Shown: positions 1 through 64,000, numbered from the stretch's first letter. The stretch is DNA of 64,000 nucleotides from an uncultured Acidobacteriota bacterium (GCA_963836075.1 CAWIIB010000001.1:2080001-2144000); one strand, 5' to 3'. Notes: a model not told the origin generated them from the sequence alone. A program made the numbers and translations.

Positions 1-2289
1 GCCGAACTGAAGCAGACCAACGACGAACTGAAAAACGAGATCGTGGTGCGGACAAAGATACAGGAAGCGATGAAGCGGCGGGCGGTCCAGTCCAACCTGC
101 TCTACAAGGTGGGCAGCCGGGTCAGCGGCGAACTGAACATCGAATCGCTGCTCTCCGAGATCGTCAACGCGGTCTGTGACACCTTCCACTACTATTGCGT
201 GATGCTGATCATGGCCGACGATTCGGGGAGCCACATGAAGCTGCAGTCCATCGCCGGCGAGGACGCGAGCCTGTTCCCCAAAGATCAGACATACAAGATC
301 GGCGAGGGAATGGTGGGGCGGGCGGCATCCACCGGCGAAACCCAGGTCAGCGGCGCCGTGGAAGCCAACCCGTACTATATCCGCACTTCCAATGAAAAGA
401 CCCGCTCCGAGTTGAGCGTGCCGATCCGGCAGGGCGACCGGGTCATCGGGGTCCTCGACATCCAGAGCCAGGAGCTGGACGCCTTCGAGGAGAGCGACGT
501 GGCGGCGATGGAGACCCTGAGCACGCAGATCGGCAGCGCCATCGAAAACGCTCACCTCTTCCAGCAGGCCAAACGCGAACTGGCCGAGCGCGAGCGGGCG
601 GAGATCGAGTTGCGGGCGGCCAAGAACGAGGCGGAACTGGCCAACCAGACCAAGAGCGAGTTCCTGGCCAACATGAGTCACGAGATCCGCACGCCGATGA
701 ACGGCGTGATCGGCATGAGCGCGCTGCTGCTGGATACCAGTCTCAACGAAGAGCAGAAGGACTACACCGAGATTATCCGCAGCAGCGCCGACGCCCTGCT
801 GGCGGTGATCAACGATATCCTCGACTACTCGAAGATCGAGGCCGGCAAACTGGAGATGGAGAGCTTTGGCTTCAATCTCCGCACCACCGTGGAGGACGTG
901 CTCGACATCCTGGCCCTCAAGGCCCAGGAGAAGGGGCTGGAGATCAGCGGACGGATATCACCCGATGTGCCGACGCTGGTGGTCGGCGACCCGGTGCGGC
1001 TGAAACAGGTGTTGATGAACCTGATGAACAACGCCATCAAGTTCACCAGCGAAGGAGAGGTGGTGATCCGCGTTGACCGCATGGAAAAGCAAGGTGAACA
1101 GGCGAGGATCCACTTCAGCGTCACGGACACCGGCATCGGCATTCCGGAGGAAAAACGACAGCAGATCTTTGAATCCTTTACCCAGGTGGACGCCTCCACC
1201 ACCCGGCGCTTCGGCGGCACCGGGCTGGGTCTGGCGATCACCAGAAACCTCGTCCACCTGATGGGCGGCACCATATCGGTGGAGAGCACGGAGGGCCGGG
1301 GGTCCACCTTCCGCTTCACCGTGGTCCTCGGCCAGCAGCCGGAAGAGGTGGAAATGCTCAACCTGCCCGACAAGGTCCGGGGCCAGCGTATCCTGGTGGT
1401 GGACGACAACGCCACCAACAGGCTGATCCTCACCGAATTCATCAAATCCTGGGGCTGCGAGCACGACTGCGCCGCCAGCGGCGAGGAGGGGCTGGATCTG
1501 CTGCGAACGGCCCTGCGGGAGGGCACGCCATTCGACATGGTGATCACCGACATGATGATGCCGGAGATGGACGGTGAGATGTTCGCCAACCAGATCAAGA
1601 AGGATCCCGAACTGCGGTCCACCACCCTGATCCTGCTCACCTCCATGGCCGGGCGGAACGACGAGCCGTCGCTGCGCGAGGAATATTTTGCCGCCTGCCT
1701 GAGCAAGCCGGTGAAACAGTCCCAGCTTTTCGACTGCCTGACCTACGTGATGTCGGACCAGCTGAAGCCGTTCTCCAGAACCGGCCAGGCCAGGGCCGAG
1801 GAACCGGCCTCCACCGGTGACCCGGCGGACCGGAAGGTCGTCCGCATCCTGATGGCCGAGGACAACCTGATCAACCAGAAGGTGGCCCTGCGCATCCTGC
1901 AGTCCCGGGGGTACGACGCGGACACGGTGACGGACGGCGGGCAGGCCGTGGCAGCGCTGAAGTCCAAGCCCTACGACCTGGTGCTGATGGACGTGCAGAT
2001 GCCGGAAATGGACGGCTACGAGGCGACCCGGATCATCCGCGACCCGGAGAGCAACGTGCTCGATTCCACCATCCCGATCATCGCCATGACCGCCCACGCG
2101 ATGAAGGGCGACCGTGAGCTGTGTCTCGAGGCGGGAATGGACGACTACATCTCCAAGCCGGTGAAACGGGAAGAGCTGTTCTCGGCCATCGAACGGCAGC
2201 TGGCTCGGGGGTCGCGTCTGGCGGACCAGAACCAGCCCGCCGGAGTGCCGGCCGGGAAAGATTCGTCCCACAGCGGCGCCTGGGGCTGA
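1..2289 (+). CDS. Hybrid sensor histidine kinase (GAF-HisKA-HATPase-REC-REC), 5' truncated
   Basis: Frame open from base 1. H-box [16 protein letters not shown]-box [11 protein letters not shown]-boxes DTGIG and GGTGLGL, two receiver domains (VVDD..DMMMP; AEDN..DVQMP), GAF ([15 protein letters not shown]). Confidence 0.95.
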
Positions 2290-2309
2290 TCAGATTAGAG
2301 AGCGGCTGA

Positions 2310-3068
2310 TCAGAAATCGCTGCCCAACAGGGCCCGGGCGCTCTCGGTGGTGACCCGGGCCGCCTCCTCCACCGAACACCCCTTGACCTCGGCCACCACC
2401 CGGAGCGAGATGGTGAGGTTTGCCGGCTCGTTGCGCACACCCGGCTCGGGCCCCAGAACCGGCGAATCGGTTTCCAGCAGGATGCGCTCCAGGGGCAGGC
2501 GCCGGAGCAACTTCTGCTTCTGCCGCGAGCGGACCACCGACGGGGGAATGGAAAAGAAGCAGCCCAGTTCGAGGCCGCGCCCGGCCAGAGCGGCCTTGCC
2601 GTCAAAGGCATGGAGCAGCGCACGGCAGGGCCCTTCCTCCTCCAGCAGCTCCAGGGTCCTTCGACCGGCGGACCGGGAGTGGATATTGAGCGGCAGGTCC
2701 AGTTCCCGCGATAGCCGGATAAAGCGGCGGAAAATTTCCTCCTGCACCGCACGCCCCCCCTCGTCCTGGATCTTCCAGCGGTCCAGACCCACCTCGCCGA
2801 TGGCCCGCAGGTCGTCCCGCCGCTGCCGGATGAAAGAGACCATCTGATCAGCCTGATCCGGGTCGAGGATGGTGGGATAGAGTCCGGCGGCCGCACGGAG
2901 CATATCGCTGCCGGCGGACAGTTGCAGATTGCGCTCCGCGTCGGCCAGCGTCTCCCCCACGCAGAGCACCCGGGTCACTCCGGCCCGGCGGGCTCGGTGG
3001 AGCACCGCCGGGAGATCCGGAGCAAAGACCGGGTCGCAGAGATGGGCGTGGGCATCGATCAGTTCCAC
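2310..3068 (-). CDS. TatD family hydrolase
   Basis: IDAHAHL, AIGEVGLD, LPLNIHSR, LLETDSP and RNEP motifs; GTG start after GAGG. Confidence 0.92.
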   Translation of the reverse strand: MELIDAHAHLCDPVFAPDLPAVLHRARRAGVTRVLCVGETLADAERNLQLSAGSDMLRAAAGLYPTILDPDQADQMVSFIRQRRDDLRAIGEVGLDRWKIQDEGGRAVQEEIFRRFIRLSRELDLPLNIHSRSAGRRTLELLEEEGPCRALLHAFDGKAALAGRGLELGCFFSIPPSVVRSRQKQKLLRRLPLERILLETDSPVLGPEPGVRNEPANLTISLRVVAEVKGCSVEEAARVTTESARALLGSDF

Positions 3069-3097
3069 GGCGGCAGCCCCTCGGCAGGATGAACGGC

Positions 3098-3814
3098 TCA
3101 ACGGTTGAGCCGGAACCTGACAGTGAGGGTCATGATAACATCCACCGGCCGGCCGTGCATTTCCCCGGGCCGGAACGTCCACTGCCGCAGTGCCCGCACC
3201 GCCTCGCGGTCGAAGCCGAGCTTGCCCGGTGGCGTCTTGAGCACGGTCACCTGGCCCACGGTGCCGTCTTTCTGGATGACCGCTTCCAGGATGACCAGCC
3301 CTTCCACCCCGGCGATCCTGGCCAGACGAGGGTACTCCGGCTCCACCCGTTTCAGGATCACCGGAGCCGAGGTGGCCAGGTAGTCACGTATGGGGCCCTC
3401 CGGTTCTGCAGGAACCGAGGCCGGCATGTCGATCGCACCGTCGTAGTCGGCACCGCTGTCGGCCAGCGGCGGCGGCTCGAGGTCGGCCACGAACTCGAGC
3501 ACCGGCTCCACCTCGTGCGGAGTGGTATCGGGGATCGGCACTTTCATTGTTTTCTGGTCATTGACCGGCTTCTTCTCCGGTTGCTTCACCGGCGGTTTGT
3601 AGGGGTAGACGATGAACGGCCGGTCTCTCACCTGGGGAACCGGCAGCGGCTCTCCCTGGGGCCAGATGTTCCACCAGAAAAGGATCAGGTGGAGCATGAT
3701 GGCGGCAGTGAGGGCGAATTTGAGCGGTGTCCGGTCCTGGTTCTCCAGCAGGAGCAGGTCCACTCCGCTCCACTCGCCGCAAACTCCGCGGTGTGTGCCA
3801 TTGTTTCTGATCAT
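3098..3814 (-). CDS. TonB family energy transducer
   Basis: TM segment with His (IMLHLILF), Pro-rich linker, TonB_C motif PEYPRLARIAGVEGLV...AVRALRQWTFRPG; AAGGAGG RBS. Confidence 0.88.
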   Translation of the reverse strand: MIRNNGTHRGVCGEWSGVDLLLLENQDRTPLKFALTAAIMLHLILFWWNIWPQGEPLPVPQVRDRPFIVYPYKPPVKQPEKKPVNDQKTMKVPIPDTTPHEVEPVLEFVADLEPPPLADSGADYDGAIDMPASVPAEPEGPIRDYLATSAPVILKRVEPEYPRLARIAGVEGLVILEAVIQKDGTVGQVTVLKTPPGKLGFDREAVRALRQWTFRPGEMHGRPVDVIMTLTVRFRLNR

Positions 3815-4079
3815 GATGGCCTCCTTCCACTTGCGGTCCGGCCGGGAATGGCGGGCGCATCCCACCCCTCGACGGCACGAACCACACCGCACCCCCCTTT
3901 CGTTGACATGCACTGTTCCCCGGAGAAATTTTCTTTCCTTACTGTAAAGTATACCGTACGGAATTCTTCTCTGCCGGTATCATTCTGTATAACAAACAAG
4001 GAGACCCCCTGTTCAGGGAAACCCTGTGCTAGAATGGGAAAAACCGTGGAATACCAGTGGCCGCACCGAGGAGAAAACC

Positions 4080-5336
4080 ATGACCAGACCCGACCCGTGT
4101 TCCGTCAGTTCCGCCAACCAGGGACGGCGTCGCTTCGTCAAGCTCACCGCCGCGGCGGCCGGTGGAATCGTGGTCAACCTGGCCCTCCCCTCCTGCGGCG
4201 GCGGGTCGCCAGAGGCCGCCCGGAGCGGGTCCCTGTTTCAGCCGGAAGGCCCGGCCTCTTTCCCGCTTCTGGAAGTGCGGGGCAGCGACTACGAGATCGG
4301 GTTTCAGGTTGGCCGGCAGTTCGCCGGAATGATCCGCGAGGGGTTCGAGGCGCGGGGGGCATGGTGGACCGATCTGCTGGCCTTTGCCAAGGCCCAGCCG
4401 CCGGAGGTGTACGAGACCTTCCTCGTCGCGGCGAAAAAGCACACCCCCGGTGTGATGGAGGAACTGCGCGGCTGGGCCGAGGGAAGCGAAATACCTTTCC
4501 AGGAGCTGATGGTCTTCAATCTCAAGGCCGAATACGCCGCCCTGCGGGGGCGCTCCATGGGCCAGGCGCGTGAGCCCGCCGAGGAGAATCCGGGGTGTTC
4601 CTCCGTGGTTCTGGCCAGTGACGGTCAACTGCTGGTGGCCCACAACGAGGACGGCAACCAGGCCTATGCCGAGCGGATGTTCCTCCTCCGCATGCACCCC
4701 GAAGGCCGCCCCTCGGTCCTCGCCGTTTCCTATCCGGGAGTGCTCCCAGGCAATGCCCCGTGGGTCAACAGCAGCGGTCTGATGATGACCACCAACTACA
4801 TTCCGTCGCAGGAAGTGGCCCTGGGCGTGGGCCGCTACTTTCTCGACCGCCAGGCAATGGTCTCTACCACGCTGGACCAGGCGCTGGAGATCTGCTGTCA
4901 CCCGGACCGGGCGTATGCCTACCATCACATCATCGGGTCACGGAACGAGAAACGGGTTCTGGGCCTGGAGGTGACCCCCTCGAAAAAGGAGCTGCAGGAG
5001 ATCCAGGGCCTCTATCTGCACACCAATCACCTGGTGCTCCCCACCATGGCCGGCGAACCACAGGTGATGAAGTATGTGGAGAGTTCATCCATGAGCCGCT
5101 GGCAGGTGCTGAATCGCTGGAAGGACGGCCTGCCTGAAGGAGCCCCGTTGGATGCCGGTGACCTGCTGGGTGTGCTGAGCAGTCACGAGAACCGGCCCTA
5201 CTCGCCCTGCCGCCACCCTGAGGGCAAGGTGGAGGGCGCCACCCTGCTCAACGCCCTGTTCGACCTGGACGCCGGCACACTGCGGATCCACAAGGGGCAA
5301 CCCTGCAAGGGTGTGTATGCGGACTATCCGTTCTAG
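4080..5336 (+). CDS. Tat-exported C45 family (Ntn-hydrolase) peptidase/acyltransferase, possible lipoprotein
   Basis: RRRFVK twin-arginine signal followed by LPSC; GCSSV autocleavage Cys; AHNED and HTNH motifs. Confidence 0.85.
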   Translation: MTRPDPCSVSSANQGRRRFVKLTAAAAGGIVVNLALPSCGGGSPEAARSGSLFQPEGPASFPLLEVRGSDYEIGFQVGRQFAGMIREGFEARGAWWTDLLAFAKAQPPEVYETFLVAAKKHTPGVMEELRGWAEGSEIPFQELMVFNLKAEYAALRGRSMGQAREPAEENPGCSSVVLASDGQLLVAHNEDGNQAYAERMFLLRMHPEGRPSVLAVSYPGVLPGNAPWVNSSGLMMTTNYIPSQEVALGVGRYFLDRQAMVSTTLDQALEICCHPDRAYAYHHIIGSRNEKRVLGLEVTPSKKELQEIQGLYLHTNHLVLPTMAGEPQVMKYVESSSMSRWQVLNRWKDGLPEGAPLDAGDLLGVLSSHENRPYSPCRHPEGKVEGATLLNALFDLDAGTLRIHKGQPCKGVYADYPF

Positions 5337-5339
5337 CGG

Positions 5340-7181
5340 CTACTCCAGTTCCTCGGGCCGGGGGACCGGGCCGTTCTTTGCCGCGGCCTGCTCCACCGAG
5401 CCTTTCTCTTCAAGGGCTCTCAGCTTTTCCTCCAGATCCAGCTGTATGGCGGTGAGCCGCTCCCGCTGCTCACCGGCCAGATCGCCGTCCAGTGACGTTT
5501 CCATTTCGCGCAGGGCCCGTTCGAGGCCGCGGCGCTGGGCCCGGAGTGCGGCCTCTTCGGAACGGTATACCGCTCTCCGCTGATGCAGGGACTCGGCCTG
5601 CCGGCGCGCCGCGTCCCGGTGCTGCCTGCTGATCTCGCGGTGTTCCATCACGATTTCGCGGTGCCGTTCACGAATCTCCTCCCGGCGGCGGCGGATCTCC
5701 TCTTCGGTTTCGGCGTCAAGCCTGCCGGCGCCCTCATCATCCGCCTGCTCCCGGAGCTCTTCGATTTCCCGGATCAGCGCCTCCTCCTGCTCGGCCAGTT
5801 CACGTTCGGCCTGGGCCCGTTCGAGCTCATCTGTCGCCAATTCCTGCTCCACCAGCTCCATCTCGCGCTCCAGCTCAGCCATCTCGGCAGCCTCGGCTTC
5901 CATCTCCCGCTCGGCCTGCACCATCTCCTGCTCGGCCAACTCCATGGCCACCTGCTGCTCTGCCATCTCCAGTTCAACCTGGGCCATGGCTGCTTCCTGA
6001 GCGGCCATCTCCCGCTCCAGCTGCTCCATGGCTTCGGCCTCTGCCGCCATCTCGCGCTCGGCCTCGGCCGGCGGCACCTCTTGCGGATGCGGTGGCGGAT
6101 CGTCTCCGGCGGTGACGCCGGGAGCGAGAAAAGCAAAAACCAGTATCAGGGCCGCCGCCAGGGGTCCGAACCACCGGGCCCGGCCATGGGCAACAGCAGG
6201 TCTGTTCTTGTCGAGGATCATTTCAATTCTCCTGTTCAGCGGGGATCCCCTTCCGGAAATCCCCGGAATGGTCAGTGCAGTGGGCGTGGATACCCGTCGG
6301 CGGGCCAGCTGGTGCAGGGACCGGGCAAGGGGTACCCGCTCGCCGGTCTGCCGGACAGCCTCTCCATCACAGATGAATTCGGCGGTTTCCTGATAACAGC
6401 GTCGGGCCAGACGAACCAGCGGCTGGAAGAAGAAGATGCCTTCGGCCAGGCGGGCTGCCAGCAGCCAGACCTGGTCCCGCCGGACGATGTGCGCCAGTTC
6501 GTGGGCCAGAACGCTCTTTACCTGTTCGGGGGCCGTTCCCCGGACCATGGAAAGGGGCAGGCAGATCTCAGGCCGCCTGATTCCACACGCCACGGGAGCC
6601 GGTATCCGTTCCGATACGGTGAGTTTGATTGCCCGTCCCAACGTGGGCCGGGTTTCGATGAGTTCCTGGAAGATGCGGTGGACGGGGCCGTGGTCTAATT
6701 CGCGGCGGCCCCGGAACCGTGACCTGAGCCTGAGCAACTGGAGAGCCAGGCCCCCGGTAAAACAGGCAGCGCCCAGGCCCCAGAGCAGCAGGATCAACCG
6801 CTGCCAGGGAACCGGCAGCAGGCGGCGGATCTGTTCCCGAACAGCGGGCGCAAAGGATCGGCCGGCCAGCTGACCGGAGAAAGGTTGCTGAGCCGTCGGA
6901 CCAGCGGTGACGGCGAAAGGGGCAGCATCGCCGGCTTCAAGTGAGATTCTCGGGGCAATGGCCCCGTCGCCCAGACCGGCCTGAACCGTGCAGGAAAAGA
7001 GGGCGCCGAAAAGGGCCACTTTCCACAGCCTGTCCTGGATCGCCATGGCCTTCATCCCCAGCAGGCGGGTGAGCAGCCAGATGGAACAGATGAGCAGTGT
7101 GCTGTGCAGCAGAAAGGTGGCCACCCAGGCCACTGCCGCTTCGGGCTGCAGGTTCAGGCCGGATATGATCGGAACGGCCAT
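5340..7181 (-). CDS. BlaR1/MecR1-like M56 metallopeptidase with C-terminal coiled coil
   Basis: N-terminal TM helices, LAHELAHIVRRD zinc motif, FFFQPL..E..CD, LNRRIEMI; directly downstream of a BlaI-type gene. Confidence 0.9.
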   Translation of the reverse strand: MAVPIISGLNLQPEAAVAWVATFLLHSTLLICSIWLLTRLLGMKAMAIQDRLWKVALFGALFSCTVQAGLGDGAIAPRISLEAGDAAPFAVTAGPTAQQPFSGQLAGRSFAPAVREQIRRLLPVPWQRLILLLWGLGAACFTGGLALQLLRLRSRFRGRRELDHGPVHRIFQELIETRPTLGRAIKLTVSERIPAPVACGIRRPEICLPLSMVRGTAPEQVKSVLAHELAHIVRRDQVWLLAARLAEGIFFFQPLVRLARRCYQETAEFICDGEAVRQTGERVPLARSLHQLARRRVSTPTALTIPGISGRGSPLNRRIEMILDKNRPAVAHGRARWFGPLAAALILVFAFLAPGVTAGDDPPPHPQEVPPAEAEREMAAEAEAMEQLEREMAAQEAAMAQVELEMAEQQVAMELAEQEMVQAEREMEAEAAEMAELEREMELVEQELATDELERAQAERELAEQEEALIREIEELREQADDEGAGRLDAETEEEIRRRREEIRERHREIVMEHREISRQHRDAARRQAESLHQRRAVYRSEEAALRAQRRGLERALREMETSLDGDLAGEQRERLTAIQLDLEEKLRALEEKGSVEQAAAKNGPVPRPEELE

Positions 7182-7184
7182 CGC

Positions 7185-7571
7185 TCACTCTCCGTCAGAT
7201 TTGTCCGCTTCGTCGATCAGTTTTGCCAGGCGCGGCAACTCATCCGGATCGATCTCATATTCCGTGAGCAGGTGGCTGAGCAGGGCCAGGGGATCCCCTT
7301 TGAACAGCCGCGACGTCAACTGCCCCACCATCGAACTCTTCACCAGGTCTTCGGTGACCCGTGCACGGTAGACAAACTGCCGGCCTTCCAGGCGGTGTTC
7401 AACCACACCCCGGGTTTCCAGCCGCTTGAGCATGGTGGCGATGGTGGTCAGCGCCAGTCCGCGCTCTTCGCGCAGCGCCTCATGTACGTCGGCCACCGTG
7501 GCCTCACCGCGCGGCCAGATCACACGCATGATCGCCAGCTGCAGTTCACCGAGCGTGTGCTGTTCACTCAT
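7185..7571 (-). CDS. BlaI/MecI/CopY family repressor
   Basis: LGELQLAIMRVIW..ATVADVH..LALTTIATMLKRLE.RG..GRQFVY signature. Confidence 0.93.
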   Translation of the reverse strand: MSEQHTLGELQLAIMRVIWPRGEATVADVHEALREERGLALTTIATMLKRLETRGVVEHRLEGRQFVYRARVTEDLVKSSMVGQLTSRLFKGDPLALLSHLLTEYEIDPDELPRLAKLIDEADKSDGE

Positions 7572-7638
7572 CGGGTTCCCTTTCCGTTCCGGTTTTCCGG
7601 GCTCGATACCAAAAAAACTATTGCCTCGCATCTTCTTC

Positions 7639-7674
7639 TACAGATGTAATACTACATGTGTCGTCATAAGTCAA
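7639..7674 (-). promoter_or_regulatory. Sigma70-like promoter of the blaI-like operon overlapped by BlaI/CopY operator boxes
   Basis: Minus strand TTGACT-N17-TATTAC. Perfect TACA-GA-TGTA at 7639-7648 and imperfect TACA-TG-TGTC at 7653-7662 match the TACAnnTGTA BlaI/cop box. Confidence 0.75.
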
Positions 7675-7831
7675 GTCTTTTTTGCCCGGTCGAACCTGCT
7701 ACAGGAATAAAACGGGCCAGCCGGCAAAACGTTGCAGGCAAAACCCTGACGTGGTAGTGAAGAAAGGAAAGACCACTTTCTTTTTCAGGACGTACACGTT
7801 CCAACGCCAGCGGGGTCTCTAGTAGCTAACC

Positions 7832-8350
7832 ATGGAAGAAACGGAACTCCAGCTCATTGCGGAGGCGCGGCGGGGAGATGGAGAGGCGTTCGGACAACTC
7901 GCCGTGCGGCACTGGGCACGACTGGTCAGGCTGGCCAGGTCGGTGACCGGGGAATCCGCAGCCGAGGACGCCGTCCAGGAGGGCATGGTGGCCGCCTGGC
8001 GGAAGATCCACACGCTGCAGACCCCCGAAGCGTTCCCGGCCTGGCTGACCCGCATCGTCTTTCGGCGAAGCCTGCGGCACGCCGGGCGGCGGCAGGCAAC
8101 GACCAGTCTCGGTGAGCGGATCCCCGAACCGGTATCACAAACGGGCGATCCGGATGCGGGGATCTGGGCGGCACAACTGCTGGCCACCCTCCCCCCGCGG
8201 CAGCGAGCCGTGCTCCACCTCACCGTGGTGGAGGGGCGGACGGACAGAGAGATTTCAGCCCAGTTGGGCATCCACCCGGCGTCGGTACGGGCCCACCGGC
8301 GACGGGCACGGAAGAAACTGGGCCGGATGATCGGCGACGAGGAGGTGTGA
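7832..8350 (+). CDS. ECF sigma-70 factor
   Basis: Region 2 AEDAVQE..AW..FPAWLTRI; region 4 LPPRQRAVLHL..EISAQLG..SVRAHRRRARKKL. Confidence 0.92.
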   Translation: MEETELQLIAEARRGDGEAFGQLAVRHWARLVRLARSVTGESAAEDAVQEGMVAAWRKIHTLQTPEAFPAWLTRIVFRRSLRHAGRRQATTSLGERIPEPVSQTGDPDAGIWAAQLLATLPPRQRAVLHLTVVEGRTDREISAQLGIHPASVRAHRRRARKKLGRMIGDEEV

Positions 8351-8715
8351 TGAGCAACGGGAACGACCGGGGAATGGACCGCTTTGAACGGGAATTTCGC
8401 CGCTGGGGAACCCGTCCCCCGCTCACTCCGCCGGACGAGGCCGGACGCCGGGTCGCCGCCAGTCTGGAACCGGTGCGCACCGGGCTCCCGGTCTGGCGCA
8501 TGGCCGTGGCGGCGGCCGCAGTTGTTCTGATGGTTTGCGGCACCTGGGCCGGACTGCAGCTCACCGATGGATCCCCACCGCACGCCCGGCCGAAACAGCT
8601 GTCGGTCAGTGCCGCCGAATTTACCCCGCCGCCACTTGATGAAAATGTGGTCCTCTGGTGGCTGGACGACGAAACACCGGTCTATTTTGTCCTCGGACCT
8701 GGGGACCAGAGTTAA
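8350..8715 (+). CDS. Putative single-pass membrane anti-sigma factor
   Basis: TGA/ATG overlap with the sigma gene; one TM helix (WRMAVAAAAVVLMVCG). Confidence 0.65.
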   Translation: MSNGNDRGMDRFEREFRRWGTRPPLTPPDEAGRRVAASLEPVRTGLPVWRMAVAAAAVVLMVCGTWAGLQLTDGSPPHARPKQLSVSAAEFTPPPLDENVVLWWLDDETPVYFVLGPGDQS

Positions 8716-8727
8716 AAAGGAGAGACA

Positions 8728-9567
8728 ATGTACAGAAAACTCGGAATCGGATTTTGGTCTGCTCTGGCGGTACTCCTCGTGCTGATGCCCGCCTCCACAC
8801 TGACCGCTGCCGAACCGGGCCTGGAGACCGATTGCACCGTCCTTCTGGGCTATGCCGAAAATGGCGGCCCCCATGGCGGTGTGACCCTCATCGTCCCGGG
8901 GACCCTGATCCCGGCACTGGAGGGTGGCCAGTGGCCCAGCGACATCAGTTCGCTGGAAGAACAGCTGAAGAGCGCCTACCGGCTGAAGAAAATGCGCGTA
9001 GCCTCCCAGTTCTCCAAGCTGATGGAAGTGGACCTGCCGGGGAAATTGCCGCCGGCCGACGGTATCGAGACCACGCTGACCCTGGTTGGTCACAACGACA
9101 CGGTGGCCACCTACCAGGCGGAAATGACACTGGACGGCCAATCCCTGGCTTCGGCCAGCCTCTCGGTTTCCCTGGGCGGCCGGGCGGTGATGGGCAGCCG
9201 GCTGGCCAATGCCGCCGCCGAGGATCCCTATGTCTTCCTGGTGGTGGAGACGAAGTCGGGGGCCCGAGGCATGGCCGACAACAAGAAGACTGACGGCAGC
9301 ACCCTTCCCCGAGCCATCGAGAAGGTCAACCCCAGGTATCCGGAAGAGGCCCGCAAGCAGCAACTCTCCGGCGAGGTGGTGGTGCAGACCCTGGTGAAGG
9401 TTGACGGGTCCTGCCAGGTGATCGAAGTGCTGGAGAGCCCGGGCCAGATTCTCAGCGACGCGGCCACCGAGGCGTTGGAGCAGTGGAAGTTCGAACCGGG
9501 TCTGGACCCCCAGGGCAGGCAGGTGAATATGAAGCTTACCCTGACCATAAAGTTCGCCCTCAAATAG
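8728..9567 (+). CDS. Exported protein with C-terminal TonB_C domain
   Basis: AAGGAG RBS; signal peptide; PRYPEEARKQQLSGEVVV...ALEQWKFEPG. Confidence 0.82.
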   Translation: MYRKLGIGFWSALAVLLVLMPASTLTAAEPGLETDCTVLLGYAENGGPHGGVTLIVPGTLIPALEGGQWPSDISSLEEQLKSAYRLKKMRVASQFSKLMEVDLPGKLPPADGIETTLTLVGHNDTVATYQAEMTLDGQSLASASLSVSLGGRAVMGSRLANAAAEDPYVFLVVETKSGARGMADNKKTDGSTLPRAIEKVNPRYPEEARKQQLSGEVVVQTLVKVDGSCQVIEVLESPGQILSDAATEALEQWKFEPGLDPQGRQVNMKLTLTIKFALK

Positions 9568-9621
9568 TCGGAAATTTCAGTAGTGTCCGCGGGTGCACCG
9601 CGGATCAGCCGATCCACGGCC

Positions 9622-9659
9622 ATGCGCCGCCGGAGAATTTCCGGCGGCGCATTTTTTCT
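9622..9659 (+). terminator. Intrinsic terminator of the ECF operon
   Basis: ATGCGCCGCCGGA-GAATT-TCCGGCGGCGCAT stem-loop followed by a T tract. Confidence 0.8.
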
Positions 9660-9721
9660 GCATGAGGGCGCCCCCGCTTTCCTTTTATGGAATTATTACC
9701 TGAAAAACAATAAACAAACTG

Positions 9722-9750
9722 TTGATTACGGTGGGCATCACAAATATAAT
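9722..9750 (+). promoter_or_regulatory. Sigma70-type promoter upstream of S8 protease 1
   Basis: TTGATT-N17-TATAAT in an AT-rich intergenic region. Confidence 0.7.
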
Positions 9751-9918
9751 GTAACTTGATCAGTTGAAGATCATCTTACTGTTGTGCGCCGACTCAGCGC
9801 TGGCCATCGGCGGAGGAGTCGGCAAGTTTTATAAACATTCGATTGCCCCGCGTGCCAGGCCACTGTTCAGCCCCGCTGGAAGCATGAGCTCGCACCCGTA
9901 AAGTCAATCCGGGAGTCA

Positions 9919-12894
9919 ATGACCATGATCGTCAAATCCGTCCTCTGCACTCTTCTCCTCTTCGGAGCCCTTCTCTCCCCCACCCTGCCGGCAATGGCCG
10001 GGTCAGAAAAAGAATCCGATGCCTCCATGGCTCCGGTGCGGCTGAAATACGCCACATTCACCCCCGGGGTGGACGAGCCCCGGCCGCCCGCCGGGCTGCA
10101 GGCGGCCAGCGGCGACACGGTGCGGCTGATCCGGGTCTCCGGCCCCCTCAGCTCCGGGCAGATCGAGGCCCTGGAGCAGGCCGGCGCCCAGCTGCTGAGC
10201 TACATTCCGGAGTTCACCTACCTGGCCCGGGTGCCCGGTGAGCATCTTGAGGCCGTCCGCGCCCTGCCCACGGTCACCTGGACCGGCCCGTTCCACGCGG
10301 CCTACAAAATCGATGCGGAATTGCTGAAGACAGACGAGGCCGAAGTCGACGTGAACGTGGTCTACTTCGCCGAGGTGGCAGGCGCCGCGGGCAGCAGCGG
10401 CCTGAAGACCGCCGCCACAGCATTGGGGGCCCGGGTCACGGCCCACGAGGACGGGTATCCCATGGTTCGCCTGCGCATCGCCCCCTCGGCGCTGCCGGCC
10501 CTGGCCGTGCGATCCGAAGTACGCTGGATCGACCGCTGGTCGCCGCCGGTGGCCCAGATGGACCAGATTCGCGACATCCTCGGAGTGACACTTCCCTCGG
10601 TGGACGGTTTCAACGGCGAAGGCATCGTCGGTGAAGTGAAGGACAACGGCATCGACCAGGGGCACCCCGATTTCGGCAACCTGGTCGGCACCTACGGCGG
10701 CCCGGTCACCGATGCCCACGGCACATGCACCTTCGGCATAGTTTTCGGCGACGGCGCCGAGAGCACCAATGCCACCGGCATGATGCCCGGGGCCGGCGGG
10801 GTATTCTGCGATTGGTACGTCGGCCGGGCCTCCTCGGTTGCCAACCTCAAAAACAGCTGGGGCGGGGTCTTCCAGTCCAACAGCTGGAGCCAGGGGTACT
10901 CCGACAGTGACTATGACAGTACCTCCCGGGAAAACGACCAGGCCACGGTGGACAACGACGTGCTGATGTTCTACTCGGCATCCAACAGCAACTACGGCGT
11001 CGGCTCGGAGACCTGTTCCACCGATTCGGTGGGTAAAAACGTGGTCTGCGTGGGCGCCGTTTTTCACCAGAACACTGAAACCCTCAGCGACGACCAGTGG
11101 GAAAACCACGGCTCCGGGTCGACACCGGGCCAGGGCCCGGCCCGGGACGGCCGGATCAAGCCCGACATCATCGCCTTCTTCGACTGGATCTACACCACCG
11201 ACGTCCGCGGCTCCAGCGGGTACTCCAGCGGCAACTATTACAGTGACTTCGGCGGCACCAGCGGCTCCTGCCCCATCGTGGCCGGCGCCGCCGGCCTGGC
11301 CTACCAGATGTATGAGGAAAACCATTTCGGCAACAACCCCTCGGGGGCCACGCCCAAACCGTCGACCATCAAGGCCCTGCTCATCGCCAATGCCTACCAG
11401 TACCCGCTGGACCGGGCCAACCGCTATCGCCAGGGCTGGGGCCTGTCGGACGTGGGCCGGATCCACGAGGCGGCCCACAACCAGCTGATCGTCGACGCCG
11501 ACGTGCCGCTGTCCACCGGGCAGAGCTGGAGCGCCGAAGTGAGCCGGTGGAGCGGTGCCGAACCGCTGAAAATTTCACTGGTCTGGAGCGACGAACCGGG
11601 CGAGACCTCATCCAGCAAGGCCCTGATCAACGATCTGGACCTCAAGGTCACCGCTCCCGACGGCACCATCTACCGCGGCAACAACGGGCTGGTGGACAAT
11701 CTCTGGTCCCTGGAGGCTGGATCCTGGGACCGCTTGAACAACGTGGAGAACGTCTTTATCCAGTCGCCGGAGGACGGCACCTGGACCATCGAGGTGATCG
11801 CCGACAACGTGGCCATGGACAACGACGATGCGGCCGGCGTGAACCAGGCCTTCTCCCTGGTGGCCACCATGGTGGGCAACGGCGGCACTCCCACCACCGC
11901 CACCATCGTTGCCGGTCCGGGAGCCGGACCGGACAACCCGCCGCTGGTCCGCACATTTGACGCCGCCACCAGCGATATGATCAACCAGTGGGACGCCTAC
12001 GGCGCCGTCGGCTACGGGGTCAACGTGGCCGTGGGAAACCTGGGCAGCGGCGCTGTGGTGATCACCGGCGCCGGACCGGGGGCGATCTATGGTCCGCACG
12101 TGCGGGCCTTCTCCGGTGACGGCACTCCGGTGTCCGGGGTCAACTTCCTCGCCTACGGAACCAGCAAGTTCGGGGCCAACGTGGCGGCCGGCGACATCGA
12201 CCGCGACGGCAATGACGAGATCATCACCGGCGCCGGACCGGGGGCCGTCTTCGGGCCCCACGTGCGCGCCTGGAATGTGGACGGCGGCGCGGCCGCAGCT
12301 ATCAGCGGTATCAGCTACTTTGCCTACGGGACGCTCAAGTGGGGCGTCAACGTGGCCTGCGGCGACCTGGACGGCGACGGCTATGACGAGATCGTCACCG
12401 GCGCCGGTCCGGGGTCCGTGTTCGGACCCCACGTGCGCGGGTGGAACGTGGACGGCGGCTCCACCGCCGCACCCATGGCCGGGGTCAGCTACTTCGCATA
12501 CAGCACCCTGCAATATGGCGTCAATGTGGTCTGCGGCGACCTCGACGGTGACGGGATGGACGAAATCGTCACCGGCGCCGGCCCCGGGGCCATCTTCAGC
12601 CCCCACGTGCGCGGCTGGAACATCGACGGCAGTGCGGCCGCACCCATGCCCGGGATCAGTTTCTTCGCCTACGAGTCCGGCCTCTACGGCGTGGCGGTGG
12701 GCGCGGCCGACGTGGACGGCGACGGCAGGGAAGAGATCCTGACCATGCCGGGCTCCGATCCTGCCCGGGGAACCCGCATCCGGGCCTGGAACGTGGATAG
12801 CGGCACGGTGACCATGGTGCCCGGCATCGATTTCGCGGCTTACAGCGATATGGGCCTGACCTATGGTGGGAAAATCGCCGGCGGCGCCATTTGA
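9919..12894 (+). CDS. Secreted S8 (subtilisin-like) protease 1 with C-terminal FG-GAP-like repeat module
   Basis: Signal peptide, propeptide, triad EVKDNGID / AHGTCTFG / FGGTSGSCP, GRIKPDI, LINDLDL..NNVE beta-sandwich, six GPHVR/DxDGDG repeats. Confidence 0.93.
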   Translation: MTMIVKSVLCTLLLFGALLSPTLPAMAGSEKESDASMAPVRLKYATFTPGVDEPRPPAGLQAASGDTVRLIRVSGPLSSGQIEALEQAGAQLLSYIPEFTYLARVPGEHLEAVRALPTVTWTGPFHAAYKIDAELLKTDEAEVDVNVVYFAEVAGAAGSSGLKTAATALGARVTAHEDGYPMVRLRIAPSALPALAVRSEVRWIDRWSPPVAQMDQIRDILGVTLPSVDGFNGEGIVGEVKDNGIDQGHPDFGNLVGTYGGPVTDAHGTCTFGIVFGDGAESTNATGMMPGAGGVFCDWYVGRASSVANLKNSWGGVFQSNSWSQGYSDSDYDSTSRENDQATVDNDVLMFYSASNSNYGVGSETCSTDSVGKNVVCVGAVFHQNTETLSDDQWENHGSGSTPGQGPARDGRIKPDIIAFFDWIYTTDVRGSSGYSSGNYYSDFGGTSGSCPIVAGAAGLAYQMYEENHFGNNPSGATPKPSTIKALLIANAYQYPLDRANRYRQGWGLSDVGRIHEAAHNQLIVDADVPLSTGQSWSAEVSRWSGAEPLKISLVWSDEPGETSSSKALINDLDLKVTAPDGTIYRGNNGLVDNLWSLEAGSWDRLNNVENVFIQSPEDGTWTIEVIADNVAMDNDDAAGVNQAFSLVATMVGNGGTPTTATIVAGPGAGPDNPPLVRTFDAATSDMINQWDAYGAVGYGVNVAVGNLGSGAVVITGAGPGAIYGPHVRAFSGDGTPVSGVNFLAYGTSKFGANVAAGDIDRDGNDEIITGAGPGAVFGPHVRAWNVDGGAAAAISGISYFAYGTLKWGVNVACGDLDGDGYDEIVTGAGPGSVFGPHVRGWNVDGGSTAAPMAGVSYFAYSTLQYGVNVVCGDLDGDGMDEIVTGAGPGAIFSPHVRGWNIDGSAAAPMPGISFFAYESGLYGVAVGAADVDGDGREEILTMPGSDPARGTRIRAWNVDSGTVTMVPGIDFAAYSDMGLTYGGKIAGGAI

Positions 12895-13134
12895 CCGTTT
12901 GAAGAAGGACAAATCACACCATTTTGGTAAAAATGTATGGCTGTGACCAAAATAATTGGTCGAAATGGTGGGATACAGTGTTAAGCTAATCTTTTCGATC
13001 CGGTACTGTGCGGCAACCACTGTGCCGGGATTTTGATGATTGTTGTCTTCCGAACACGGAATTACCATCCGGGTAACATATCTGCTACGGCCGGTGACCG
13101 GACCGCGTCCCGGCAGCCACCCAGGGAGAGGATC

Positions 13135-16100
13135 ATGCCTTTGACATCCAATGGCCTTCGTCTGTTAACCGCGATCATCGTCTGTGCGCTACTGGTGCCC
13201 ACCGGCACCGTTGCCGCAGCTGATCTTTCCGCTTCGAGCAGCTCCCTGGAGAGCAGCCGGGTCCGCCTCGACTTCGGCGTATTCCGCCCCGGCGAGAGCG
13301 AGCTCGATATCCCTTCGGCCTACCAGGCCACCGCGGCCCATGAGCTGCGCATCATCCAGACCGACGGTCCGATGACCACGGCCAAAATGCGCAGCCTCGA
13401 GATGGCCGGCGTGCAGATCCTCGGCTACATCCCCGACTACAACTACCTCGCCCGCCTCAGCGAAGGGCAGAAGAGCGCCGTGCTCTCCGTGCCCGCGGTG
13501 ACCTGGATCGGCGACTTCCACCCGGCGTTCAAGATGCAGCAGGAACTGCTCACCCAGTCCACGGGCACGGTCAAGGTAGTGCTGGGCTATTTCGACCAGC
13601 TGTTCCCGGGCGGCGACCCGGCTTCGCTGAAACAGGCCATCTGGGGCCTGGGCGGAGAAATCATCAAGGACCTGCCCTCGGACACCATGATGCACGTGGA
13701 GCTGCCCGCTTCCTCCCTGCCCGCCCTGGCCGGGATCACCGAGGTGAGCGCCATCGAGAAGTGGTACCCGCTCAAGCAGCACATGGACCACATCAAGTCG
13801 CAAACCGGTGCGCTGGTGAGCCACCTGGCTGACTGGGACGGTTCGGGGATCATCGGCGAGGTCAAGGACGCCGGTGTCGACCAGGAGCACATCGACTTCG
13901 GCAACATGATCGGCACCTATGGCGGCCCCATCGTCGACCCGCACGGCACCTGCTGCTTCGGCATCGTCTTCTCCGACGGCCACAACTACGAGACCACCGG
14001 CAACTCTTCCAGCGCCATCGCCATCGGCATGATGCGCAACGGCGAAGGCGTATTCGCCGACTGGCAGACCTCCATCGGCAATTCGCTCTTCGACCTGGCC
14101 AACAACTGGGGCGAGGTGGGTGGCCGGTTCCAGACCAACAGCTGGGGCACCGACGACAACGGCAGCTACTCCCAGGTACTCGATGAACAACGACAAGCAC
14201 TCCAACACCTACGACATCCTGGTCCTGCAGTCGGGCGGCAACGATGGCCTGGAGCCCGGCAGAGTCGGCAGCCACTCGGCGGCGAAGAACGTGATCTGCG
14301 CCGGCGCCCTGCGCTGCGGCGACAACGACGATCGCGCCGGCGACGCCTGGAGGATGGGCGGTTCGGGTAACACCCCCTGCCAGGGCCCCACCGATGACGG
14401 CCGGGTCAAGCCCGACCTGGTGGCCAACTTCGACTGGATTTTCTGCACCGACATCATGGGAGCCGCCGGCTATTCCGTAGGCCCCTATACCCGGGACTTC
14501 GGCGGCACCAGCGGCTCCTGCCCGATCATCGCCGGCGCGGCCGGCCTGACCTACCAGATGTGCGAAGAGAACCATTTCGGCAACAACCCCGGCGGGGACA
14601 AGCCACTGAACTCCACGGTGAAGGGCCTGCTCATCGCCAACGCCTACCAGTATGACTTCGATGACGCCACCCGCTACCAGCAGGGCTGGGGCTACGTCGA
14701 CGTGGCCCGGGTGAGCGCCACGGGGCCCTACACCTTCGTGCAGGACGGCGGGATCAACCTGGAGACCGGCGAAAACTGGTCCACCACGGTCACCCGCTAC
14801 AGCGGCGCCGAACCGCTGAAAATCACCCTCTGCTACGCCGACTACCAGGGCGTTGCCGGGGCCAACCCCTCCCTGGTCAACGACCTGGATCTCAAGGTCA
14901 CCGCCCCTGACTCCACGGTCTACTGGGGCAACAACGGCCTGATTGAAAACCTCTACTCCACCGCCGGCGGCAGCGGCGACCGGCTGAACAACGTGGAGAA
15001 CGTGTTCATCCAGTCACCCATGGCCGGCACCTGGACCATCGAGGTCATCGCCCACAACATCGCCATCGACCGGATTGAGGAGACCGCCGAAGTGGACCAG
15101 CACTTCTCGCTGATCGCCACCATGGTGGCCGGCGACCCGATCACCTCCATCGTCACCGGCCCCGGCCCCCGGGCCAGCAACCGCCCGCTGGTCCGCACCT
15201 GGGACGCCGCCACCGGCCTCTGCCGTTACGAGTGGCGGGCCTACGGCGCTGACGAATACGGCGTCAACGTGGCCTGCGGCGACATCAACAACGACGGCAT
15301 CGACGAGATCATCACCGGCGCCGGTCCGGGCGCCGTGTTCGGCCCCCACGTCCGCGCCTTCAACTCCATGGGCACCCCGATTGCCGGGGTGAACTACTTC
15401 GCCTACGGCACCAACAAATACGGCGTCAACGTGGCCTGCGGCGACATTGACAACGACGGCGTCGACGAGATCATCACCGGCGCCGGTCCGGGCGCCGTGT
15501 TCGGCCCCCACGTCCGCGGCTGGAACGTGGACGGCGGCACGCCCACCTCGATCAGCGGCGTCAACTACTTCGCCTACGGAACGCCCAAGTGGGGCGTCAA
15601 CGTGGCCTGCGGCGACCTGGACGGTGACGGATACGACGAAATCGTCTCCGGCGCCGGACCGGGCTCGGTCTACGGCCCCCACGTCCGCGGCTGGAACTTC
15701 GACGGCTCCGGCAGCGCCGCCCCCATCCAGGGGGTGAGCTTCTTTGCCTACGGCACCCTGAAGTTCGGGGTCAACGTGGCCTGCGGCGACATCGACGGTG
15801 ACGGGATGGACGAGATCATCACCGGCGCCGGCCCCGGCGAAATCTTCGGTCCCCACGTCCGGGCCTGGAACGTGGACGGCGGCGCGGCCACCTCGGTCAG
15901 CGGGGTCAACTTCTTTGCCTATGACGGTACGCTCTTCGGCGCCTTTGTGGCCGCCCTCGACGTGGACGGCGACGGCATGGACGAGATCCTCACCATGCCG
16001 GGACCCCAGCCGGGAACCGAGGCCATGGTCCGCGGCTGGAACGTGGACGGCGGCGCGGCAACGATGATCCCGGAACTGGACTACAATGCCTACCGCGACG

Positions 16101-16150
16101 AGCGCTACGAGTTCACCTACGGCGGCAAGATCGCCGGTGGAACGTTCTAG
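13135..16150 (+). CDS. Secreted S8 protease 2; apparent +1 frameshift at ~14176 (probably artefactual)
   Basis: GGAGAGG RBS and signal peptide. ORF 13033-14370 holds the catalytic Asp and His; ORF 14120-16150 holds the Ser and the repeats. Removing one base in CAG-G-TAC joins them colinearly with protease 1. Confidence 0.85.
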
Positions 16151-16169
16151 GCGATAACAGCGTCAACCA

Positions 16170-16220
16170 GCGCCCGGGAGTCCTCCGCTTCGGCAGGGAC
16201 TTCCGGGCGTTTCTTTTTTC
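16170..16220 (+). terminator. Intrinsic terminator after protease 2
   Basis: CGCCCGGGAGTCC..GC-TTCG-GC..GGACTTCCGGGCG followed by TTTCTTTTTT. Confidence 0.82.
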
Positions 16221-16473
16221 AGTGCCATTTGACCGCTCAGAAAAGGACAATTTTCACCGTTCGGGTAAGAAAAATACAGCTCATGCAAAAAAAATGGTCT
16301 GAACTGGCGGGATACAGTGTTAAACTGATATTTGTGCGGCCCGGTATCGTGCGGCAACCGCGATGCCGGGTTTTTTATGATTGTTGCCATTCGACCACGG
16401 AATTGCCATCCGGGATTTTTCTGCTACGGCCGGGAATCGGACAGCGACCCGGCAGCCACCCAGGGAGAGGATC

Positions 16474-19400
16474 ATGCCTTTGACATCCAATGGCCTTCGT
16501 CTGTTAACCGCGATCATCGTCTGCGCGCTACTGGTGCCCACCGGCACCGTTGCCGCAGCTGATCTTTCCGCTTCGAGCAGCTCCCTGGAGAGCAGCCGGG
16601 TCCGCCTCGACTTCGGCGTATTCCGCCCCGGCGAGAGCGAGCTCGATATCCCTTCGGCCTACCAGGCCACCGCGGCCCATGAGCTGCGCATCATCCAGAC
16701 CGACGGTCCGATGACCACGGCCAAAATGCGCAGCCTCGAGATGGCCGGCGTGCAGATCCTCGGCTACATCCCCGACTACAACTACCTCGCCCGCCTCAGC
16801 GAAGGGCAGAAGAGCGCCGTGCTCTCCGTGCCCGCGGTGACCTGGATCGGCGACTTCCACCCGGCGTTCAAGATGCAGCAGGAACTGCTCACCCAGTCCA
16901 CGGGCACGGTCAAGGTAGTGCTGGGCTACTTCGACCAGTTGTTCCCGGGCGGCGACCCGGCTTCGCTGAAGCAGACCATCTGGGGCCTGGGCGGCGAGAT
17001 CTTCAAGGACATGCCCTCGGACACCATGATGCACGTGGAGCTGCCCGCATCGGCCCTCCCCGCCCTTGCCGGAGTCACCGAAGTGAGCTCTGTCGAAAAG
17101 TGGTTCCCGCTCAAGCAGAACATGGACCACATCAAGTCGCTGACCGGCGGACTGGTGAGCCACCTGGCCGAGTGGGACGGTGAAGGTATCGTCGGCGAGG
17201 TCAAGGACGCCGGTGTCGACCAGGATCACATCGACTTCGGCAACATGATCGGCACCTATGGCGGCCCCATCGTGGACCCCCACGGCACCTGCTGCTTCGG
17301 CATCGTCTTCGCCGACGGCCACAACTACGAGACCACCGGCAACTCTTCCAGCGCCATCGCCATCGGCATGATGCGCAACGGCAGCGGCGTATTCGCCGAC
17401 TGGCAGACCTCCATCGGCAACTCGCTCTTCGACCTTTTCAACAACTGGGGCGGCCGGTTCCAGACCAACAGCTGGAGCACCGACGACAACGGCAGTTACT
17501 CCCAGCTACTCGATGAACAACGACAAGCACTCCAACACCTACAACATCCTGGTCCTCCAGTCGGCAGGCAACGACGGCCAGTTGGGGCCTGGTTCCATCA
17601 GCAGCCACTCGGCGGCGAAGAACGTGATCTGCGCCGGCGCCCTGCGTTGCGGCGACAACGACAACCGCGACGGAGACGGCTGGTGGATGGGCGGGGCCGG
17701 CTCCACGCCCGGACAGGGACCCGCCGACGACGGCCGGGTCAAGCCCGACCTGACGGCCAACTTCGACTGGATTTTCTGCACCGACATCATGGGAACCGCC
17801 GGCTATTCCGCGGGCCCGTACTACCGCGACTTCGGCGGCACCAGCGGCTCCTGCCCGATCATTGCCGGTGCGGCCGGCCTGGTTTACCAGATGTGCGAGG
17901 AAAACCATTTCGGCAACAACCCCGGCGGTGAGATGCCGCTGAATTCCACGGTGAAGGGACTGCTCATCGCCAACGCCTACCAGTATTCCCTCGACGACGC
18001 CACCCGCTACCAGCAGGGCTGGGGCTACGTCGACGTGGGCCGGGTGAGCGCCACGGGGCCCTACACCTTTGTGCAGGACGGCGGGATCAACCTGGAGACC
18101 GGCGAAAACTGGTCCACCACGGTCACCCGCTACAGCGGCCTCGAGCCGCTGAAGATCACCCTCTGCTACGCCGACTACCAGGGCGTTGCCGGGGCCAACC
18201 CTGCCCTGGTCAACGACCTGGACCTCAAGGTCACCGCACCTGACTCCACGGTCTACTGGGGCAACAACGGCCTGATGGACAACCTCTACTCCACCGCCGG
18301 CGGCAGCGGAGACCGGATCAACAACGTGGAGAACGTGTTCATCCAGTCGCCCATGGCCGGCACCTGGACCATCGAGGTCATCGCCCACAACATCGCCATC
18401 GACCGGATTGAGGAGACCGCCGAAGTGGACCAGCACTTCTCGCTGATCGCCACCATGGTGGCCGGCGACCCGATCACCTCCATCGTCACCGGCCCCGGCC
18501 CCCGGGCCAACAACCGCCCGCTGGTCCGCACCTGGGACGCCGCCACCGGCCTCTGCCGTTACGAGTGGCGGGCCTACGGCGCTGACGAATACGGCGTCAA
18601 CGTGGCCTGCGGCGACATCAACAACGACGGCATCGACGAGATCATCACCGGCGCCGGTCCGGGCGCCGTGTTCGGCCCCCACGTCCGCGCCTTCAACTCC
18701 ATGGGCACCCCGATTGCCGGGGTGAACTACTTCGCCTACGGCACCAACAAATACGGCGTCAACGTGGCCTGCGGCGACATTGACAACGACGGCGTCGACG
18801 AGATCATCACCGGCGCCGGTCCGGGCGCCGTGTTCGGCCCCCACGTCCGCGGCTGGAACGTGGACGGCGGCACGCCCACCTCGATCAGCGGCGTCAACTA
18901 CTTCGCCTACGGAACGCCCAAGTGGGGCGTCAACGTGGCCTGCGGCGACCTGGACGGTGACGGATACGACGAAATCGTCTCCGGCGCCGGACCGGGCTCG
19001 GTCTACGGCCCCCACGTCCGCGGCTGGAACTTCGACGGCTCCGGCAGCGCCGCCCCCATCCAGGGGGTGAGCTTCTTTGCCTACGGCACCCTGAAGTTCG
19101 GGGTCAACGTGGCCTGCGGCGACATCGACGGTGACGGGATGGACGAGATCATCACCGGCGCCGGCCCCGGCGAAATCTTCGGTCCCCACGTCCGGGCCTG
19201 GAACGTGGACGGCGGCGCGGCCACCTCGGTCAGCGGGGTCAACTTCTTTGCCTATGACGGTACGCTCTTCGGCGCCTTTGTGGCCGCCCTCGACGTGGAC
19301 GGCGACGGCATGGACGAGATCCTCACCATGCCGGGACCCCAGCCGGGAACCGAGGCCATGGTCCGCGGCTGGAACGTGGACGGCGGCGCGGCAACGATGA

Positions 19401-19483
19401 TCCCGGAACTGGACTACAATGCCTACCGCGACGAGCGCTACGAGTTCACCTACGGCGGCAAGATCGCCGGTGGAACGTTCTAG
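16474..19483 (+). CDS. Secreted S8 protease 3; apparent +1 frameshift at ~17506 (probably artefactual)
   Basis: Paralog of protease 2, split at the homologous position (CAG-C-TAC); all catalytic motifs retained. Confidence 0.85.
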
Positions 19484-19502
19484 GCGATAACAGCGTCAAC
19501 CA

Positions 19503-19548
19503 GCGCCCGGGAGTCCTCCGCTTCGGCAGGGACTTCCGGGCGTTTTTC
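19503..19548 (+). terminator. Intrinsic terminator after protease 3
   Basis: Same hairpin as 16170-16220, followed by TTTTT. Confidence 0.8.
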
Positions 19549-19598
19549 TGTACGGGCGCCGTGAGCGTGGCCGGGAGTGGGTATGACATCAGCTGATT

Positions 19599-19946
19599 TC
19601 AGGAGAGCGGGGTGAGGCTCACCGTGGCCCCCTCCTGGAAGACCAGCAGCAGGTTACCGGTGTATTTCGAGCGGGAGACGATGAACTTGGACTGGGAAGC
19701 GATGCCCTCCTCTTCCGGCTTCAACCGGTCGCCCTTGAACCTGAGAGTGAAGGAGTCGTCGGGCTCCTTGTGAAACGTGCCGTAGAACCCGGTGCTGAAG
19801 CTGAAGCTGAAGTCGCGGGACCCGTCACTGGTGAATACGGCCTCCACCCCGTCATCGTAGACCACCTGGTATTGCGGCACATCCTCCAGGCCCAGCTCAA
19901 TGGTCTGGCCGACCTTGTAGCGGCGTGAGAGCGCCAGCGGAGTCAC
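19599..19946 (-). CDS. Small hypothetical protein
   Basis: GTG start just after the upstream stop, with GGAG; protein-like composition; no recognised motif. Confidence 0.55.
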   Translation of the reverse strand: MTPLALSRRYKVGQTIELGLEDVPQYQVVYDDGVEAVFTSDGSRDFSFSFSTGFYGTFHKEPDDSFTLRFKGDRLKPEEEGIASQSKFIVSRSKYTGNLLLVFQEGATVSLTPLS

Positions 19947-19949
19947 CTT

Positions 19950-20945
19950 TTACTCCCCCACCACCCGGTGGGCCTGAGCCACTACCGCACCGGGAATCTC
20001 GAGGCCCTGCCGCCGCGCCTCCGCGGGGTTGACCCACAGTTCCTGAACCACCACTTCCTCGATAGGTATCGACGCCGGATCTTCACCGGCCAACACCCGC
20101 GCGGCCATGCGGCCGCCGGCCAGGCCCGAGCGGTAGAAGTTGAACCCCATGGAAACGGCCGCGCCCCGCGGGCAGAGGTCGTTGTCGTTGATCAGCAACG
20201 GGATCTGCCGCCGGCGGGCCACCTCCACCAGGGCTTCGAAATTCACCAGCACCGTATTGTCCCCGGTGATGTAAAACAGGCCCACACCCTGGTCGGCCAG
20301 CAGCTCCGCCGCCGGCCCGACCTCGGCGGGACTGTCCACCAGGATCTCCGCCAGTTCGATTCCCATGGCCTGGCAGACCTGCCGGCCCACCTTGAGGCTG
20401 GAAGCGGAACAGACTTCGGCCGGATGGCGGATGGTGCCGATGCGGGTCAGGTCGGGCACCAGCTGGCGGGCCAGGGCCAGGGTTTCAGCCACCGGGGGGA
20501 AGGAGGCCACACCACAGACCGTGGGCAGGTGGTCTTCCGCTGACTTCGCCGCCCCGGCCCGATAGGGGTCGTAGACCGCGGCAAACACCACCGGCACCGT
20601 GGCGCCGGTGGTGATGGCCGCCTGCAGCCCGGGCGTGGTGAGGGCGATGATCAGGTCCTTTGGTTCGTCGGCGAACCGCCTGGCGATCTCCTGGGTGGCG
20701 GCATAATCTCCATCGCCCTGCCGGATCTCCAGGTCCACCAACCCGCCGTGGACGTATCCGGCCTCGGCCAGCGCGTCCACCACTCCCTGCCGGGCACTGT
20801 CGATGGTGGGATCGGGCCCGAACTGGAGAATCCCCACCCGGAGCGGGGCACGGCCGCCGGAATCGCCACAACCGGACAGCCCGGTCAACACCGCCAATCC
20901 GGTGAGGAGCAACAAGCAGATGATGCGACTTGATGAAATATCCAT
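19950..20945 (-). CDS. ABC transporter substrate-binding lipoprotein (ABC_sub_bind type)
   Basis: Lipobox LSGC; PVVFAAVYDP..AG, DNTV and G..AGRMAARVLAGEDPASIP motifs. Confidence 0.88.
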   Translation of the reverse strand: MDISSSRIICLLLLTGLAVLTGLSGCGDSGGRAPLRVGILQFGPDPTIDSARQGVVDALAEAGYVHGGLVDLEIRQGDGDYAATQEIARRFADEPKDLIIALTTPGLQAAITTGATVPVVFAAVYDPYRAGAAKSAEDHLPTVCGVASFPPVAETLALARQLVPDLTRIGTIRHPAEVCSASSLKVGRQVCQAMGIELAEILVDSPAEVGPAAELLADQGVGLFYITGDNTVLVNFEALVEVARRRQIPLLINDNDLCPRGAAVSMGFNFYRSGLAGGRMAARVLAGEDPASIPIEEVVVQELWVNPAEARRQGLEIPGAVVAQAHRVVGE

Positions 20946-21170
20946 GAGGCGTCCACCCTGTGGGTCGAGGATACGGGATAATCCTCGGGTATTCAACTGC
21001 AGGATACCGGCGGCACTGGCCTCGATCGTCACTGGCGACTATGATGATGGTCGCGAGATCAGGCTAGGCGATGTTGCTACCGAGCGACATCAGGGAGCGT
21101 AGCGACAGGAGCGAAGAGCAACATCGCCTGGCCTGCCGCCGACATCTTGCACGATGAAAGGGAAAGAACT

Positions 21171-22301
21171 GTGCGGCTGCTCTACATCAATCCCTACCGG
21201 GACCGTGACCTGGATGACCCGGATCAACTCCTCGAGCGATACCGCTCCACGCGGCTCTGGTGTTCGGCAGTCGCCGCCCGGGGTGTGGAAGTAACCGTCT
21301 GGCAGGCGTTCCCGGAACCTGCGCGTCGTGAACTGGATGGCGTCCGCTACGATTTCCGCCCGGTCCCCCGGAGACCCGACAGGGCCTGGCCCGATGAAAT
21401 CGCCAGGCTCGGTCCGCATGTCGTTCACCTGGACGGCCTGATCGCCCCGCTGCGGCTCTCACTCCTGCTCGCCGCCTGCCGAGCCGCCGGCGTCCCGGCC
21501 CTGGTTCAGGACCATGGCGGCCGCCAACTCCCCGGACCGGGCTGGCGCGCCGCGGCGCTGGCCTACCGGCCGGAGCCGGCAGCGCTTCTCTTCAGCGCGG
21601 CCGAGCTGGCCGCTCCCTGGCTGGATGCCGGAATCTTCCCGCGGAACACACCGCTGATCGAAGTGATGGAGAGCTCCACGACGTTCACACCGGCCAGCCG
21701 CCGCCGGGCCCGGAAGGGACTGAATCTGGAGGGGGACCCGCTGGTGGTTTCGGTGGGGCGGCTCAACCGGGGCAAGGACCCGGCCACGCTGCTGGACGGT
21801 TTCGCCGCCTTTGCCCGATCGCGGCCCTCGGCTCGCCTGGCCCTGGTCTATCACGAGGCGCCGCTGCTCCGCCTGGTGAAACGGCGGATCGCCGAATCGC
21901 CGCTGCTGGCCGGCCGGGTGACACTGCTGGGCCGTCTCTCCGGGGAAGAGGTACGGCTGGTCCTCAGTGCGGCCCAGCTCTTCGCCTCGGCCAGCCGGCA
22001 CGAGGGGAGCGGTTATGCAGCGCTGGAGGCGCTGGCCTGCGGAGCGCTACCGGTGCTCAGCACCATCCCCTCCTTCCGGGCGATGACCGGCGGCGGCAGG
22101 GTGGGCGCGCTCTTCACCGCCGGGGATGCCGGGGCGCTGGGCCGGGCACTGGAGGAGGTCTGCCGGGTGGGGGACCGCCGCGGCTGGGACCGGATGCGAG
22201 AGCAGGTGCTGGGCTGGTACCGGGCGGAACTGGGTGTGGACGCGCTGGGCAGGAAGGCCACGGCGGCTTACGCTGCAGTGGCCGGAGCCGGGGGACGCTG
22301 A
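21171..22301 (+). CDS. GT4 glycosyltransferase
   Basis: VGRLNRGKDP and SRHEGSGYAALEALACG (E-x7-E). Confidence 0.88.
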   Translation: MRLLYINPYRDRDLDDPDQLLERYRSTRLWCSAVAARGVEVTVWQAFPEPARRELDGVRYDFRPVPRRPDRAWPDEIARLGPHVVHLDGLIAPLRLSLLLAACRAAGVPALVQDHGGRQLPGPGWRAAALAYRPEPAALLFSAAELAAPWLDAGIFPRNTPLIEVMESSTTFTPASRRRARKGLNLEGDPLVVSVGRLNRGKDPATLLDGFAAFARSRPSARLALVYHEAPLLRLVKRRIAESPLLAGRVTLLGRLSGEEVRLVLSAAQLFASASRHEGSGYAALEALACGALPVLSTIPSFRAMTGGGRVGALFTAGDAGALGRALEEVCRVGDRRGWDRMREQVLGWYRAELGVDALGRKATAAYAAVAGAGGR

Positions 22302-22308
22302 CCGCGGA

Positions 22309-22740
22309 TCAGGCGCCTTCCAGCCGGGAGGGATCGCTCACCGGCTCGCCATCCTTCAGTCGGCGGACAAAAACCAACGCGCCAAATCCGGACTTGGAGA
22401 ACAGCTGGCGGCCGCGGTAACCGTCCGAGGACTGGACCCTGTGCATTCGCGGGTTGTAGTCCAGAACCGTTTTCTGTTCGTAATCCTGCCCGGCCTGCAG
22501 CTTCAGTGCCTGGTCCAGATGGCCGCCCACCAGCCGGAGCAACAGCTCCATCAACGCGGCTCCGCGCTTCTTCGCCGTGGGATCGCAGGCGAAGAGGGCG
22601 CCGCAGTACGTGCAGGATCCGGTCTCGAACTCGTCCAGAGGCTGCCCCTCGGGAAACTTCGCCCGGCCGACATGCTCCTCGCAGAAAGGGCACAGCGGAC
22701 GTTCGCCGGCCCGGCGGTCATAACGATCCCGGTCGCTCAT
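22309..22740 (-). CDS. Small Cys-rich hypothetical protein (putative zinc ribbon)
   Basis: CPFC...CTYCGA..ACD; start overlaps the upstream GT stop. Confidence 0.7.
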   Translation of the reverse strand: MSDRDRYDRRAGERPLCPFCEEHVGRAKFPEGQPLDEFETGSCTYCGALFACDPTAKKRGAALMELLLRLVGGHLDQALKLQAGQDYEQKTVLDYNPRMHRVQSSDGYRGRQLFSKSGFGALVFVRRLKDGEPVSDPSRLEGA

Positions 22741-23933
22741 GGGTCACCTCGCAACACCGGCCCGGCCGGTTCTGAAGCGCCATCCACCAACAGACGGCTC
22801 TCAACTGTATCACGCCACAGCATCAGCACCCGGGCTGAAGAGACGTGTTCGCAGACCGCCGCCCGGCCGTTGGCGCCCATCACCGGCCACTGTTCGCGGT
22901 TGGCCAGGATCATTTCCAGCGCCCCGCCCAGGGCCGCCGAGTCACCAGCGGAGCAGATGATCCCCGCGGCGCAGTGGGCCAGCAGTTCGGGCAGCATTCC
23001 GGTGTCCGTCCCCACCACCGGCAGGCCGCTGGCCAGCGCCTCCAGACAGGCCACGCCCTGGGCTTCGTGAAGCGACGCCGAAACCATCAGGTCGGCCTCG
23101 CGATAGACATCGGGCATCCGCCGGTGATCGATCCAGCCTTCCCAGGTCACCATATCCGCAACCCCCAGGTCGGCGGCCAGTTTTTCCAGCCGTCCCCGTT
23201 CGACGCCGTCACCCACCACTCGCAGATGCAGACCGGGATGAACCGATCTCAACCCGGCCACGGCGCGGAGCAGCAGGTCGAACCCCTTGACCCGGACCAG
23301 CGATCCCACAGCCAGCAGACGCGGCCCCGCCTGCAGACCTTCCGACAGCCCGGCCACCCGGGGGCCGGGTGAAAAGCGGTCCACATCAATCCCGAAGGGC
23401 AGCAGGAGCGGCCGGGGCATTCCGCGGATTCCCAGCCGTACCAAGTCCTGGCCTTGCCTGGCCGACCCCACGCCGAGCACCGCGGCCCGGCTGATTCCCG
23501 CCCGCAGGCAGATCCGCTGCCAGAGCGACCTCCGGGAACCGAAGCTCTTACCGGCGATGAAGACCGCTTCGCCGGCGGAGAGCTTGAGCAGCAGGGGCAG
23601 CCTTTCCCGCCGGGCGAAAATGGCCGCCGCCAGGGCGGTCTCGTCACCCCACAGGGCAAGAGCGGCGTCGTAGCCCGCCAGGTGATGAGACTTCCGGGCC
23701 GCGGCCACCGCAGCCCGGAGCCGCAGCGGTCCGACCACGATCCTCGACGGGTGACCGAATGAGGCCACCGGGAGCCCGTGCCAGCGGTACCGTTTCCGGC
23801 GGCGCGGGTATTTCAGGGCAAAAATGTCCACCCGGAAGTGACGGCCGAGGCCGCGCACCAGAGAAGAGACACAGGGTACAAACCAGTCCTCCTCGCGGGA
23901 GGGGAAACCGGGAACGAACAGTGCCAGATTCAC
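22737..23933 (-). CDS. GT4 glycosyltransferase
   Basis: VGSLVRVKGFD and SLHEAQGVACLEALASGLPVV. Confidence 0.9.
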   Translation of the reverse strand: MNLALFVPGFPSREEDWFVPCVSSLVRGLGRHFRVDIFALKYPRRRKRYRWHGLPVASFGHPSRIVVGPLRLRAAVAAARKSHHLAGYDAALALWGDETALAAAIFARRERLPLLLKLSAGEAVFIAGKSFGSRRSLWQRICLRAGISRAAVLGVGSARQGQDLVRLGIRGMPRPLLLPFGIDVDRFSPGPRVAGLSEGLQAGPRLLAVGSLVRVKGFDLLLRAVAGLRSVHPGLHLRVVGDGVERGRLEKLAADLGVADMVTWEGWIDHRRMPDVYREADLMVSASLHEAQGVACLEALASGLPVVGTDTGMLPELLAHCAAGIICSAGDSAALGGALEMILANREQWPVMGANGRAAVCEHVSSARVLMLWRDTVESRLLVDGASEPAGPVLRGDP

Positions 23934-24127
23934 GTCGACTTCTCCGCGGCCGTTGCCGTGTGAAATCTTTTTCCGGGTTGCAATCTGTTGCCGGGCGATG
24001 AGGACGAATGGTATACTATTTTATTAACTTGTGTAGAGACAAGCGGATACTCTTTCAGCCCCCGGCCCCGGCCGCGGGATCGTTCCGGGAGGCCGAAAGC
24101 CGCTGCTGATCAGAGGGGGTCCACTCC

Positions 24128-24889
24128 ATGCGTCCAGCACTTACCGGGTCACGGCAGCCACGGTGGGCTCGATCCGCCGTTCCGACCTGCCTGTTCCTCA
24201 CGGCCCTGGCCGCCGCATTCCTGTTGGCACCCAGTGCGGTGACCGCAACCGAGGAGACCGATACTGCTCCTCCGTTGGCGCCTCTCGATCCGACCGATCG
24301 GTCGCCCGAGAGTCTCAGCGCGCTGGAGACCATGGTCTATGACAAGGGCAAGCTGAGTTTCACCGCGCGCAACGTCTCCACCCAGGAACTGTTCCTCACC
24401 CTGGCCGACAAGGGCCAGTTCATCATCGAAGGGGTGGACCTGCTGCCCATCACGCCGGTCTCGGTCTCCTATACCGATATGCGTGAACAGGACTGCCTGA
24501 CCCAGCTGCTGAAGATGGTCCCTGACATCAACTTCATCTTCCTCGCCCGGGAAAAGCCGGAACAGGGAAAGTCGGTGGTGGAGAAGGTCCAGATCTACTC
24601 CAAGGATTCATCGGGAATCGCACCAGGCCAGGGCCAGAGCTACAACCCGCTCGATTTCCTGGCCACCGACGGCAACCTCTTCGGCGACCAGGGGGAGTAC
24701 AGTGGGGAATTCGGGTCGGCACCGGGCTACATTCCGCCGTCCGAACCGCCGAAGTATATTCCGCCGGACAAACCGCCGGTCTACATCCCGCCGTCCGAAC
24801 CGCCGGTCTACATCCCGCCGGCCAGCGATCCGGTCTATGTCCCGCCCCCCAGCGGCGGCGGGCAGGATCCCAACGACGGCAGGCAGTAA
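24128..24889 (+). CDS. Exported hypothetical protein with Pro-rich repeat tail
   Basis: Signal-like N-terminus, globular middle, five Y[IV]PP repeats near the C-terminus. Confidence 0.75.
   Translation: MRPALTGSRQPRWARSAVPTCLFLTALAAAFLLAPSAVTATEETDTAPPLAPLDPTDRSPESLSALETMVYDKGKLSFTARNVSTQELFLTLADKGQFIIEGVDLLPITPVSVSYTDMREQDCLTQLLKMVPDINFIFLAREKPEQGKSVVEKVQIYSKDSSGIAPGQGQSYNPLDFLATDGNLFGDQGEYSGEFGSAPGYIPPSEPPKYIPPDKPPVYIPPSEPPVYIPPASDPVYVPPPSGGGQDPNDGRQ
24727..24850 (+). repeat. Imperfect ~27-nt coding tandem repeat, 5 copies (YIPPSEPPx)
   Basis: TACATCCCGCCGTCCGAACCGCCGGTC-like units. Confidence 0.85.
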
Positions 24890-24902
24890 ACGCGGGTCAA
24901 AT

Positions 24903-26844
24903 GTGAAAACCCACCACGTCACCCCATCCGCCGCGGACCCTGTTCCGCGGCGAGCCCTATTGCTGTTCCTGCTGCTGGTTCTCGTCGCCGCCGGGTGCCG
25001 CACAGTGGAGCAGGAGACGGAGGAAGGCCCGCCGATGGCCAGGGTGGAGACCTGCCGCGACCTGATCTTCCTGCTGGACCAGGCCAAAAAGGAACACGAC
25101 GGAAACAAAAACGTCGAGGGCCGGATCGAGGAGCGTCTGGTCACCCTCAACGGAATCGCGAAAGCGGCTATCTTCGCCCATCCAGTCTCGGAGATCCGCT
25201 ACCAGCTGCCGGTCCACCCCGAGGCCCGGCTGACATTCAAGATCGGCCTGCACCCCGGTTGCTGGGAAACGGAAAGCGACGGGGCCACCTTCGAAGTGCT
25301 GGTTCGGACGGCGGAGGGCGGTGAACGCGTTTTCTCGCGGCACCTTGACCCGGCACACAACCCGAAACACCGGGGATGGCAATCGTGCGAGGTCGACCTC
25401 GGGGATTTTGCCGGAGCAGAGAGGGAGATCGTACTGCGCACTGGCCCCGGACCGGCGGGCGACCCGGCCTTTGACTGGGCCCTCTGGGCTGAGCCGCAGC
25501 TGCTGAGCCGCGGACGGCGGGCCCCGGCCGACGGATCGGCCCGCCAACACGTGATCCTGATTTCGCTGGACACAGGTACGCCTGGACCACCTGGACAGCG
25601 CCGGTCACCAGCGGCTCACCACACCGCACCTCAACCGCCTGCTGCAGGAGTCGGTCTTCTTCACCGGGGCCCACGCACCGAGCCACTGGACCATGCCGTC
25701 CCACATGAGCGTCTTCACCTCTCTCAGCCCGGACGTCCACCAGGTGGTCAGGACCGACGGCACATCGCGGCTGGCTGATGGCATCCCCACGCTGGCCGGC
25801 CGGCTGCGGGAGGCCGGGTATTTCACCTCCGGGTTTGCCAGCTGCGATTTTCTGAAGGGCGACCTCGGTTTTCAGCGCGGCTTTGACAACTACTTTCTGC
25901 GCTACAACAAGGCCATGCAGCAGAACCGCCTGGTGCGTGACTGGATCTGGTCCCACAGGGAACGGGACCAGTTTGTTTTCCTGCACTACTTCGACGCCCA
26001 CTCCGACTACCACACCCTGCCCTACGACGCGCACTACGGCTTCAATGCCCTGTGGAGCGACCTGGAACCGGAAGAGACCTACGGCGGTTGCTCTCCGGAC
26101 GGTGAACTCTGCGCGTCCAGCTACCTGACCCGGCTGAACAAGGACGCCGTACAGCTGGAGCCCGCAGAGCGCCGGGCCATCGGTGTGATGTATGACCGCG
26201 GTATCCGCCAACTGGACTTTCAGCTGGCAAAGCTGGTGGCCTGGCTCAAAGCCCAGGGGTTGTGGGACTCCAGTCTCGTGGTGCTGTTCAGCGACCATGG
26301 CGAAGAGTTCCAGGAGCATGGGAAGCTGCTGCACCAGCAACTGTTCAACGAACTGATCGCCGTGCCGCTGATCGTCAAACTCCCCGGCGGTGATTATGGC
26401 GGCAAGAGGATTGACACACCGGTGGAGGCCATCGACGTGGCTCCCACCATCCTCTCCCTGCTCCGGCTGCCGGTGCCGGAGATGATGCAGGGGCGCGAGC
26501 TGACTCCGCTGATCGAGGAGAGGGTCGAGGCGGCGGTTGGCGAACCGCTGATCTTCTCCTGGTCCAACAGCTTCTGCACCATAACCAGCGGAGATTGGAA
26601 GCTGGCCTTCGACTCCCGCAGCGGCAGGGAAGCGCTGTACAATCTGGAGACGGACCCCGCTGAGCAGCACGATGTGGCCCAGCGGAATCCCGGAATTCTC
26701 AACCGGCTGCACCGCCTGCTCAAAGAGCAGAGACAACGGGACCACGCCATTGCGGACAGTTTGTCCATTGCCGGCCCTGCTCCGGCCGATGGGTTCAGTG
26801 ACGAGGAAAGGAAGAAGCTTGAGCTTCTCGGCTATGTTGAATAA
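24903..26844 (+). CDS. Sulfatase-like (alkaline phosphatase superfamily) lipoprotein; apparent +1 frameshift at ~25576
   Basis: Lipobox AAGC. Deleting one G in ACA-G-GTA restores ISLDTVRLDHL. WTMPSH, HYFDAH, FSDHGEEF and C-terminal LELLGYVE. Confidence 0.85.
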
Positions 26845-28771
26845 AAAAACACTGCGCCAGGTGACGCTGTTCTGCGTTTTGGCCCTCCTCGTTCCGGCCC
26901 TGGCCTGCGCTCCCGGACAGCCGACCACTGCCACCGGCCGCTCGGTCATCCGGCTCACCGAACTTTTCAAACGGGCGGAGAAAACCGTCAACAAGGGTCC
27001 GCTGTCCCTGGAAGCGGTGCTCGACCAGGGGACCGAGAAGCTGGGGAAGAAACTGCGCCCGGTGATCCGCCAGCACCCCGCCGGCACCCTCAAATACCGG
27101 TTGCGCATCCCCCGCGACGCCGTGCTCCGATTCGGTTACTGCATGGCCCCCCACACCTGGAAGAAATCTCCGGACGGAATCCGCTTCCATCTGCGGGCCC
27201 GCCGGATCGACGCCAGCGACGGCCGGGCCGCGAGACAGCTGGGACTGTTCAGCGCGGCCCTCGACCCGAAGAACCACCCGGCCCATCGCCGGGTGTTCGA
27301 AGAGCAGGTGGACCTGGCCCGCCTGGGGGGCGGGGTGTGGGAGCTGGTCTTCAGCCTGAGCCACGGCGCCGGCAAGGACGTGACATGGGACAACGGCCTG
27401 TGGGTCGACCCGAGGATCGAGTTCCCCTCCGGCACAATCGAGATACCGGCCGGCGATCCAGCACGCCCGGACATCCTGCTGGTGACCGTGGACAGCCTGC
27501 GGGCCGATGTGCTGCCCTCCTTCGGGGACCGCGGGATCCCGGGGCCGGCAACAGCCGCAGCGCCGGTGATCAGCAAGCTTGCCGCCGAAGGGATGCGGGC
27601 CTCGGCGGCCTTCACCCCCAGCACGTTGACCATCCCCTCCTACGCCTCGATCCTCACCGGCGGCACTCCGGCGGACCACGGGCTGCACCGGGAGAACCAG
27701 CGCGAGGCGCCGGCCATGCCCACGGCCGGCGAGCGTTTCACGGAGCAGGGTTACCGCACCGCCGCATTCCTCGGCACGTCCCGGCTCTCGGCCCGGCGCA
27801 CCGGGCTGTCACGGGGGTTCGAGATCTACGACTGTCCCGCCGCCGGAGGGCGTTCGGCGGAAGAGACCATCCTTGGCCTGCTGGACTGGATCCGCCGCGG
27901 GGATGGCAGGCCCTCCTTCTGCTGGCTCCAGCTCAACGAACTGCGCCCGCCGCTGGCCCACCTGCGAAGTCGTGACCGGCACTACTTCCCCAGGGGTGGT
28001 TTCAACCGCTGGGACGAGTCGATCATCCGCCTGCTGCCCCACTTCGAACGCCGCCCCGACCTCAAGGAGCGCTGGTACCGCTGGCTGCACGACGTGACCG
28101 CCACCGGATACGTGGAGGCCAGCTACCTGGGGCAGGTGGACGAACTGGACCGGCAACTGGGCCGGGTTCTCGAGGAACTCCGCTCCCGCTTGCAACTGGA
28201 GAACACCGTGGTGGTGGTCACGTCCAACCGCGGCCTGGCTCTCGGTGAACAGGGGATCTTCTACACCGGTGAAAGCCTGCAGCCGGGGATGACCCGGGTG
28301 CCGCTGGTCATCCGCTGGCCCGGACGCGTCCCGGCGGCACTCCTCCTGCCGGAGAAGGCACCCTGTACCACGGCCGATATCCTGCCCACACTGCTGGGCC
28401 TGCTGCCGCCAACAGAACTGGAGAAACCGGCCCTCTCCCCCACCGGCATGGACCTCCGGGCAGCCCTACGCAACACCACCCCACTGGAGCGGCGCATGAT
28501 GCTCCTCGAGGGGCACATTGGCCCACCGGATCGTCCGAACCGCTTTGCCCTGCTGGCCGGCGGGTACAAGCTGGCTGAATCTCCCGGCCACACCGGAAGC
28601 AAAGCGGGATCCGGAGATATTCTCGCCTGGTCCTCTGACTCGCACTACCACAACGACGAACTGTTCCACATCCTTTCCGACCCGGGCGAACAAGCAAACC
28701 TGGCCGGGTCACGGCCGCTGGCCGACCTCCGGCAACTGATGCACCGCCGCCTGATGTCGCTGGTCCCCTAG
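26834..28771 (+). CDS. Sulfatase-like lipoprotein with degenerate metal site
   Basis: Lipobox ALAC; PDILLVTVDSLRAD, LTIPSYAS, RVPLVIRWP, DPGEQANL; SDHG replaced by SNRG. Confidence 0.82.
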   Translation: MLNKKTLRQVTLFCVLALLVPALACAPGQPTTATGRSVIRLTELFKRAEKTVNKGPLSLEAVLDQGTEKLGKKLRPVIRQHPAGTLKYRLRIPRDAVLRFGYCMAPHTWKKSPDGIRFHLRARRIDASDGRAARQLGLFSAALDPKNHPAHRRVFEEQVDLARLGGGVWELVFSLSHGAGKDVTWDNGLWVDPRIEFPSGTIEIPAGDPARPDILLVTVDSLRADVLPSFGDRGIPGPATAAAPVISKLAAEGMRASAAFTPSTLTIPSYASILTGGTPADHGLHRENQREAPAMPTAGERFTEQGYRTAAFLGTSRLSARRTGLSRGFEIYDCPAAGGRSAEETILGLLDWIRRGDGRPSFCWLQLNELRPPLAHLRSRDRHYFPRGGFNRWDESIIRLLPHFERRPDLKERWYRWLHDVTATGYVEASYLGQVDELDRQLGRVLEELRSRLQLENTVVVVTSNRGLALGEQGIFYTGESLQPGMTRVPLVIRWPGRVPAALLLPEKAPCTTADILPTLLGLLPPTELEKPALSPTGMDLRAALRNTTPLERRMMLLEGHIGPPDRPNRFALLAGGYKLAESPGHTGSKAGSGDILAWSSDSHYHNDELFHILSDPGEQANLAGSRPLADLRQLMHRRLMSLVP

Positions 28772-28919
28772 CAACTCCTCCAAAAACAACATTCAAAACA
28801 GAAATGTTACGTAAAATACCCTAATAATCCTCTCTCGAACGTTATATACAAGTAGCCAGGTTATACAGGGACACTGAACCCGGCAGTTCAAACCTTTTGT
28901 GGATATCCAGGGGGGATTG

Positions 28920-29405
28920 ATGAGTATCCGGAAGAATGGAGCAGAAGCCGCCATCGACATCCACCAGCCGCAGCAAGAGATTCAGGACACCGGCCTGCCG
29001 GTGATCGTCCTGGTCACCAGCGCATTGGTTCCGGAAACCCTGGTGACAAACACGGACCTCGAGCACCTCTCCGGGCGGTTCGACCTCCGGCTGGCCTCAA
29101 CACCCACCCGGGCGTTGTGCCTGTCCCGCGAGCTGCAGTCGGCCGGCAACCGGGTGGTGCTGCTCCTTTCGGACATGCTGACCAGCGGAACCGAAGTCTT
29201 CCTCTTCATCTCGACATTCAGCCAGGACTGGCCCGATGCCGGGTTCCACCTCATCGACTCGGTGGAAGGCCGGGTGATCTTCAGCGAACCCAACGGCCCC
29301 GAATCGGACCGCTCTCCGTCGATACAGATCGAATCCAACGGCCGTGAACCGCTGGATTCCCGCCTGGTGTCGATGATGGTGGAGCGCTATTTCCCCAGCG
29401 CGTAG
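28920..29405 (+). CDS. Hypothetical protein (possible degenerate receiver-like fold)
   Basis: ORF with G-rich RBS; VVLLLSDM strand is reminiscent of a REC domain; weak support. Confidence 0.5.
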   Translation: MSIRKNGAEAAIDIHQPQQEIQDTGLPVIVLVTSALVPETLVTNTDLEHLSGRFDLRLASTPTRALCLSRELQSAGNRVVLLLSDMLTSGTEVFLFISTFSQDWPDAGFHLIDSVEGRVIFSEPNGPESDRSPSIQIESNGREPLDSRLVSMMVERYFPSA

Positions 29406-29427
29406 CAGTTCTCTCCGGCACCTTCGG

Positions 29428-31626
29428 CTAGTTACCGTCTGGTGGACGCTCGAGGATGCTCTTCGCCCGCTTGAACTTCAAGCCGAAAGGATAACGGCCA
29501 ACAGCATCACCGAGCGCCTCCCGGGCCAGGTCCGGACGACCGGCCTGGTCCGCGGCGAAACCGCACGTGTAGGCAAGATGGACAAGGGGAATGATGGCCT
29601 CACTGTCGCGGAGCGCGGCTGCTTTCAATGCTCGATACGAAGCCTCCAGACTGGGCAGCGCTGATTCCAGACCGTCTTCCACCAGGTGCCGCAACGCTTC
29701 GAGCGCCTCGATCTTCAAGGGAAACACGTCATCGTATTCCATCGGGCCAAGGATTTCGTCGAACCGGGAATGGGGCACAACGCCGGACTCCAATTCGACG
29801 ACCGCGTTCCAGAAGATCGATTCCTGGCGATAGCGAATGGTGTCTTCGGTAACATCCACCAACCCCGATTCCGGCGACGGACCATCATCTGCGGAGTTTG
29901 CCTCCCCCCCCTCGCCACGCAGCAGTGCGGGGATCTTCAGCCATGCGTCCGTTGTCTGTAAACCGGTATTGAGCGAGTAGTGTTCGACGATCTCCCGGCT
30001 CAGATCCTCACGGTTCAGCCCCTCAAGAATAGCGGCCTGAACAAACCCCTTGTAACTGTACCAGATATATTCCGCATCGAGATAAGCCTCTCCAGCGGCT
30101 TCGTATTCTCCCAGAATGGTCAGCAGCTCACCGCGAAGCAGCATCGGCCGGCGGGGATGGAACAGTTCAGCCGGGTTCTGCGGAAGCCAATCCAGGGCCT
30201 CTTCAGCCAGCCCGGCTTTTTTCAGCGACCGCGCGGCGTCCAGCAGGACATAGAGCCGCAGCGGTTCGTCGGGGGCCGTAAGAAAGGCAAGATCATAGGT
30301 TGACTGCCCCTCGTCGATCATCCCCGCCCCCACCTGCCGCCGGGCCTCGAGAACCTGCGGATAGAACTTCACAAACCGGTTCCTTGCCTGATCGGTTTCC
30401 CGTCCCTTCCTGAACCAGGGGTCGGTGCTCAAAGTGGTGTTCATCGAATCAAAGAGAACGGAACGATCCACACCGTTGATTTTCAAGAGATTCCCCGGCT
30501 CCATACTCCAGGGTTCCGCCGCCAGACGGATCAAGCCGGTGGGGCGATAGAGCTGATGTGTCAGGTATTGGTCCGATTTCTGGTCGGGGGAAACCCGGTG
30601 CTCCAGCAGGGGGACCCGGAAGGCGACGATCTGCTCCCCCATCATGTTGTTGATTGCCAGACCGATGACTCCGGGACTCGATTCACCCGAGACCGGCTCA
30701 ACGAGCACCAGATCCTTTATTTTCCCGGAGTTGGCAAAGGCCCCGGTGATATCGCTCTTCCCGCCGCAATAGCTGTAGATGATATTCGGGTAGTAGAGGT
30801 GCTTGCAGGTCACCAGCAGATCCTGGTGACCGTCCTTGTCGAAATCAATGGTCTCGGTGGGACCGAAGCGGAAGTAGCGTTCGTCATAGTCCTCACGAAA
30901 TGGGTTAAACTCCTTCAGCAGATCGCGGTTCTCAAGTATATCTCCCTTCGGTGAGAGAATGGCCAGGTGCGGTGTCACCTTGGCCGGCGGGCTCTCCGGA
31001 GATTCCAGGCCACCGTAAAGCACTGCAAATCGGTTGGTGGAATCGTCATCGAGATCGACAACTCGATACACGGGAGCAGGGAAGGTCTCTCGCCACAGTT
31101 CCCGGCCTTCCACCGACTGGCCGACAACGTCATTGCCGTCGATGCTCAGATCATGGACCACGGCTCCCCTGCTCTTCGAAAAGCCCTGCATGGTAAGGAT
31201 GACAATGATCAGGATCGACAGGGCCAGGATCGCGGCCACCATCCCCGGCGACGGAGACCAGGACCGTCCGGAAGTTTCCTCCCTGGCGCCTGCCGGCAAT
31301 CCCGCGGCCCGGTCATCGACATCCCCCTCGCGTGCGAGAAAGACGATGTTGTAGCCCCCCTTGGGGATCTGCAACACCAGAGCAGCGTCCCTTCCCTCCG
31401 TGGCATAGTGCAGTTCGAGCTTCTCTCTCAGGCTCTTCACCAGGTTCCGCGCGCCGACCTGGTTCTCCACGTTGCCGTACAGTTCCTGTGACAGGTCGTA
31501 CTGGGTTACCGCCTCGCCGTCCCAGTGCTTGCGGCAAAGAAACTGCAAGGCCTCCCTGGACCGCCGCCCCTTGAGGTGGCGGCTGGCCAGCAATCGTTCC
31601 AGCTCCTGTCGTTCAATCTCGGACAT
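29428..31626 (-). CDS. Membrane-anchored regulator-like protein: N-terminal wHTH-like domain, one TM helix, beta-rich plus TPR-like external part
   Basis: LQFLC..LREKLELHYATEG..LQIPKGGY motif; TM MVAAILALSILIIVIL; DFDKDG loop; helical repeats. Confidence 0.72.
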   Translation of the reverse strand: MSEIERQELERLLASRHLKGRRSREALQFLCRKHWDGEAVTQYDLSQELYGNVENQVGARNLVKSLREKLELHYATEGRDAALVLQIPKGGYNIVFLAREGDVDDRAAGLPAGAREETSGRSWSPSPGMVAAILALSILIIVILTMQGFSKSRGAVVHDLSIDGNDVVGQSVEGRELWRETFPAPVYRVVDLDDDSTNRFAVLYGGLESPESPPAKVTPHLAILSPKGDILENRDLLKEFNPFREDYDERYFRFGPTETIDFDKDGHQDLLVTCKHLYYPNIIYSYCGGKSDITGAFANSGKIKDLVLVEPVSGESSPGVIGLAINNMMGEQIVAFRVPLLEHRVSPDQKSDQYLTHQLYRPTGLIRLAAEPWSMEPGNLLKINGVDRSVLFDSMNTTLSTDPWFRKGRETDQARNRFVKFYPQVLEARRQVGAGMIDEGQSTYDLAFLTAPDEPLRLYVLLDAARSLKKAGLAEEALDWLPQNPAELFHPRRPMLLRGELLTILGEYEAAGEAYLDAEYIWYSYKGFVQAAILEGLNREDLSREIVEHYSLNTGLQTTDAWLKIPALLRGEGGEANSADDGPSPESGLVDVTEDTIRYRQESIFWNAVVELESGVVPHSRFDEILGPMEYDDVFPLKIEALEALRHLVEDGLESALPSLEASYRALKAAALRDSEAIIPLVHLAYTCGFAADQAGRPDLAREALGDAVGRYPFGLKFKRAKSILERPPDGN

Positions 31627-31897
31627 CGGCGACGCCCCCGGACTGCACGTTGCCTGCATGAAGGTTGTTCAGGGAATATCTGACACACCGATCGAGGCCA
31701 GTGAAAATAGTATACAAAAGACCGCGTGGATTGCACAAATAGACAACAGGAGCGAAGGCCGGTGGGTTGAAACCTGATCAGGTTGAGGACAACCGTCTCA
31801 GTCGCCGGAATCAAGGGGATTGATCCAGGTCAGGGAGTCGAAACGTCCAAAGTCACGGTCGGCCGATAGCTCTATTCCGGAAAATAGACGTAGGGAC

Positions 31898-32707
31898 CTA
31901 CCGCCGGCGGATGCGGTGCGCCTCCAGCTGGTGCCGGCGGTTGAACAGGCTGCGGCCGGCGAGAAGGGTGATCCCCATGCAGCCGAGGGAGGTGGCGCCG
32001 GCGATCATGAACATCACCACCATCTGGTATTTCACCGCCTCCAACGGGTCGGTGCCGGAAAGGATCTGACCGGTCATCATCCCCGGCAGGGCCACAATGC
32101 CCACCACCATCATGGTGTTGATGATCGGGATCATTCCCCGCCGCACCGCATTGGCCATGGGGCCGCGGCCGGCTTCCCAGGCGGAGGCGCCGAGGGCCAG
32201 TTCCATCTCCACCTCCTCCCGTTTCCCGGCCAGGGTTTCCAGCAGCAGGTCGAGGCTCAGCGAGATCCCGGTGAGCCCGTTGCCGAGGATCATCCCCAGC
32301 AGCGGGATCATGTACTGGGGGCGCCACCAGGGGTCGACGCCGACGACGAGGTGGGTGACAGTGACCGTGGTGATCATCCCGGTGACGGTGAGGCTGAGGA
32401 ACGCGAGCCAGGAGACACCGGTAAAGGTGCGGGAGGGGCGGGTCACCGCGGCCCGGCTGGCGGCCACGATCATCAGCAGCGCCAGCCCGAGGACCAGGGG
32501 CAGGCTGTCGATGCCGAAGACCCATTTCAGCAGGTAGCCGATGAGCAGCAGCTGGACCACCGTGCGCACGGAAGCCACCAGCAGCTGTTTCTCCAGCTTG
32601 AGCCGCAGCAGGACACTCACCACGCCGGCCACCAGCACCAGCAGGGCCGCAACGACCAGGTCCAGCGCCTGCAGTTCAATCACCCCGGCTGTGGCATGCT
32701 CAACCAT
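31898..32707 (-). CDS. fetB: FetB/YbbM (UPF0014) ABC permease
   Basis: RTVVQLLLIGY, PQYMIPLLGMILGN, VGIVALPGMMTGQILSG.DP..AVKYQ. Confidence 0.88.
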   Translation of the reverse strand: MVEHATAGVIELQALDLVVAALLVLVAGVVSVLLRLKLEKQLLVASVRTVVQLLLIGYLLKWVFGIDSLPLVLGLALLMIVAASRAAVTRPSRTFTGVSWLAFLSLTVTGMITTVTVTHLVVGVDPWWRPQYMIPLLGMILGNGLTGISLSLDLLLETLAGKREEVEMELALGASAWEAGRGPMANAVRRGMIPIINTMMVVGIVALPGMMTGQILSGTDPLEAVKYQMVVMFMIAGATSLGCMGITLLAGRSLFNRRHQLEAHRIRRR

Positions 32708-33389
32708 CGGCGCCCTCCGGGTCGATACAGGAGTAGCCCTTGAGGTCCAGATGCCGGTGGCACCAGCTGGAGGCCTCGCTCCGGTCGTGGGTCACCAGCA
32801 GGGCGGAGAGGCCGCGTGTGGTCACTTCCCGCTCCAGCTGCTTCCTGAGGCGCCCGGCACTCTCCTCGTCCAGGGCGCTGGCCGGTTCGTCCAGCAGGAG
32901 CACCGCCGGGTCGAGCAGCAGGGCGCGGACAAAGCTGACCCGCAGCTGCTGTCCCACCGATAGGGAGCGCGCCTGCTGGTCCATCCGCTCCCCGCCCACG
33001 CCGATCGACTCCAGCAGTTCCTCGGCCCGCTGCCGGGGAAAAGAGACACCGGCCGCGCTGCGGTAACCAAAGGGGCGGGCGAGATTTTCATGGATCGACG
33101 CCTCCAGCATCACCGGGCGCTGGGCAACATAGACCACCCGGCGGCGATAGGCGGGCCAGCCGTGCTCTCCGGGGGAGAGACCGAGAAATGTGACCCGGCC
33201 CCCGGCCGGGTCGATGATGCCGGCCACCGAACGGAGCAAGGTGGTCTTGCCGCAGCCGGAGGGCCCGGTGAGGGCCAGCAGTTCGCCCCGCTCCAGGGAG
33301 AGGGAGACTTCCCTGAGCAGGCAGTGCCCTTCGGCCTCCACCGCTACCCCCTCAAGTTCCAGCACCCTCGTTTCCACCGTGACCTCCAT
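32700..33389 (-). CDS. ABC ATP-binding protein (FetA-like)
   Basis: Walker A GPSGCGKTT, LSVGQQ signature, LLLDEP, VTHD; overlaps fetB. Confidence 0.9.
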   Translation of the reverse strand: MEVTVETRVLELEGVAVEAEGHCLLREVSLSLERGELLALTGPSGCGKTTLLRSVAGIIDPAGGRVTFLGLSPGEHGWPAYRRRVVYVAQRPVMLEASIHENLARPFGYRSAAGVSFPRQRAEELLESIGVGGERMDQQARSLSVGQQLRVSFVRALLLDPAVLLLDEPASALDEESAGRLRKQLEREVTTRGLSALLVTHDRSEASSWCHRHLDLKGYSCIDPEGADG

Positions 33390-33483
33390 TCAGCGTGACA
33401 GCCTATTTTACTCCAAAGACCGGCTGTGGTATCATTCAGCGGTTAACTTCATGAATAAAAGATAGTTACAACATATTCACCAT

Positions 33484-34914
33484 ATGGGTCACGGGAGAAT
33501 CCACCGCGTGCAGAGCGAGACCGGCAACCGGAACGGAACGGCGGGGCGTACGGAAGGACGCAACGTGCTGATCATCTCCAGCGACGTGATCGGGGAACGG
33601 GTGGCCGGCCCGGGTGTGCGCTACCTGGAGATGGCCCGCTGTCTCTCGGCACGGCACCAGGTGACCCTGATGGCACCGAAATTGACCTCCGCTCCGGCGG
33701 GGAGCCGGTTCAAAGCCGTGCCGTTGACCCGCTCCGCAATGAAACGTGCGCTCTCCCGCTGTTCGGTGGTGGTCTCCCAGGGGTTCGTCTGTTCATCGTG
33801 GTCGACGGTGACCACTGGAGCAGCCCAGGTCATCGACCTCTACGCCCCGCTCCCGCTGGAAATGCTCGAGGCCGGCCAGGCGGGCCATGGGACGGCCGGT
33901 GAAGCGGCCTTCTACCGCCGCTACGTGGCCCTGCGGCTGGGGCTGCTGATGGCCCACGGCGATTTTTTCGTCTGCGCTTCGGCCAGGCAACGCGACTTCT
34001 GGCTGGGACAGCTGGCCGCCGCCGGGCGGGTGAACAGGGCCAACTTCGAGCAGGACCACGGGCTGCGCAGACTGATCGACTGTGTCCCCTTCGGTACGCC
34101 CGTCGATCCGTTTCCCGGGTCAGGAGACCGAGCCGCGGACCGCCGGAGTGCGCGCGAATCGATCAAGGGGGTCGGAGAAGATGACTTTCTGCTGCTCTGG
34201 GGCGGCGGTATCTGGCCCTGGCTCGACCCCAGTACCGCCATCCGTGCCGCGGTCCTGGCCGCGAAGAAACGGCCGGAGGTCAAACTGCTTTTCCTTGGCA
34301 CCGGCCACCCCAACCCGGGAGTGACCACCGGGGTCGGGGCCGAGGAGCAGGCCCGGAAATGTGCCGGGGAGCTCGGGGCCCTGGGTCAATCGGTACTGTT
34401 CAACGAGCAGTGGATCCCGTTTGAGAAGCGGGTCGATTTTCTGACCGCGGCAGACGCCGGCCTGCTGGCCCACAAACCGGGGATCGAAACACGGTTCGCC
34501 TTCCGCACCCGCCTGCTGGACTGCTTCTGGGCCGGGTTGCCGGTGGTCGCCACTGCCGGGGACGAACTGTCCGCACTGGCCGCGGAGCACGGAGCCGGGA
34601 TGGCCGTGCCCCCGGAAGATCCCCAGGCCCTGGCCGAGGCCATCGTCGCCCTGGCTGAGAACCGGGAGAGGCGTGAAAAGGCGGGCGCCGCATCGGCACA
34701 ACTGGGCGAGCAGTATCGCTGGGACCGGGTCTTCGCCCCGCTGGAGCGGTTTGTCGAACTGCCGCACACCCGCCGCTCCCGCGGTGAACGGGGGACTGCG
34801 GCCAGCGGACGGTGGAGTGCCATCCGCTACTCGCTGGCCGTGGCGGCGCTGGGTGTGCGCTACGGGCTCTGGCGCCGGGCGCTGCGCAAGCTGTACCCGG
34901 GGAAGCGGGCCTAG
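33484..34914 (+). CDS. GT4-like glycosyltransferase
   Basis: AGPGVRY, LWGGGIWPWLDP, ETRFAFRTRLLD..WAGLPVV. Confidence 0.85.
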   Translation: MGHGRIHRVQSETGNRNGTAGRTEGRNVLIISSDVIGERVAGPGVRYLEMARCLSARHQVTLMAPKLTSAPAGSRFKAVPLTRSAMKRALSRCSVVVSQGFVCSSWSTVTTGAAQVIDLYAPLPLEMLEAGQAGHGTAGEAAFYRRYVALRLGLLMAHGDFFVCASARQRDFWLGQLAAAGRVNRANFEQDHGLRRLIDCVPFGTPVDPFPGSGDRAADRRSARESIKGVGEDDFLLLWGGGIWPWLDPSTAIRAAVLAAKKRPEVKLLFLGTGHPNPGVTTGVGAEEQARKCAGELGALGQSVLFNEQWIPFEKRVDFLTAADAGLLAHKPGIETRFAFRTRLLDCFWAGLPVVATAGDELSALAAEHGAGMAVPPEDPQALAEAIVALAENRERREKAGAASAQLGEQYRWDRVFAPLERFVELPHTRRSRGERGTAASGRWSAIRYSLAVAALGVRYGLWRRALRKLYPGKRA

Positions 34915-34932
34915 AAACAACGAGGATCGTCA

Positions 34933-35901
34933 GTGACAGCGGTCTCGATCATCATCGTCAATTACAACACGCGGGATCCGCTGGAGCAGTGTCTCCGAAG
35001 CATCGCCGGCGCGTCCCCCGGCGTGGAAACGGTGGTGACCGACAACGGTTCAACCGACGGCAGTGTTCAGCTGGTCCGCCAGAGCTTCCCCGATGTGCGG
35101 CTGGTGACCGGCAAGGGGAACCTCGGCTTTGCCGGCGGCTGCAATAGCGGAGCGAAATCGTCCTCCGGCACCTACTTGCTCTTCCTGAACAGCGACTGCC
35201 GGGTCCGGCCCGGGTCGGTGGAGGCGCTGGCCAGTTTTCTCGACGAGAACCCGCAGGCCGCGGCGGCGGCCGGCCGCCTGGTGGACGCCGACGGGGAAAC
35301 CCAGGCCGGTTTCAACGTCCGGCGGTTGCCCACCGTCTGGAGCATCAGCGCCGACCTGCTGCTGCTGCACCGCATGATTCCCGCCAACCGGCTCTCCGCC
35401 GGCTACCGCATGTCCGGCTTCGACCACTCCGGCACCGTGGAAGTGGAACAGCCGGCCGGCGCCTGCCTGATGATTCGTCGTGAACTGTTCCAGCAGCTGG
35501 GCGGCTTCGATGAGGCGTTTCACCCGGCCTGGTTCGAGGACGTGGATCTCTGTTGCCGGTTGCGGGACAGCGGCGCCAGGATTTTCTTTGTTCCCGACGC
35601 GGTGTTCGAGCATCTGGGCGGGGCCACCATGCGCCGTCTCGATTTCCGTTGTTTCACCAGAATGTACTACCGCAACCAGAGCGTCTACCTGAAAAAACAG
35701 TTCGGTCTGCCGGCGCGGCTTTTTCTCCGGGCCATGATCGTTGCCGGCATGGGCCTCAGGGCCCTGCTGGTCCTGGTCACACCCTTCCGGTTCGGCGGCC
35801 CGGTTGGCGGAGCCGGCCGGGCCGAGGCGGCAGGGGCTTTTCTCTCGGTGATCCCGCCCACCATTTCCGGCTGGCCTTTGGAGCAGGAACCCGATGACTG
35901 A
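34933..35901 (+). CDS. GT2 glycosyltransferase (rhamnosyltransferase-like)
   Basis: SIIIVNYNT, DNGSTDGS, NLGFAGGCN, LFLNSD, GGFDE.F..FEDVDLC. Confidence 0.9.
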   Translation: MTAVSIIIVNYNTRDPLEQCLRSIAGASPGVETVVTDNGSTDGSVQLVRQSFPDVRLVTGKGNLGFAGGCNSGAKSSSGTYLLFLNSDCRVRPGSVEALASFLDENPQAAAAAGRLVDADGETQAGFNVRRLPTVWSISADLLLLHRMIPANRLSAGYRMSGFDHSGTVEVEQPAGACLMIRRELFQQLGGFDEAFHPAWFEDVDLCCRLRDSGARIFFVPDAVFEHLGGATMRRLDFRCFTRMYYRNQSVYLKKQFGLPARLFLRAMIVAGMGLRALLVLVTPFRFGGPVGGAGRAEAAGAFLSVIPPTISGWPLEQEPDD

Positions 35902-36926
35902 GAGCCCGATCAGTGTCACTATCGTCACCTGGAACAGCGGCCGGGACATCACCCGCTGTCTCGACTCGCTGGCGGTCCAGACCGCTGAGCCCCGGGAAGT
36001 GGTGGTGGTGGACAACGCATCCAGCGACGACTCGGTCCGGCTGGTGGAGACCCACCCGCTGCGGCCGCGGCTGCTGCGCAACGAGACCAACCTGGGGTTC
36101 ACCGCCGGCCACAACCGGGCCATGGCTCAAACCGCCGGCCCGTGGGTGCTGGTGCTCAACCCCGACCTGGTGCTGGCCCCCGACTATCTCGAAAAGGTGC
36201 TGGCGGCAGCGGCCGGGCGGGACCGGGTGGGATCGGTGGCCGGCAAGCTGCTGCGCATGCCCCAGGCGCTGCCCGATGGCCCGCCCGCCCAGTGGCCCGG
36301 AGAGACCTGGGACGGCGGCGTGATCGACTCCACCGGCATCCTGGTCACCCCCCAGTGCCGGCACCTGGACCGCGGGGCCGGGGGGCAGGACCGCGGCCAG
36401 TACCGAGCGGAGCGAGTTCGTCTTCGGTGTCAGCGGCGCCGCGGCCCTCTACCGCCGCACCATGCTCGAGGACACGGCGGTGGGGGGCGAGATTTTTGAC
36501 GAGGACTTCTGGAGCTTCCGTGAGGACGCCGACCTCTCCTGGCGCAGCCAGTTGATGGGCTGGGACACTCTCTACTGCCCGGCGGCGCGGGCGCTGCACC
36601 GCCGGTCGGTGACCCCCCGGCGGCGGCGGCAGCTGGACCCGGCGATCAACCGTCACTCGGTGAAAAACCGCTTCCTGCTGCGGATCAAGAACCAGACCGC
36701 CGGGCACGCCCTGCGCTTCTTTTTCCCCACCCTGTTCCGCGACCTGCTGGTTCTCGGGGCCCTGTTCACCGTGGAGTGGTCCTCCCTGCCCGCTCTCTCC
36801 TGGCTCTGGCGCAACCGCCACCGCATGATGAAGAAACGAAAGGAGATCATGGCCCGCCGGACACGGCCCGAAGCGGAGGTCAACGACTGGTTCCGCAGGG
36901 GCCGGGAGGCCCGGCCCGCCGGTTGA
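35894..36926 (+). CDS. GT2 glycosyltransferase; apparent +1 frameshift at ~36404
   Basis: VTWNS, VDNASSDDS, LNPD. Removing one C after CAGTAC gives DRGQYERSEFVFGVSGAAALYRR and joins FDEDF..REDADLSWR. Confidence 0.85.
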
Positions 36927-36995
36927 CTTGAACGGGTCGCGGTGCTAGCGTAATCGCTTTGACAGACGGCTTTTTCCCCAGCGGAGGCGCGCGCA

Positions 36996-37898
36996 ATGAA
37001 GGGAATCATACTGGCGGGAGGCTCGGGCACACGCTTGTATCCCATAACCCGGGTGGTGAGCAAACAGCTGCTCCCGATCTACGACAAGCCGATGATCTAC
37101 TTCCCGCTCTCCGTCCTGATGCTGGCCGGAATCAGGGAGATCCTGATCATCTCCACCCCCGAGGACCTGCCCCGATTCCGAACTCTGCTGGGTGACGGGT
37201 CCGATCTGGGTCTGACCCTCTCCTATGCCGAACAGCCGCGCCCTGAAGGGCTGGCCCAGGCCTTCATCATCGGCAAGCCGTTCATCGGCGACGACCCGGT
37301 GGCCCTGGTGCTGGGCGACAACATCTTCCACGGCCAGGGGCTCTCCGAGACCTTCCGCCGCTGCGCCGAACTGAAACAGGGCGGGGTGATTTTCGGCTAC
37401 CTGGTCCGCGACCCCGAACGGTACGGGGTGGTTGATTTCGACGCGCAGGGCAAGGTGCTGAGCATCGAGGAGAAACCGGAAAAGCCGAAGTCGAGCTACG
37501 CCGTCCCCGGGCTCTATTTCTACGACAACGACGTGGTGGCCATCGCCGAAGCGCTGAAGCCGTCCCCGCGGGGCGAGCTGGAGATCACCGACGTGAACCT
37601 GGAGTACCTGCGCCGGGGCCAGCTGCGGGTTGAACTGCTGGGCCGCGGCGTGGCCTGGCTGGACACCGGCACCTTTCAGTCGCTGCAGCAGGCATCCAGT
37701 TTCGTACGGGCGATCCAGGAACGGCAGGGACTGCAGATCGCCTGTATCGAGGAGATCGCCTACCGCCTGGGCTACATCGATGCCGAAGCCCTGAAGAAGC
37801 TGTCCAGCGATATGCTGAAGAATGAATACGGCATGTATCTCAGCCGGATCCTGGAAGAGAACGACGAGGAAAGGTTAAATGCCCGTAAAATCTTTTGA
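36996..37898 (+). CDS. rfbA: Glucose-1-phosphate thymidylyltransferase
   Basis: [28 protein letters not shown]; RGELEITD; AWLDTGT. Confidence 0.97.
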
Positions 37899-38445
37899 GG
37901 AGACACCGCTGGCCGGGGTGAAGCTGATCCACCCGGCGGTATTCGAAGACCCGCGCGGCTTCTTCATGGAAACATTCCACCAGGGGACCTACGCCGGGGC
38001 GGGCATCGACGGGCCCTTTGTCCAGGACAACTACTCCCACTCCTGCCGCGGCACCCTGCGCGGCCTGCACTACCAGCGCAAAAACGCCCAGGACAAGCTG
38101 GTCTTTGTCGTCACCGGCGAGATCTTCGACGTGGCGGTGGATATCCGCCGCGGCTCCCCCACCTTTGGCCGGTGGTTTGGCGCCCGCCTCTCGGAAGAGA
38201 ACCGGACCCAGATCTACGTGCCCAAGGGGTTCGCCCACGGTTTCTGCGTGCTCAGCAAAACCGCCGATGTGATGTACAAGTGCACCGACGTCTACGCCCC
38301 GGGTGACGAATACGGCATCCTCTGGTCCGACCCGGCCATCGGCATCGACTGGCCCTGCGCCGAACCGATCCTTTCCGACAAGGACCAGTTGCACCCCCGG
38401 CTGGCCGACGCCCCGGACCACGCGCTGTTCGATTATCAGCCGTAG
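37879..38445 (+). CDS. rfbC: dTDP-4-dehydrorhamnose 3,5-epimerase
   Basis: [43 protein letters not shown]. Confidence 0.96.
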
Positions 38446-38543
38446 ATTCGAGATGCCGCGCACGTCATCATGGAGTGCCGTACGCCCTCCCGAACCGCCT
38501 GCAAAAACATCGATTCCGAATGCTGCTATCCGGGACCGTACAG

Positions 38544-38578
38544 AAAAAGGCCCCGCCGGCGAACCGACAGGGCTTTTT
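38544..38578. terminator. Bidirectional intrinsic terminator between convergent genes
   Basis: AAAAAGGCCC...GGGCTTTTT. Confidence 0.7.
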
Positions 38579-38594
38579 CAACCGGGTGGTTTTC

Positions 38595-39443
38595 TTACTG
38601 GGCCACGATCTGCATGTGGCTGATGTGGCTCAGGTGCTCACGATAGGAACCCTCTTCCACAAAGTCCATGATCGAAGTCCAGCGGGCACGGCGGCCCTCC
38701 TCGTCCATCTCGCCCCAGTGCGCTTCAGACGCGGCACGCACCTTGTCCAGACCGGCGCCGTCGTTTACCACGAACCAGACCATCTGGGTACCGGGCTTGC
38801 CGGTGACGATCTCCTCCTCGGAGCGACCGAAGGCCACGATGTCGCCGGAGGCCAGCAACTGCTCGTAGATCGGCTTGATCCGGTGGTTATAGTAGCTGAG
38901 GTAGGCCTTGCCCTTGCCCATCTTCACCCGGAAATGACCTGACTGGAAGTAGCCGCCTTCCACCGTGGCCTGGCGAGCCCGCTGGTATTCGGTGCGCAGC
39001 ATGAAGTCGGCGTGCTTGACCACCATCTCCTCGAACATGGTGTCCTGGGCTTTCTGCGCGGACTCGTCCAACTTGTCATACGCCTGCTTCCATGCGGCGT
39101 ACACCTTGTCCATGTCGGCCATGCTGTTGGTGCTGAACCAGGTGCTGTGGGTGTAGCCGTCGGGGCTGTGCAGTGAAGTGGCATCGATACCGAACTCGCT
39201 GATCACGCCGTCGGCGAGCAGCTGCTCCATCGCCGGCCGGTTCTGTTCCTTCATGAACTCCACGAAGTCACCCCAGTTAGAGCGCTTCACGTCCCAGACG
39301 GCGACCCGGGTGAACACCGGTTTCATTTCGTCATCTTCGGCGGCCACGGCCGGGATAGAGGTGAAGCTCAGCATCAGGCACAGGGCCAGGGCCAGGCTGG
39401 AGATACGAGCGAGAGCACGATACTTGAAATTGGTGTTGGTCAT
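38595..39443 (-). CDS. Exported hypothetical protein with two tandem alpha/beta (NIPSNAP-like) halves
   Basis: Signal peptide ending AVA-A; internal duplication RPAMEQLLADG..FG / KPIYEQLLASG..FG. Confidence 0.75.
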   Translation of the reverse strand: MTNTNFKYRALARISSLALALCLMLSFTSIPAVAAEDDEMKPVFTRVAVWDVKRSNWGDFVEFMKEQNRPAMEQLLADGVISEFGIDATSLHSPDGYTHSTWFSTNSMADMDKVYAAWKQAYDKLDESAQKAQDTMFEEMVVKHADFMLRTEYQRARQATVEGGYFQSGHFRVKMGKGKAYLSYYNHRIKPIYEQLLASGDIVAFGRSEEEIVTGKPGTQMVWFVVNDGAGLDKVRAASEAHWGEMDEEGRRARWTSIMDFVEEGSYREHLSHISHMQIVAQ

Positions 39444-39850
39444 TTTTTTCTTGCTTTCCCATTGCGCGCCACTAGAAGCGCTGCTGATTTTCGGGGCTGC
39501 GGAATACACGCGAATGTCATGCCTGCCCATCGGCGGCCGGTCCGGTGTCCTCACCAAGCCCACGAGTTGTTCTGTTGAGCCAATTGAGAGTCAGGTCTGA
39601 GCCACCATGATGAGGGGAAAGTTAGCGGAAGGAAAGAAAAAGATTCTGTCCAGCAGGGATGATTCCAGGCGCAAGAAAAGATAACAGACGCAACTCTTTA
39701 ATTTACAACAACATATATCAACGCGCAGACCTGATATCGATGCGGCCACCATCCGGGAACAGAGGTATCATCACACCCGCCGGGCACCGTCAACCGCAAT
39801 AGAGAATGACTTTCCGTGAAGGAAAGCGGCATATTCGCTGCCGTCCGAGC

Positions 39851-40903
39851 TTACTTTTCGTACTGCCGACGCATCCAGTTCTGGTATTCGCCGCTGCGCA
39901 CCCGGTCGACCCACTGACTGTTGTCCAGGTACCACTGGATGGTCTTTTCCACGCCGCTGTCCAGCGACTCTTCCGGGGACCAGCCCAATTCGGACTGCAG
40001 CTTGGAGAAGTCGATGGCATAGCGCAGGTCGTGGCCCGGGCGGTCCTTGACAAAGGTGATCAGTTTCCGCCGGGCGCGGCCGTCGGGCAGAGCGCGCCGG
40101 GCGTCGAGGCGGTCACAGATCATCTCCACGATGGCCAGGTTCTCCATCTCGGTGGCGCCACCCACGTTGTAAGTCTCGCCGTGCCGGCCGCGGGTCATGA
40201 TGGTCCAGATGGCGGTGCAGTGGTCGCGGACGTAGAGCCAGTCGCGGACGTTCTTCCCGTCGCCGTAGACCGGCAGCGGCTGGCCTTCCAGGGCATTGAG
40301 GATCATCAGCGGGATCAGTTTCTCGGGGAACTGGTACGGCCCGTAGTTGTTCGAGCAGTTGGAGATGGTCACCGGCAGGCCGTAGGTCTTGTGGTAGGCC
40401 CGCACCAGGTGGTCCGAGGAGGCCTTGGATGCCGAGTAGGGGCTGTTCGGCTTGTAGGACGTGGTCTCGGTGAACAGTCCGTCCGCCCCCAGGCTGCCGA
40501 AAACCTCGTCGGTGGAGATGTGGTGGAAGAGGACCAGCCGGTCCAGGCATGCCCGGGCCACCTCCAGCAGGTTGAAGGTGCCGACGATGTTGGTCTGGAT
40601 GAACTGGTCCGGCCCGAGGATCGAGCGGTCCACATGGGACTCGGCGGCGAAGTGGCAGACCGCATCTACCTCGTACGTCTCGAAGATATCCTTCAGCTCC
40701 CCCACGGTGCAGATGTCGGTCTTCTCGAAGACGTAGCGGTCGCCATACGTACCGGCCACGTCGGCCACGCTCTCCGGGTTGCCGGCATAGGTCAGGCTGT
40801 CCAGGTTGATCACCCGCCCGGCGAAATCGGATTCCTCGAGCAGGTAGCGGACAAAGTTCGAACCGATGAAGCCACAGCCCCCGGTCACCAGCAGATTGTT
40901 CAT
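39851..40903 (-). CDS. rfbB: dTDP-glucose 4,6-dehydratase
   Basis: [51 protein letters not shown]. Confidence 0.97.
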
Positions 40904-41116
40904 CTTCAGGCCCACGTCACCATCTCCTCCACTGAGCGGCCGGATCGCACCGGCCGGACACTGATAATCGCCTGACGGTGTCAGCATAACATGGATCGGA
41001 TTGATGGCCCTACCCTGTTTACAGGGCCGGATCACTGTGGTATCCTCGCTTCGCTTAAAGTTTTGAATCAAAGCAGGTTATAGCCAACGAGGCGGCCGCA
41101 ACACCGCCAGGTGAAC

Positions 41117-42223
41117 ATGCGCATCGCGATCATCGGGACACGGGGAATCCCCGCCAACTACGGCGGTTTCGAAACCCTGGCCGAGCAGCTCTCCCTGCGG
41201 CTGGCCGGCCGGGGGCACGACGTCACCGTCTATTGCCGCAAGGCCTACGCCAGCCACCCCCACGGCCACGTCCACCAGGGGGTGAAACTGGCGGTGCTGC
41301 CCACCATCCGGCACAAGTATCTCGACACGGTGGTTCACTCCCTGCTCTCCACGCTCCACGCCCTGCCCAGGCGCTACGACGCGATCCTGGTCTGCAACGC
41401 GGCCAACACGATGGTCACCTTCATGCCGCGGCTCTTCGGCACACCGGTGGCGGTGAACGTGGACGGGCTGGAGCGCAAGCGCAAAAAGTGGAACGCCCTG
41501 GGACGGGCCTGGTACCGCCTCTCCGAGCGGCTGAGCACCGTCCTGCCCAGCGCCATCATCACCGACGCCCGGACCATCGAGACCTACTATGCCGAGCGCT
41601 ACGGCAAGGAGTCGACCTTCATCCCCTACGGGGTGGAGGCCGGGGGCGAGGAAGGGACGGAGACCCTGGAACAGTTCGATTTGCAGCCGAATGGGTATAT
41701 GCTTTATGTGAGCCGCCTGGAGCCGGAAAACAACGCCGACCTGGTGGTCAAGGCATTCGAGCGGGTGAAGAGCGAGCGCCGGCTGGTGATCGTGGGTGAC
41801 GCGCCCTACGCCGGCGAGTACATCAGGCAGCTCAAGGCGACCACAGACCCGCGGGTGGTCTTCACCGGCACCATCTTCGGCCAGGGGTACCGCCAGTTGC
41901 AGAGCGGGGCTTATTGCTACATCCAGGCCACCGAAGTTGGCGGCACCCACCCGGCACTGGTGGAGGCGATGGGTTTCGGCAACTGCGTGGCCGCCGCCGA
42001 CGTCCCCGAACACCGGGAAGTGCTGGGAGAGAACGGGTTCTATTTCCCGCTGGGCGACCCGGCGGGGCTGGCCGCCATTCTCCAGCAGTTCGAGGATCAG
42101 CCGGAGCTGGTGGCCGCGGCCGGCCGGGCCAACGGCCGCCGCTCCGCCGACCGCTACTCCTGGGACGCGGTCACCGACGGCTACGAGGCGCTGCTGCGCC
42201 GGCTGGCCGGCGAGGAAGAGTGA
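41117..42223 (+). CDS. GT4 glycosyltransferase (DUF1972 type)
   Basis: IIGTRGIPANYGGFET, VNVDGLE, RLEPENN, GGTHPALVEAMG. Confidence 0.9.
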   Translation: MRIAIIGTRGIPANYGGFETLAEQLSLRLAGRGHDVTVYCRKAYASHPHGHVHQGVKLAVLPTIRHKYLDTVVHSLLSTLHALPRRYDAILVCNAANTMVTFMPRLFGTPVAVNVDGLERKRKKWNALGRAWYRLSERLSTVLPSAIITDARTIETYYAERYGKESTFIPYGVEAGGEEGTETLEQFDLQPNGYMLYVSRLEPENNADLVVKAFERVKSERRLVIVGDAPYAGEYIRQLKATTDPRVVFTGTIFGQGYRQLQSGAYCYIQATEVGGTHPALVEAMGFGNCVAAADVPEHREVLGENGFYFPLGDPAGLAAILQQFEDQPELVAAAGRANGRRSADRYSWDAVTDGYEALLRRLAGEEE

Positions 42224-42238
42224 CGGGGTAGAACGGGG

Positions 42239-43708
42239 ATGCTGAAAGAGCACGCCAGGGCCATCGGCACATTTCACCTGCTGATGGACATGATACTCAC
42301 CGTGCTGGCCTTTGAAGCGGCTTACTTCCTGCGCGTGGAGATGGCCCAGACCCACCTGGTGCGCTACGTCTCCCTGTTCAAGGAGTTCTACCGGCCGATC
42401 CTCCCCTTCGATCTCTACCAGCTGTTGCTGATCCTGATTCTCCCGCTCTGGGCAGTGCTGCTCTACGGCTTCGGCTCCTACCGTTCCCAGCGGCTGGTCT
42501 CGATGAAGGCCCAGGCCTGGTCCCTCTTCCAGGCGATCTTCTCCGGCGGGATCCTGCTGGTTATCCTGATCTTCTTCACCCGCATCGGCGGTATCGAGAT
42601 CGCCAACGTCAGCCGGACCCTGATCATCACCTTTGTGATCATCAACTATGTCCTGCTGCTCACCGAGCGTCTGGTGGCCCGGCAACTGCTCAGTTTCTGG
42701 CGGCGCCGGGGCTACAACTTCCGCACCGTGCTGGTCATCGGCTCGGGCGAGCAGGCCCGCAAGCTGGCCGGACTGGTGGAAGAGAACACGGAGTGGGGCC
42801 TGCGGATGCTCGGGTTTGCCACTGATGACAAAGAGGTGCTGAACACCGGCGAGCTGCAAGGACGGCCGGTGATGGGACATATCACCGACATGGAGCAGAT
42901 CATTCACCAGAACGTGGTGGACGAAGTGATCTTTGCCGTACCGCGAACAAAGCTCTGGGACATGGAGGACATCTTCCTCCTCTGCGAGGAAGAGGGGATC
43001 CGCACCTGGGTGGCCGCCAATTTCTTCCCGCACCTGGTGGCCAAGATCCAGCTGGACGACTTGCAGGGGCTGCCCCTGCTGACCTACACCACCACGCCGA
43101 CCAACGAGTTCATGCTGCTGATCAAACGGATCTTCGACCTGGTGGTGGCCCTGGTGATGCTGGTCATCCACGCCGTGCCGATGATGGCCATCGCGGCGGC
43201 GATCAAGTTCACCTCCAAAGGCCCGGTCTTCTTCAGGCAGGAGAGGCTGGGCCTTAACGGCCGCCCCTTCACCATGCTCAAATTCCGCTCCATGGTGGCT
43301 GACGCCGAGGAACAGAAGGCGCAGCTGGCCGACAGCAACGAAATGGACGGTCCGGCGTTCAAGATGAAGCACGATCCGCGGGTCACCTGGGTCGGCCGCA
43401 TCATCCGCACCCTGAGCCTTGACGAACTGCCGCAGATGATCAATGTGCTGCTGGGCCAGATGTCGCTGGTGGGCCCGCGGCCCGCCCCGCGGGAAGAAGT
43501 GGAGGCGTACCAGCGGTGGCAGCGCAGGCGGCTGAGCATGAAGCCGGGCATCACATGTTTCTGGCAGATCGCCGGCCGCAACAAGGTCGACTTCGACGAG
43601 TGGATGCGTCTGGACCTGCAATACATCGACAACTGGAGTTTTGGCCTGGACCTGAAAATTCTGCTGAAAACCATCCCCGCGGTCTTTTTCGCCCGCGGGG
43701 CCTCGTAA
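42239..43708 (+). CDS. Polyprenyl-phosphate sugar phosphotransferase (priming glycosyltransferase, WcaJ-like)
   Basis: KRIFD, KFRSM, DPRVT.VG, SLDELPQ..NVL.GQMSLVGPRP, KPGIT..WQ, LDL.YIDNWS. Confidence 0.95.
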   Translation: MLKEHARAIGTFHLLMDMILTVLAFEAAYFLRVEMAQTHLVRYVSLFKEFYRPILPFDLYQLLLILILPLWAVLLYGFGSYRSQRLVSMKAQAWSLFQAIFSGGILLVILIFFTRIGGIEIANVSRTLIITFVIINYVLLLTERLVARQLLSFWRRRGYNFRTVLVIGSGEQARKLAGLVEENTEWGLRMLGFATDDKEVLNTGELQGRPVMGHITDMEQIIHQNVVDEVIFAVPRTKLWDMEDIFLLCEEEGIRTWVAANFFPHLVAKIQLDDLQGLPLLTYTTTPTNEFMLLIKRIFDLVVALVMLVIHAVPMMAIAAAIKFTSKGPVFFRQERLGLNGRPFTMLKFRSMVADAEEQKAQLADSNEMDGPAFKMKHDPRVTWVGRIIRTLSLDELPQMINVLLGQMSLVGPRPAPREEVEAYQRWQRRRLSMKPGITCFWQIAGRNKVDFDEWMRLDLQYIDNWSFGLDLKILLKTIPAVFFARGAS

Positions 43709-43730
43709 CGCCACACGACCGGAGATCCCC

Positions 43731-45383
43731 ATGCCCAGAACCGTGTTGATCGTCCTCTCGATCCTGCTGCTGCTCACCACCGGCTGCGAGCGCCCGGAGC
43801 GGCCCGCAACCGGGTCGGAGCCGATCCTCTTTCTCGGCCTCGACGGCGCCTCGCCCGAGATCTGCACCCTGATGGCCGCCCGCGGGGAACTGCCCACTCT
43901 GGCGGCGCTGATGGAGGATGGCTGGACGAGCCGGATGGAGACCTACATCCCCACCGTCTCCCCGCTGATCTGGAACAGCATGGCCACCGGGAAATCGTGG
44001 CTCCGGCTGGGCATCCACCTGGCCGACATGAAGCGCGGCTTCCGCGGCACGATGCTCGAACCGGCTCCGGTGTGGCGGGTGGCCTCCCACGGCGGGAAAA
44101 AAGTGGCGGTGCTCAACTGGTGGCTCACCTGGCCGGCGGAAGAACTGAATGGCCACGTGATGAGCGACCGGGCGCCCTACTTCCTCTTCGAGCCGCCCGA
44201 AGAAACCCGCAAGTCGCGGCTCACCTGGCCGGCCCGGTGGATCGACTCGATGGACGACCTGCGCCGGCCCAAGGCCGATGCCGGCGAGATCATCAAGGCC
44301 TTCGGCCTCGACCCGGCGCTGCACGATGAAATCGTGGCCGCCGAAGGCTTCGGCGAAGTGCAGGAACACCTGGCCCGGGACAAGATCGTCCTCCAGGTGG
44401 CCCGGCGGCTGATCGAGGGTGAGCTGCCCGACTTCACCGCGGTGCTGGTGCGCGGCCTCGACGTGACCCAGCACGGCTACTGGCCCACCCCCGGCGGCAC
44501 CGGCGTGGCCGCCGATTCGGCGGTGGTGGGCGGCGCCTACCGCTACTACGACCGGCGGCTGGGCGAGTTGGTGGAGCTGTTCCTGGAAAAGGCGCCCAAT
44601 GGACGGATCCTGGTGGTCTCGGACCATGGCTTCCGGCCGCGGCACGAGCTGTTCCAGCAACAGAACCGGGCCGACCTCAACCCCCAGGCCCTGCTGAACC
44701 TGCTGGGGATGAAGGAGCTGCGGGCCGGGGACCGGCTGTTCCGCTTCCGGGCGGTGGAACAGCACTCCTTTGCCCGCGAGGTGTTCATCGAAGCCCGGGA
44801 GGTCGTTGGCGGCAAGGCCATGACGGCCGAACAGCCGGTACCGGAGCAGGTGATTCAGCGGCTGATCGACGGCCTGGCCGGACTGCAGACCACGGGTGGC
44901 AAACCGTTCTTCATCGATCCGCGGCCGGCCCCTGGCCTGGAGTGGTGCCACGTGCGGGCCGAGGTCAATCCCGAGATCCGGCAGCAGGACACCATGGAAA
45001 CCGACACCGGGCCGATCACCCTGGCCTCCATGGGAATGAGCGGGATCCGGCCCAGGTCGATCCCGCCGGGGCAGCATTTCTTCGGTCCGGACGGCATCTT
45101 TATCGGCGCCGGCCCCGGCCTGCCGCTGGGGGGATCGTTCGAAGAGCAGGCCCGGATCGCCGTGGCCGATGTGGGGCCGACCCTGCTGGCGATGATGGGA
45201 TTGCCGCCGGCCCGGGACATGGACGGACGGCCCTGCGCGCCGCTCCTCGGGGAAGTGGATGAGGCGGGCTTCGTCGACAGCTATGACCATCTGGACGCGG
45301 CGGGAGGAGAGGTGGAGGACGACGATTCCGGCCTGGACGAGCGGCGCAAGGAAGAATACCGGGCCCTGGGGTATATCGAGTGA
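43731..45383 (+). CDS. Alkaline phosphatase superfamily (phosphodiesterase-like) lipoprotein
   Basis: Lipobox TTGC; LGLDGA, PTVSPLIWNSMATG, SDHGF, DVGPTLL, C-terminal RALGYIE. Confidence 0.85.
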   Translation: MPRTVLIVLSILLLLTTGCERPERPATGSEPILFLGLDGASPEICTLMAARGELPTLAALMEDGWTSRMETYIPTVSPLIWNSMATGKSWLRLGIHLADMKRGFRGTMLEPAPVWRVASHGGKKVAVLNWWLTWPAEELNGHVMSDRAPYFLFEPPEETRKSRLTWPARWIDSMDDLRRPKADAGEIIKAFGLDPALHDEIVAAEGFGEVQEHLARDKIVLQVARRLIEGELPDFTAVLVRGLDVTQHGYWPTPGGTGVAADSAVVGGAYRYYDRRLGELVELFLEKAPNGRILVVSDHGFRPRHELFQQQNRADLNPQALLNLLGMKELRAGDRLFRFRAVEQHSFAREVFIEAREVVGGKAMTAEQPVPEQVIQRLIDGLAGLQTTGGKPFFIDPRPAPGLEWCHVRAEVNPEIRQQDTMETDTGPITLASMGMSGIRPRSIPPGQHFFGPDGIFIGAGPGLPLGGSFEEQARIAVADVGPTLLAMMGLPPARDMDGRPCAPLLGEVDEAGFVDSYDHLDAAGGEVEDDDSGLDERRKEEYRALGYIE

Positions 45384-46276
45384 GATGGTGGAATCCCAGA
45401 TGCATGGCACTGTTCCTCCCCGTCCTGTTCTGCCTGCTCACCGGCTGCAACAACTTTCACCGGGTCCCGGTGACCGGAGGTGAAATGGACACCACTGCTG
45501 AAACCACGGCCGACGGCCAGCTGAGGCTTGACGTGATCCACGTGGGCTACGGCGACTGTCTGCTGCTCCGCGGGCCGGATGGCCAGACGGCAATGGTTGA
45601 CGGCGGCCCCCTCGACGCCGGCGAGCGGATCGCCGCTTTTCTCCGCGAACAGAACGTGGAACGCATTGACCTGCTGGTGCTGACCCACCCCCACCCGGAC
45701 CACGTTGACGGCCTGGCCGGCATCTTCGACCAGCTGGAGGTCGGCCGAATTCTGGAAAGCGGCCTGGAATACGAAGAGAGCCTGCACGCCGAGCTGCTCC
45801 GCCGAGCTGCGGAGAGGGGCATCCCGGTATACCGTCTGGCTCCCGGAATGAAGATCGGGGACCTGGGTGACAAAGTGGAGTGGGAGGTTCTCCACCTTGG
45901 CGAGTTCCACAATCTCAACGAAGCGTCGGCGGTGATGCGCCTGCAGTATGGCCAGCGGGTCTTTCTCCTGATGGGAGATGCCGAAGTGAAGGCCGAGCGG
46001 CTGTTGCTGGAGACCCTGGGCCCGGAAGGCCTCGGGGCCGACGTGGTCAAGGTGGGGCACCACGCCAATGTCAGCGATCCCGACTTCATCGCCGCCATGA
46101 CCGCCGAGACGGCGCTGGTCACCCTGGGGAAAAACCCCTGGGACGCCCCCAACGATGACACGCTGGCCGCCTGGCAGGCCACCGGCGCCCGCATCCTGCG
46201 CACCGACGTGCACGGCAACATCGCCGTGGTCACCGACGGGGAATCGCTGGAGATCACGGTTTCCCGCGGCGAGTAG
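45380..46276 (+). CDS. ComEC/Rec2-like MBL-fold hydrolase, lipoprotein
   Basis: VGYGD, LTHPHPDHVDG, LMGDAE, KVGHH, RTDVHG; lipobox LTGC. Confidence 0.88.
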   Translation: MRWWNPRCMALFLPVLFCLLTGCNNFHRVPVTGGEMDTTAETTADGQLRLDVIHVGYGDCLLLRGPDGQTAMVDGGPLDAGERIAAFLREQNVERIDLLVLTHPHPDHVDGLAGIFDQLEVGRILESGLEYEESLHAELLRRAAERGIPVYRLAPGMKIGDLGDKVEWEVLHLGEFHNLNEASAVMRLQYGQRVFLLMGDAEVKAERLLLETLGPEGLGADVVKVGHHANVSDPDFIAAMTAETALVTLGKNPWDAPNDDTLAAWQATGARILRTDVHGNIAVVTDGESLEITVSRGE

Positions 46277-46282
46277 TCAAAC

Positions 46283-46909
46283 TTACAGGCCGAGAAAACG
46301 AAGCACCCTGGTAGCCGACTGTTCCAGCGGCGCCTCGCCGTCCAGCACCAGATCAGCCCGGTAGCGGGTGGGGATGACATGCTCAACAGCCATGGGCTGG
46401 ACCGTTTCCCGCCACTGCTTCTCCACATACTCTCGCTCGATGCCCCGCTCCCTGGCGTCCCGCTCCAGCCGGCGCAGAAACGAAACCTGCTCGTCGACCT
46501 CCATGTAGACCGCCAGGTCGTAGTGCGAGCGGAGAGACTCCCGGAGCAGTGCGAAGAGCCCCTCGACGATGAGCAGTTCTGTCGGCCCCACCCGCACTCC
46601 GTATGGTTCCCTGACGTGGCGGGCATAGTTGTAGACCGGGTGCTCCACCGCCTCGCCGCCGAGCAGGGCCTGGAGGTGTGCTTCCAGCAGCGGCCACTCC
46701 AGCGCCTGGGGATCGTCAAAGTTGCGCCGGTCCGCTTCGGCCGACGGGATGCCCGAAAGGTCGTAGTAATAGGCATCCATGGGGAAGATCGCCGGATCCC
46801 GGTCCGCGATCAGCCGGCAAAGTTCGCGGCCCAGGCCGCTCTTGCCCGAACAGGATGGGCCGGCAATACCGATCACCAGCGGCCGGGCGGAATGTTCATC
46901 AGAGTTCAT
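46283..46909 (-). CDS. udk: Uridine kinase family protein
   Basis: IGIAGPSCSGKS, DAYY, NFDDP.A, IVEGLF, RRLERD..ERG, PTR..ADL. Confidence 0.85.
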   Translation of the reverse strand: MNSDEHSARPLVIGIAGPSCSGKSGLGRELCRLIADRDPAIFPMDAYYYDLSGIPSAEADRRNFDDPQALEWPLLEAHLQALLGGEAVEHPVYNYARHVREPYGVRVGPTELLIVEGLFALLRESLRSHYDLAVYMEVDEQVSFLRRLERDARERGIEREYVEKQWRETVQPMAVEHVIPTRYRADLVLDGEAPLEQSATRVLRFLGL

Positions 46910-47996
46910 CCTGCGACTCCTTTGCCTGCAGACCAAGGTGCCAGAATGTCCCGCTGTTCCGTGCGGCAACCTCCAGCGGCGGCCGAAAGCGAAGCGACTC
47001 GAGGGCCTCACGGACCTTGCTGCCGGTCAGCGCGCCGCTCCTCCCGTGCCAGCTGTAACAGTAGAGGCAACATCCCCCGGTGCCGCCCCCCTCGTATTGC
47101 GTGGCACAGGTGCGGAAGCCGGTGGAGTAGGAGATGTCCACGCTGTAGCTGCAGCCGCATCGCGGGCGCTGCCCGCCCTTGCGCTTCACATTGTGCAGGA
47201 CGGTCTCCACTGCAGGAGCGGATGCACCACAGTATTTCGCTCGCAGTCCGCTGATCCACTCTCCGTCGACACACCCGTCGCCGGAGACCCAGGGCTCCAG
47301 GGCCGGACTGCAGCAGATGGAGAAACGCCCGCCGGCGGCGTCCACCTTGCGCCCCACAACGGAATAAAAAGGTCGGTATCGTTCGGGATCATCACCCAGT
47401 ACCACAATGCCGGCCTCTTTCAACCGGGCAGAGGCGCCGCGGTACTTGAGATCGAGCACCGAGGAAGTCCATGTCTGCGCCCCGATCCTGCGGAACCGCT
47501 CGAACACCGGGGTGAAGAGATCCCCCGTGGCATTGGAGAGGACGAGCCGTTGACCACTGTGCGGTCCGTCGAGGATCGGTCCCAGGTCATACTCAGCCAC
47601 CGGGTCCCAGCGCAGCTTGACACAGTCCGGGCCAGCCAGCAGGCCCCGCTCGAGAATCTGTTCCAGCACTCCGGCCACCTCCGTCGGTCCGGGGATCCCC
47701 GGCTCCAGCGGGCTGCCCCCCAGCCCGGTGACCGACAGTTGGAGCAGTGCCAGGATACCCCGTTCCCGCAACCCGAGGAGCAGTCGTCCCAGCTCCGGGG
47801 AGTCTAGCAGCGCAGCCGGTTGCTTGGTCCAGAGCACCACCGCCCCCACATCATCAAGGTCGATGAAGAAGCCTGGCGAGCGCGGTCCACGCCTCGCCGG
47901 CGCCTTGCCGGCAAGGATCTCGGCCAGGTGGGCCGGATGCCAGCCGGCCAGGTCCCTGGTCCGCCCGGCGCTGATCACTGTCAATGGATTATCCAT
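46899..47996 (-). CDS. DUF1848-like Cys-rich protein
   Basis: VISAGRTRD, VLWTKQP, LEPGIP, LRWDPV, CVDG, QRPRCGC..SVDI, CLYCY. Confidence 0.72.
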   Translation of the reverse strand: MDNPLTVISAGRTRDLAGWHPAHLAEILAGKAPARRGPRSPGFFIDLDDVGAVVLWTKQPAALLDSPELGRLLLGLRERGILALLQLSVTGLGGSPLEPGIPGPTEVAGVLEQILERGLLAGPDCVKLRWDPVAEYDLGPILDGPHSGQRLVLSNATGDLFTPVFERFRRIGAQTWTSSVLDLKYRGASARLKEAGIVVLGDDPERYRPFYSVVGRKVDAAGGRFSICCSPALEPWVSGDGCVDGEWISGLRAKYCGASAPAVETVLHNVKRKGGQRPRCGCSYSVDISYSTGFRTCATQYEGGGTGGCCLYCYSWHGRSGALTGSKVREALESLRFRPPLEVAARNSGTFWHLGLQAKESQDEL

Positions 47997-48203
47997 GGAT
48001 CCAGTTTAAATGCCCAAAACCTGCCGATGCAATCATTGATTTCTTCCCCACCCCTGCGGAACCGACGGCAAGCATCATCAGGCCATGGAAGTAGCACGAT
48101 GCAGCTTGTGGCTGGGGCTATCCGTCTGGCGACGTTGGAGCGTAGCGACCGGAGCAAAGACGGATATCCCCAGCTGCCAGCTGCACTTTGACCCAGGATA
48201 GTA

Positions 48204-48929
48204 CTAGTCGTTGGTGAAGCCGTCCTTGATCTCGAGGAACTTGTCCAGTCCCAGGAACTCAAGGATTTCTTCCGAGGCGGCGAGGCACGTCTCGGGGGTC
48301 AGGCAGTTCTTGTGCTTCTCCATGATCCGCACGCACTCCCGGGCCTCCTTGCGCAGCTTGGGCAGGGCACCCTTGCGGCAACGCATGATGGTGTTCTTCT
48401 GGGGCGCGTTGGCGAAGAAGTAGAGGTTGGCCGCGGAGAGCTGCAGCCCCTTGTAGATCAGGGACCGCTTCCCGGGCAGGCGCACACGCTCGGAGTAGGT
48501 GGAAAAGAGATAGTCGAAGAGCGGCTTCTGCAGGATCCGCTGGGAGATCTTCTGCTTGCGCAGTTCCTTGTCCAGCCGGGGGTGCTCCACCAGGCTCTTG
48601 ATTGCCGTACGGACCTTGATCCCCACCTCGCGGTCCACCCCGTCGCGGATCTGGAAGCGGAATCCCGGGAAGCCGAGCACGATGTTGATGTAGTTGTGCA
48701 TCAACTCGTGGGCCACGGTGGCCATCTGGAATTTTTCGTTGTTGAACTCGGGGTTGAAAAAGATCAGGACAATCCGGGCATTGAAATAGGTGAAGGTGTA
48801 ACCGAACCCGGGGACGATGCCGTGGTGCCGGCGGACCGGGAAATACTCCACCTTCCAGCCCTGGTAGCCGGAGATCTGCTGGTGCAGACCGATCAGTGGC
48901 TGTGGGAATTCATACCCCAGACGTTCCAT
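48204..48929 (-). CDS. Hypothetical protein with HExxH motif
   Basis: TVAHELMHNY; codon usage consistent with neighbours. Confidence 0.65.
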   Translation of the reverse strand: MERLGYEFPQPLIGLHQQISGYQGWKVEYFPVRRHHGIVPGFGYTFTYFNARIVLIFFNPEFNNEKFQMATVAHELMHNYINIVLGFPGFRFQIRDGVDREVGIKVRTAIKSLVEHPRLDKELRKQKISQRILQKPLFDYLFSTYSERVRLPGKRSLIYKGLQLSAANLYFFANAPQKNTIMRCRKGALPKLRKEARECVRIMEKHKNCLTPETCLAASEEILEFLGLDKFLEIKDGFTND

Positions 48930-49031
48930 CCGGTGGACTCCGCCAACACATATACCGCGGTTCAGTTCTTTCCCGGCCGGCGACCCGGGTGGACCGTCGG
49001 CCGGGCAGTGAAAGTCACCAATCGGTCAGGA

Positions 49032-49796
49032 CTACTGGCCGGGCGCCATGGCCTGCATCGCCTGCATCATGTCGCCTTCCTTCTTGGTATACCCCTCGGG
49101 GGCGGTGAAGGTGGAGGCGGCAAACGACTCTTTCTTGATCTTCTGGACCAAACTCTCCGACTCGACATTCTGCCCCATGACGTTCATCGTGGTCTTGGTC
49201 ATGATGGGATAGCCGTCGATCTTCTTCATCTCATCCTGGAATTTCTTGAGCATGGCGGCCTGGCCGAGCATGTCGGTCATTTCCAGGTAGTCGTCCATCT
49301 TGATCTCGGTGTCCTTGGTGACCCACATCTCCTGGGTCATGGACATCTGCCCGCCAAGGGTCATGACAACCTTTTCACAGTTCCAGTCACCAATTTTCTT
49401 CTTCTCGCCGGTCTTCTCCACCGTGGGCTGGGCGTCACCCATCATCCCCTCCATCATCGCCATGCCCATTTCCAGCATCGCCTTGAATTCTTCCTCCGCC
49501 ACCACGTAATACTCTTTTTTGGAGTGGGAGACGATGGTCAGCATCTTGGAGGCGGCGTCAAAGATCATATCGGAGTCATTTCCGGTGGCCATTTTCATCT
49601 TGGTCGGGGTCATGTACATCGTGGTCAGCTGTTCGGAGGGCGGCTGGCCCATCATGCCCCCGCTCTTGACCATCGACTCGATAATAAAACCTTCGTCACC
49701 GGCCTGAACCGCAGAAGGGACCAGCAGGCCCAGGCTGAGGACGAGAGCCACCAGGGACATGCCGGAATGTAACGAGAACAGTTTTCCGCAGCGCAT
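49032..49796 (-). CDS. Exported DUF4412-like protein
   Basis: Signal peptide; EKTGEKKKIGDWNCEK, EMWVTKD, F..PEGY; GGAGG RBS. Confidence 0.78.
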   Translation of the reverse strand: MRCGKLFSLHSGMSLVALVLSLGLLVPSAVQAGDEGFIIESMVKSGGMMGQPPSEQLTTMYMTPTKMKMATGNDSDMIFDAASKMLTIVSHSKKEYYVVAEEEFKAMLEMGMAMMEGMMGDAQPTVEKTGEKKKIGDWNCEKVVMTLGGQMSMTQEMWVTKDTEIKMDDYLEMTDMLGQAAMLKKFQDEMKKIDGYPIMTKTTMNVMGQNVESESLVQKIKKESFAASTFTAPEGYTKKEGDMMQAMQAMAPGQ

Positions 49797-49953
49797 ACGA
49801 TTTTCCTCCACAAGTGGTCTGCCTCCTCCGAGCGGCGGTGATCTCACGGCACTCCCCGGGGGTCGGCCTGTTGATAACGTTTCTGTGGTAGTTCTGGCGA
49901 ATTATACCCCATTCGGGTCGATTAACAAACAGGGCAATATGCCATTATTCCGG

Positions 49954-51015
49954 TCACACAACGAGCATGCAGTCACCGTAACTGTAAAACCGGTATCGTT
50001 CCCGAACCGCCTCCGAATAAGCCTCCAGCACCGCCTCACGGCCGGCCAGGGCGCTGACCAGCATGATCAGGGTCGACTCCGGGAGGTGGAAATTGGTCAG
50101 CAGGGCATCGATACAGCCAAACCGGTAGCCAGGGTAGATAAAGATGTCCGCTTCCCCCGACAGCCGGCACAACCGGCCCTCCGCCCCGGACCAGGCGTAT
50201 TCCAGCGCCCGGGTGGTGGTGGTGCCCACCGCCACCAGGCGCCGCCCCTCCCGTTTACCCCGCTCCACCGCTGCGGCCGTCTCCCGCGGGATGTGGAAAA
50301 GCTCCAGTTCCATCCGGTGCTCGGCCACCTTTTCCACCCGCACCGGCATGAACGTCCCCGGCCCCACATGGAGGGTCAAGGCAAGCCGCTCCACCCCCCG
50401 GCGGTCCAGATCGTCCAGCACCTGCGGAGTGAAGTGCAGACCGGCGGTGGGGGCGGCGATGGAACCGCTCTGCTCGGCGTAAACCGTCTGGTAGCGTTCA
50501 CGGTCCCGGGCTGCCTGGAGATCCCGCTCGCCACGACGGATGTAAGGCGGCAGGGGCATCCTGCCCAACCGTTCCAGCAGCGGTTCCAGCGCCCCCTGGT
50601 GGCCCAGGCGGCAGAGCCGGCGACCCGGGCCCACGCGCTCGATCACTTCGGCGGTGACCCGGTCATCACCCTCACCGAAGACCATGCGGCTTCCCGGCTT
50701 CAGCCGGCGGGCCGGACGACAGATCGCCTCCCAGAGACCGGGCTCCCGCTGGCGCACCAGCAGCAGTTCCACCCGTCCGCCGCTCCCCTCCCGCCGGCCC
50801 AGCAGACGGGCCGGAAAAACCCGGGTGTGGTTCATCACCAGCATGTCGTCAAGCGAGAGGAGTCCGGGCAGATCCCGGAACCGGTGGTGGCTGACCCGGC
50901 CGCTGGCCCGTTCCAGCAGCATCAGCCGCGAATCGTGCCGCTGGTCCAGCGGGGTCTGGGCGATCAGCTCCGGAGGCAGGTGGTAGTGAAAGTCTTTCAG
51001 CTCGAGGTGGGACAT
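49954..51015 (-). CDS. queA: SAM:tRNA ribosyltransferase-isomerase
   Basis: FHYHLPPELIAQ, MPLPPYI, YQTVYA, APTAGLHF, LHVGPGTF, TNFHLPES, RFYSYGD. Confidence 0.97.
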   Translation of the reverse strand: MSHLELKDFHYHLPPELIAQTPLDQRHDSRLMLLERASGRVSHHRFRDLPGLLSLDDMLVMNHTRVFPARLLGRREGSGGRVELLLVRQREPGLWEAICRPARRLKPGSRMVFGEGDDRVTAEVIERVGPGRRLCRLGHQGALEPLLERLGRMPLPPYIRRGERDLQAARDRERYQTVYAEQSGSIAAPTAGLHFTPQVLDDLDRRGVERLALTLHVGPGTFMPVRVEKVAEHRMELELFHIPRETAAAVERGKREGRRLVAVGTTTTRALEYAWSGAEGRLCRLSGEADIFIYPGYRFGCIDALLTNFHLPESTLIMLVSALAGREAVLEAYSEAVRERYRFYSYGDCMLVV

Positions 51016-51017
51016 GA

Positions 51018-52064
51018 TCACCAGAGCTCTTCCTGGGCCGAACGGCCCCCTCCCGGTGTGAGGCCGAAGTGGGCATACCCCAGGCGGGTGACACAGCGGC
51101 CCCGCGGGGTGCGGTCGAGGAACCCGATCTGCAGCAGATAGGGCTCGAGGATCTCCTCGATGGCGTCCTTCTCCTCGCCGATGGAGGCGGCCAGGGTGTT
51201 CAGCCCCACCGGGCCACCCTCGAATTTCTCGATGATGGTCAGCAGCAGCTTGCGGTCCACGTCGTCGAGACCGCGGCCGTCCACGTCGAGAGTTTTCAGG
51301 GCCAGGCAGGCCACGTCGTGGCTGATCACCCCGTCGGCCCGCACCTCGGCGTAATCGCGCACCCGGCGCAGCAGCCGGTTGGCCACCCGGGGCGTGCCCC
51401 GCGAACGGCCGGCGATCTCGCCCACCCCCCCGGTTTCGGCGGAAACACCGAGGATGCCGGCGGAACGGTTGACGATCCGCCGCATCTCCTCGTCGTTGTA
51501 GTAGCTGAGACGGTGGATGATGCCGAAGCGGTCGCGGAGCGGCGAAGTGAGCAGGCCGGCCCGGGTGGTGGCGCCCACCAGGGTGTATGGCTTCAGCGCC
51601 ACCTTGATCGAGCGGGCGCTGGGCCCCTGGCCCACCAGAATGTCGACGTTGTAATCCTCCATGGCCGGATAGAGGATCTCCTCCACCACCGGGCTCAGAC
51701 GGTGGATCTCGTCGATGAAAAGGACCTCGCCCTCTTCGAGGTTGGTCAGCATGGCCACCAGGTCCCCCGGCCGCTCGATCACCGGCCCCGAGGTGACCCG
51801 GATGGTGGTGGCCATCTCGATGGCCAGGATGTGGGCCAGGGTGGTCTTGCCCAGTCCCGGCTGCCCGTAGAGCAGCACGTGGTCCAGCGGGGCCCCCCGC
51901 TTGCAGGCGGCCTCCACTGAAATGGAGAGGTTCTCCTTGATCTGCTCCTGACCGATGTACTCGCCGAGGCTGCGCGGCCGGAGAGTGAGGTCAAGGCGGG
52001 CGTCGTCATCCATGGTGTCGCCACCGATGATCCGGTCACCCATTGGCTCGTCAGGTTCCATCAC
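51018..52064 (-). CDS. ruvB: Holliday junction helicase RuvB
   Basis: [40 protein letters not shown]. Confidence 0.97.
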
Positions 52065-52080
52065 GTCCGGCCTCCGGTGG

Positions 52081-52707
52081 TCAGCGGTTCAATCGGCCCA
52101 GCGCCCCGCGCAGCAGGCCTTCCAGGTCCAGTTGTTCCCGGGCCCGGCTGGTCTGCCCGGCAAGAAACCGGCGCACCGCCTCCCGGGCCTGGGGCGTGCG
52201 GTAGCCGAGGTTTTCCAGGGCGGAGACCGCGTCGGCGGCCAGCTGCCCCGCCTCGTCCAGCAGCGGTTCGGGTTCCGCCCCAGCGTCGCCTTCGGCCAGG
52301 CCCAGGCCGTCCAGCTTGTCGCGCAGTTCCAGCACCATCCGCTCGGCAGTCTTTTTCCCCACCCCGGGGATGGACTGGATCGACTTCAGGTCACCCTGGC
52401 GCACCGCCGAGGCCAGGGCCTCGGGGCTGAGGCCGGAGAGAACGGTCACCGCCAGTTTCGGCCCCACACCGGAGATGGTGATCAGCCGCTCGAAGAGTTC
52501 CTTCTCCAGGCCGGTGAGGAAACCGAAGAGGGCCAGGGTGTCCTCGCGGACGTGGGTGTGGATGTGGAGCGAAACCTCCGCTCCGGGCTCGCCCACCCGG
52601 CCCATGGTGCCCAGGGGGACCGTGGCCAGGTAGCCCACCCCGCCCACATCGAGGATCAGCCGGTCGGCCTCCTTCTCCACCACTATTCCGGTCAGCCGCG
52701 CGATCAT
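52081..52707 (-). CDS. ruvA: Holliday junction protein RuvA
   Basis: [42 protein letters not shown]. Confidence 0.96.
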
Positions 52708-52717
52708 CGTCTTCCTC

Positions 52718-53269
52718 TCACCGTTTTCCGCCCCTTCGCGACCCGGAGCGGCGTCCCCGGGTGGGCACGTCGCCACCGCTGTCAAGCCGGACCAGGGTTG
52801 ACGATGTGTTGGCGTGGCAGACGGCCACGGCCAGGGCATCGCTGACGTCCAGCGGGGACGGCGCGACCTCCAGACAGAGCAGCATCATCACCATCTGCTG
52901 CACCTGGGCCTTGTCCGCCCGGCCCACCCCCACCACCGCTTTCTTCACCGAGAGCGGCGGGTATTCACTCACCGGAATGCCGCGGTCCGCGGCGGCGGCC
53001 ATCACCGCGCCGCGAACATGGGCCAGTTTGATTGCCGACTTGACGTTGCGGGCAAAGAAGATGTCCTCCAGGGCAACCGCATCCGGCCGGTGCTCGTCGA
53101 GGACCTGGCCAAAACGGCGAAATATTTCCAGCAGACGCTGTTCGAAAGGACCTTTTCGCGGCGGGGTCACCGCCTCGGAGTGCACGTGGTGCAGGGCCGA
53201 GCCCTCGGCCCGGATCAACCCGATACCGGTGACCGCGATACCCGGGTCGACTCCTGCGATGAGGGGCAT
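52718..53269 (-). CDS. ruvC: Crossover junction endodeoxyribonuclease RuvC
   Basis: GVDPG, ALEDIF, VKKAVVG.G.ADK.QV, DALAVAVCH. Confidence 0.96.
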   Translation of the reverse strand: MPLIAGVDPGIAVTGIGLIRAEGSALHHVHSEAVTPPRKGPFEQRLLEIFRRFGQVLDEHRPDAVALEDIFFARNVKSAIKLAHVRGAVMAAAADRGIPVSEYPPLSVKKAVVGVGRADKAQVQQMVMMLLCLEVAPSPLDVSDALAVAVCHANTSSTLVRLDSGGDVPTRGRRSGSRRGGKR

Positions 53270-53305
53270 CTGTCGTCCTGGACCGTTTTCCCGGCGGGAG
53301 CGCCG

Positions 53306-54043
53306 TCAGGTCAGCTGGCTCTCGTCGATGTCAAAGTTGGCAAAGACATTCTGCACGTCTTCGTGATCCTCGAACAGTTCGAGGATCCGGATCACCTGCA
53401 TGGCCTTCTTGCCCGACACTTCCACCGTGTTTTGAGGGATCATGGAAAGCTCGGCTTCCAGGGTCTCAACACCCTTGGCCTCCAGCGCCGTCTGGACATC
53501 GGGGAAGGCTTCGGGGCTGGTGAAGACCTCGAAGTTCTCCTCGTCGGCCTGCACGTCGTCGCCGCCGGCCTCCAGCACCAGTTCGATCAGGTCGTCTTCG
53601 GCAATGGCCGTGGAAGGGATGAGAAAGTAGCCCTTGCGATCGAACATCCAGGCCACCGAGTTGGCCGCGCCGAGGTTGCCGCCGTGCTTGTCAAAGAGGT
53701 GACGGATCTCCGGGGTGGTGCGGTTCTTGTTGTCGGTGAGCACTTCGATGATGATCGCCACGCCGCCCGGGCCATATCCCTCGTAGGTCCCTTCCTCGTA
53801 AGTTACGCCGGGAAGCTCGCCGGTGCCCTTCTGGATCGCCCGCTTGATGTTTTCGGCCGGCATGTTGGCCGTCTTGGCCGCCGCCAGGGCGCTGCGCAGG
53901 CGGGGGTTGCCGTCGGGGTCACCACCGCCCAGCCGGGCGGCCACGGTGATTTCCTTGATCACCCTGGTGAAAACCGCGCCCCGCTTGGCATCGGCCTTCC
54001 CCTTCTTGTGCTTGATGCTGCTCCATTTATTGTGGCCGGACAT
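53306..54043 (-). CDS. yebC: YebC/PmpR family protein
   Basis: MSGHNKWSSIKHKK, YEGYGPGG, TDNKNRT, DVQNV. Confidence 0.96.
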   Translation of the reverse strand: MSGHNKWSSIKHKKGKADAKRGAVFTRVIKEITVAARLGGGDPDGNPRLRSALAAAKTANMPAENIKRAIQKGTGELPGVTYEEGTYEGYGPGGVAIIIEVLTDNKNRTTPEIRHLFDKHGGNLGAANSVAWMFDRKGYFLIPSTAIAEDDLIELVLEAGGDDVQADEENFEVFTSPEAFPDVQTALEAKGVETLEAELSMIPQNTVEVSGKKAMQVIRILELFEDHEDVQNVFANFDIDESQLT

Positions 54044-54215
54044 GGGAGTTCTCCTTCAAAAGCGTGCAACCGGTAACTTGTTATAAACCCATATTTTACT
54101 ACAAGTTCATCGTCCGGTGGAAGAGGGCCGCAGCGCACCGGCGACCTTTCTCCCTGGTGACCCTGAGTATATACTACCGGACAACTTTCGATAAATACGC
54201 CCAGGGGAGCCGGAC

Positions 54216-55485
54216 ATGAAGAAGATGCTCCGTATCGTCACCATCCTGCTGTGCAACCTGGCCCTGCTCTTCCTGCTGCTGGAAGCGGCGGGTCTGGCCG
54301 TTTTCTATCGAACGGAGGGCGCGCTCTTCTACACCCGGACCACGGAAGAAGCCCCGGCCCAGCCGGCCGATCCCGGTGCGAGAATCTATTCCGAATATCG
54401 CTTCCAGCCCTACTGGGGGTTTTCCGCAAAACCGAACCGCAAGAGAGCCAAGGGCAAATATACCAACAACTACGGGTTCAGAGCCGACGTCGATTACCCG
54501 CTGCCCCGCAGCGATCGACGGCAGCTGATCATCGGCATCCTTGGCGGATCGGTGGGCGCCCAGTTCACCTGGTACGGTGGCGACCGGCTCAAGGAGGTGC
54601 TCTCCGCCGACCAGCGGTTCGCCGGCCGCGACCTGCTACTGCTCAGCTTCGCCGGCGGCGGCTACAAACAGCCGCAACAGCTGCAGATCCTGTCCTACTT
54701 CCTCTCCCAGGGCCAGGAGTTCGACCTGGTGATCAATATCGACGGCTTCAACGAGGTCGCCCTCTCACCCTTCAATCGCGGTTCGGGGCTGGCCCTGGCC
54801 ATGCCCAGCAGCCTGCACTTGCTGCCCCTGGTCAACCTGCTGGACAACTCCACGCTGACCCCCGAGCGGCTGCGTTCACTGTACCGGATCACCAGGCTTA
54901 AGGATCGGCTGAGCTCGGCCGCTTCCCGGAGGCGGGAAACCCGCAGTGCCGCGGTGCACCTGGTCCTGGACGTGTGGCACAAACGCCTCGACGCGGAATA
55001 CTCACGGGAAGTAAATCACTTTCAGAGCCTGGAGACCGAGGGGATGGCCACCTCCCTGATGGGTTTCGCCTCCCTGGAGAGCCAGGTGACCGATGTGGAA
55101 TCGATGTTTCACAACCTGGAGACCGGCTGGTCCGAGTCGTCCCTGCTGATGCACCAGATTCTCTCGGCCCGGGGAATCCCCTATTACCACTTCCTGCAGC
55201 CGAACCAGGTACTACACCGAACGGAGCTTCAGCCGGGAGGAGGAGGCGCTGGCCATCAAGGAGGAGTCCCTGGTGCGCGGTGACGCCGCCCGGGGCTACC
55301 CCCACCTGCAGGAGAAGGGCCTCTGGCTCCGGACGCAGGGCGTCAACTTCCACGACGCCACCGGCGTCTTCGACGACGAACCGGGAATCGTGTACGCCGA
55401 CAGTTGCTGCCACTACAGCCAGCTGGGCAACGAACTGCTGGCCGAATTCATCGCCGCCCGGGTCCTGGAAGACTGGCCCGAGTAA
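54216..55485 (+). CDS. Membrane-anchored SGNH-like hypothetical protein; apparent +1 frameshift at ~55209
   Basis: N-terminal TM helix, ILGGSV, GGYKQPQQ, IDGFNE. Removing one G in CAG-G-TAC gives FLQPNQYY and continues to YADSCCHYSQLGN. Confidence 0.75.
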
Positions 55486-58400
55486 TCATCTCACCGCAAT
55501 GGCATTTCCCCCGTGCGTAACGTTGCCGTCATAGGCTTCGAAGTCGATGGTGGTCATCGCCTCCGCGGTCCCGCCATCCACGTTCCAGCCCCGCACCATG
55601 CAGGTGTAGTCCTGCCCCGGTCCCGGAGCGGTGAGGATTTCGTCGAACTCGTCGCCGTCCAGGTCGCCGGCGCCCACCCGGGCGCCGTAGAGATAGCCGG
55701 GGTAGGCGATGAAGTTGACCCCGCCCATGGACGCGGCCGTTCCGCCATCCACGTTCCAGCCGCGGATGTGGGTAGCGAAGACCACACCGGGGCCCGGCCC
55801 GGTGACGATTTCGTCGAAACCGTCGGCGTCGAGGTCGCCGCAGGTGATGTTGACCCCGTATTTCAGTGTTCCGTAGGCGAAGAAGCTGACCCCGGGCATG
55901 GGGGCCACGGCAGCGCCGTCATAGTTCCACCCCCGGACGTGGGGCCCGTATACGGCCCCCGGCCCGGCGCCGGTGACGATCTCGTCGATCCCGTCACCAT
56001 CGATGTCGCCGCAGGCCACGTTGACCCCGTATTTCGGCGTGCCGTAAGCAAAATAGCTCACCGCGGGGATGGCGGACACGGCCACACCGTCGTGGTTCCA
56101 GCCGCGGACGTGGGGCCCGTAAACCGCACCGGGTCCGGCACCGGTGACGATCTCGTCGAACCCGTCGCCATCGATGTCACCGCAGGCCACGTTGACCCCG
56201 TATTTCGGTGTGCCGTAGGCGAAGAAACTGACATCACCCATCGGGCCGCCGGTGACCGACCAGCCGCGCACGTGGGGTCCGAAGACCGTACCAGGCCCCG
56301 GCCCGGTGACCAGGTCCAGCAGCCCGTCACCGTCGATGTCGCCACAGGCCACGTTGACCCCGTAACGGTCCACGCCGTATGCGGTGAACGAGGTCAGCGG
56401 CACCTCGGGAGAAAGGGCACTGAACAGCCGCACCTCGGGGGGATTGTCCGGGCCGGGCCCCGGACCGGTGATGATCAACGGGGCGGCTTCCGCCGAGACC
56501 ACGGCCAGCGCGTCCGGGCCGGGGCAGGCGGCCAGCACGGACCGGGCCGCCGGCGAGTAGGTGAAACTGCAGGGGCCGGCGGGCGTGGCATAGGCCACTC
56601 CACCCCAGTGGACGTGGCCGGCATCGTCGCCGGAGGCGCTGGTCAGGGCCAGCAGGCTACCCGCCTCGTCAAAGGCCACGTCTATCACGCTGCCGTAGGC
56701 CGAGAAGTTGTCAGTGCCCTGCACCGCGCCGGTGGCCGGCTCGACATGGAGCACGGTCCTGGCGGTCATTACGCCGATCCCGAACTGGTCCAGCGCCGGG
56801 TTCCAGGCCACCCGCAGCGGTGCGTCACCACAGCTGAAGGTGCCCACCACCGAAGAGGCGGCGCCGTCGACCCGCAGTATGGAGTAGCTGTCGGCAAAGT
56901 AGTTGGTCACCACCGCGTAATCCCCGGTGCCGTCAAAGGCCACCTGGACCGGGAAGTCACCCACGGTGAGCGAGGCCACCACGCTGTTGCTGGCGGTGTC
57001 GATGACCTTCACCTGGTCGTCAAAGGAGGCGGCCACCAGCACCTCGTCGCCATCGGGGCTGCAGGCCACGCCGCTGGAGACCCCGTAGGCGGCCCAGACC
57101 ACGCCGATCACCCCGCAGGGGATCTCGGCCACCTCGCTGGAGTCCGCGCCGTCCAGCTGCACCACCGAGATGGTGTTGGCCGAGATGTTGCCCACGTACG
57201 CCTGGCTGTCGTCGGGGGCCAGGGCCAGCACCCCGGGACGGCTGCCGCAGGGCACGTCGGCCACCACGCTGTTGGTCTGCAGGTCGACGATCTTCACCGT
57301 GCCGGTTTCGAAGGCGCAGATCACGGCCCACCTCGAATCGCTGGTGATCGCCACGTCCTGCACCCGGTCGCCGATGGGCAGCACCGCCTCCACCATGCCC
57401 GTGGTGAGGTCGATGATCGAGGCGTTGTCGGAAAGGACATTGGTGGCCACCGCCGTGGTCCCGTCGGGGCTCACGGCCACCCGCCGCGTGGCGTCCCCCT
57501 CCGGGTCGAGACCCGAGGGTGTGGAGCCGCGGTAGAGGGACCCGTCCAGCCCCGCGTAGTCGTAGAAATAGACGCTCTCGCTGAAGATGGGGTGGAAGGC
57601 GGCCACCCGGGTGCCCGCGCTGGAGACCGCGCCGTGGTCCAGCGCGTAGCCCTGGTACTGGCCGAGCAGCGACTCGGTGGCGAAGTCGAGGACCGAGAAG
57701 CGGTACTGCATGCCGATGGCCAGGCTGTGGTCCGGGGAGGTGCCGATGTCAAAGGGAGTGTAGGTGGAGGTGAGGATGGAGAAATCGCCGGTGCCGAAAC
57801 GGACAAAGGCGCTGCTGTTGTCGCTCACCCCCAGGTAGGCCTTGGCCCCGGTGTAGTCCACACCCACCGCGGTGGTGGAGAGCGAGTAGCCGGTGACCGT
57901 CACCGCGGCGTCCACCATGCGGCTGGCCAGGTCCACCCGGCGGGCCACCGTGGGGGTGGCGTATTCCACCAGCACCGCTTTCAGGCCGTCACCGGAGAGC
58001 CCGATGGCCGCCGCGTTGCCCATCCCGGTCACCGTGTAGTCCCTGGCCCCGGTGGTGGTGTTGATGAAGAAGAGATTGTCGTCCCGGTCAAAAGCAAGCA
58101 GGTGGTTGCCGTCGGGGGTGACCTCGAAACCGGTGAACTCCACACTGGTCCGGCCGCTCTCCGAACCCCAGGACCAGGAGAGGAGCGAGATGGGGTAGTC
58201 GGGGATCGACATCACGTGGGACAGCGTGTTGAGGTCGATCACCTCACAGACATCGTCGATGTCGCAGGCCACGTAGGCCCGGCTGTTGTCGGGGCTGATC
58301 CGCACCACCCAGGGCTGCTCGGCGGTGTCGAACACCGCGGCAGTGCTGTAGTCACTGAGGTCGATGACGTGCACCGTGTCGTCGAAGGCGCAGGCCACCA

Positions 58401-58785
58401 CCGCGTAGTCGTTGGTGGCCGCCACGCCCCCGGGATAGACGCCCACGTCCACATTGGCCAGGGCGGCCATGGTGGTCCAGTCGAAGACAGTGAGGTTCTC
58501 GGTGATCGAGTTGGTCACCAGCACCCGGCCGCCGTCGGGGGTGAAGGCGACGGCGCCCATGTAATCTCCCTCGGGTGCCGGCCCGGGGTCGATGGACCAG
58601 CTGGTCATGTTACGGCTGCCGCCACGGCCGGCCAGCACCTGGTCCGCGGTCTGGCCGGGCAGGGCCCAGGACCGGCGGATACCCGGTTCACCGTTCGGAT
58701 CGGCGAGCTTGAGCGCCTCATCGGCCTGGGTGGGAAACACAACGATCACCAGCAATAGAACGAGGGCAACTACACGGGGTCTCAT
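55486..58785 (-). CDS. Secreted YVTN/YncE-like beta-propeller protein with C-terminal FG-GAP-like repeat module
   Basis: GAGGAGGAG RBS; signal peptide; repeated P..VA.SPDG..A.V....D.V.VID blades; six GPHVR/DxDGDG repeats at 55486-56475. Confidence 0.9.
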   Translation of the reverse strand: MRPRVVALVLLLVIVVFPTQADEALKLADPNGEPGIRRSWALPGQTADQVLAGRGGSRNMTSWSIDPGPAPEGDYMGAVAFTPDGGRVLVTNSITENLTVFDWTTMAALANVDVGVYPGGVAATNDYAVVACAFDDTVHVIDLSDYSTAAVFDTAEQPWVVRISPDNSRAYVACDIDDVCEVIDLNTLSHVMSIPDYPISLLSWSWGSESGRTSVEFTGFEVTPDGNHLLAFDRDDNLFFINTTTGARDYTVTGMGNAAAIGLSGDGLKAVLVEYATPTVARRVDLASRMVDAAVTVTGYSLSTTAVGVDYTGAKAYLGVSDNSSAFVRFGTGDFSILTSTYTPFDIGTSPDHSLAIGMQYRFSVLDFATESLLGQYQGYALDHGAVSSAGTRVAAFHPIFSESVYFYDYAGLDGSLYRGSTPSGLDPEGDATRRVAVSPDGTTAVATNVLSDNASIIDLTTGMVEAVLPIGDRVQDVAITSDSRWAVICAFETGTVKIVDLQTNSVVADVPCGSRPGVLALAPDDSQAYVGNISANTISVVQLDGADSSEVAEIPCGVIGVVWAAYGVSSGVACSPDGDEVLVAASFDDQVKVIDTASNSVVASLTVGDFPVQVAFDGTGDYAVVTNYFADSYSILRVDGAASSVVGTFSCGDAPLRVAWNPALDQFGIGVMTARTVLHVEPATGAVQGTDNFSAYGSVIDVAFDEAGSLLALTSASGDDAGHVHWGGVAYATPAGPCSFTYSPAARSVLAACPGPDALAVVSAEAAPLIITGPGPGPDNPPEVRLFSALSPEVPLTSFTAYGVDRYGVNVACGDIDGDGLLDLVTGPGPGTVFGPHVRGWSVTGGPMGDVSFFAYGTPKYGVNVACGDIDGDGFDEIVTGAGPGAVYGPHVRGWNHDGVAVSAIPAVSYFAYGTPKYGVNVACGDIDGDGIDEIVTGAGPGAVYGPHVRGWNYDGAAVAPMPGVSFFAYGTLKYGVNITCGDLDADGFDEIVTGPGPGVVFATHIRGWNVDGGTAASMGGVNFIAYPGYLYGARVGAGDLDGDEFDEILTAPGPGQDYTCMVRGWNVDGGTAEAMTTIDFEAYDGNVTHGGNAIAVR

Positions 58786-58892
58786 CTTCTGCTCCTCCTC
58801 GATTGAGTGACGACAGTATGGCGGGGTGGGGCGGAATGGTAACCCGGGCCCCTGGCGAAGAATATCTTACCACGACAGGATCATGAGGAGGA

Positions 58893-60815
58893 TCAGCCGA
58901 CCATTTCCCGCAGCCGGGATTCGCACTCCCCGTCCACCAGGACCACCAGCCGGTTGCCGGCGGACAGAGAGGTGTCCGGGGAGGGATTGGTGCTGACCCC
59001 GTGCTCTCCGTGTACGGCCAGCACCGTGGCTCCGGTGACCCGGCGCAAATCCAGCTCGCGAATGCTGCGGCCGGCGGCAGGGCTGTCGGCGGCCACCTCC
59101 ACTTCAACCAGGCGCAGGCGCTCGCCAAAAGGCAGCAGTTCCCCCAACTCGGAAAGCTGGTCACTGGAGCGCAGGACTCCGTAATGCTGCCGCCGCAGCA
59201 TCATCTTTTCCTTGAGAATCGCCATCGGCGGCGCGCCGTAGATCTCCAGGGCACGGCCCACCAGCTCGAGGGAGGTCTCGAACTCCTCGGGCACCACCTG
59301 GTTTGCGCCAAGATCCTCCAGCGGCTTCACCTCACGGACAAAGCGGGTGCGGGCGATGATGGTCACACCGGGAGCCAGTCGCCGTGCCGCAGTCACAACC
59401 TCCCGGGTGGCCGCGGCGTCGGGGATGGCGACGATGACACCCCGTGCCGCGTGGACCCCGGCCGCCCGCAGCACCGACTCCCGCCCGGCGTCGCCATAGA
59501 CCGCAGGATCCCCCTGTTCCTCCAGCTCGCGCACGGTGTGGGGGTTGAGGTCCACCACCGCATGGGGCACTTCCAGCAGGCCCAGGGCACGGTGGACATT
59601 GCGGCCGTTGACACCGAAGCCGACGATCACCATGTGGTCCTCGAGGCCCACACCGGCACAGTCGATGCGGCAGTGGTCGGCGATCCGCCGGGCCCAGGCA
59701 TTGAGTCCGGGGGTGAGGATCATCGTCGGCACGGCAACAGCCAGGAACAGTTTCTGGTTCGATCCCGGGGGGATGCCCAGGCGCACGGCCTCCGCTGCCA
59801 CCACCACCGAGAACTCGCCGATCTGGCCCAGGCCCAGACCCACCGCGATAGCCAGTCGTGGATCACGAACCGCCGGCCAGATGGCCAGGGAGGCCAGCAG
59901 AGCCTTGCCGGCCACCACTGCCGCCACCAGGCCGAGGGCGACCAGCGGACGCGAGATCCAGACCGAGGGGTCGACCAGCATCCCCAGTGAAACGAAGAAG
60001 ACGCTGTTGAACACGTCGCGCAACGGGGTGATGTCGTCCACCATCCGGCTGACATACTCCGATTCCGAGACCACCATCCCGGCGAGAAAGGCGCCCAGGG
60101 CCATGGAGAGGCCGAACTGGCCGAAGACCAGGGCGGTGCCCACCGCCACCAGCACCGTGGTCAGCGTGAACAGCTCGCGGCTGCCGGCGGCCACCACCCG
60201 GGCGGCCAGGGCCGGGAAAACCACCCGCGCACCGAGAACGGTGATGGTGATGACAGCCAGCGCCCGGACCAGGAACCAGGCCACCTCGCCGGTGCTGCCC
60301 TGCTGACCGGCCAGCAGGGGCAGGGCCAGCATGATCGGGACCACCGCCAGGTCCTGCAGCAGGAGGATGCCGATCATCCCCCGCCCGAGGGGGCTCGAGG
60401 TCTGCCCCGACCCCTCCAGCAGGAACATCACCAGGGCGGTGGAGGAGAGGGCCACCACCATCCCCCAGACCACCGCCTCCACGCCCGGCCGCCCGAGAGC
60501 CAGGGCCACCCCGGCGGCCGCCGCCCCGGTGGCCGCCACCTGAAGCGTTCCCGAGCCGAACACCGTGCCCTTCATCCGCCAGAGGTCACTCAGCTTGATC
60601 TTCAGGCCTACGGTGAAGAGCAGCAGCATCACTCCCACCTCGGCCACCACCTCGATGGTGTGGCGGTTGGTGACCAGCCGCAGGCCGCCCGGTCCCACCA
60701 GGATGCCGACGAGGATAAACCCCACCACCGGCGGCAGGCGCAATTTGCGTAGCAAGAGGGCCGCCAGCACCGACCCGGCCATCACCACCACCAGCTCCAC
60801 CAGAACTTCGTGCAT
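58893..60815 (-). CDS. CPA2 cation:proton antiporter (KefC-like) with TrkA-N and TrkA-C domains
   Basis: [50 protein letters not shown]. Confidence 0.93.
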
Positions 60816-60948
60816 CGATTTTCACCTCTCCGGTTGGCCTGTCATTCTACCCGATGACCACCGGTTCATGCACGGTGTCGCCGCTGCGGTATGGGCACCA
60901 CCGCGGCAGAATGGTAGTATTGGTGCCGTTGTGACGGAAGGAGGCGAA

Positions 60949-62475
60949 TTGAAGAAGAAACGCATATTCACGTCCCTGTTCAACTGGATGCTGGAGTGGG
61001 TGGAAAAGATCGGCAATGCCCTGCCCCACCCGGCCACCCTTTTCGCCATCTTTGCGGTTACCACCATCCTCCTCTCCGGTGTGGCCAGCTATTTCGATTG
61101 GCAGGCGGTTCACCCTGGTGATGGATCGCTGATCGAGCCGGTGAACCTGATCTCCAAGGAAGGCCTGCACCGGATTCTGCTCAACCTGGTTCGCAACTAC
61201 ACCGATTTCGCTCCCCTGGGCATCGTGATGGTGGCCATGCTGGGCATCGGCATCGCCGAGAGCAGCGGCCTGATCAACGCCGGCATCCGCCTGCTGGTGC
61301 TTTCCGCTCCCAAACAGCTGCTGACGTTCATCCTGGTCTTTGCCGGCGTGCTGTCCAACATGGCCAGCGACATCGGCTACGTGCTGCTGATCCCCCTTGC
61401 CGGCATCATCTTCCTCGCCGTGGACCGCCACCCGGTGGCCGGGATGGCCGCCGCCTTCGCCGGCGTTTCCGGCGGGTTCAGTGCCAACCTCTTCATCGGC
61501 ACCATCGACCCGCTGCTGGCCGGGCTGTCCGAAGAGGCCGCGAGAATCCTCGATCCGGCCTACACGGTGAACCCCACGGCCAACTACTACTTCATGGTGG
61601 TATCCACCATCCTCATCTCGCTCACCGGGACATGGGTCACCGAGAAGATCGTGGTGCCGCGCCTGGGTGAATACAAGGGTGACGCCCCGAAAGAAAAAAT
61701 CGACAAGCTGACCCACGGGGAAAAGCGAGGGCTGCTGTATTGCCTGATCACTACAGTCGTGGTTCTGGTGGTCATCCTCATCGGCATCCTCCCCGAGAAC
61801 GGGCTTCTCCGGGCGGAGGACGGCGGCGTGCTCAACTCACCGCTGATCAAGGGCGTGGTGGCGCTGCTCTTCATCGTCGCCGGACTGATGGGCCTGGCTT
61901 ACGGTTTTGCCGCCGGAACCTTCAGAAGCGAAACCGACGTGGTCACCGGCATGTCCAAGGCAATGCAGACCCTGGGACTCTACCTGGTGCTGGTCTTTTT
62001 CGCCGCCCAGTTCGTCGCCTTCTTCAAGTGGTCGAACCTCGGGGTCATCATGGCGATCACCGGCGCCGACGTGCTGAAGGCCTCGGGGTTGGGGGTCATC
62101 CCGCTGATGATCATGTTCATCATCCTCTCGGCCTCGATCAACATGCTGATGGGCAGCGCCTCGGCCAAGTGGGCGCTGATGGCGCCGATCTTCATCCCCA
62201 TGTTCATGCTGCTGGGCTACTCCCCCGAGCTGACCCAGGTGGTCTACCGCATCGGCGACAGCGTCTCCAACCTCATCTCACCGATGATGAGCTTCTTCGC
62301 CCTGATCATCGCCTTTATCCAGAAGTACGACAGCAAGGCCGGCATCGGCACCATCATCGCCACCATGCTGCCATACTCCGTCGCCTTCTTCCTCGTCTGG
62401 ACCGCCCTGCTGATCACCTGGATCCTGCTCGGCCTGCCCCTGGGCCCCGGCGCCGGCCTGTACTACACGATGTAG
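60949..62475 (+). CDS. AbgT family transporter
   Basis: TTG start after AAGGAGG; [34 protein letters not shown]. Confidence 0.93.
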
Positions 62476-62597
62476 CCACATCGGGCGCAGCTGCCGATCG
62501 AACCGGTCACCATCCTTTGACGTAATATCTGTCAAGAACACAACCGAATCATCTGGCCCCTTGTCATTATTGCGATATGAAAAATCAGGAGGGAATC

Positions 62598-64000
62598 ATG
62601 TGGATTTCTCCCCCGCGGCCCCACCCTGCCGGAAACCGGTTCCATCTTAGTCTACCAGCCGTCATGCTGGTGGTTCTGCTGGGCAGCTCCTCGCCCCTGC
62701 CGGCCGCCGAACCAACAGAAAGCTCAATGGCTGAACGGACAGAGCCGGCCTGGCCCGAGTTTATGAACCGGCCGCGGCACCCGGCCCCGAACCTTCGGCC
62801 GGACTTGCTCCCTTCACGTGTGGACGGCGACTGGCAGGCGATCATCGACGCCACCTGGGGACCGGGAGATCCCGTCGAGCAGATGGAAGTTTTCACCCTC
62901 TGGCGCAACACCCTTGACCACAACTTTTCCTGCTACAGCAATCATGATGTGGACATCGCCGCGCTCTGCAATCCCCTGTGGGATGAAATCTATCCCGACG
63001 GGGTGAGCCGGGGGCGATTTCAGGCCATTCTGCAGAAGATCTCCCGGGCACACCAGAACAGCCACAGTATTTGTATCGATATCGGCGTCCACGGCACAAA
63101 GCCCGAACCCGGCGTGCCCACACTCGTCATCCCCTCGGGCATTCACACCACTTTCGGAGCGTCCCTGACCGTGCACGAAGACGGCATCTTCGTTTACAAC
63201 GTCGTGCCCGATCATCCACTCGACCTGGAACTGGGGGACGTCATCCTGGGTTATGACGGTGTGCCGTGGGAGGATCTGTACCCTCAATTGCTTGAGGCCG
63301 GCCTCCCGGTGAACGGCCTCTGGGGCACCTCGGATGCGGCATATGCACACCACTGGCTCAAGGCCGCGGGACAGAACTGGCACCTCTTCGATACCATCGA
63401 CATTCGCAAATACGGCAGCGGGGATATTCAGCACCTTCCCACCAGCCTGCTGGTGGATCCGGGGATGAGCATGGTCAGCCTCGGTTTCGAAAATCTCGAC
63501 CTGGGTTTCTCCATCCCGTGGGCGCCGGACTGGACGGTCCGGGGCGTGCTGGAACGAGGAAAATTGAGGGTCGGTTACATCTTCGTTCTCTCCTGGGCGG
63601 ACAACGTCGAGGCCGCTTTCCGAGACGCCTGTGCCGCCATGATGGACGACCCCGACCTGGACGGCTTGATCATCGATTTCCGCACCGTCTGGGGCGGGAA
63701 CATGTATCTGAGCAACGATGGCCTGAGCCTGCTGTTTAACCAGGACGTCCTCACCGTAGATTTCGCTACACGCTCCGATCCCGACGACCACCTGGCCATG
63801 GAACCGGACGGTCACCCTGGAATCTACAGGATTCATGGTGATCCCGGCTCCTACTTCAATAAGCCGATCGCCGTTCTCACGGGGCCCGGCGCGGCCAGTT
63901 CAGGAGACCAGGTGGCCCTGCGGATGACCTACCACCCGATGGTTCGCACGTTCGGCAAGCCCACCAGCGCCACATTTGACAGTCCGGTGATGATGGACAT
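62598..64000 (+). CDS. Secreted S41 family peptidase, 3' truncated (absent from the ORF track)
   Basis: AGGAGG RBS; open to the window end; PDZ-like LELGDVILGYDG, GLIIDFR...GG, KPIAVLTG...ASSGD. Confidence 0.82.
   Translation, partial: MWISPPRPHPAGNRFHLSLPAVMLVVLLGSSSPLPAAEPTESSMAERTEPAWPEFMNRPRHPAPNLRPDLLPSRVDGDWQAIIDATWGPGDPVEQMEVFTLWRNTLDHNFSCYSNHDVDIAALCNPLWDEIYPDGVSRGRFQAILQKISRAHQNSHSICIDIGVHGTKPEPGVPTLVIPSGIHTTFGASLTVHEDGIFVYNVVPDHPLDLELGDVILGYDGVPWEDLYPQLLEAGLPVNGLWGTSDAAYAHHWLKAAGQNWHLFDTIDIRKYGSGDIQHLPTSLLVDPGMSMVSLGFENLDLGFSIPWAPDWTVRGVLERGKLRVGYIFVLSWADNVEAAFRDACAAMMDDPDLDGLIIDFRTVWGGNMYLSNDGLSLLFNQDVLTVDFATRSDPDDHLAMEPDGHPGIYRIHGDPGSYFNKPIAVLTGPGAASSGDQVALRMTYHPMVRTFGKPTSATFDSPVMMD

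Follow-up and report, generated by a model that had tools for sequence, protein, structure and literature searches.

In programmed ribosomal frameshifting as known from prfB, the reading frame moves by +1 at a short sequence that recurs. Recurrent breaks of another kind arise during sequencing: errors bound to short motifs have been described in long-read assemblies of native DNA (PMC8442456, PMC11610573, PMC11649196), among them, by the account of PMC8442456, errors at Dcm motifs in an assembly of Klebsiella pneumoniae and, in PMC11610573, ambiguous, strain-specific positions close to sites of methylation. The methylation-linked Nanopore errors of the latter report are purine/pyrimidine ambiguities, and the words 'insertion' and 'indel' do not occur in the available portions of its text. 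Here we analysed a window of 64,000 nucleotides from the genome of an uncultured Acidobacteriota bacterium (G000), in which a single extra base at or beside CAGTAC splits five genes, and followed the pattern through the whole assembly. The extra bases are very probably an assembly artefact.

Five genes split at one word

The five genes and their breaks are as follows (window coordinates; the inserted base is in square brackets).

13135..16150, + strand: S8-2 subtilase/FG-GAP gene, split into two overlapping frames
14173..14179, + strand: S8-2 break, CAG[G]TAC, extra base at 14175/14176
16381..19483, + strand: S8-3, tandem paralogue of S8-2 with the same layout, split at the homologous position
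17503..17509, + strand: S8-3 break, CAG[C]TAC, extra base at 17506
24702..26844, + strand: sulfatase gene, split early in the sulfatase domain (two frames, profile match)
25573..25579, + strand: sulfatase break, CAG[G]TAC, not aligned with the codons (ACA GGT AC)
35894..36926, + strand: GT2 glycosyltransferase gene, split (Pfam matches to both halves)
36398..36404, + strand: GT2 break, CAGTAC[C] (alignment with G002 and G001; flagged by the genome-wide scan)
54216..55485, + strand: 'SGNH-like' gene, split, its last 91 codons in the +1 frame
55206..55212, + strand: 'SGNH-like' break, CAG[G]TAC (flagged by the genome-wide scan)

All five positions that the initial annotation had given for single-base breaks at CAGTAC (14173, 17503, 25573, 36398 and 55206) were confirmed. 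In S8-2 the upstream frame ends in ...GSYSQ and the +1 frame continues as YSMNNDK..., with the frame-switch score peaking at 14174-14176; the downstream half matches positions 138-288 of the 288 of the Peptidase_S8 profile, followed by FG-GAP repeats, and minus the extra base the site would read as the palindrome AGTACT. The corresponding peak in S8-3 lies at 17504. The two paralogues are broken at the same position, in an identical context, by different bases. The C inserted in S8-3 is the sole case in which the added base is not a copy of an adjacent one, which counts against a model in which a modified cytosine is called twice. The CAGTAC at 11398, originally cited as an unaffected example, does lie in S8-1, at a position that is not homologous to the S8 breaks.

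The downstream frame of the sulfatase matches positions 14-299 of 301 of the Sulfatase profile, and its frame-switch peak falls at 25572-25576. The upstream half of the GT2 gene matches Glycos_transf_2 (1-108 of 168) and its downstream half the C-terminal parts of Glyco_trans_2_3 and Glyco_tranf_2_3; the stretch measures 1033 bases here and 1032 in G002, and alignment with the same-genus genomes G002 and G001 places the extra base within 12 bases 3' of CAGTAC. A nearby upstream G6 run was ruled out as the site of this break, its length being equal in all three genomes. For the last gene the break stands: about 178 bases align with G002, and likewise with G001, with a single gap, which falls inside CAG[G]TAC. 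The family label 'SGNH-like', on the other hand, finds no Pfam match for either half at E<=1.

A coding-potential frame-switch detector found no further real frameshift in the window. An event that it reported at 52777 is an ordinary RuvC/RuvA gene junction, and at 23967 and 28890, where relatives differ by a single base, the sequence is an intergenic run of T or A/T, away from the motif. CAGTAC occurs 14 times in the window, once as the GT2 site and 13 times unaffected, in keeping with the partial penetrance and the 'about a dozen' spared sites noted at the outset. The interrupted form CAGNTAC is found 20 times against 10.3 expected, a count reached by none of 100 shuffles.

A genome-wide footprint of (C/G)AGTAC

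Frame switches were located throughout the genome by coding potential, and words were then tested for enrichment at these positions, a procedure that needs no reads. A count of frame-switch signatures by 7-mer centre, in which CAGnTAC ranked only 24th and the events were spread over many positions, was replaced by change-point events and exact-site tests. De novo word enrichment among the 230 +1 frame switches returned solely GTAC-containing words: GTAC itself (33 observed, 7.2 expected), GGTAC (29 against 3.5), AGTACC (17 against 0.96) and AGGTAC (12 against 0.5). The link between the motif and genome-wide breakpoints, proposed in the initial annotation as a check, is therefore borne out. No other word was enriched among insertion-type or deletion-type events across the genome, and the remaining candidate events displayed no excess of homopolymers (runs of 4, 5 or 6); the AGTAC word thus appears as the one systematic error class of this assembly.

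At exact sites, the +1 signature was found at 28 of 423 CAG[G]TAC, 46 of 618 CAGTAC[C], 10 of 188 GAG[G]TAC and 25 of 377 GAGTAC[C], whereas control words carried it at 0.3-0.9% and all 12 words with a substituted GTAC core remained at background (0-1.6%). The affected word is (C/G)AGTAC, whose AGTAC/GTAC core does not vary; the motif first proposed, CAGTAC, is indeed tied to the breaks and is too narrow, as GAGTAC is affected too. A sensitive scan of the 2039 sites with the pattern AG[G]TAC or AGTAC[C] recovered 102 unique single-insertion loci, about 14 of which are expected to be false at a background of about 0.7%; they are evenly spread (59 on contig C9, 39 on C1, 3 on C8 and 1 on C5). 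Eight further loci carry the double insertion AG[G]TAC[C], seven of them being AGGTACCT, a sequence present only 17 times in the genome. Only loci with 50 or more open codons in each half are counted by the scan, so the openness of the halves at these 110 loci is uninformative on decay.

In nearly every case the insertion adds a second copy of the G or C that borders the central TA; among the forms of the word, the palindrome AGTACT has the highest rate. Penetrance varies with the flank from 1 to 16% (16% for CAGTACT, 5% for CAGTACG, about 1% for AAGTAC), and 1495 copies of CAGTAC are intact genome-wide. It is not set by the local 9-mer, the same flanks yielding both intact and affected sites. 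Such a low and flank-dependent penetrance counts against a modification as the cause.

The pattern is a property of the DNA and is indifferent to strand. The CAGTAC-type hits comprise 43 in sense and 32 in antisense orientation (442 and 256, respectively, for intact CAGTAC in coding DNA), and affected sites occupy all three codon phases. Together with the out-of-register ACA-GGT of the sulfatase, these observations uphold the original proposal that the signal follows DNA sequence rather than codons. As expected of motif-bound errors, one word stands above the controls genome-wide, independently of strand and codon phase.

At 16 of the 33 annotated loci the two halves match the same family or successive domains of a single architecture, and in several cases the profile coordinates abut across the break (e.g. 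UvrD 229|230, aminotransferase 149|153, methionyl-tRNA synthetase (MetRS) 259|276); this contiguity of Pfam coordinates is independent of the open-halves requirement of the scan. An argument for intactness from essential genes failed, since the broken MetRS has a second, intact paralogue, and no demonstrably essential single-copy gene is found among the 33 annotated affected loci. In the rRNA operon directly to the right of the window, 7 of 12 AGTAC sites were checked and have no insertion, a result that is uninformative at a penetrance of 2-7%; of these seven, which include neither the 5S site nor three of those in 23S, five were compared with Rfam models (5' 23S and central 16S), and the sarcin-ricin loop and another 16S site were read directly.

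Relatives and the origin of the extra bases

The polarity of the change is that of an insertion in this genome. Contigs of relatives from three studies (X1, X7 and X8) were compared at the S8-3 and sulfatase sites. Base 17506 of S8-3 is missing throughout (12.4 of 12.4 contig depth in X1, 13.9 of 13.9 in X7 and 20 of 20 in X8), and base 25574 of the sulfatase is missing at 8.32 of 16 in X7 and at 9.14 of 9.14 in X8. The extra base is likewise missing from the compared relatives in the GT2 gene, at 55209 and in the methyltransferase gene described below. Position 25574 in X1 is the exception: among the matches listed, the base is missing at 0 of 7.76 depth, which counts against the explanation that we prefer. 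The only near-identical pieces, from X5 (0-1 differences), have a depth of zero at 17506 and 25574, and a 36-base stretch adjoining the S8 sites had no match among metagenome contigs in a search that may omit the records of this genome. At the sites compared, the relatives do not carry the lesions of this genome.

In two other near-complete genomes of the phylum (400-kb slices) the signature stays at background, with AGGTAC at 2/141 and 1/97 and AGTACC at 0/125 and 0/108; equal-sized slices of the present genome gave 4/52 and 7/107 in one case and 3/54 and 3/77 in the other.

Most likely, then, the five genes of the window and about 100 others genome-wide are intact in reality. As to the cause, we lean towards a consensus error of long-read-only data that arises at (C/G)AGTAC because the word carries a base modification. 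Both cytosines of the GTAC core, one per strand, would be modified, and the sequencer or basecaller would tend to call a modified C twice, giving AGTAC[C], or AG[G]TAC when it comes from the other strand; the error would prevail in the consensus at a few sites in a hundred. The duplicated bases appear to coincide exactly with the two cytosines of the GTAC core, which is what a modified cytosine would lead one to expect. Double insertions, and S8 paralogues hit with different bases, are to be expected from a site-specific propensity to error.

A candidate for the enzyme is at hand. The genome, which is 94.7% complete, encodes one clear DNA methyltransferase, a PF01555 protein (108 bits) at 1.409 Mb on contig C1 that carries an SPPY motif and has conserved, intact counterparts in the two same-genus genomes (G001 and G002); PF00145, PF02086 and PF07669 were not found, and PF02384 reached only 20 bits. 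This conserved, orphan, beta-class methyltransferase may be the writer of the modification. The SPPY motif is associated with N4-cytosine methylation, and the nearest solved relatives of the protein include both N6-adenine and N4-cytosine enzymes. The gene is itself 'broken', at AAGTAC[C], and the relatives are without the extra base.

A serious rival, which we hold to be somewhat less probable, is an artefact that owes nothing to modification: the sequencer, basecaller or polisher would have an intrinsic weakness in the AGTAC context and miscount the G or C beside TA, the genes again being intact. All the evidence for an artefact applies equally to such a context error; the low, context-dependent penetrance speaks for it, as does the fact that the Nanopore methylation errors are substitutions rather than insertions in the available portions of PMC11610573. 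The absence of an AGTAC signal from the two other assemblies of the phylum argues weakly against it, the coexistence of intact and affected sites within the same flanks indicates that local sequence alone is not decisive, and the apparent match of the duplicated bases to both core cytosines would be left aside by it.

It is very improbable that the insertions are real, in the form of a recent AGTAC-specific mutation or relaxed selection that has left about 100 pseudogenes in this strain. No same-strain read contradicts it, X5 having zero depth at the two positions, and the second MetRS copy and the annotated loci devoid of demonstrably essential single-copy genes would accommodate it. However, all visible events would have to be very recent and of one type (+1, G or C beside TA), among loci that the scan selects for open halves; the relatives do not carry the lesions where compared; double hits at 7 of the 17 AGGTACCT are far too many for independent mutations with a rate of a few per cent at each site; and the S8 paralogues are broken at the same position by different bases. 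A mechanism that would double one base outside any repeat, at one particular word, is not known to us. There is only a very slim chance that the DNA really contains the extra bases through an AGTAC-directed process (e.g. a nick and one-base fill-in), or that an unknown word-directed read-through operates. The milder possibility, that the errors mark (C/G)AGTAC as a new modification word set by a small orphan SPPY methyltransferase, is putative and more likely than either.

Real extra bases that are bypassed in expression, by programmed +1 frameshifting, transcript editing or other motif-directed recoding, are extremely unlikely; the initial annotation had already rated programmed frameshifting or editing as the less likely reading. 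The same word does stand at every break and the downstream frames are intact, but in 32 of the 75 CAGTAC-type hits the word is antisense, so that the mRNA reads differently there. All three codon phases are used where a fixed register on the mRNA strand would be required, the word is mostly found without an insertion, the S8 paralogues received different bases, and the orthologues compared lack the extra base.

Consequences and comparison with described systems

About 110 genes of this genome are at risk of being annotated as split or as pseudogenes, among them the DNA methyltransferase, UvrD, one of the two MetRS, MgtE, transporters and sulfatases. Breaks at AG[G]TAC or AGTAC[C] should therefore be discounted before any claim of gene loss, recoding or a pathway gap is made for it. 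Testing for words at frame switches could flag the same problem in other long-read-only assemblies and, if the modification is true, the footprint predicts which word is methylated in an uncultured lineage. No publication naming (C/G)AGTAC alongside 'methyltransferase' was found, and in the portions of the literature available to us no description of insertion errors at methylated words in HiFi data was recognised.

In that a short recurring sequence goes with a +1 shift, the pattern recalls frameshifting of the prfB type, from which it differs in having no fixed phase, in occurring in both orientations, in not being conserved and in affecting about 100 unrelated genes. In homopolymer-length errors, too, the +1 miscount of a run of one base creates frameshifts; here, however, the 'run' has a length of one and is tied to a single word. 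There is also a likeness to the consensus errors at methylation motifs which, as far as the available portions of those reports describe them, are likewise systematic, tied to a short word, specific to a strain or dataset and able to survive consensus, so that genes look broken, and which disappear when PCR-amplified DNA is sequenced. They consist there of purine/pyrimidine ambiguities, whereas here a single G or C is inserted at a word whose modification is putative.

Split genes in the window

The window spans positions 2080001-2144000 of contig C1. At all five sites where the initial annotation had reported a single-base insertion at CAGTAC, the record sequence is identical to what it described (extra base in brackets):

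14173, CAG[G]TAC: S8-2; upstream frame stops at ...GSYSQ, +1 frame resumes YSMNNDK
17503, CAG[C]TAC: S8-3, tandem paralogue of S8-2
25573, CAG[G]TAC: sulfatase; downstream frame starts at profile position 14 of 301
36398, CAGTAC[C]: GT2; one half fits the N-terminal, the other the C-terminal part of GT2 models
55206, CAG[G]TAC: fifth gene; final 91 codons in the +1 frame

Neither half of the fifth gene has a Pfam match at E<=1, and "SGNH-like" is a label of the initial annotation only. In S8-2 and S8-3 alike, the part after the break covers positions 138-288 of the 288-position Peptidase_S8 profile and continues into FG-GAP repeats. These paralogues are near-identical around the break (14105-14226 and 17435-17556) and broken at the same position, with at least 20 identical bases on each side; the extra base is G in the former and C in the latter, where it lies between G and T and duplicates no neighbour. 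The CAGTAC of S8-1 (11398), previously cited as an unaffected site, is not at the homologous position. The FG-GAP part of S8-3 (18067-19400) is covered by contigs of sediment metagenomes to a very high summed depth (as much as 1624 in X8) and with many skipping joints, which points to a repeat common to many organisms or copies.

The breaks were placed against public metagenome contigs (runs from three studies), which at 90-99% identity are relatives and not the same strain, and against two same-genus genomes (G001 and G002). At 17506 exactly one base is absent in contigs of X1 (12.4 of 12.4 depth), X7 (13.9 of 13.9) and X8 (20 of 20). At 25574, X7 (8.32 of 16) and X8 (9.14 of 9.14) lack the base but X1 does not (0 of 7.76, among the matches listed). 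The positions listed include none for the GT2 site. The listed pieces of a further run, X5, show 0-1 differences from the window and have zero depth at both positions. In GT2 the single extra base falls within the 12 bases after CAGTAC in the alignment to both same-genus genomes; a G6 run just upstream was rejected as the break, being equally long in all three genomes. For the fifth gene, the sole gap in ~178 bases aligned with G002 and with G001 sits inside CAG[G]TAC. No close orthologue of S8-2 was found in G001 or G002, and its break was placed by the frames, by S8-3 and by a coding-potential change-point at 14174-14176. Relatives also have one base fewer at 23967 and 28890, in an intergenic T run and an A/T-rich stretch away from the motif; they reflect normal variation between strains or miscounted homopolymers.

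Frame switches across the genome

A codon log-odds model trained on long ORFs of the genome itself (6.23 Mb, 10 contigs, 64% G+C) was used to scan both strands, position by position, for a coding frame that continues only after removal or addition of one base. Within the window the scan recovered all five sites, the fifth only with 50-codon windows; the other flags are gene junctions, and of the real frameshifts 5 of 5 are at the word. The one ambiguous flag, at 52777, is false and marks the junction of the following pair:

52081-53269, reverse strand: RuvC then RuvA; the 120-base overlap of the two arises only from an upstream ATG taken as the start of the listed RuvA ORF, whose RuvA domain begins at residue 45

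Genome-wide there are 230 insertion-type and 116 deletion-type candidates, still including false positives at overlapping gene ends. At insertion-type change-points (within 12 bases) the enriched words all contain GTAC: GTAC itself (33 observed versus 7.2 expected), GGTAC (29 versus 3.5), AGTACC (17 versus 0.96), AGGTAC (12 versus 0.5) and CAGTAC (8 versus 1.3). No enrichment of homopolymers of 4, 5 or 6 bases was seen at the remaining candidates. The association of the five frameshifts with one word is confirmed and extends genome-wide. An exact-site test, using 50 codons on each side, is more sensitive than the change-point events.

Sites with a +1 frame-switch signature in the exact-site test
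CAG[G]TAC: 28 of 423
CAGTAC[C]: 46 of 618
GAG[G]TAC: 10 of 188
GAGTAC[C]: 25 of 377
AAGTAC forms: 1 of 119 and 5 of 190
Words with any GTAC-core substitution: 0-1.6%
CAGTAC with other inserted bases: 0.4-1.9%

With strands merged, the 2039 pattern sites yield 102 unique loci with a single insertion, of which ~14 are expected to be false at a 0.7% background; the loci are spread evenly at ~17 per Mb (contigs C9 59, C1 39, C8 3, C5 1). The restored word is CAGTAC in 28 of 35 high-confidence events, whereas C precedes AGTAC at 698 of 1760 intact coding sites; the hexamer first proposed is thus the main form, with GAGTAC affected at a similar rate. Penetrance is partial, as had been noted, at about 1-16% per flank (CAGTACT 16%, GAGTACT 9%, CAGTACG 5%, CAGTACA 4%, AAGTAC ~1%). 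At eight additional loci the two insertions occur together as AG[G]TAC[C], giving a +2 shift:

C1: 544975, 754304, 2265817
C9: 952217, 962474, 1459261, 1752229, 2891467

Seven of the eight are AGGTACCT, with only 17 such sites in the genome, and five read CCAGGTACCTGG, a 10-base palindrome interrupted by an additional base before and after its TA. The single rRNA operon lies shortly beyond the right end of the window, and its AGTACC words in the 16S and the 5' part of the 23S agree with the Rfam consensus and are natural, without insertion:

C1:2147008-2152437 (L044 4008-9437), reverse strand: 16S, two tRNAs, 23S, 5S

Origin of the insertions

The five frameshifts most probably do not exist in the organism; we consider them, with great confidence, systematic consensus errors of a long-read-only assembly, whether or not a modification is involved. 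Passages of PMC8442456 describe residual errors arising where many reads have an identical basecalling error, and many errors of one Klebsiella assembly located in Dcm motifs; according to parts of PMC11610573 and PMC11649196, native-DNA modifications produce basecalling errors that PCR removes.

A base modification may well be the cause. It is favoured because the bases that appear twice correspond to the two cytosines of the GTAC core, one per strand, because sites with the same flanks can be affected or intact, and because two further genomes of the phylum, each in two contigs and sampled as 400-kb slices, show background only (AGGTAC 2/141 and 1/97; AGTACC 0/125 and 0/108, versus 4/52 plus 7/107 and 3/54 plus 3/77 in equal-sized slices of the studied genome). 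The genome also encodes one clear DNA methyltransferase, for which the initial annotation had advised a search beyond the window:

C1:1408984-1409839 (loci L009, L015), outside the window: methyltransferase gene, ~285 aa; PF01555, beta-class, at 1409135-1409803, with an SPPY motif

SPPY is a mark of N4-cytosine methyltransferases; among the closest relatives of this enzyme with a solved structure are N6-adenine as well as N4-cytosine enzymes. Profile searches of the genome did not find PF00145, PF02086 or PF07669, and PF02384 scored 20 bits at best. The gene has no nuclease neighbour, and the adjacent gene presumably encodes a DUF374-type acyltransferase. The enzyme is conserved as a single open frame in both G002 (91% amino acid identity) and G001 (83%), was not found in comparison genome G018 and has only distant matches in G039; none of the conclusions depends on G025, an unpublished genome. 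In the studied genome the methyltransferase gene is one of those broken, an additional C at AAGTAC[C] dividing it at the exact place of the sole gap against G002 and G001.

Low penetrance argues against modification, as do the non-duplicate C of S8-3 and the Nanopore methylation errors that parts of PMC11610573 describe, which are purine/pyrimidine ambiguities and not insertions. A platform weakness at GTAC, acting through context without modification, is a serious though less probable alternative.

That the insertions are truly in the DNA is unlikely. Both gene halves are still open at every counted locus, the scan counting only such loci. At 16 of 33 tested loci the halves belong to one family or to consecutive domains of one architecture (4 had no match on either side; 13 matched on one side only or to different families), with profile coordinates often abutting at the break (for example UvrD 229|230, aminotransferase 149|153, MetRS 259|276, beta-lactamase 103|147, sulfatase 98|150). 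All events are of one type, +1 with G or C adjoining the central TA; palindromic sites with two insertions are far too common for independent mutations; and the S8 paralogues, with identical flanks, are both affected, by different bases. An argument from essential genes is not available, since the MetRS-type gene (PF09334) split at the motif (C1:711759-712911) has an intact second copy (C1:1042814-1043878, 697-aa frame).

Programmed frameshifting or editing, in which an mRNA signal bypasses the extra base, which the initial annotation had already rated as less likely, is very unlikely: the word is sense in 43 and antisense in 32 of the CAGTAC-type hits, matching 442:256 for intact CAGTAC in coding DNA, the orthologues compared lack the extra base, and the break follows DNA sequence rather than codon, as proposed, the word being out of register in the sulfatase and the extra base occurring genome-wide in all three codon phases. 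The original interpretation, a modified-motif footprint or a recoding signal, is supported in part.

Relation to known consensus errors

These results are of practical use for annotation and, if modification is the cause, predict a methylation word that can be tested for. A full-text literature search did not find "CAGTAC" together with "methyltransferase", and among literature listings we recognised no description of insertion errors at this word. Motif-bound errors in long-read consensus are of a known kind, to which the breaks described here most probably belong. They may differ from known cases in being of an unusual type, a one-base G or C insertion at a word without a homopolymer, and the word itself may be unusual.
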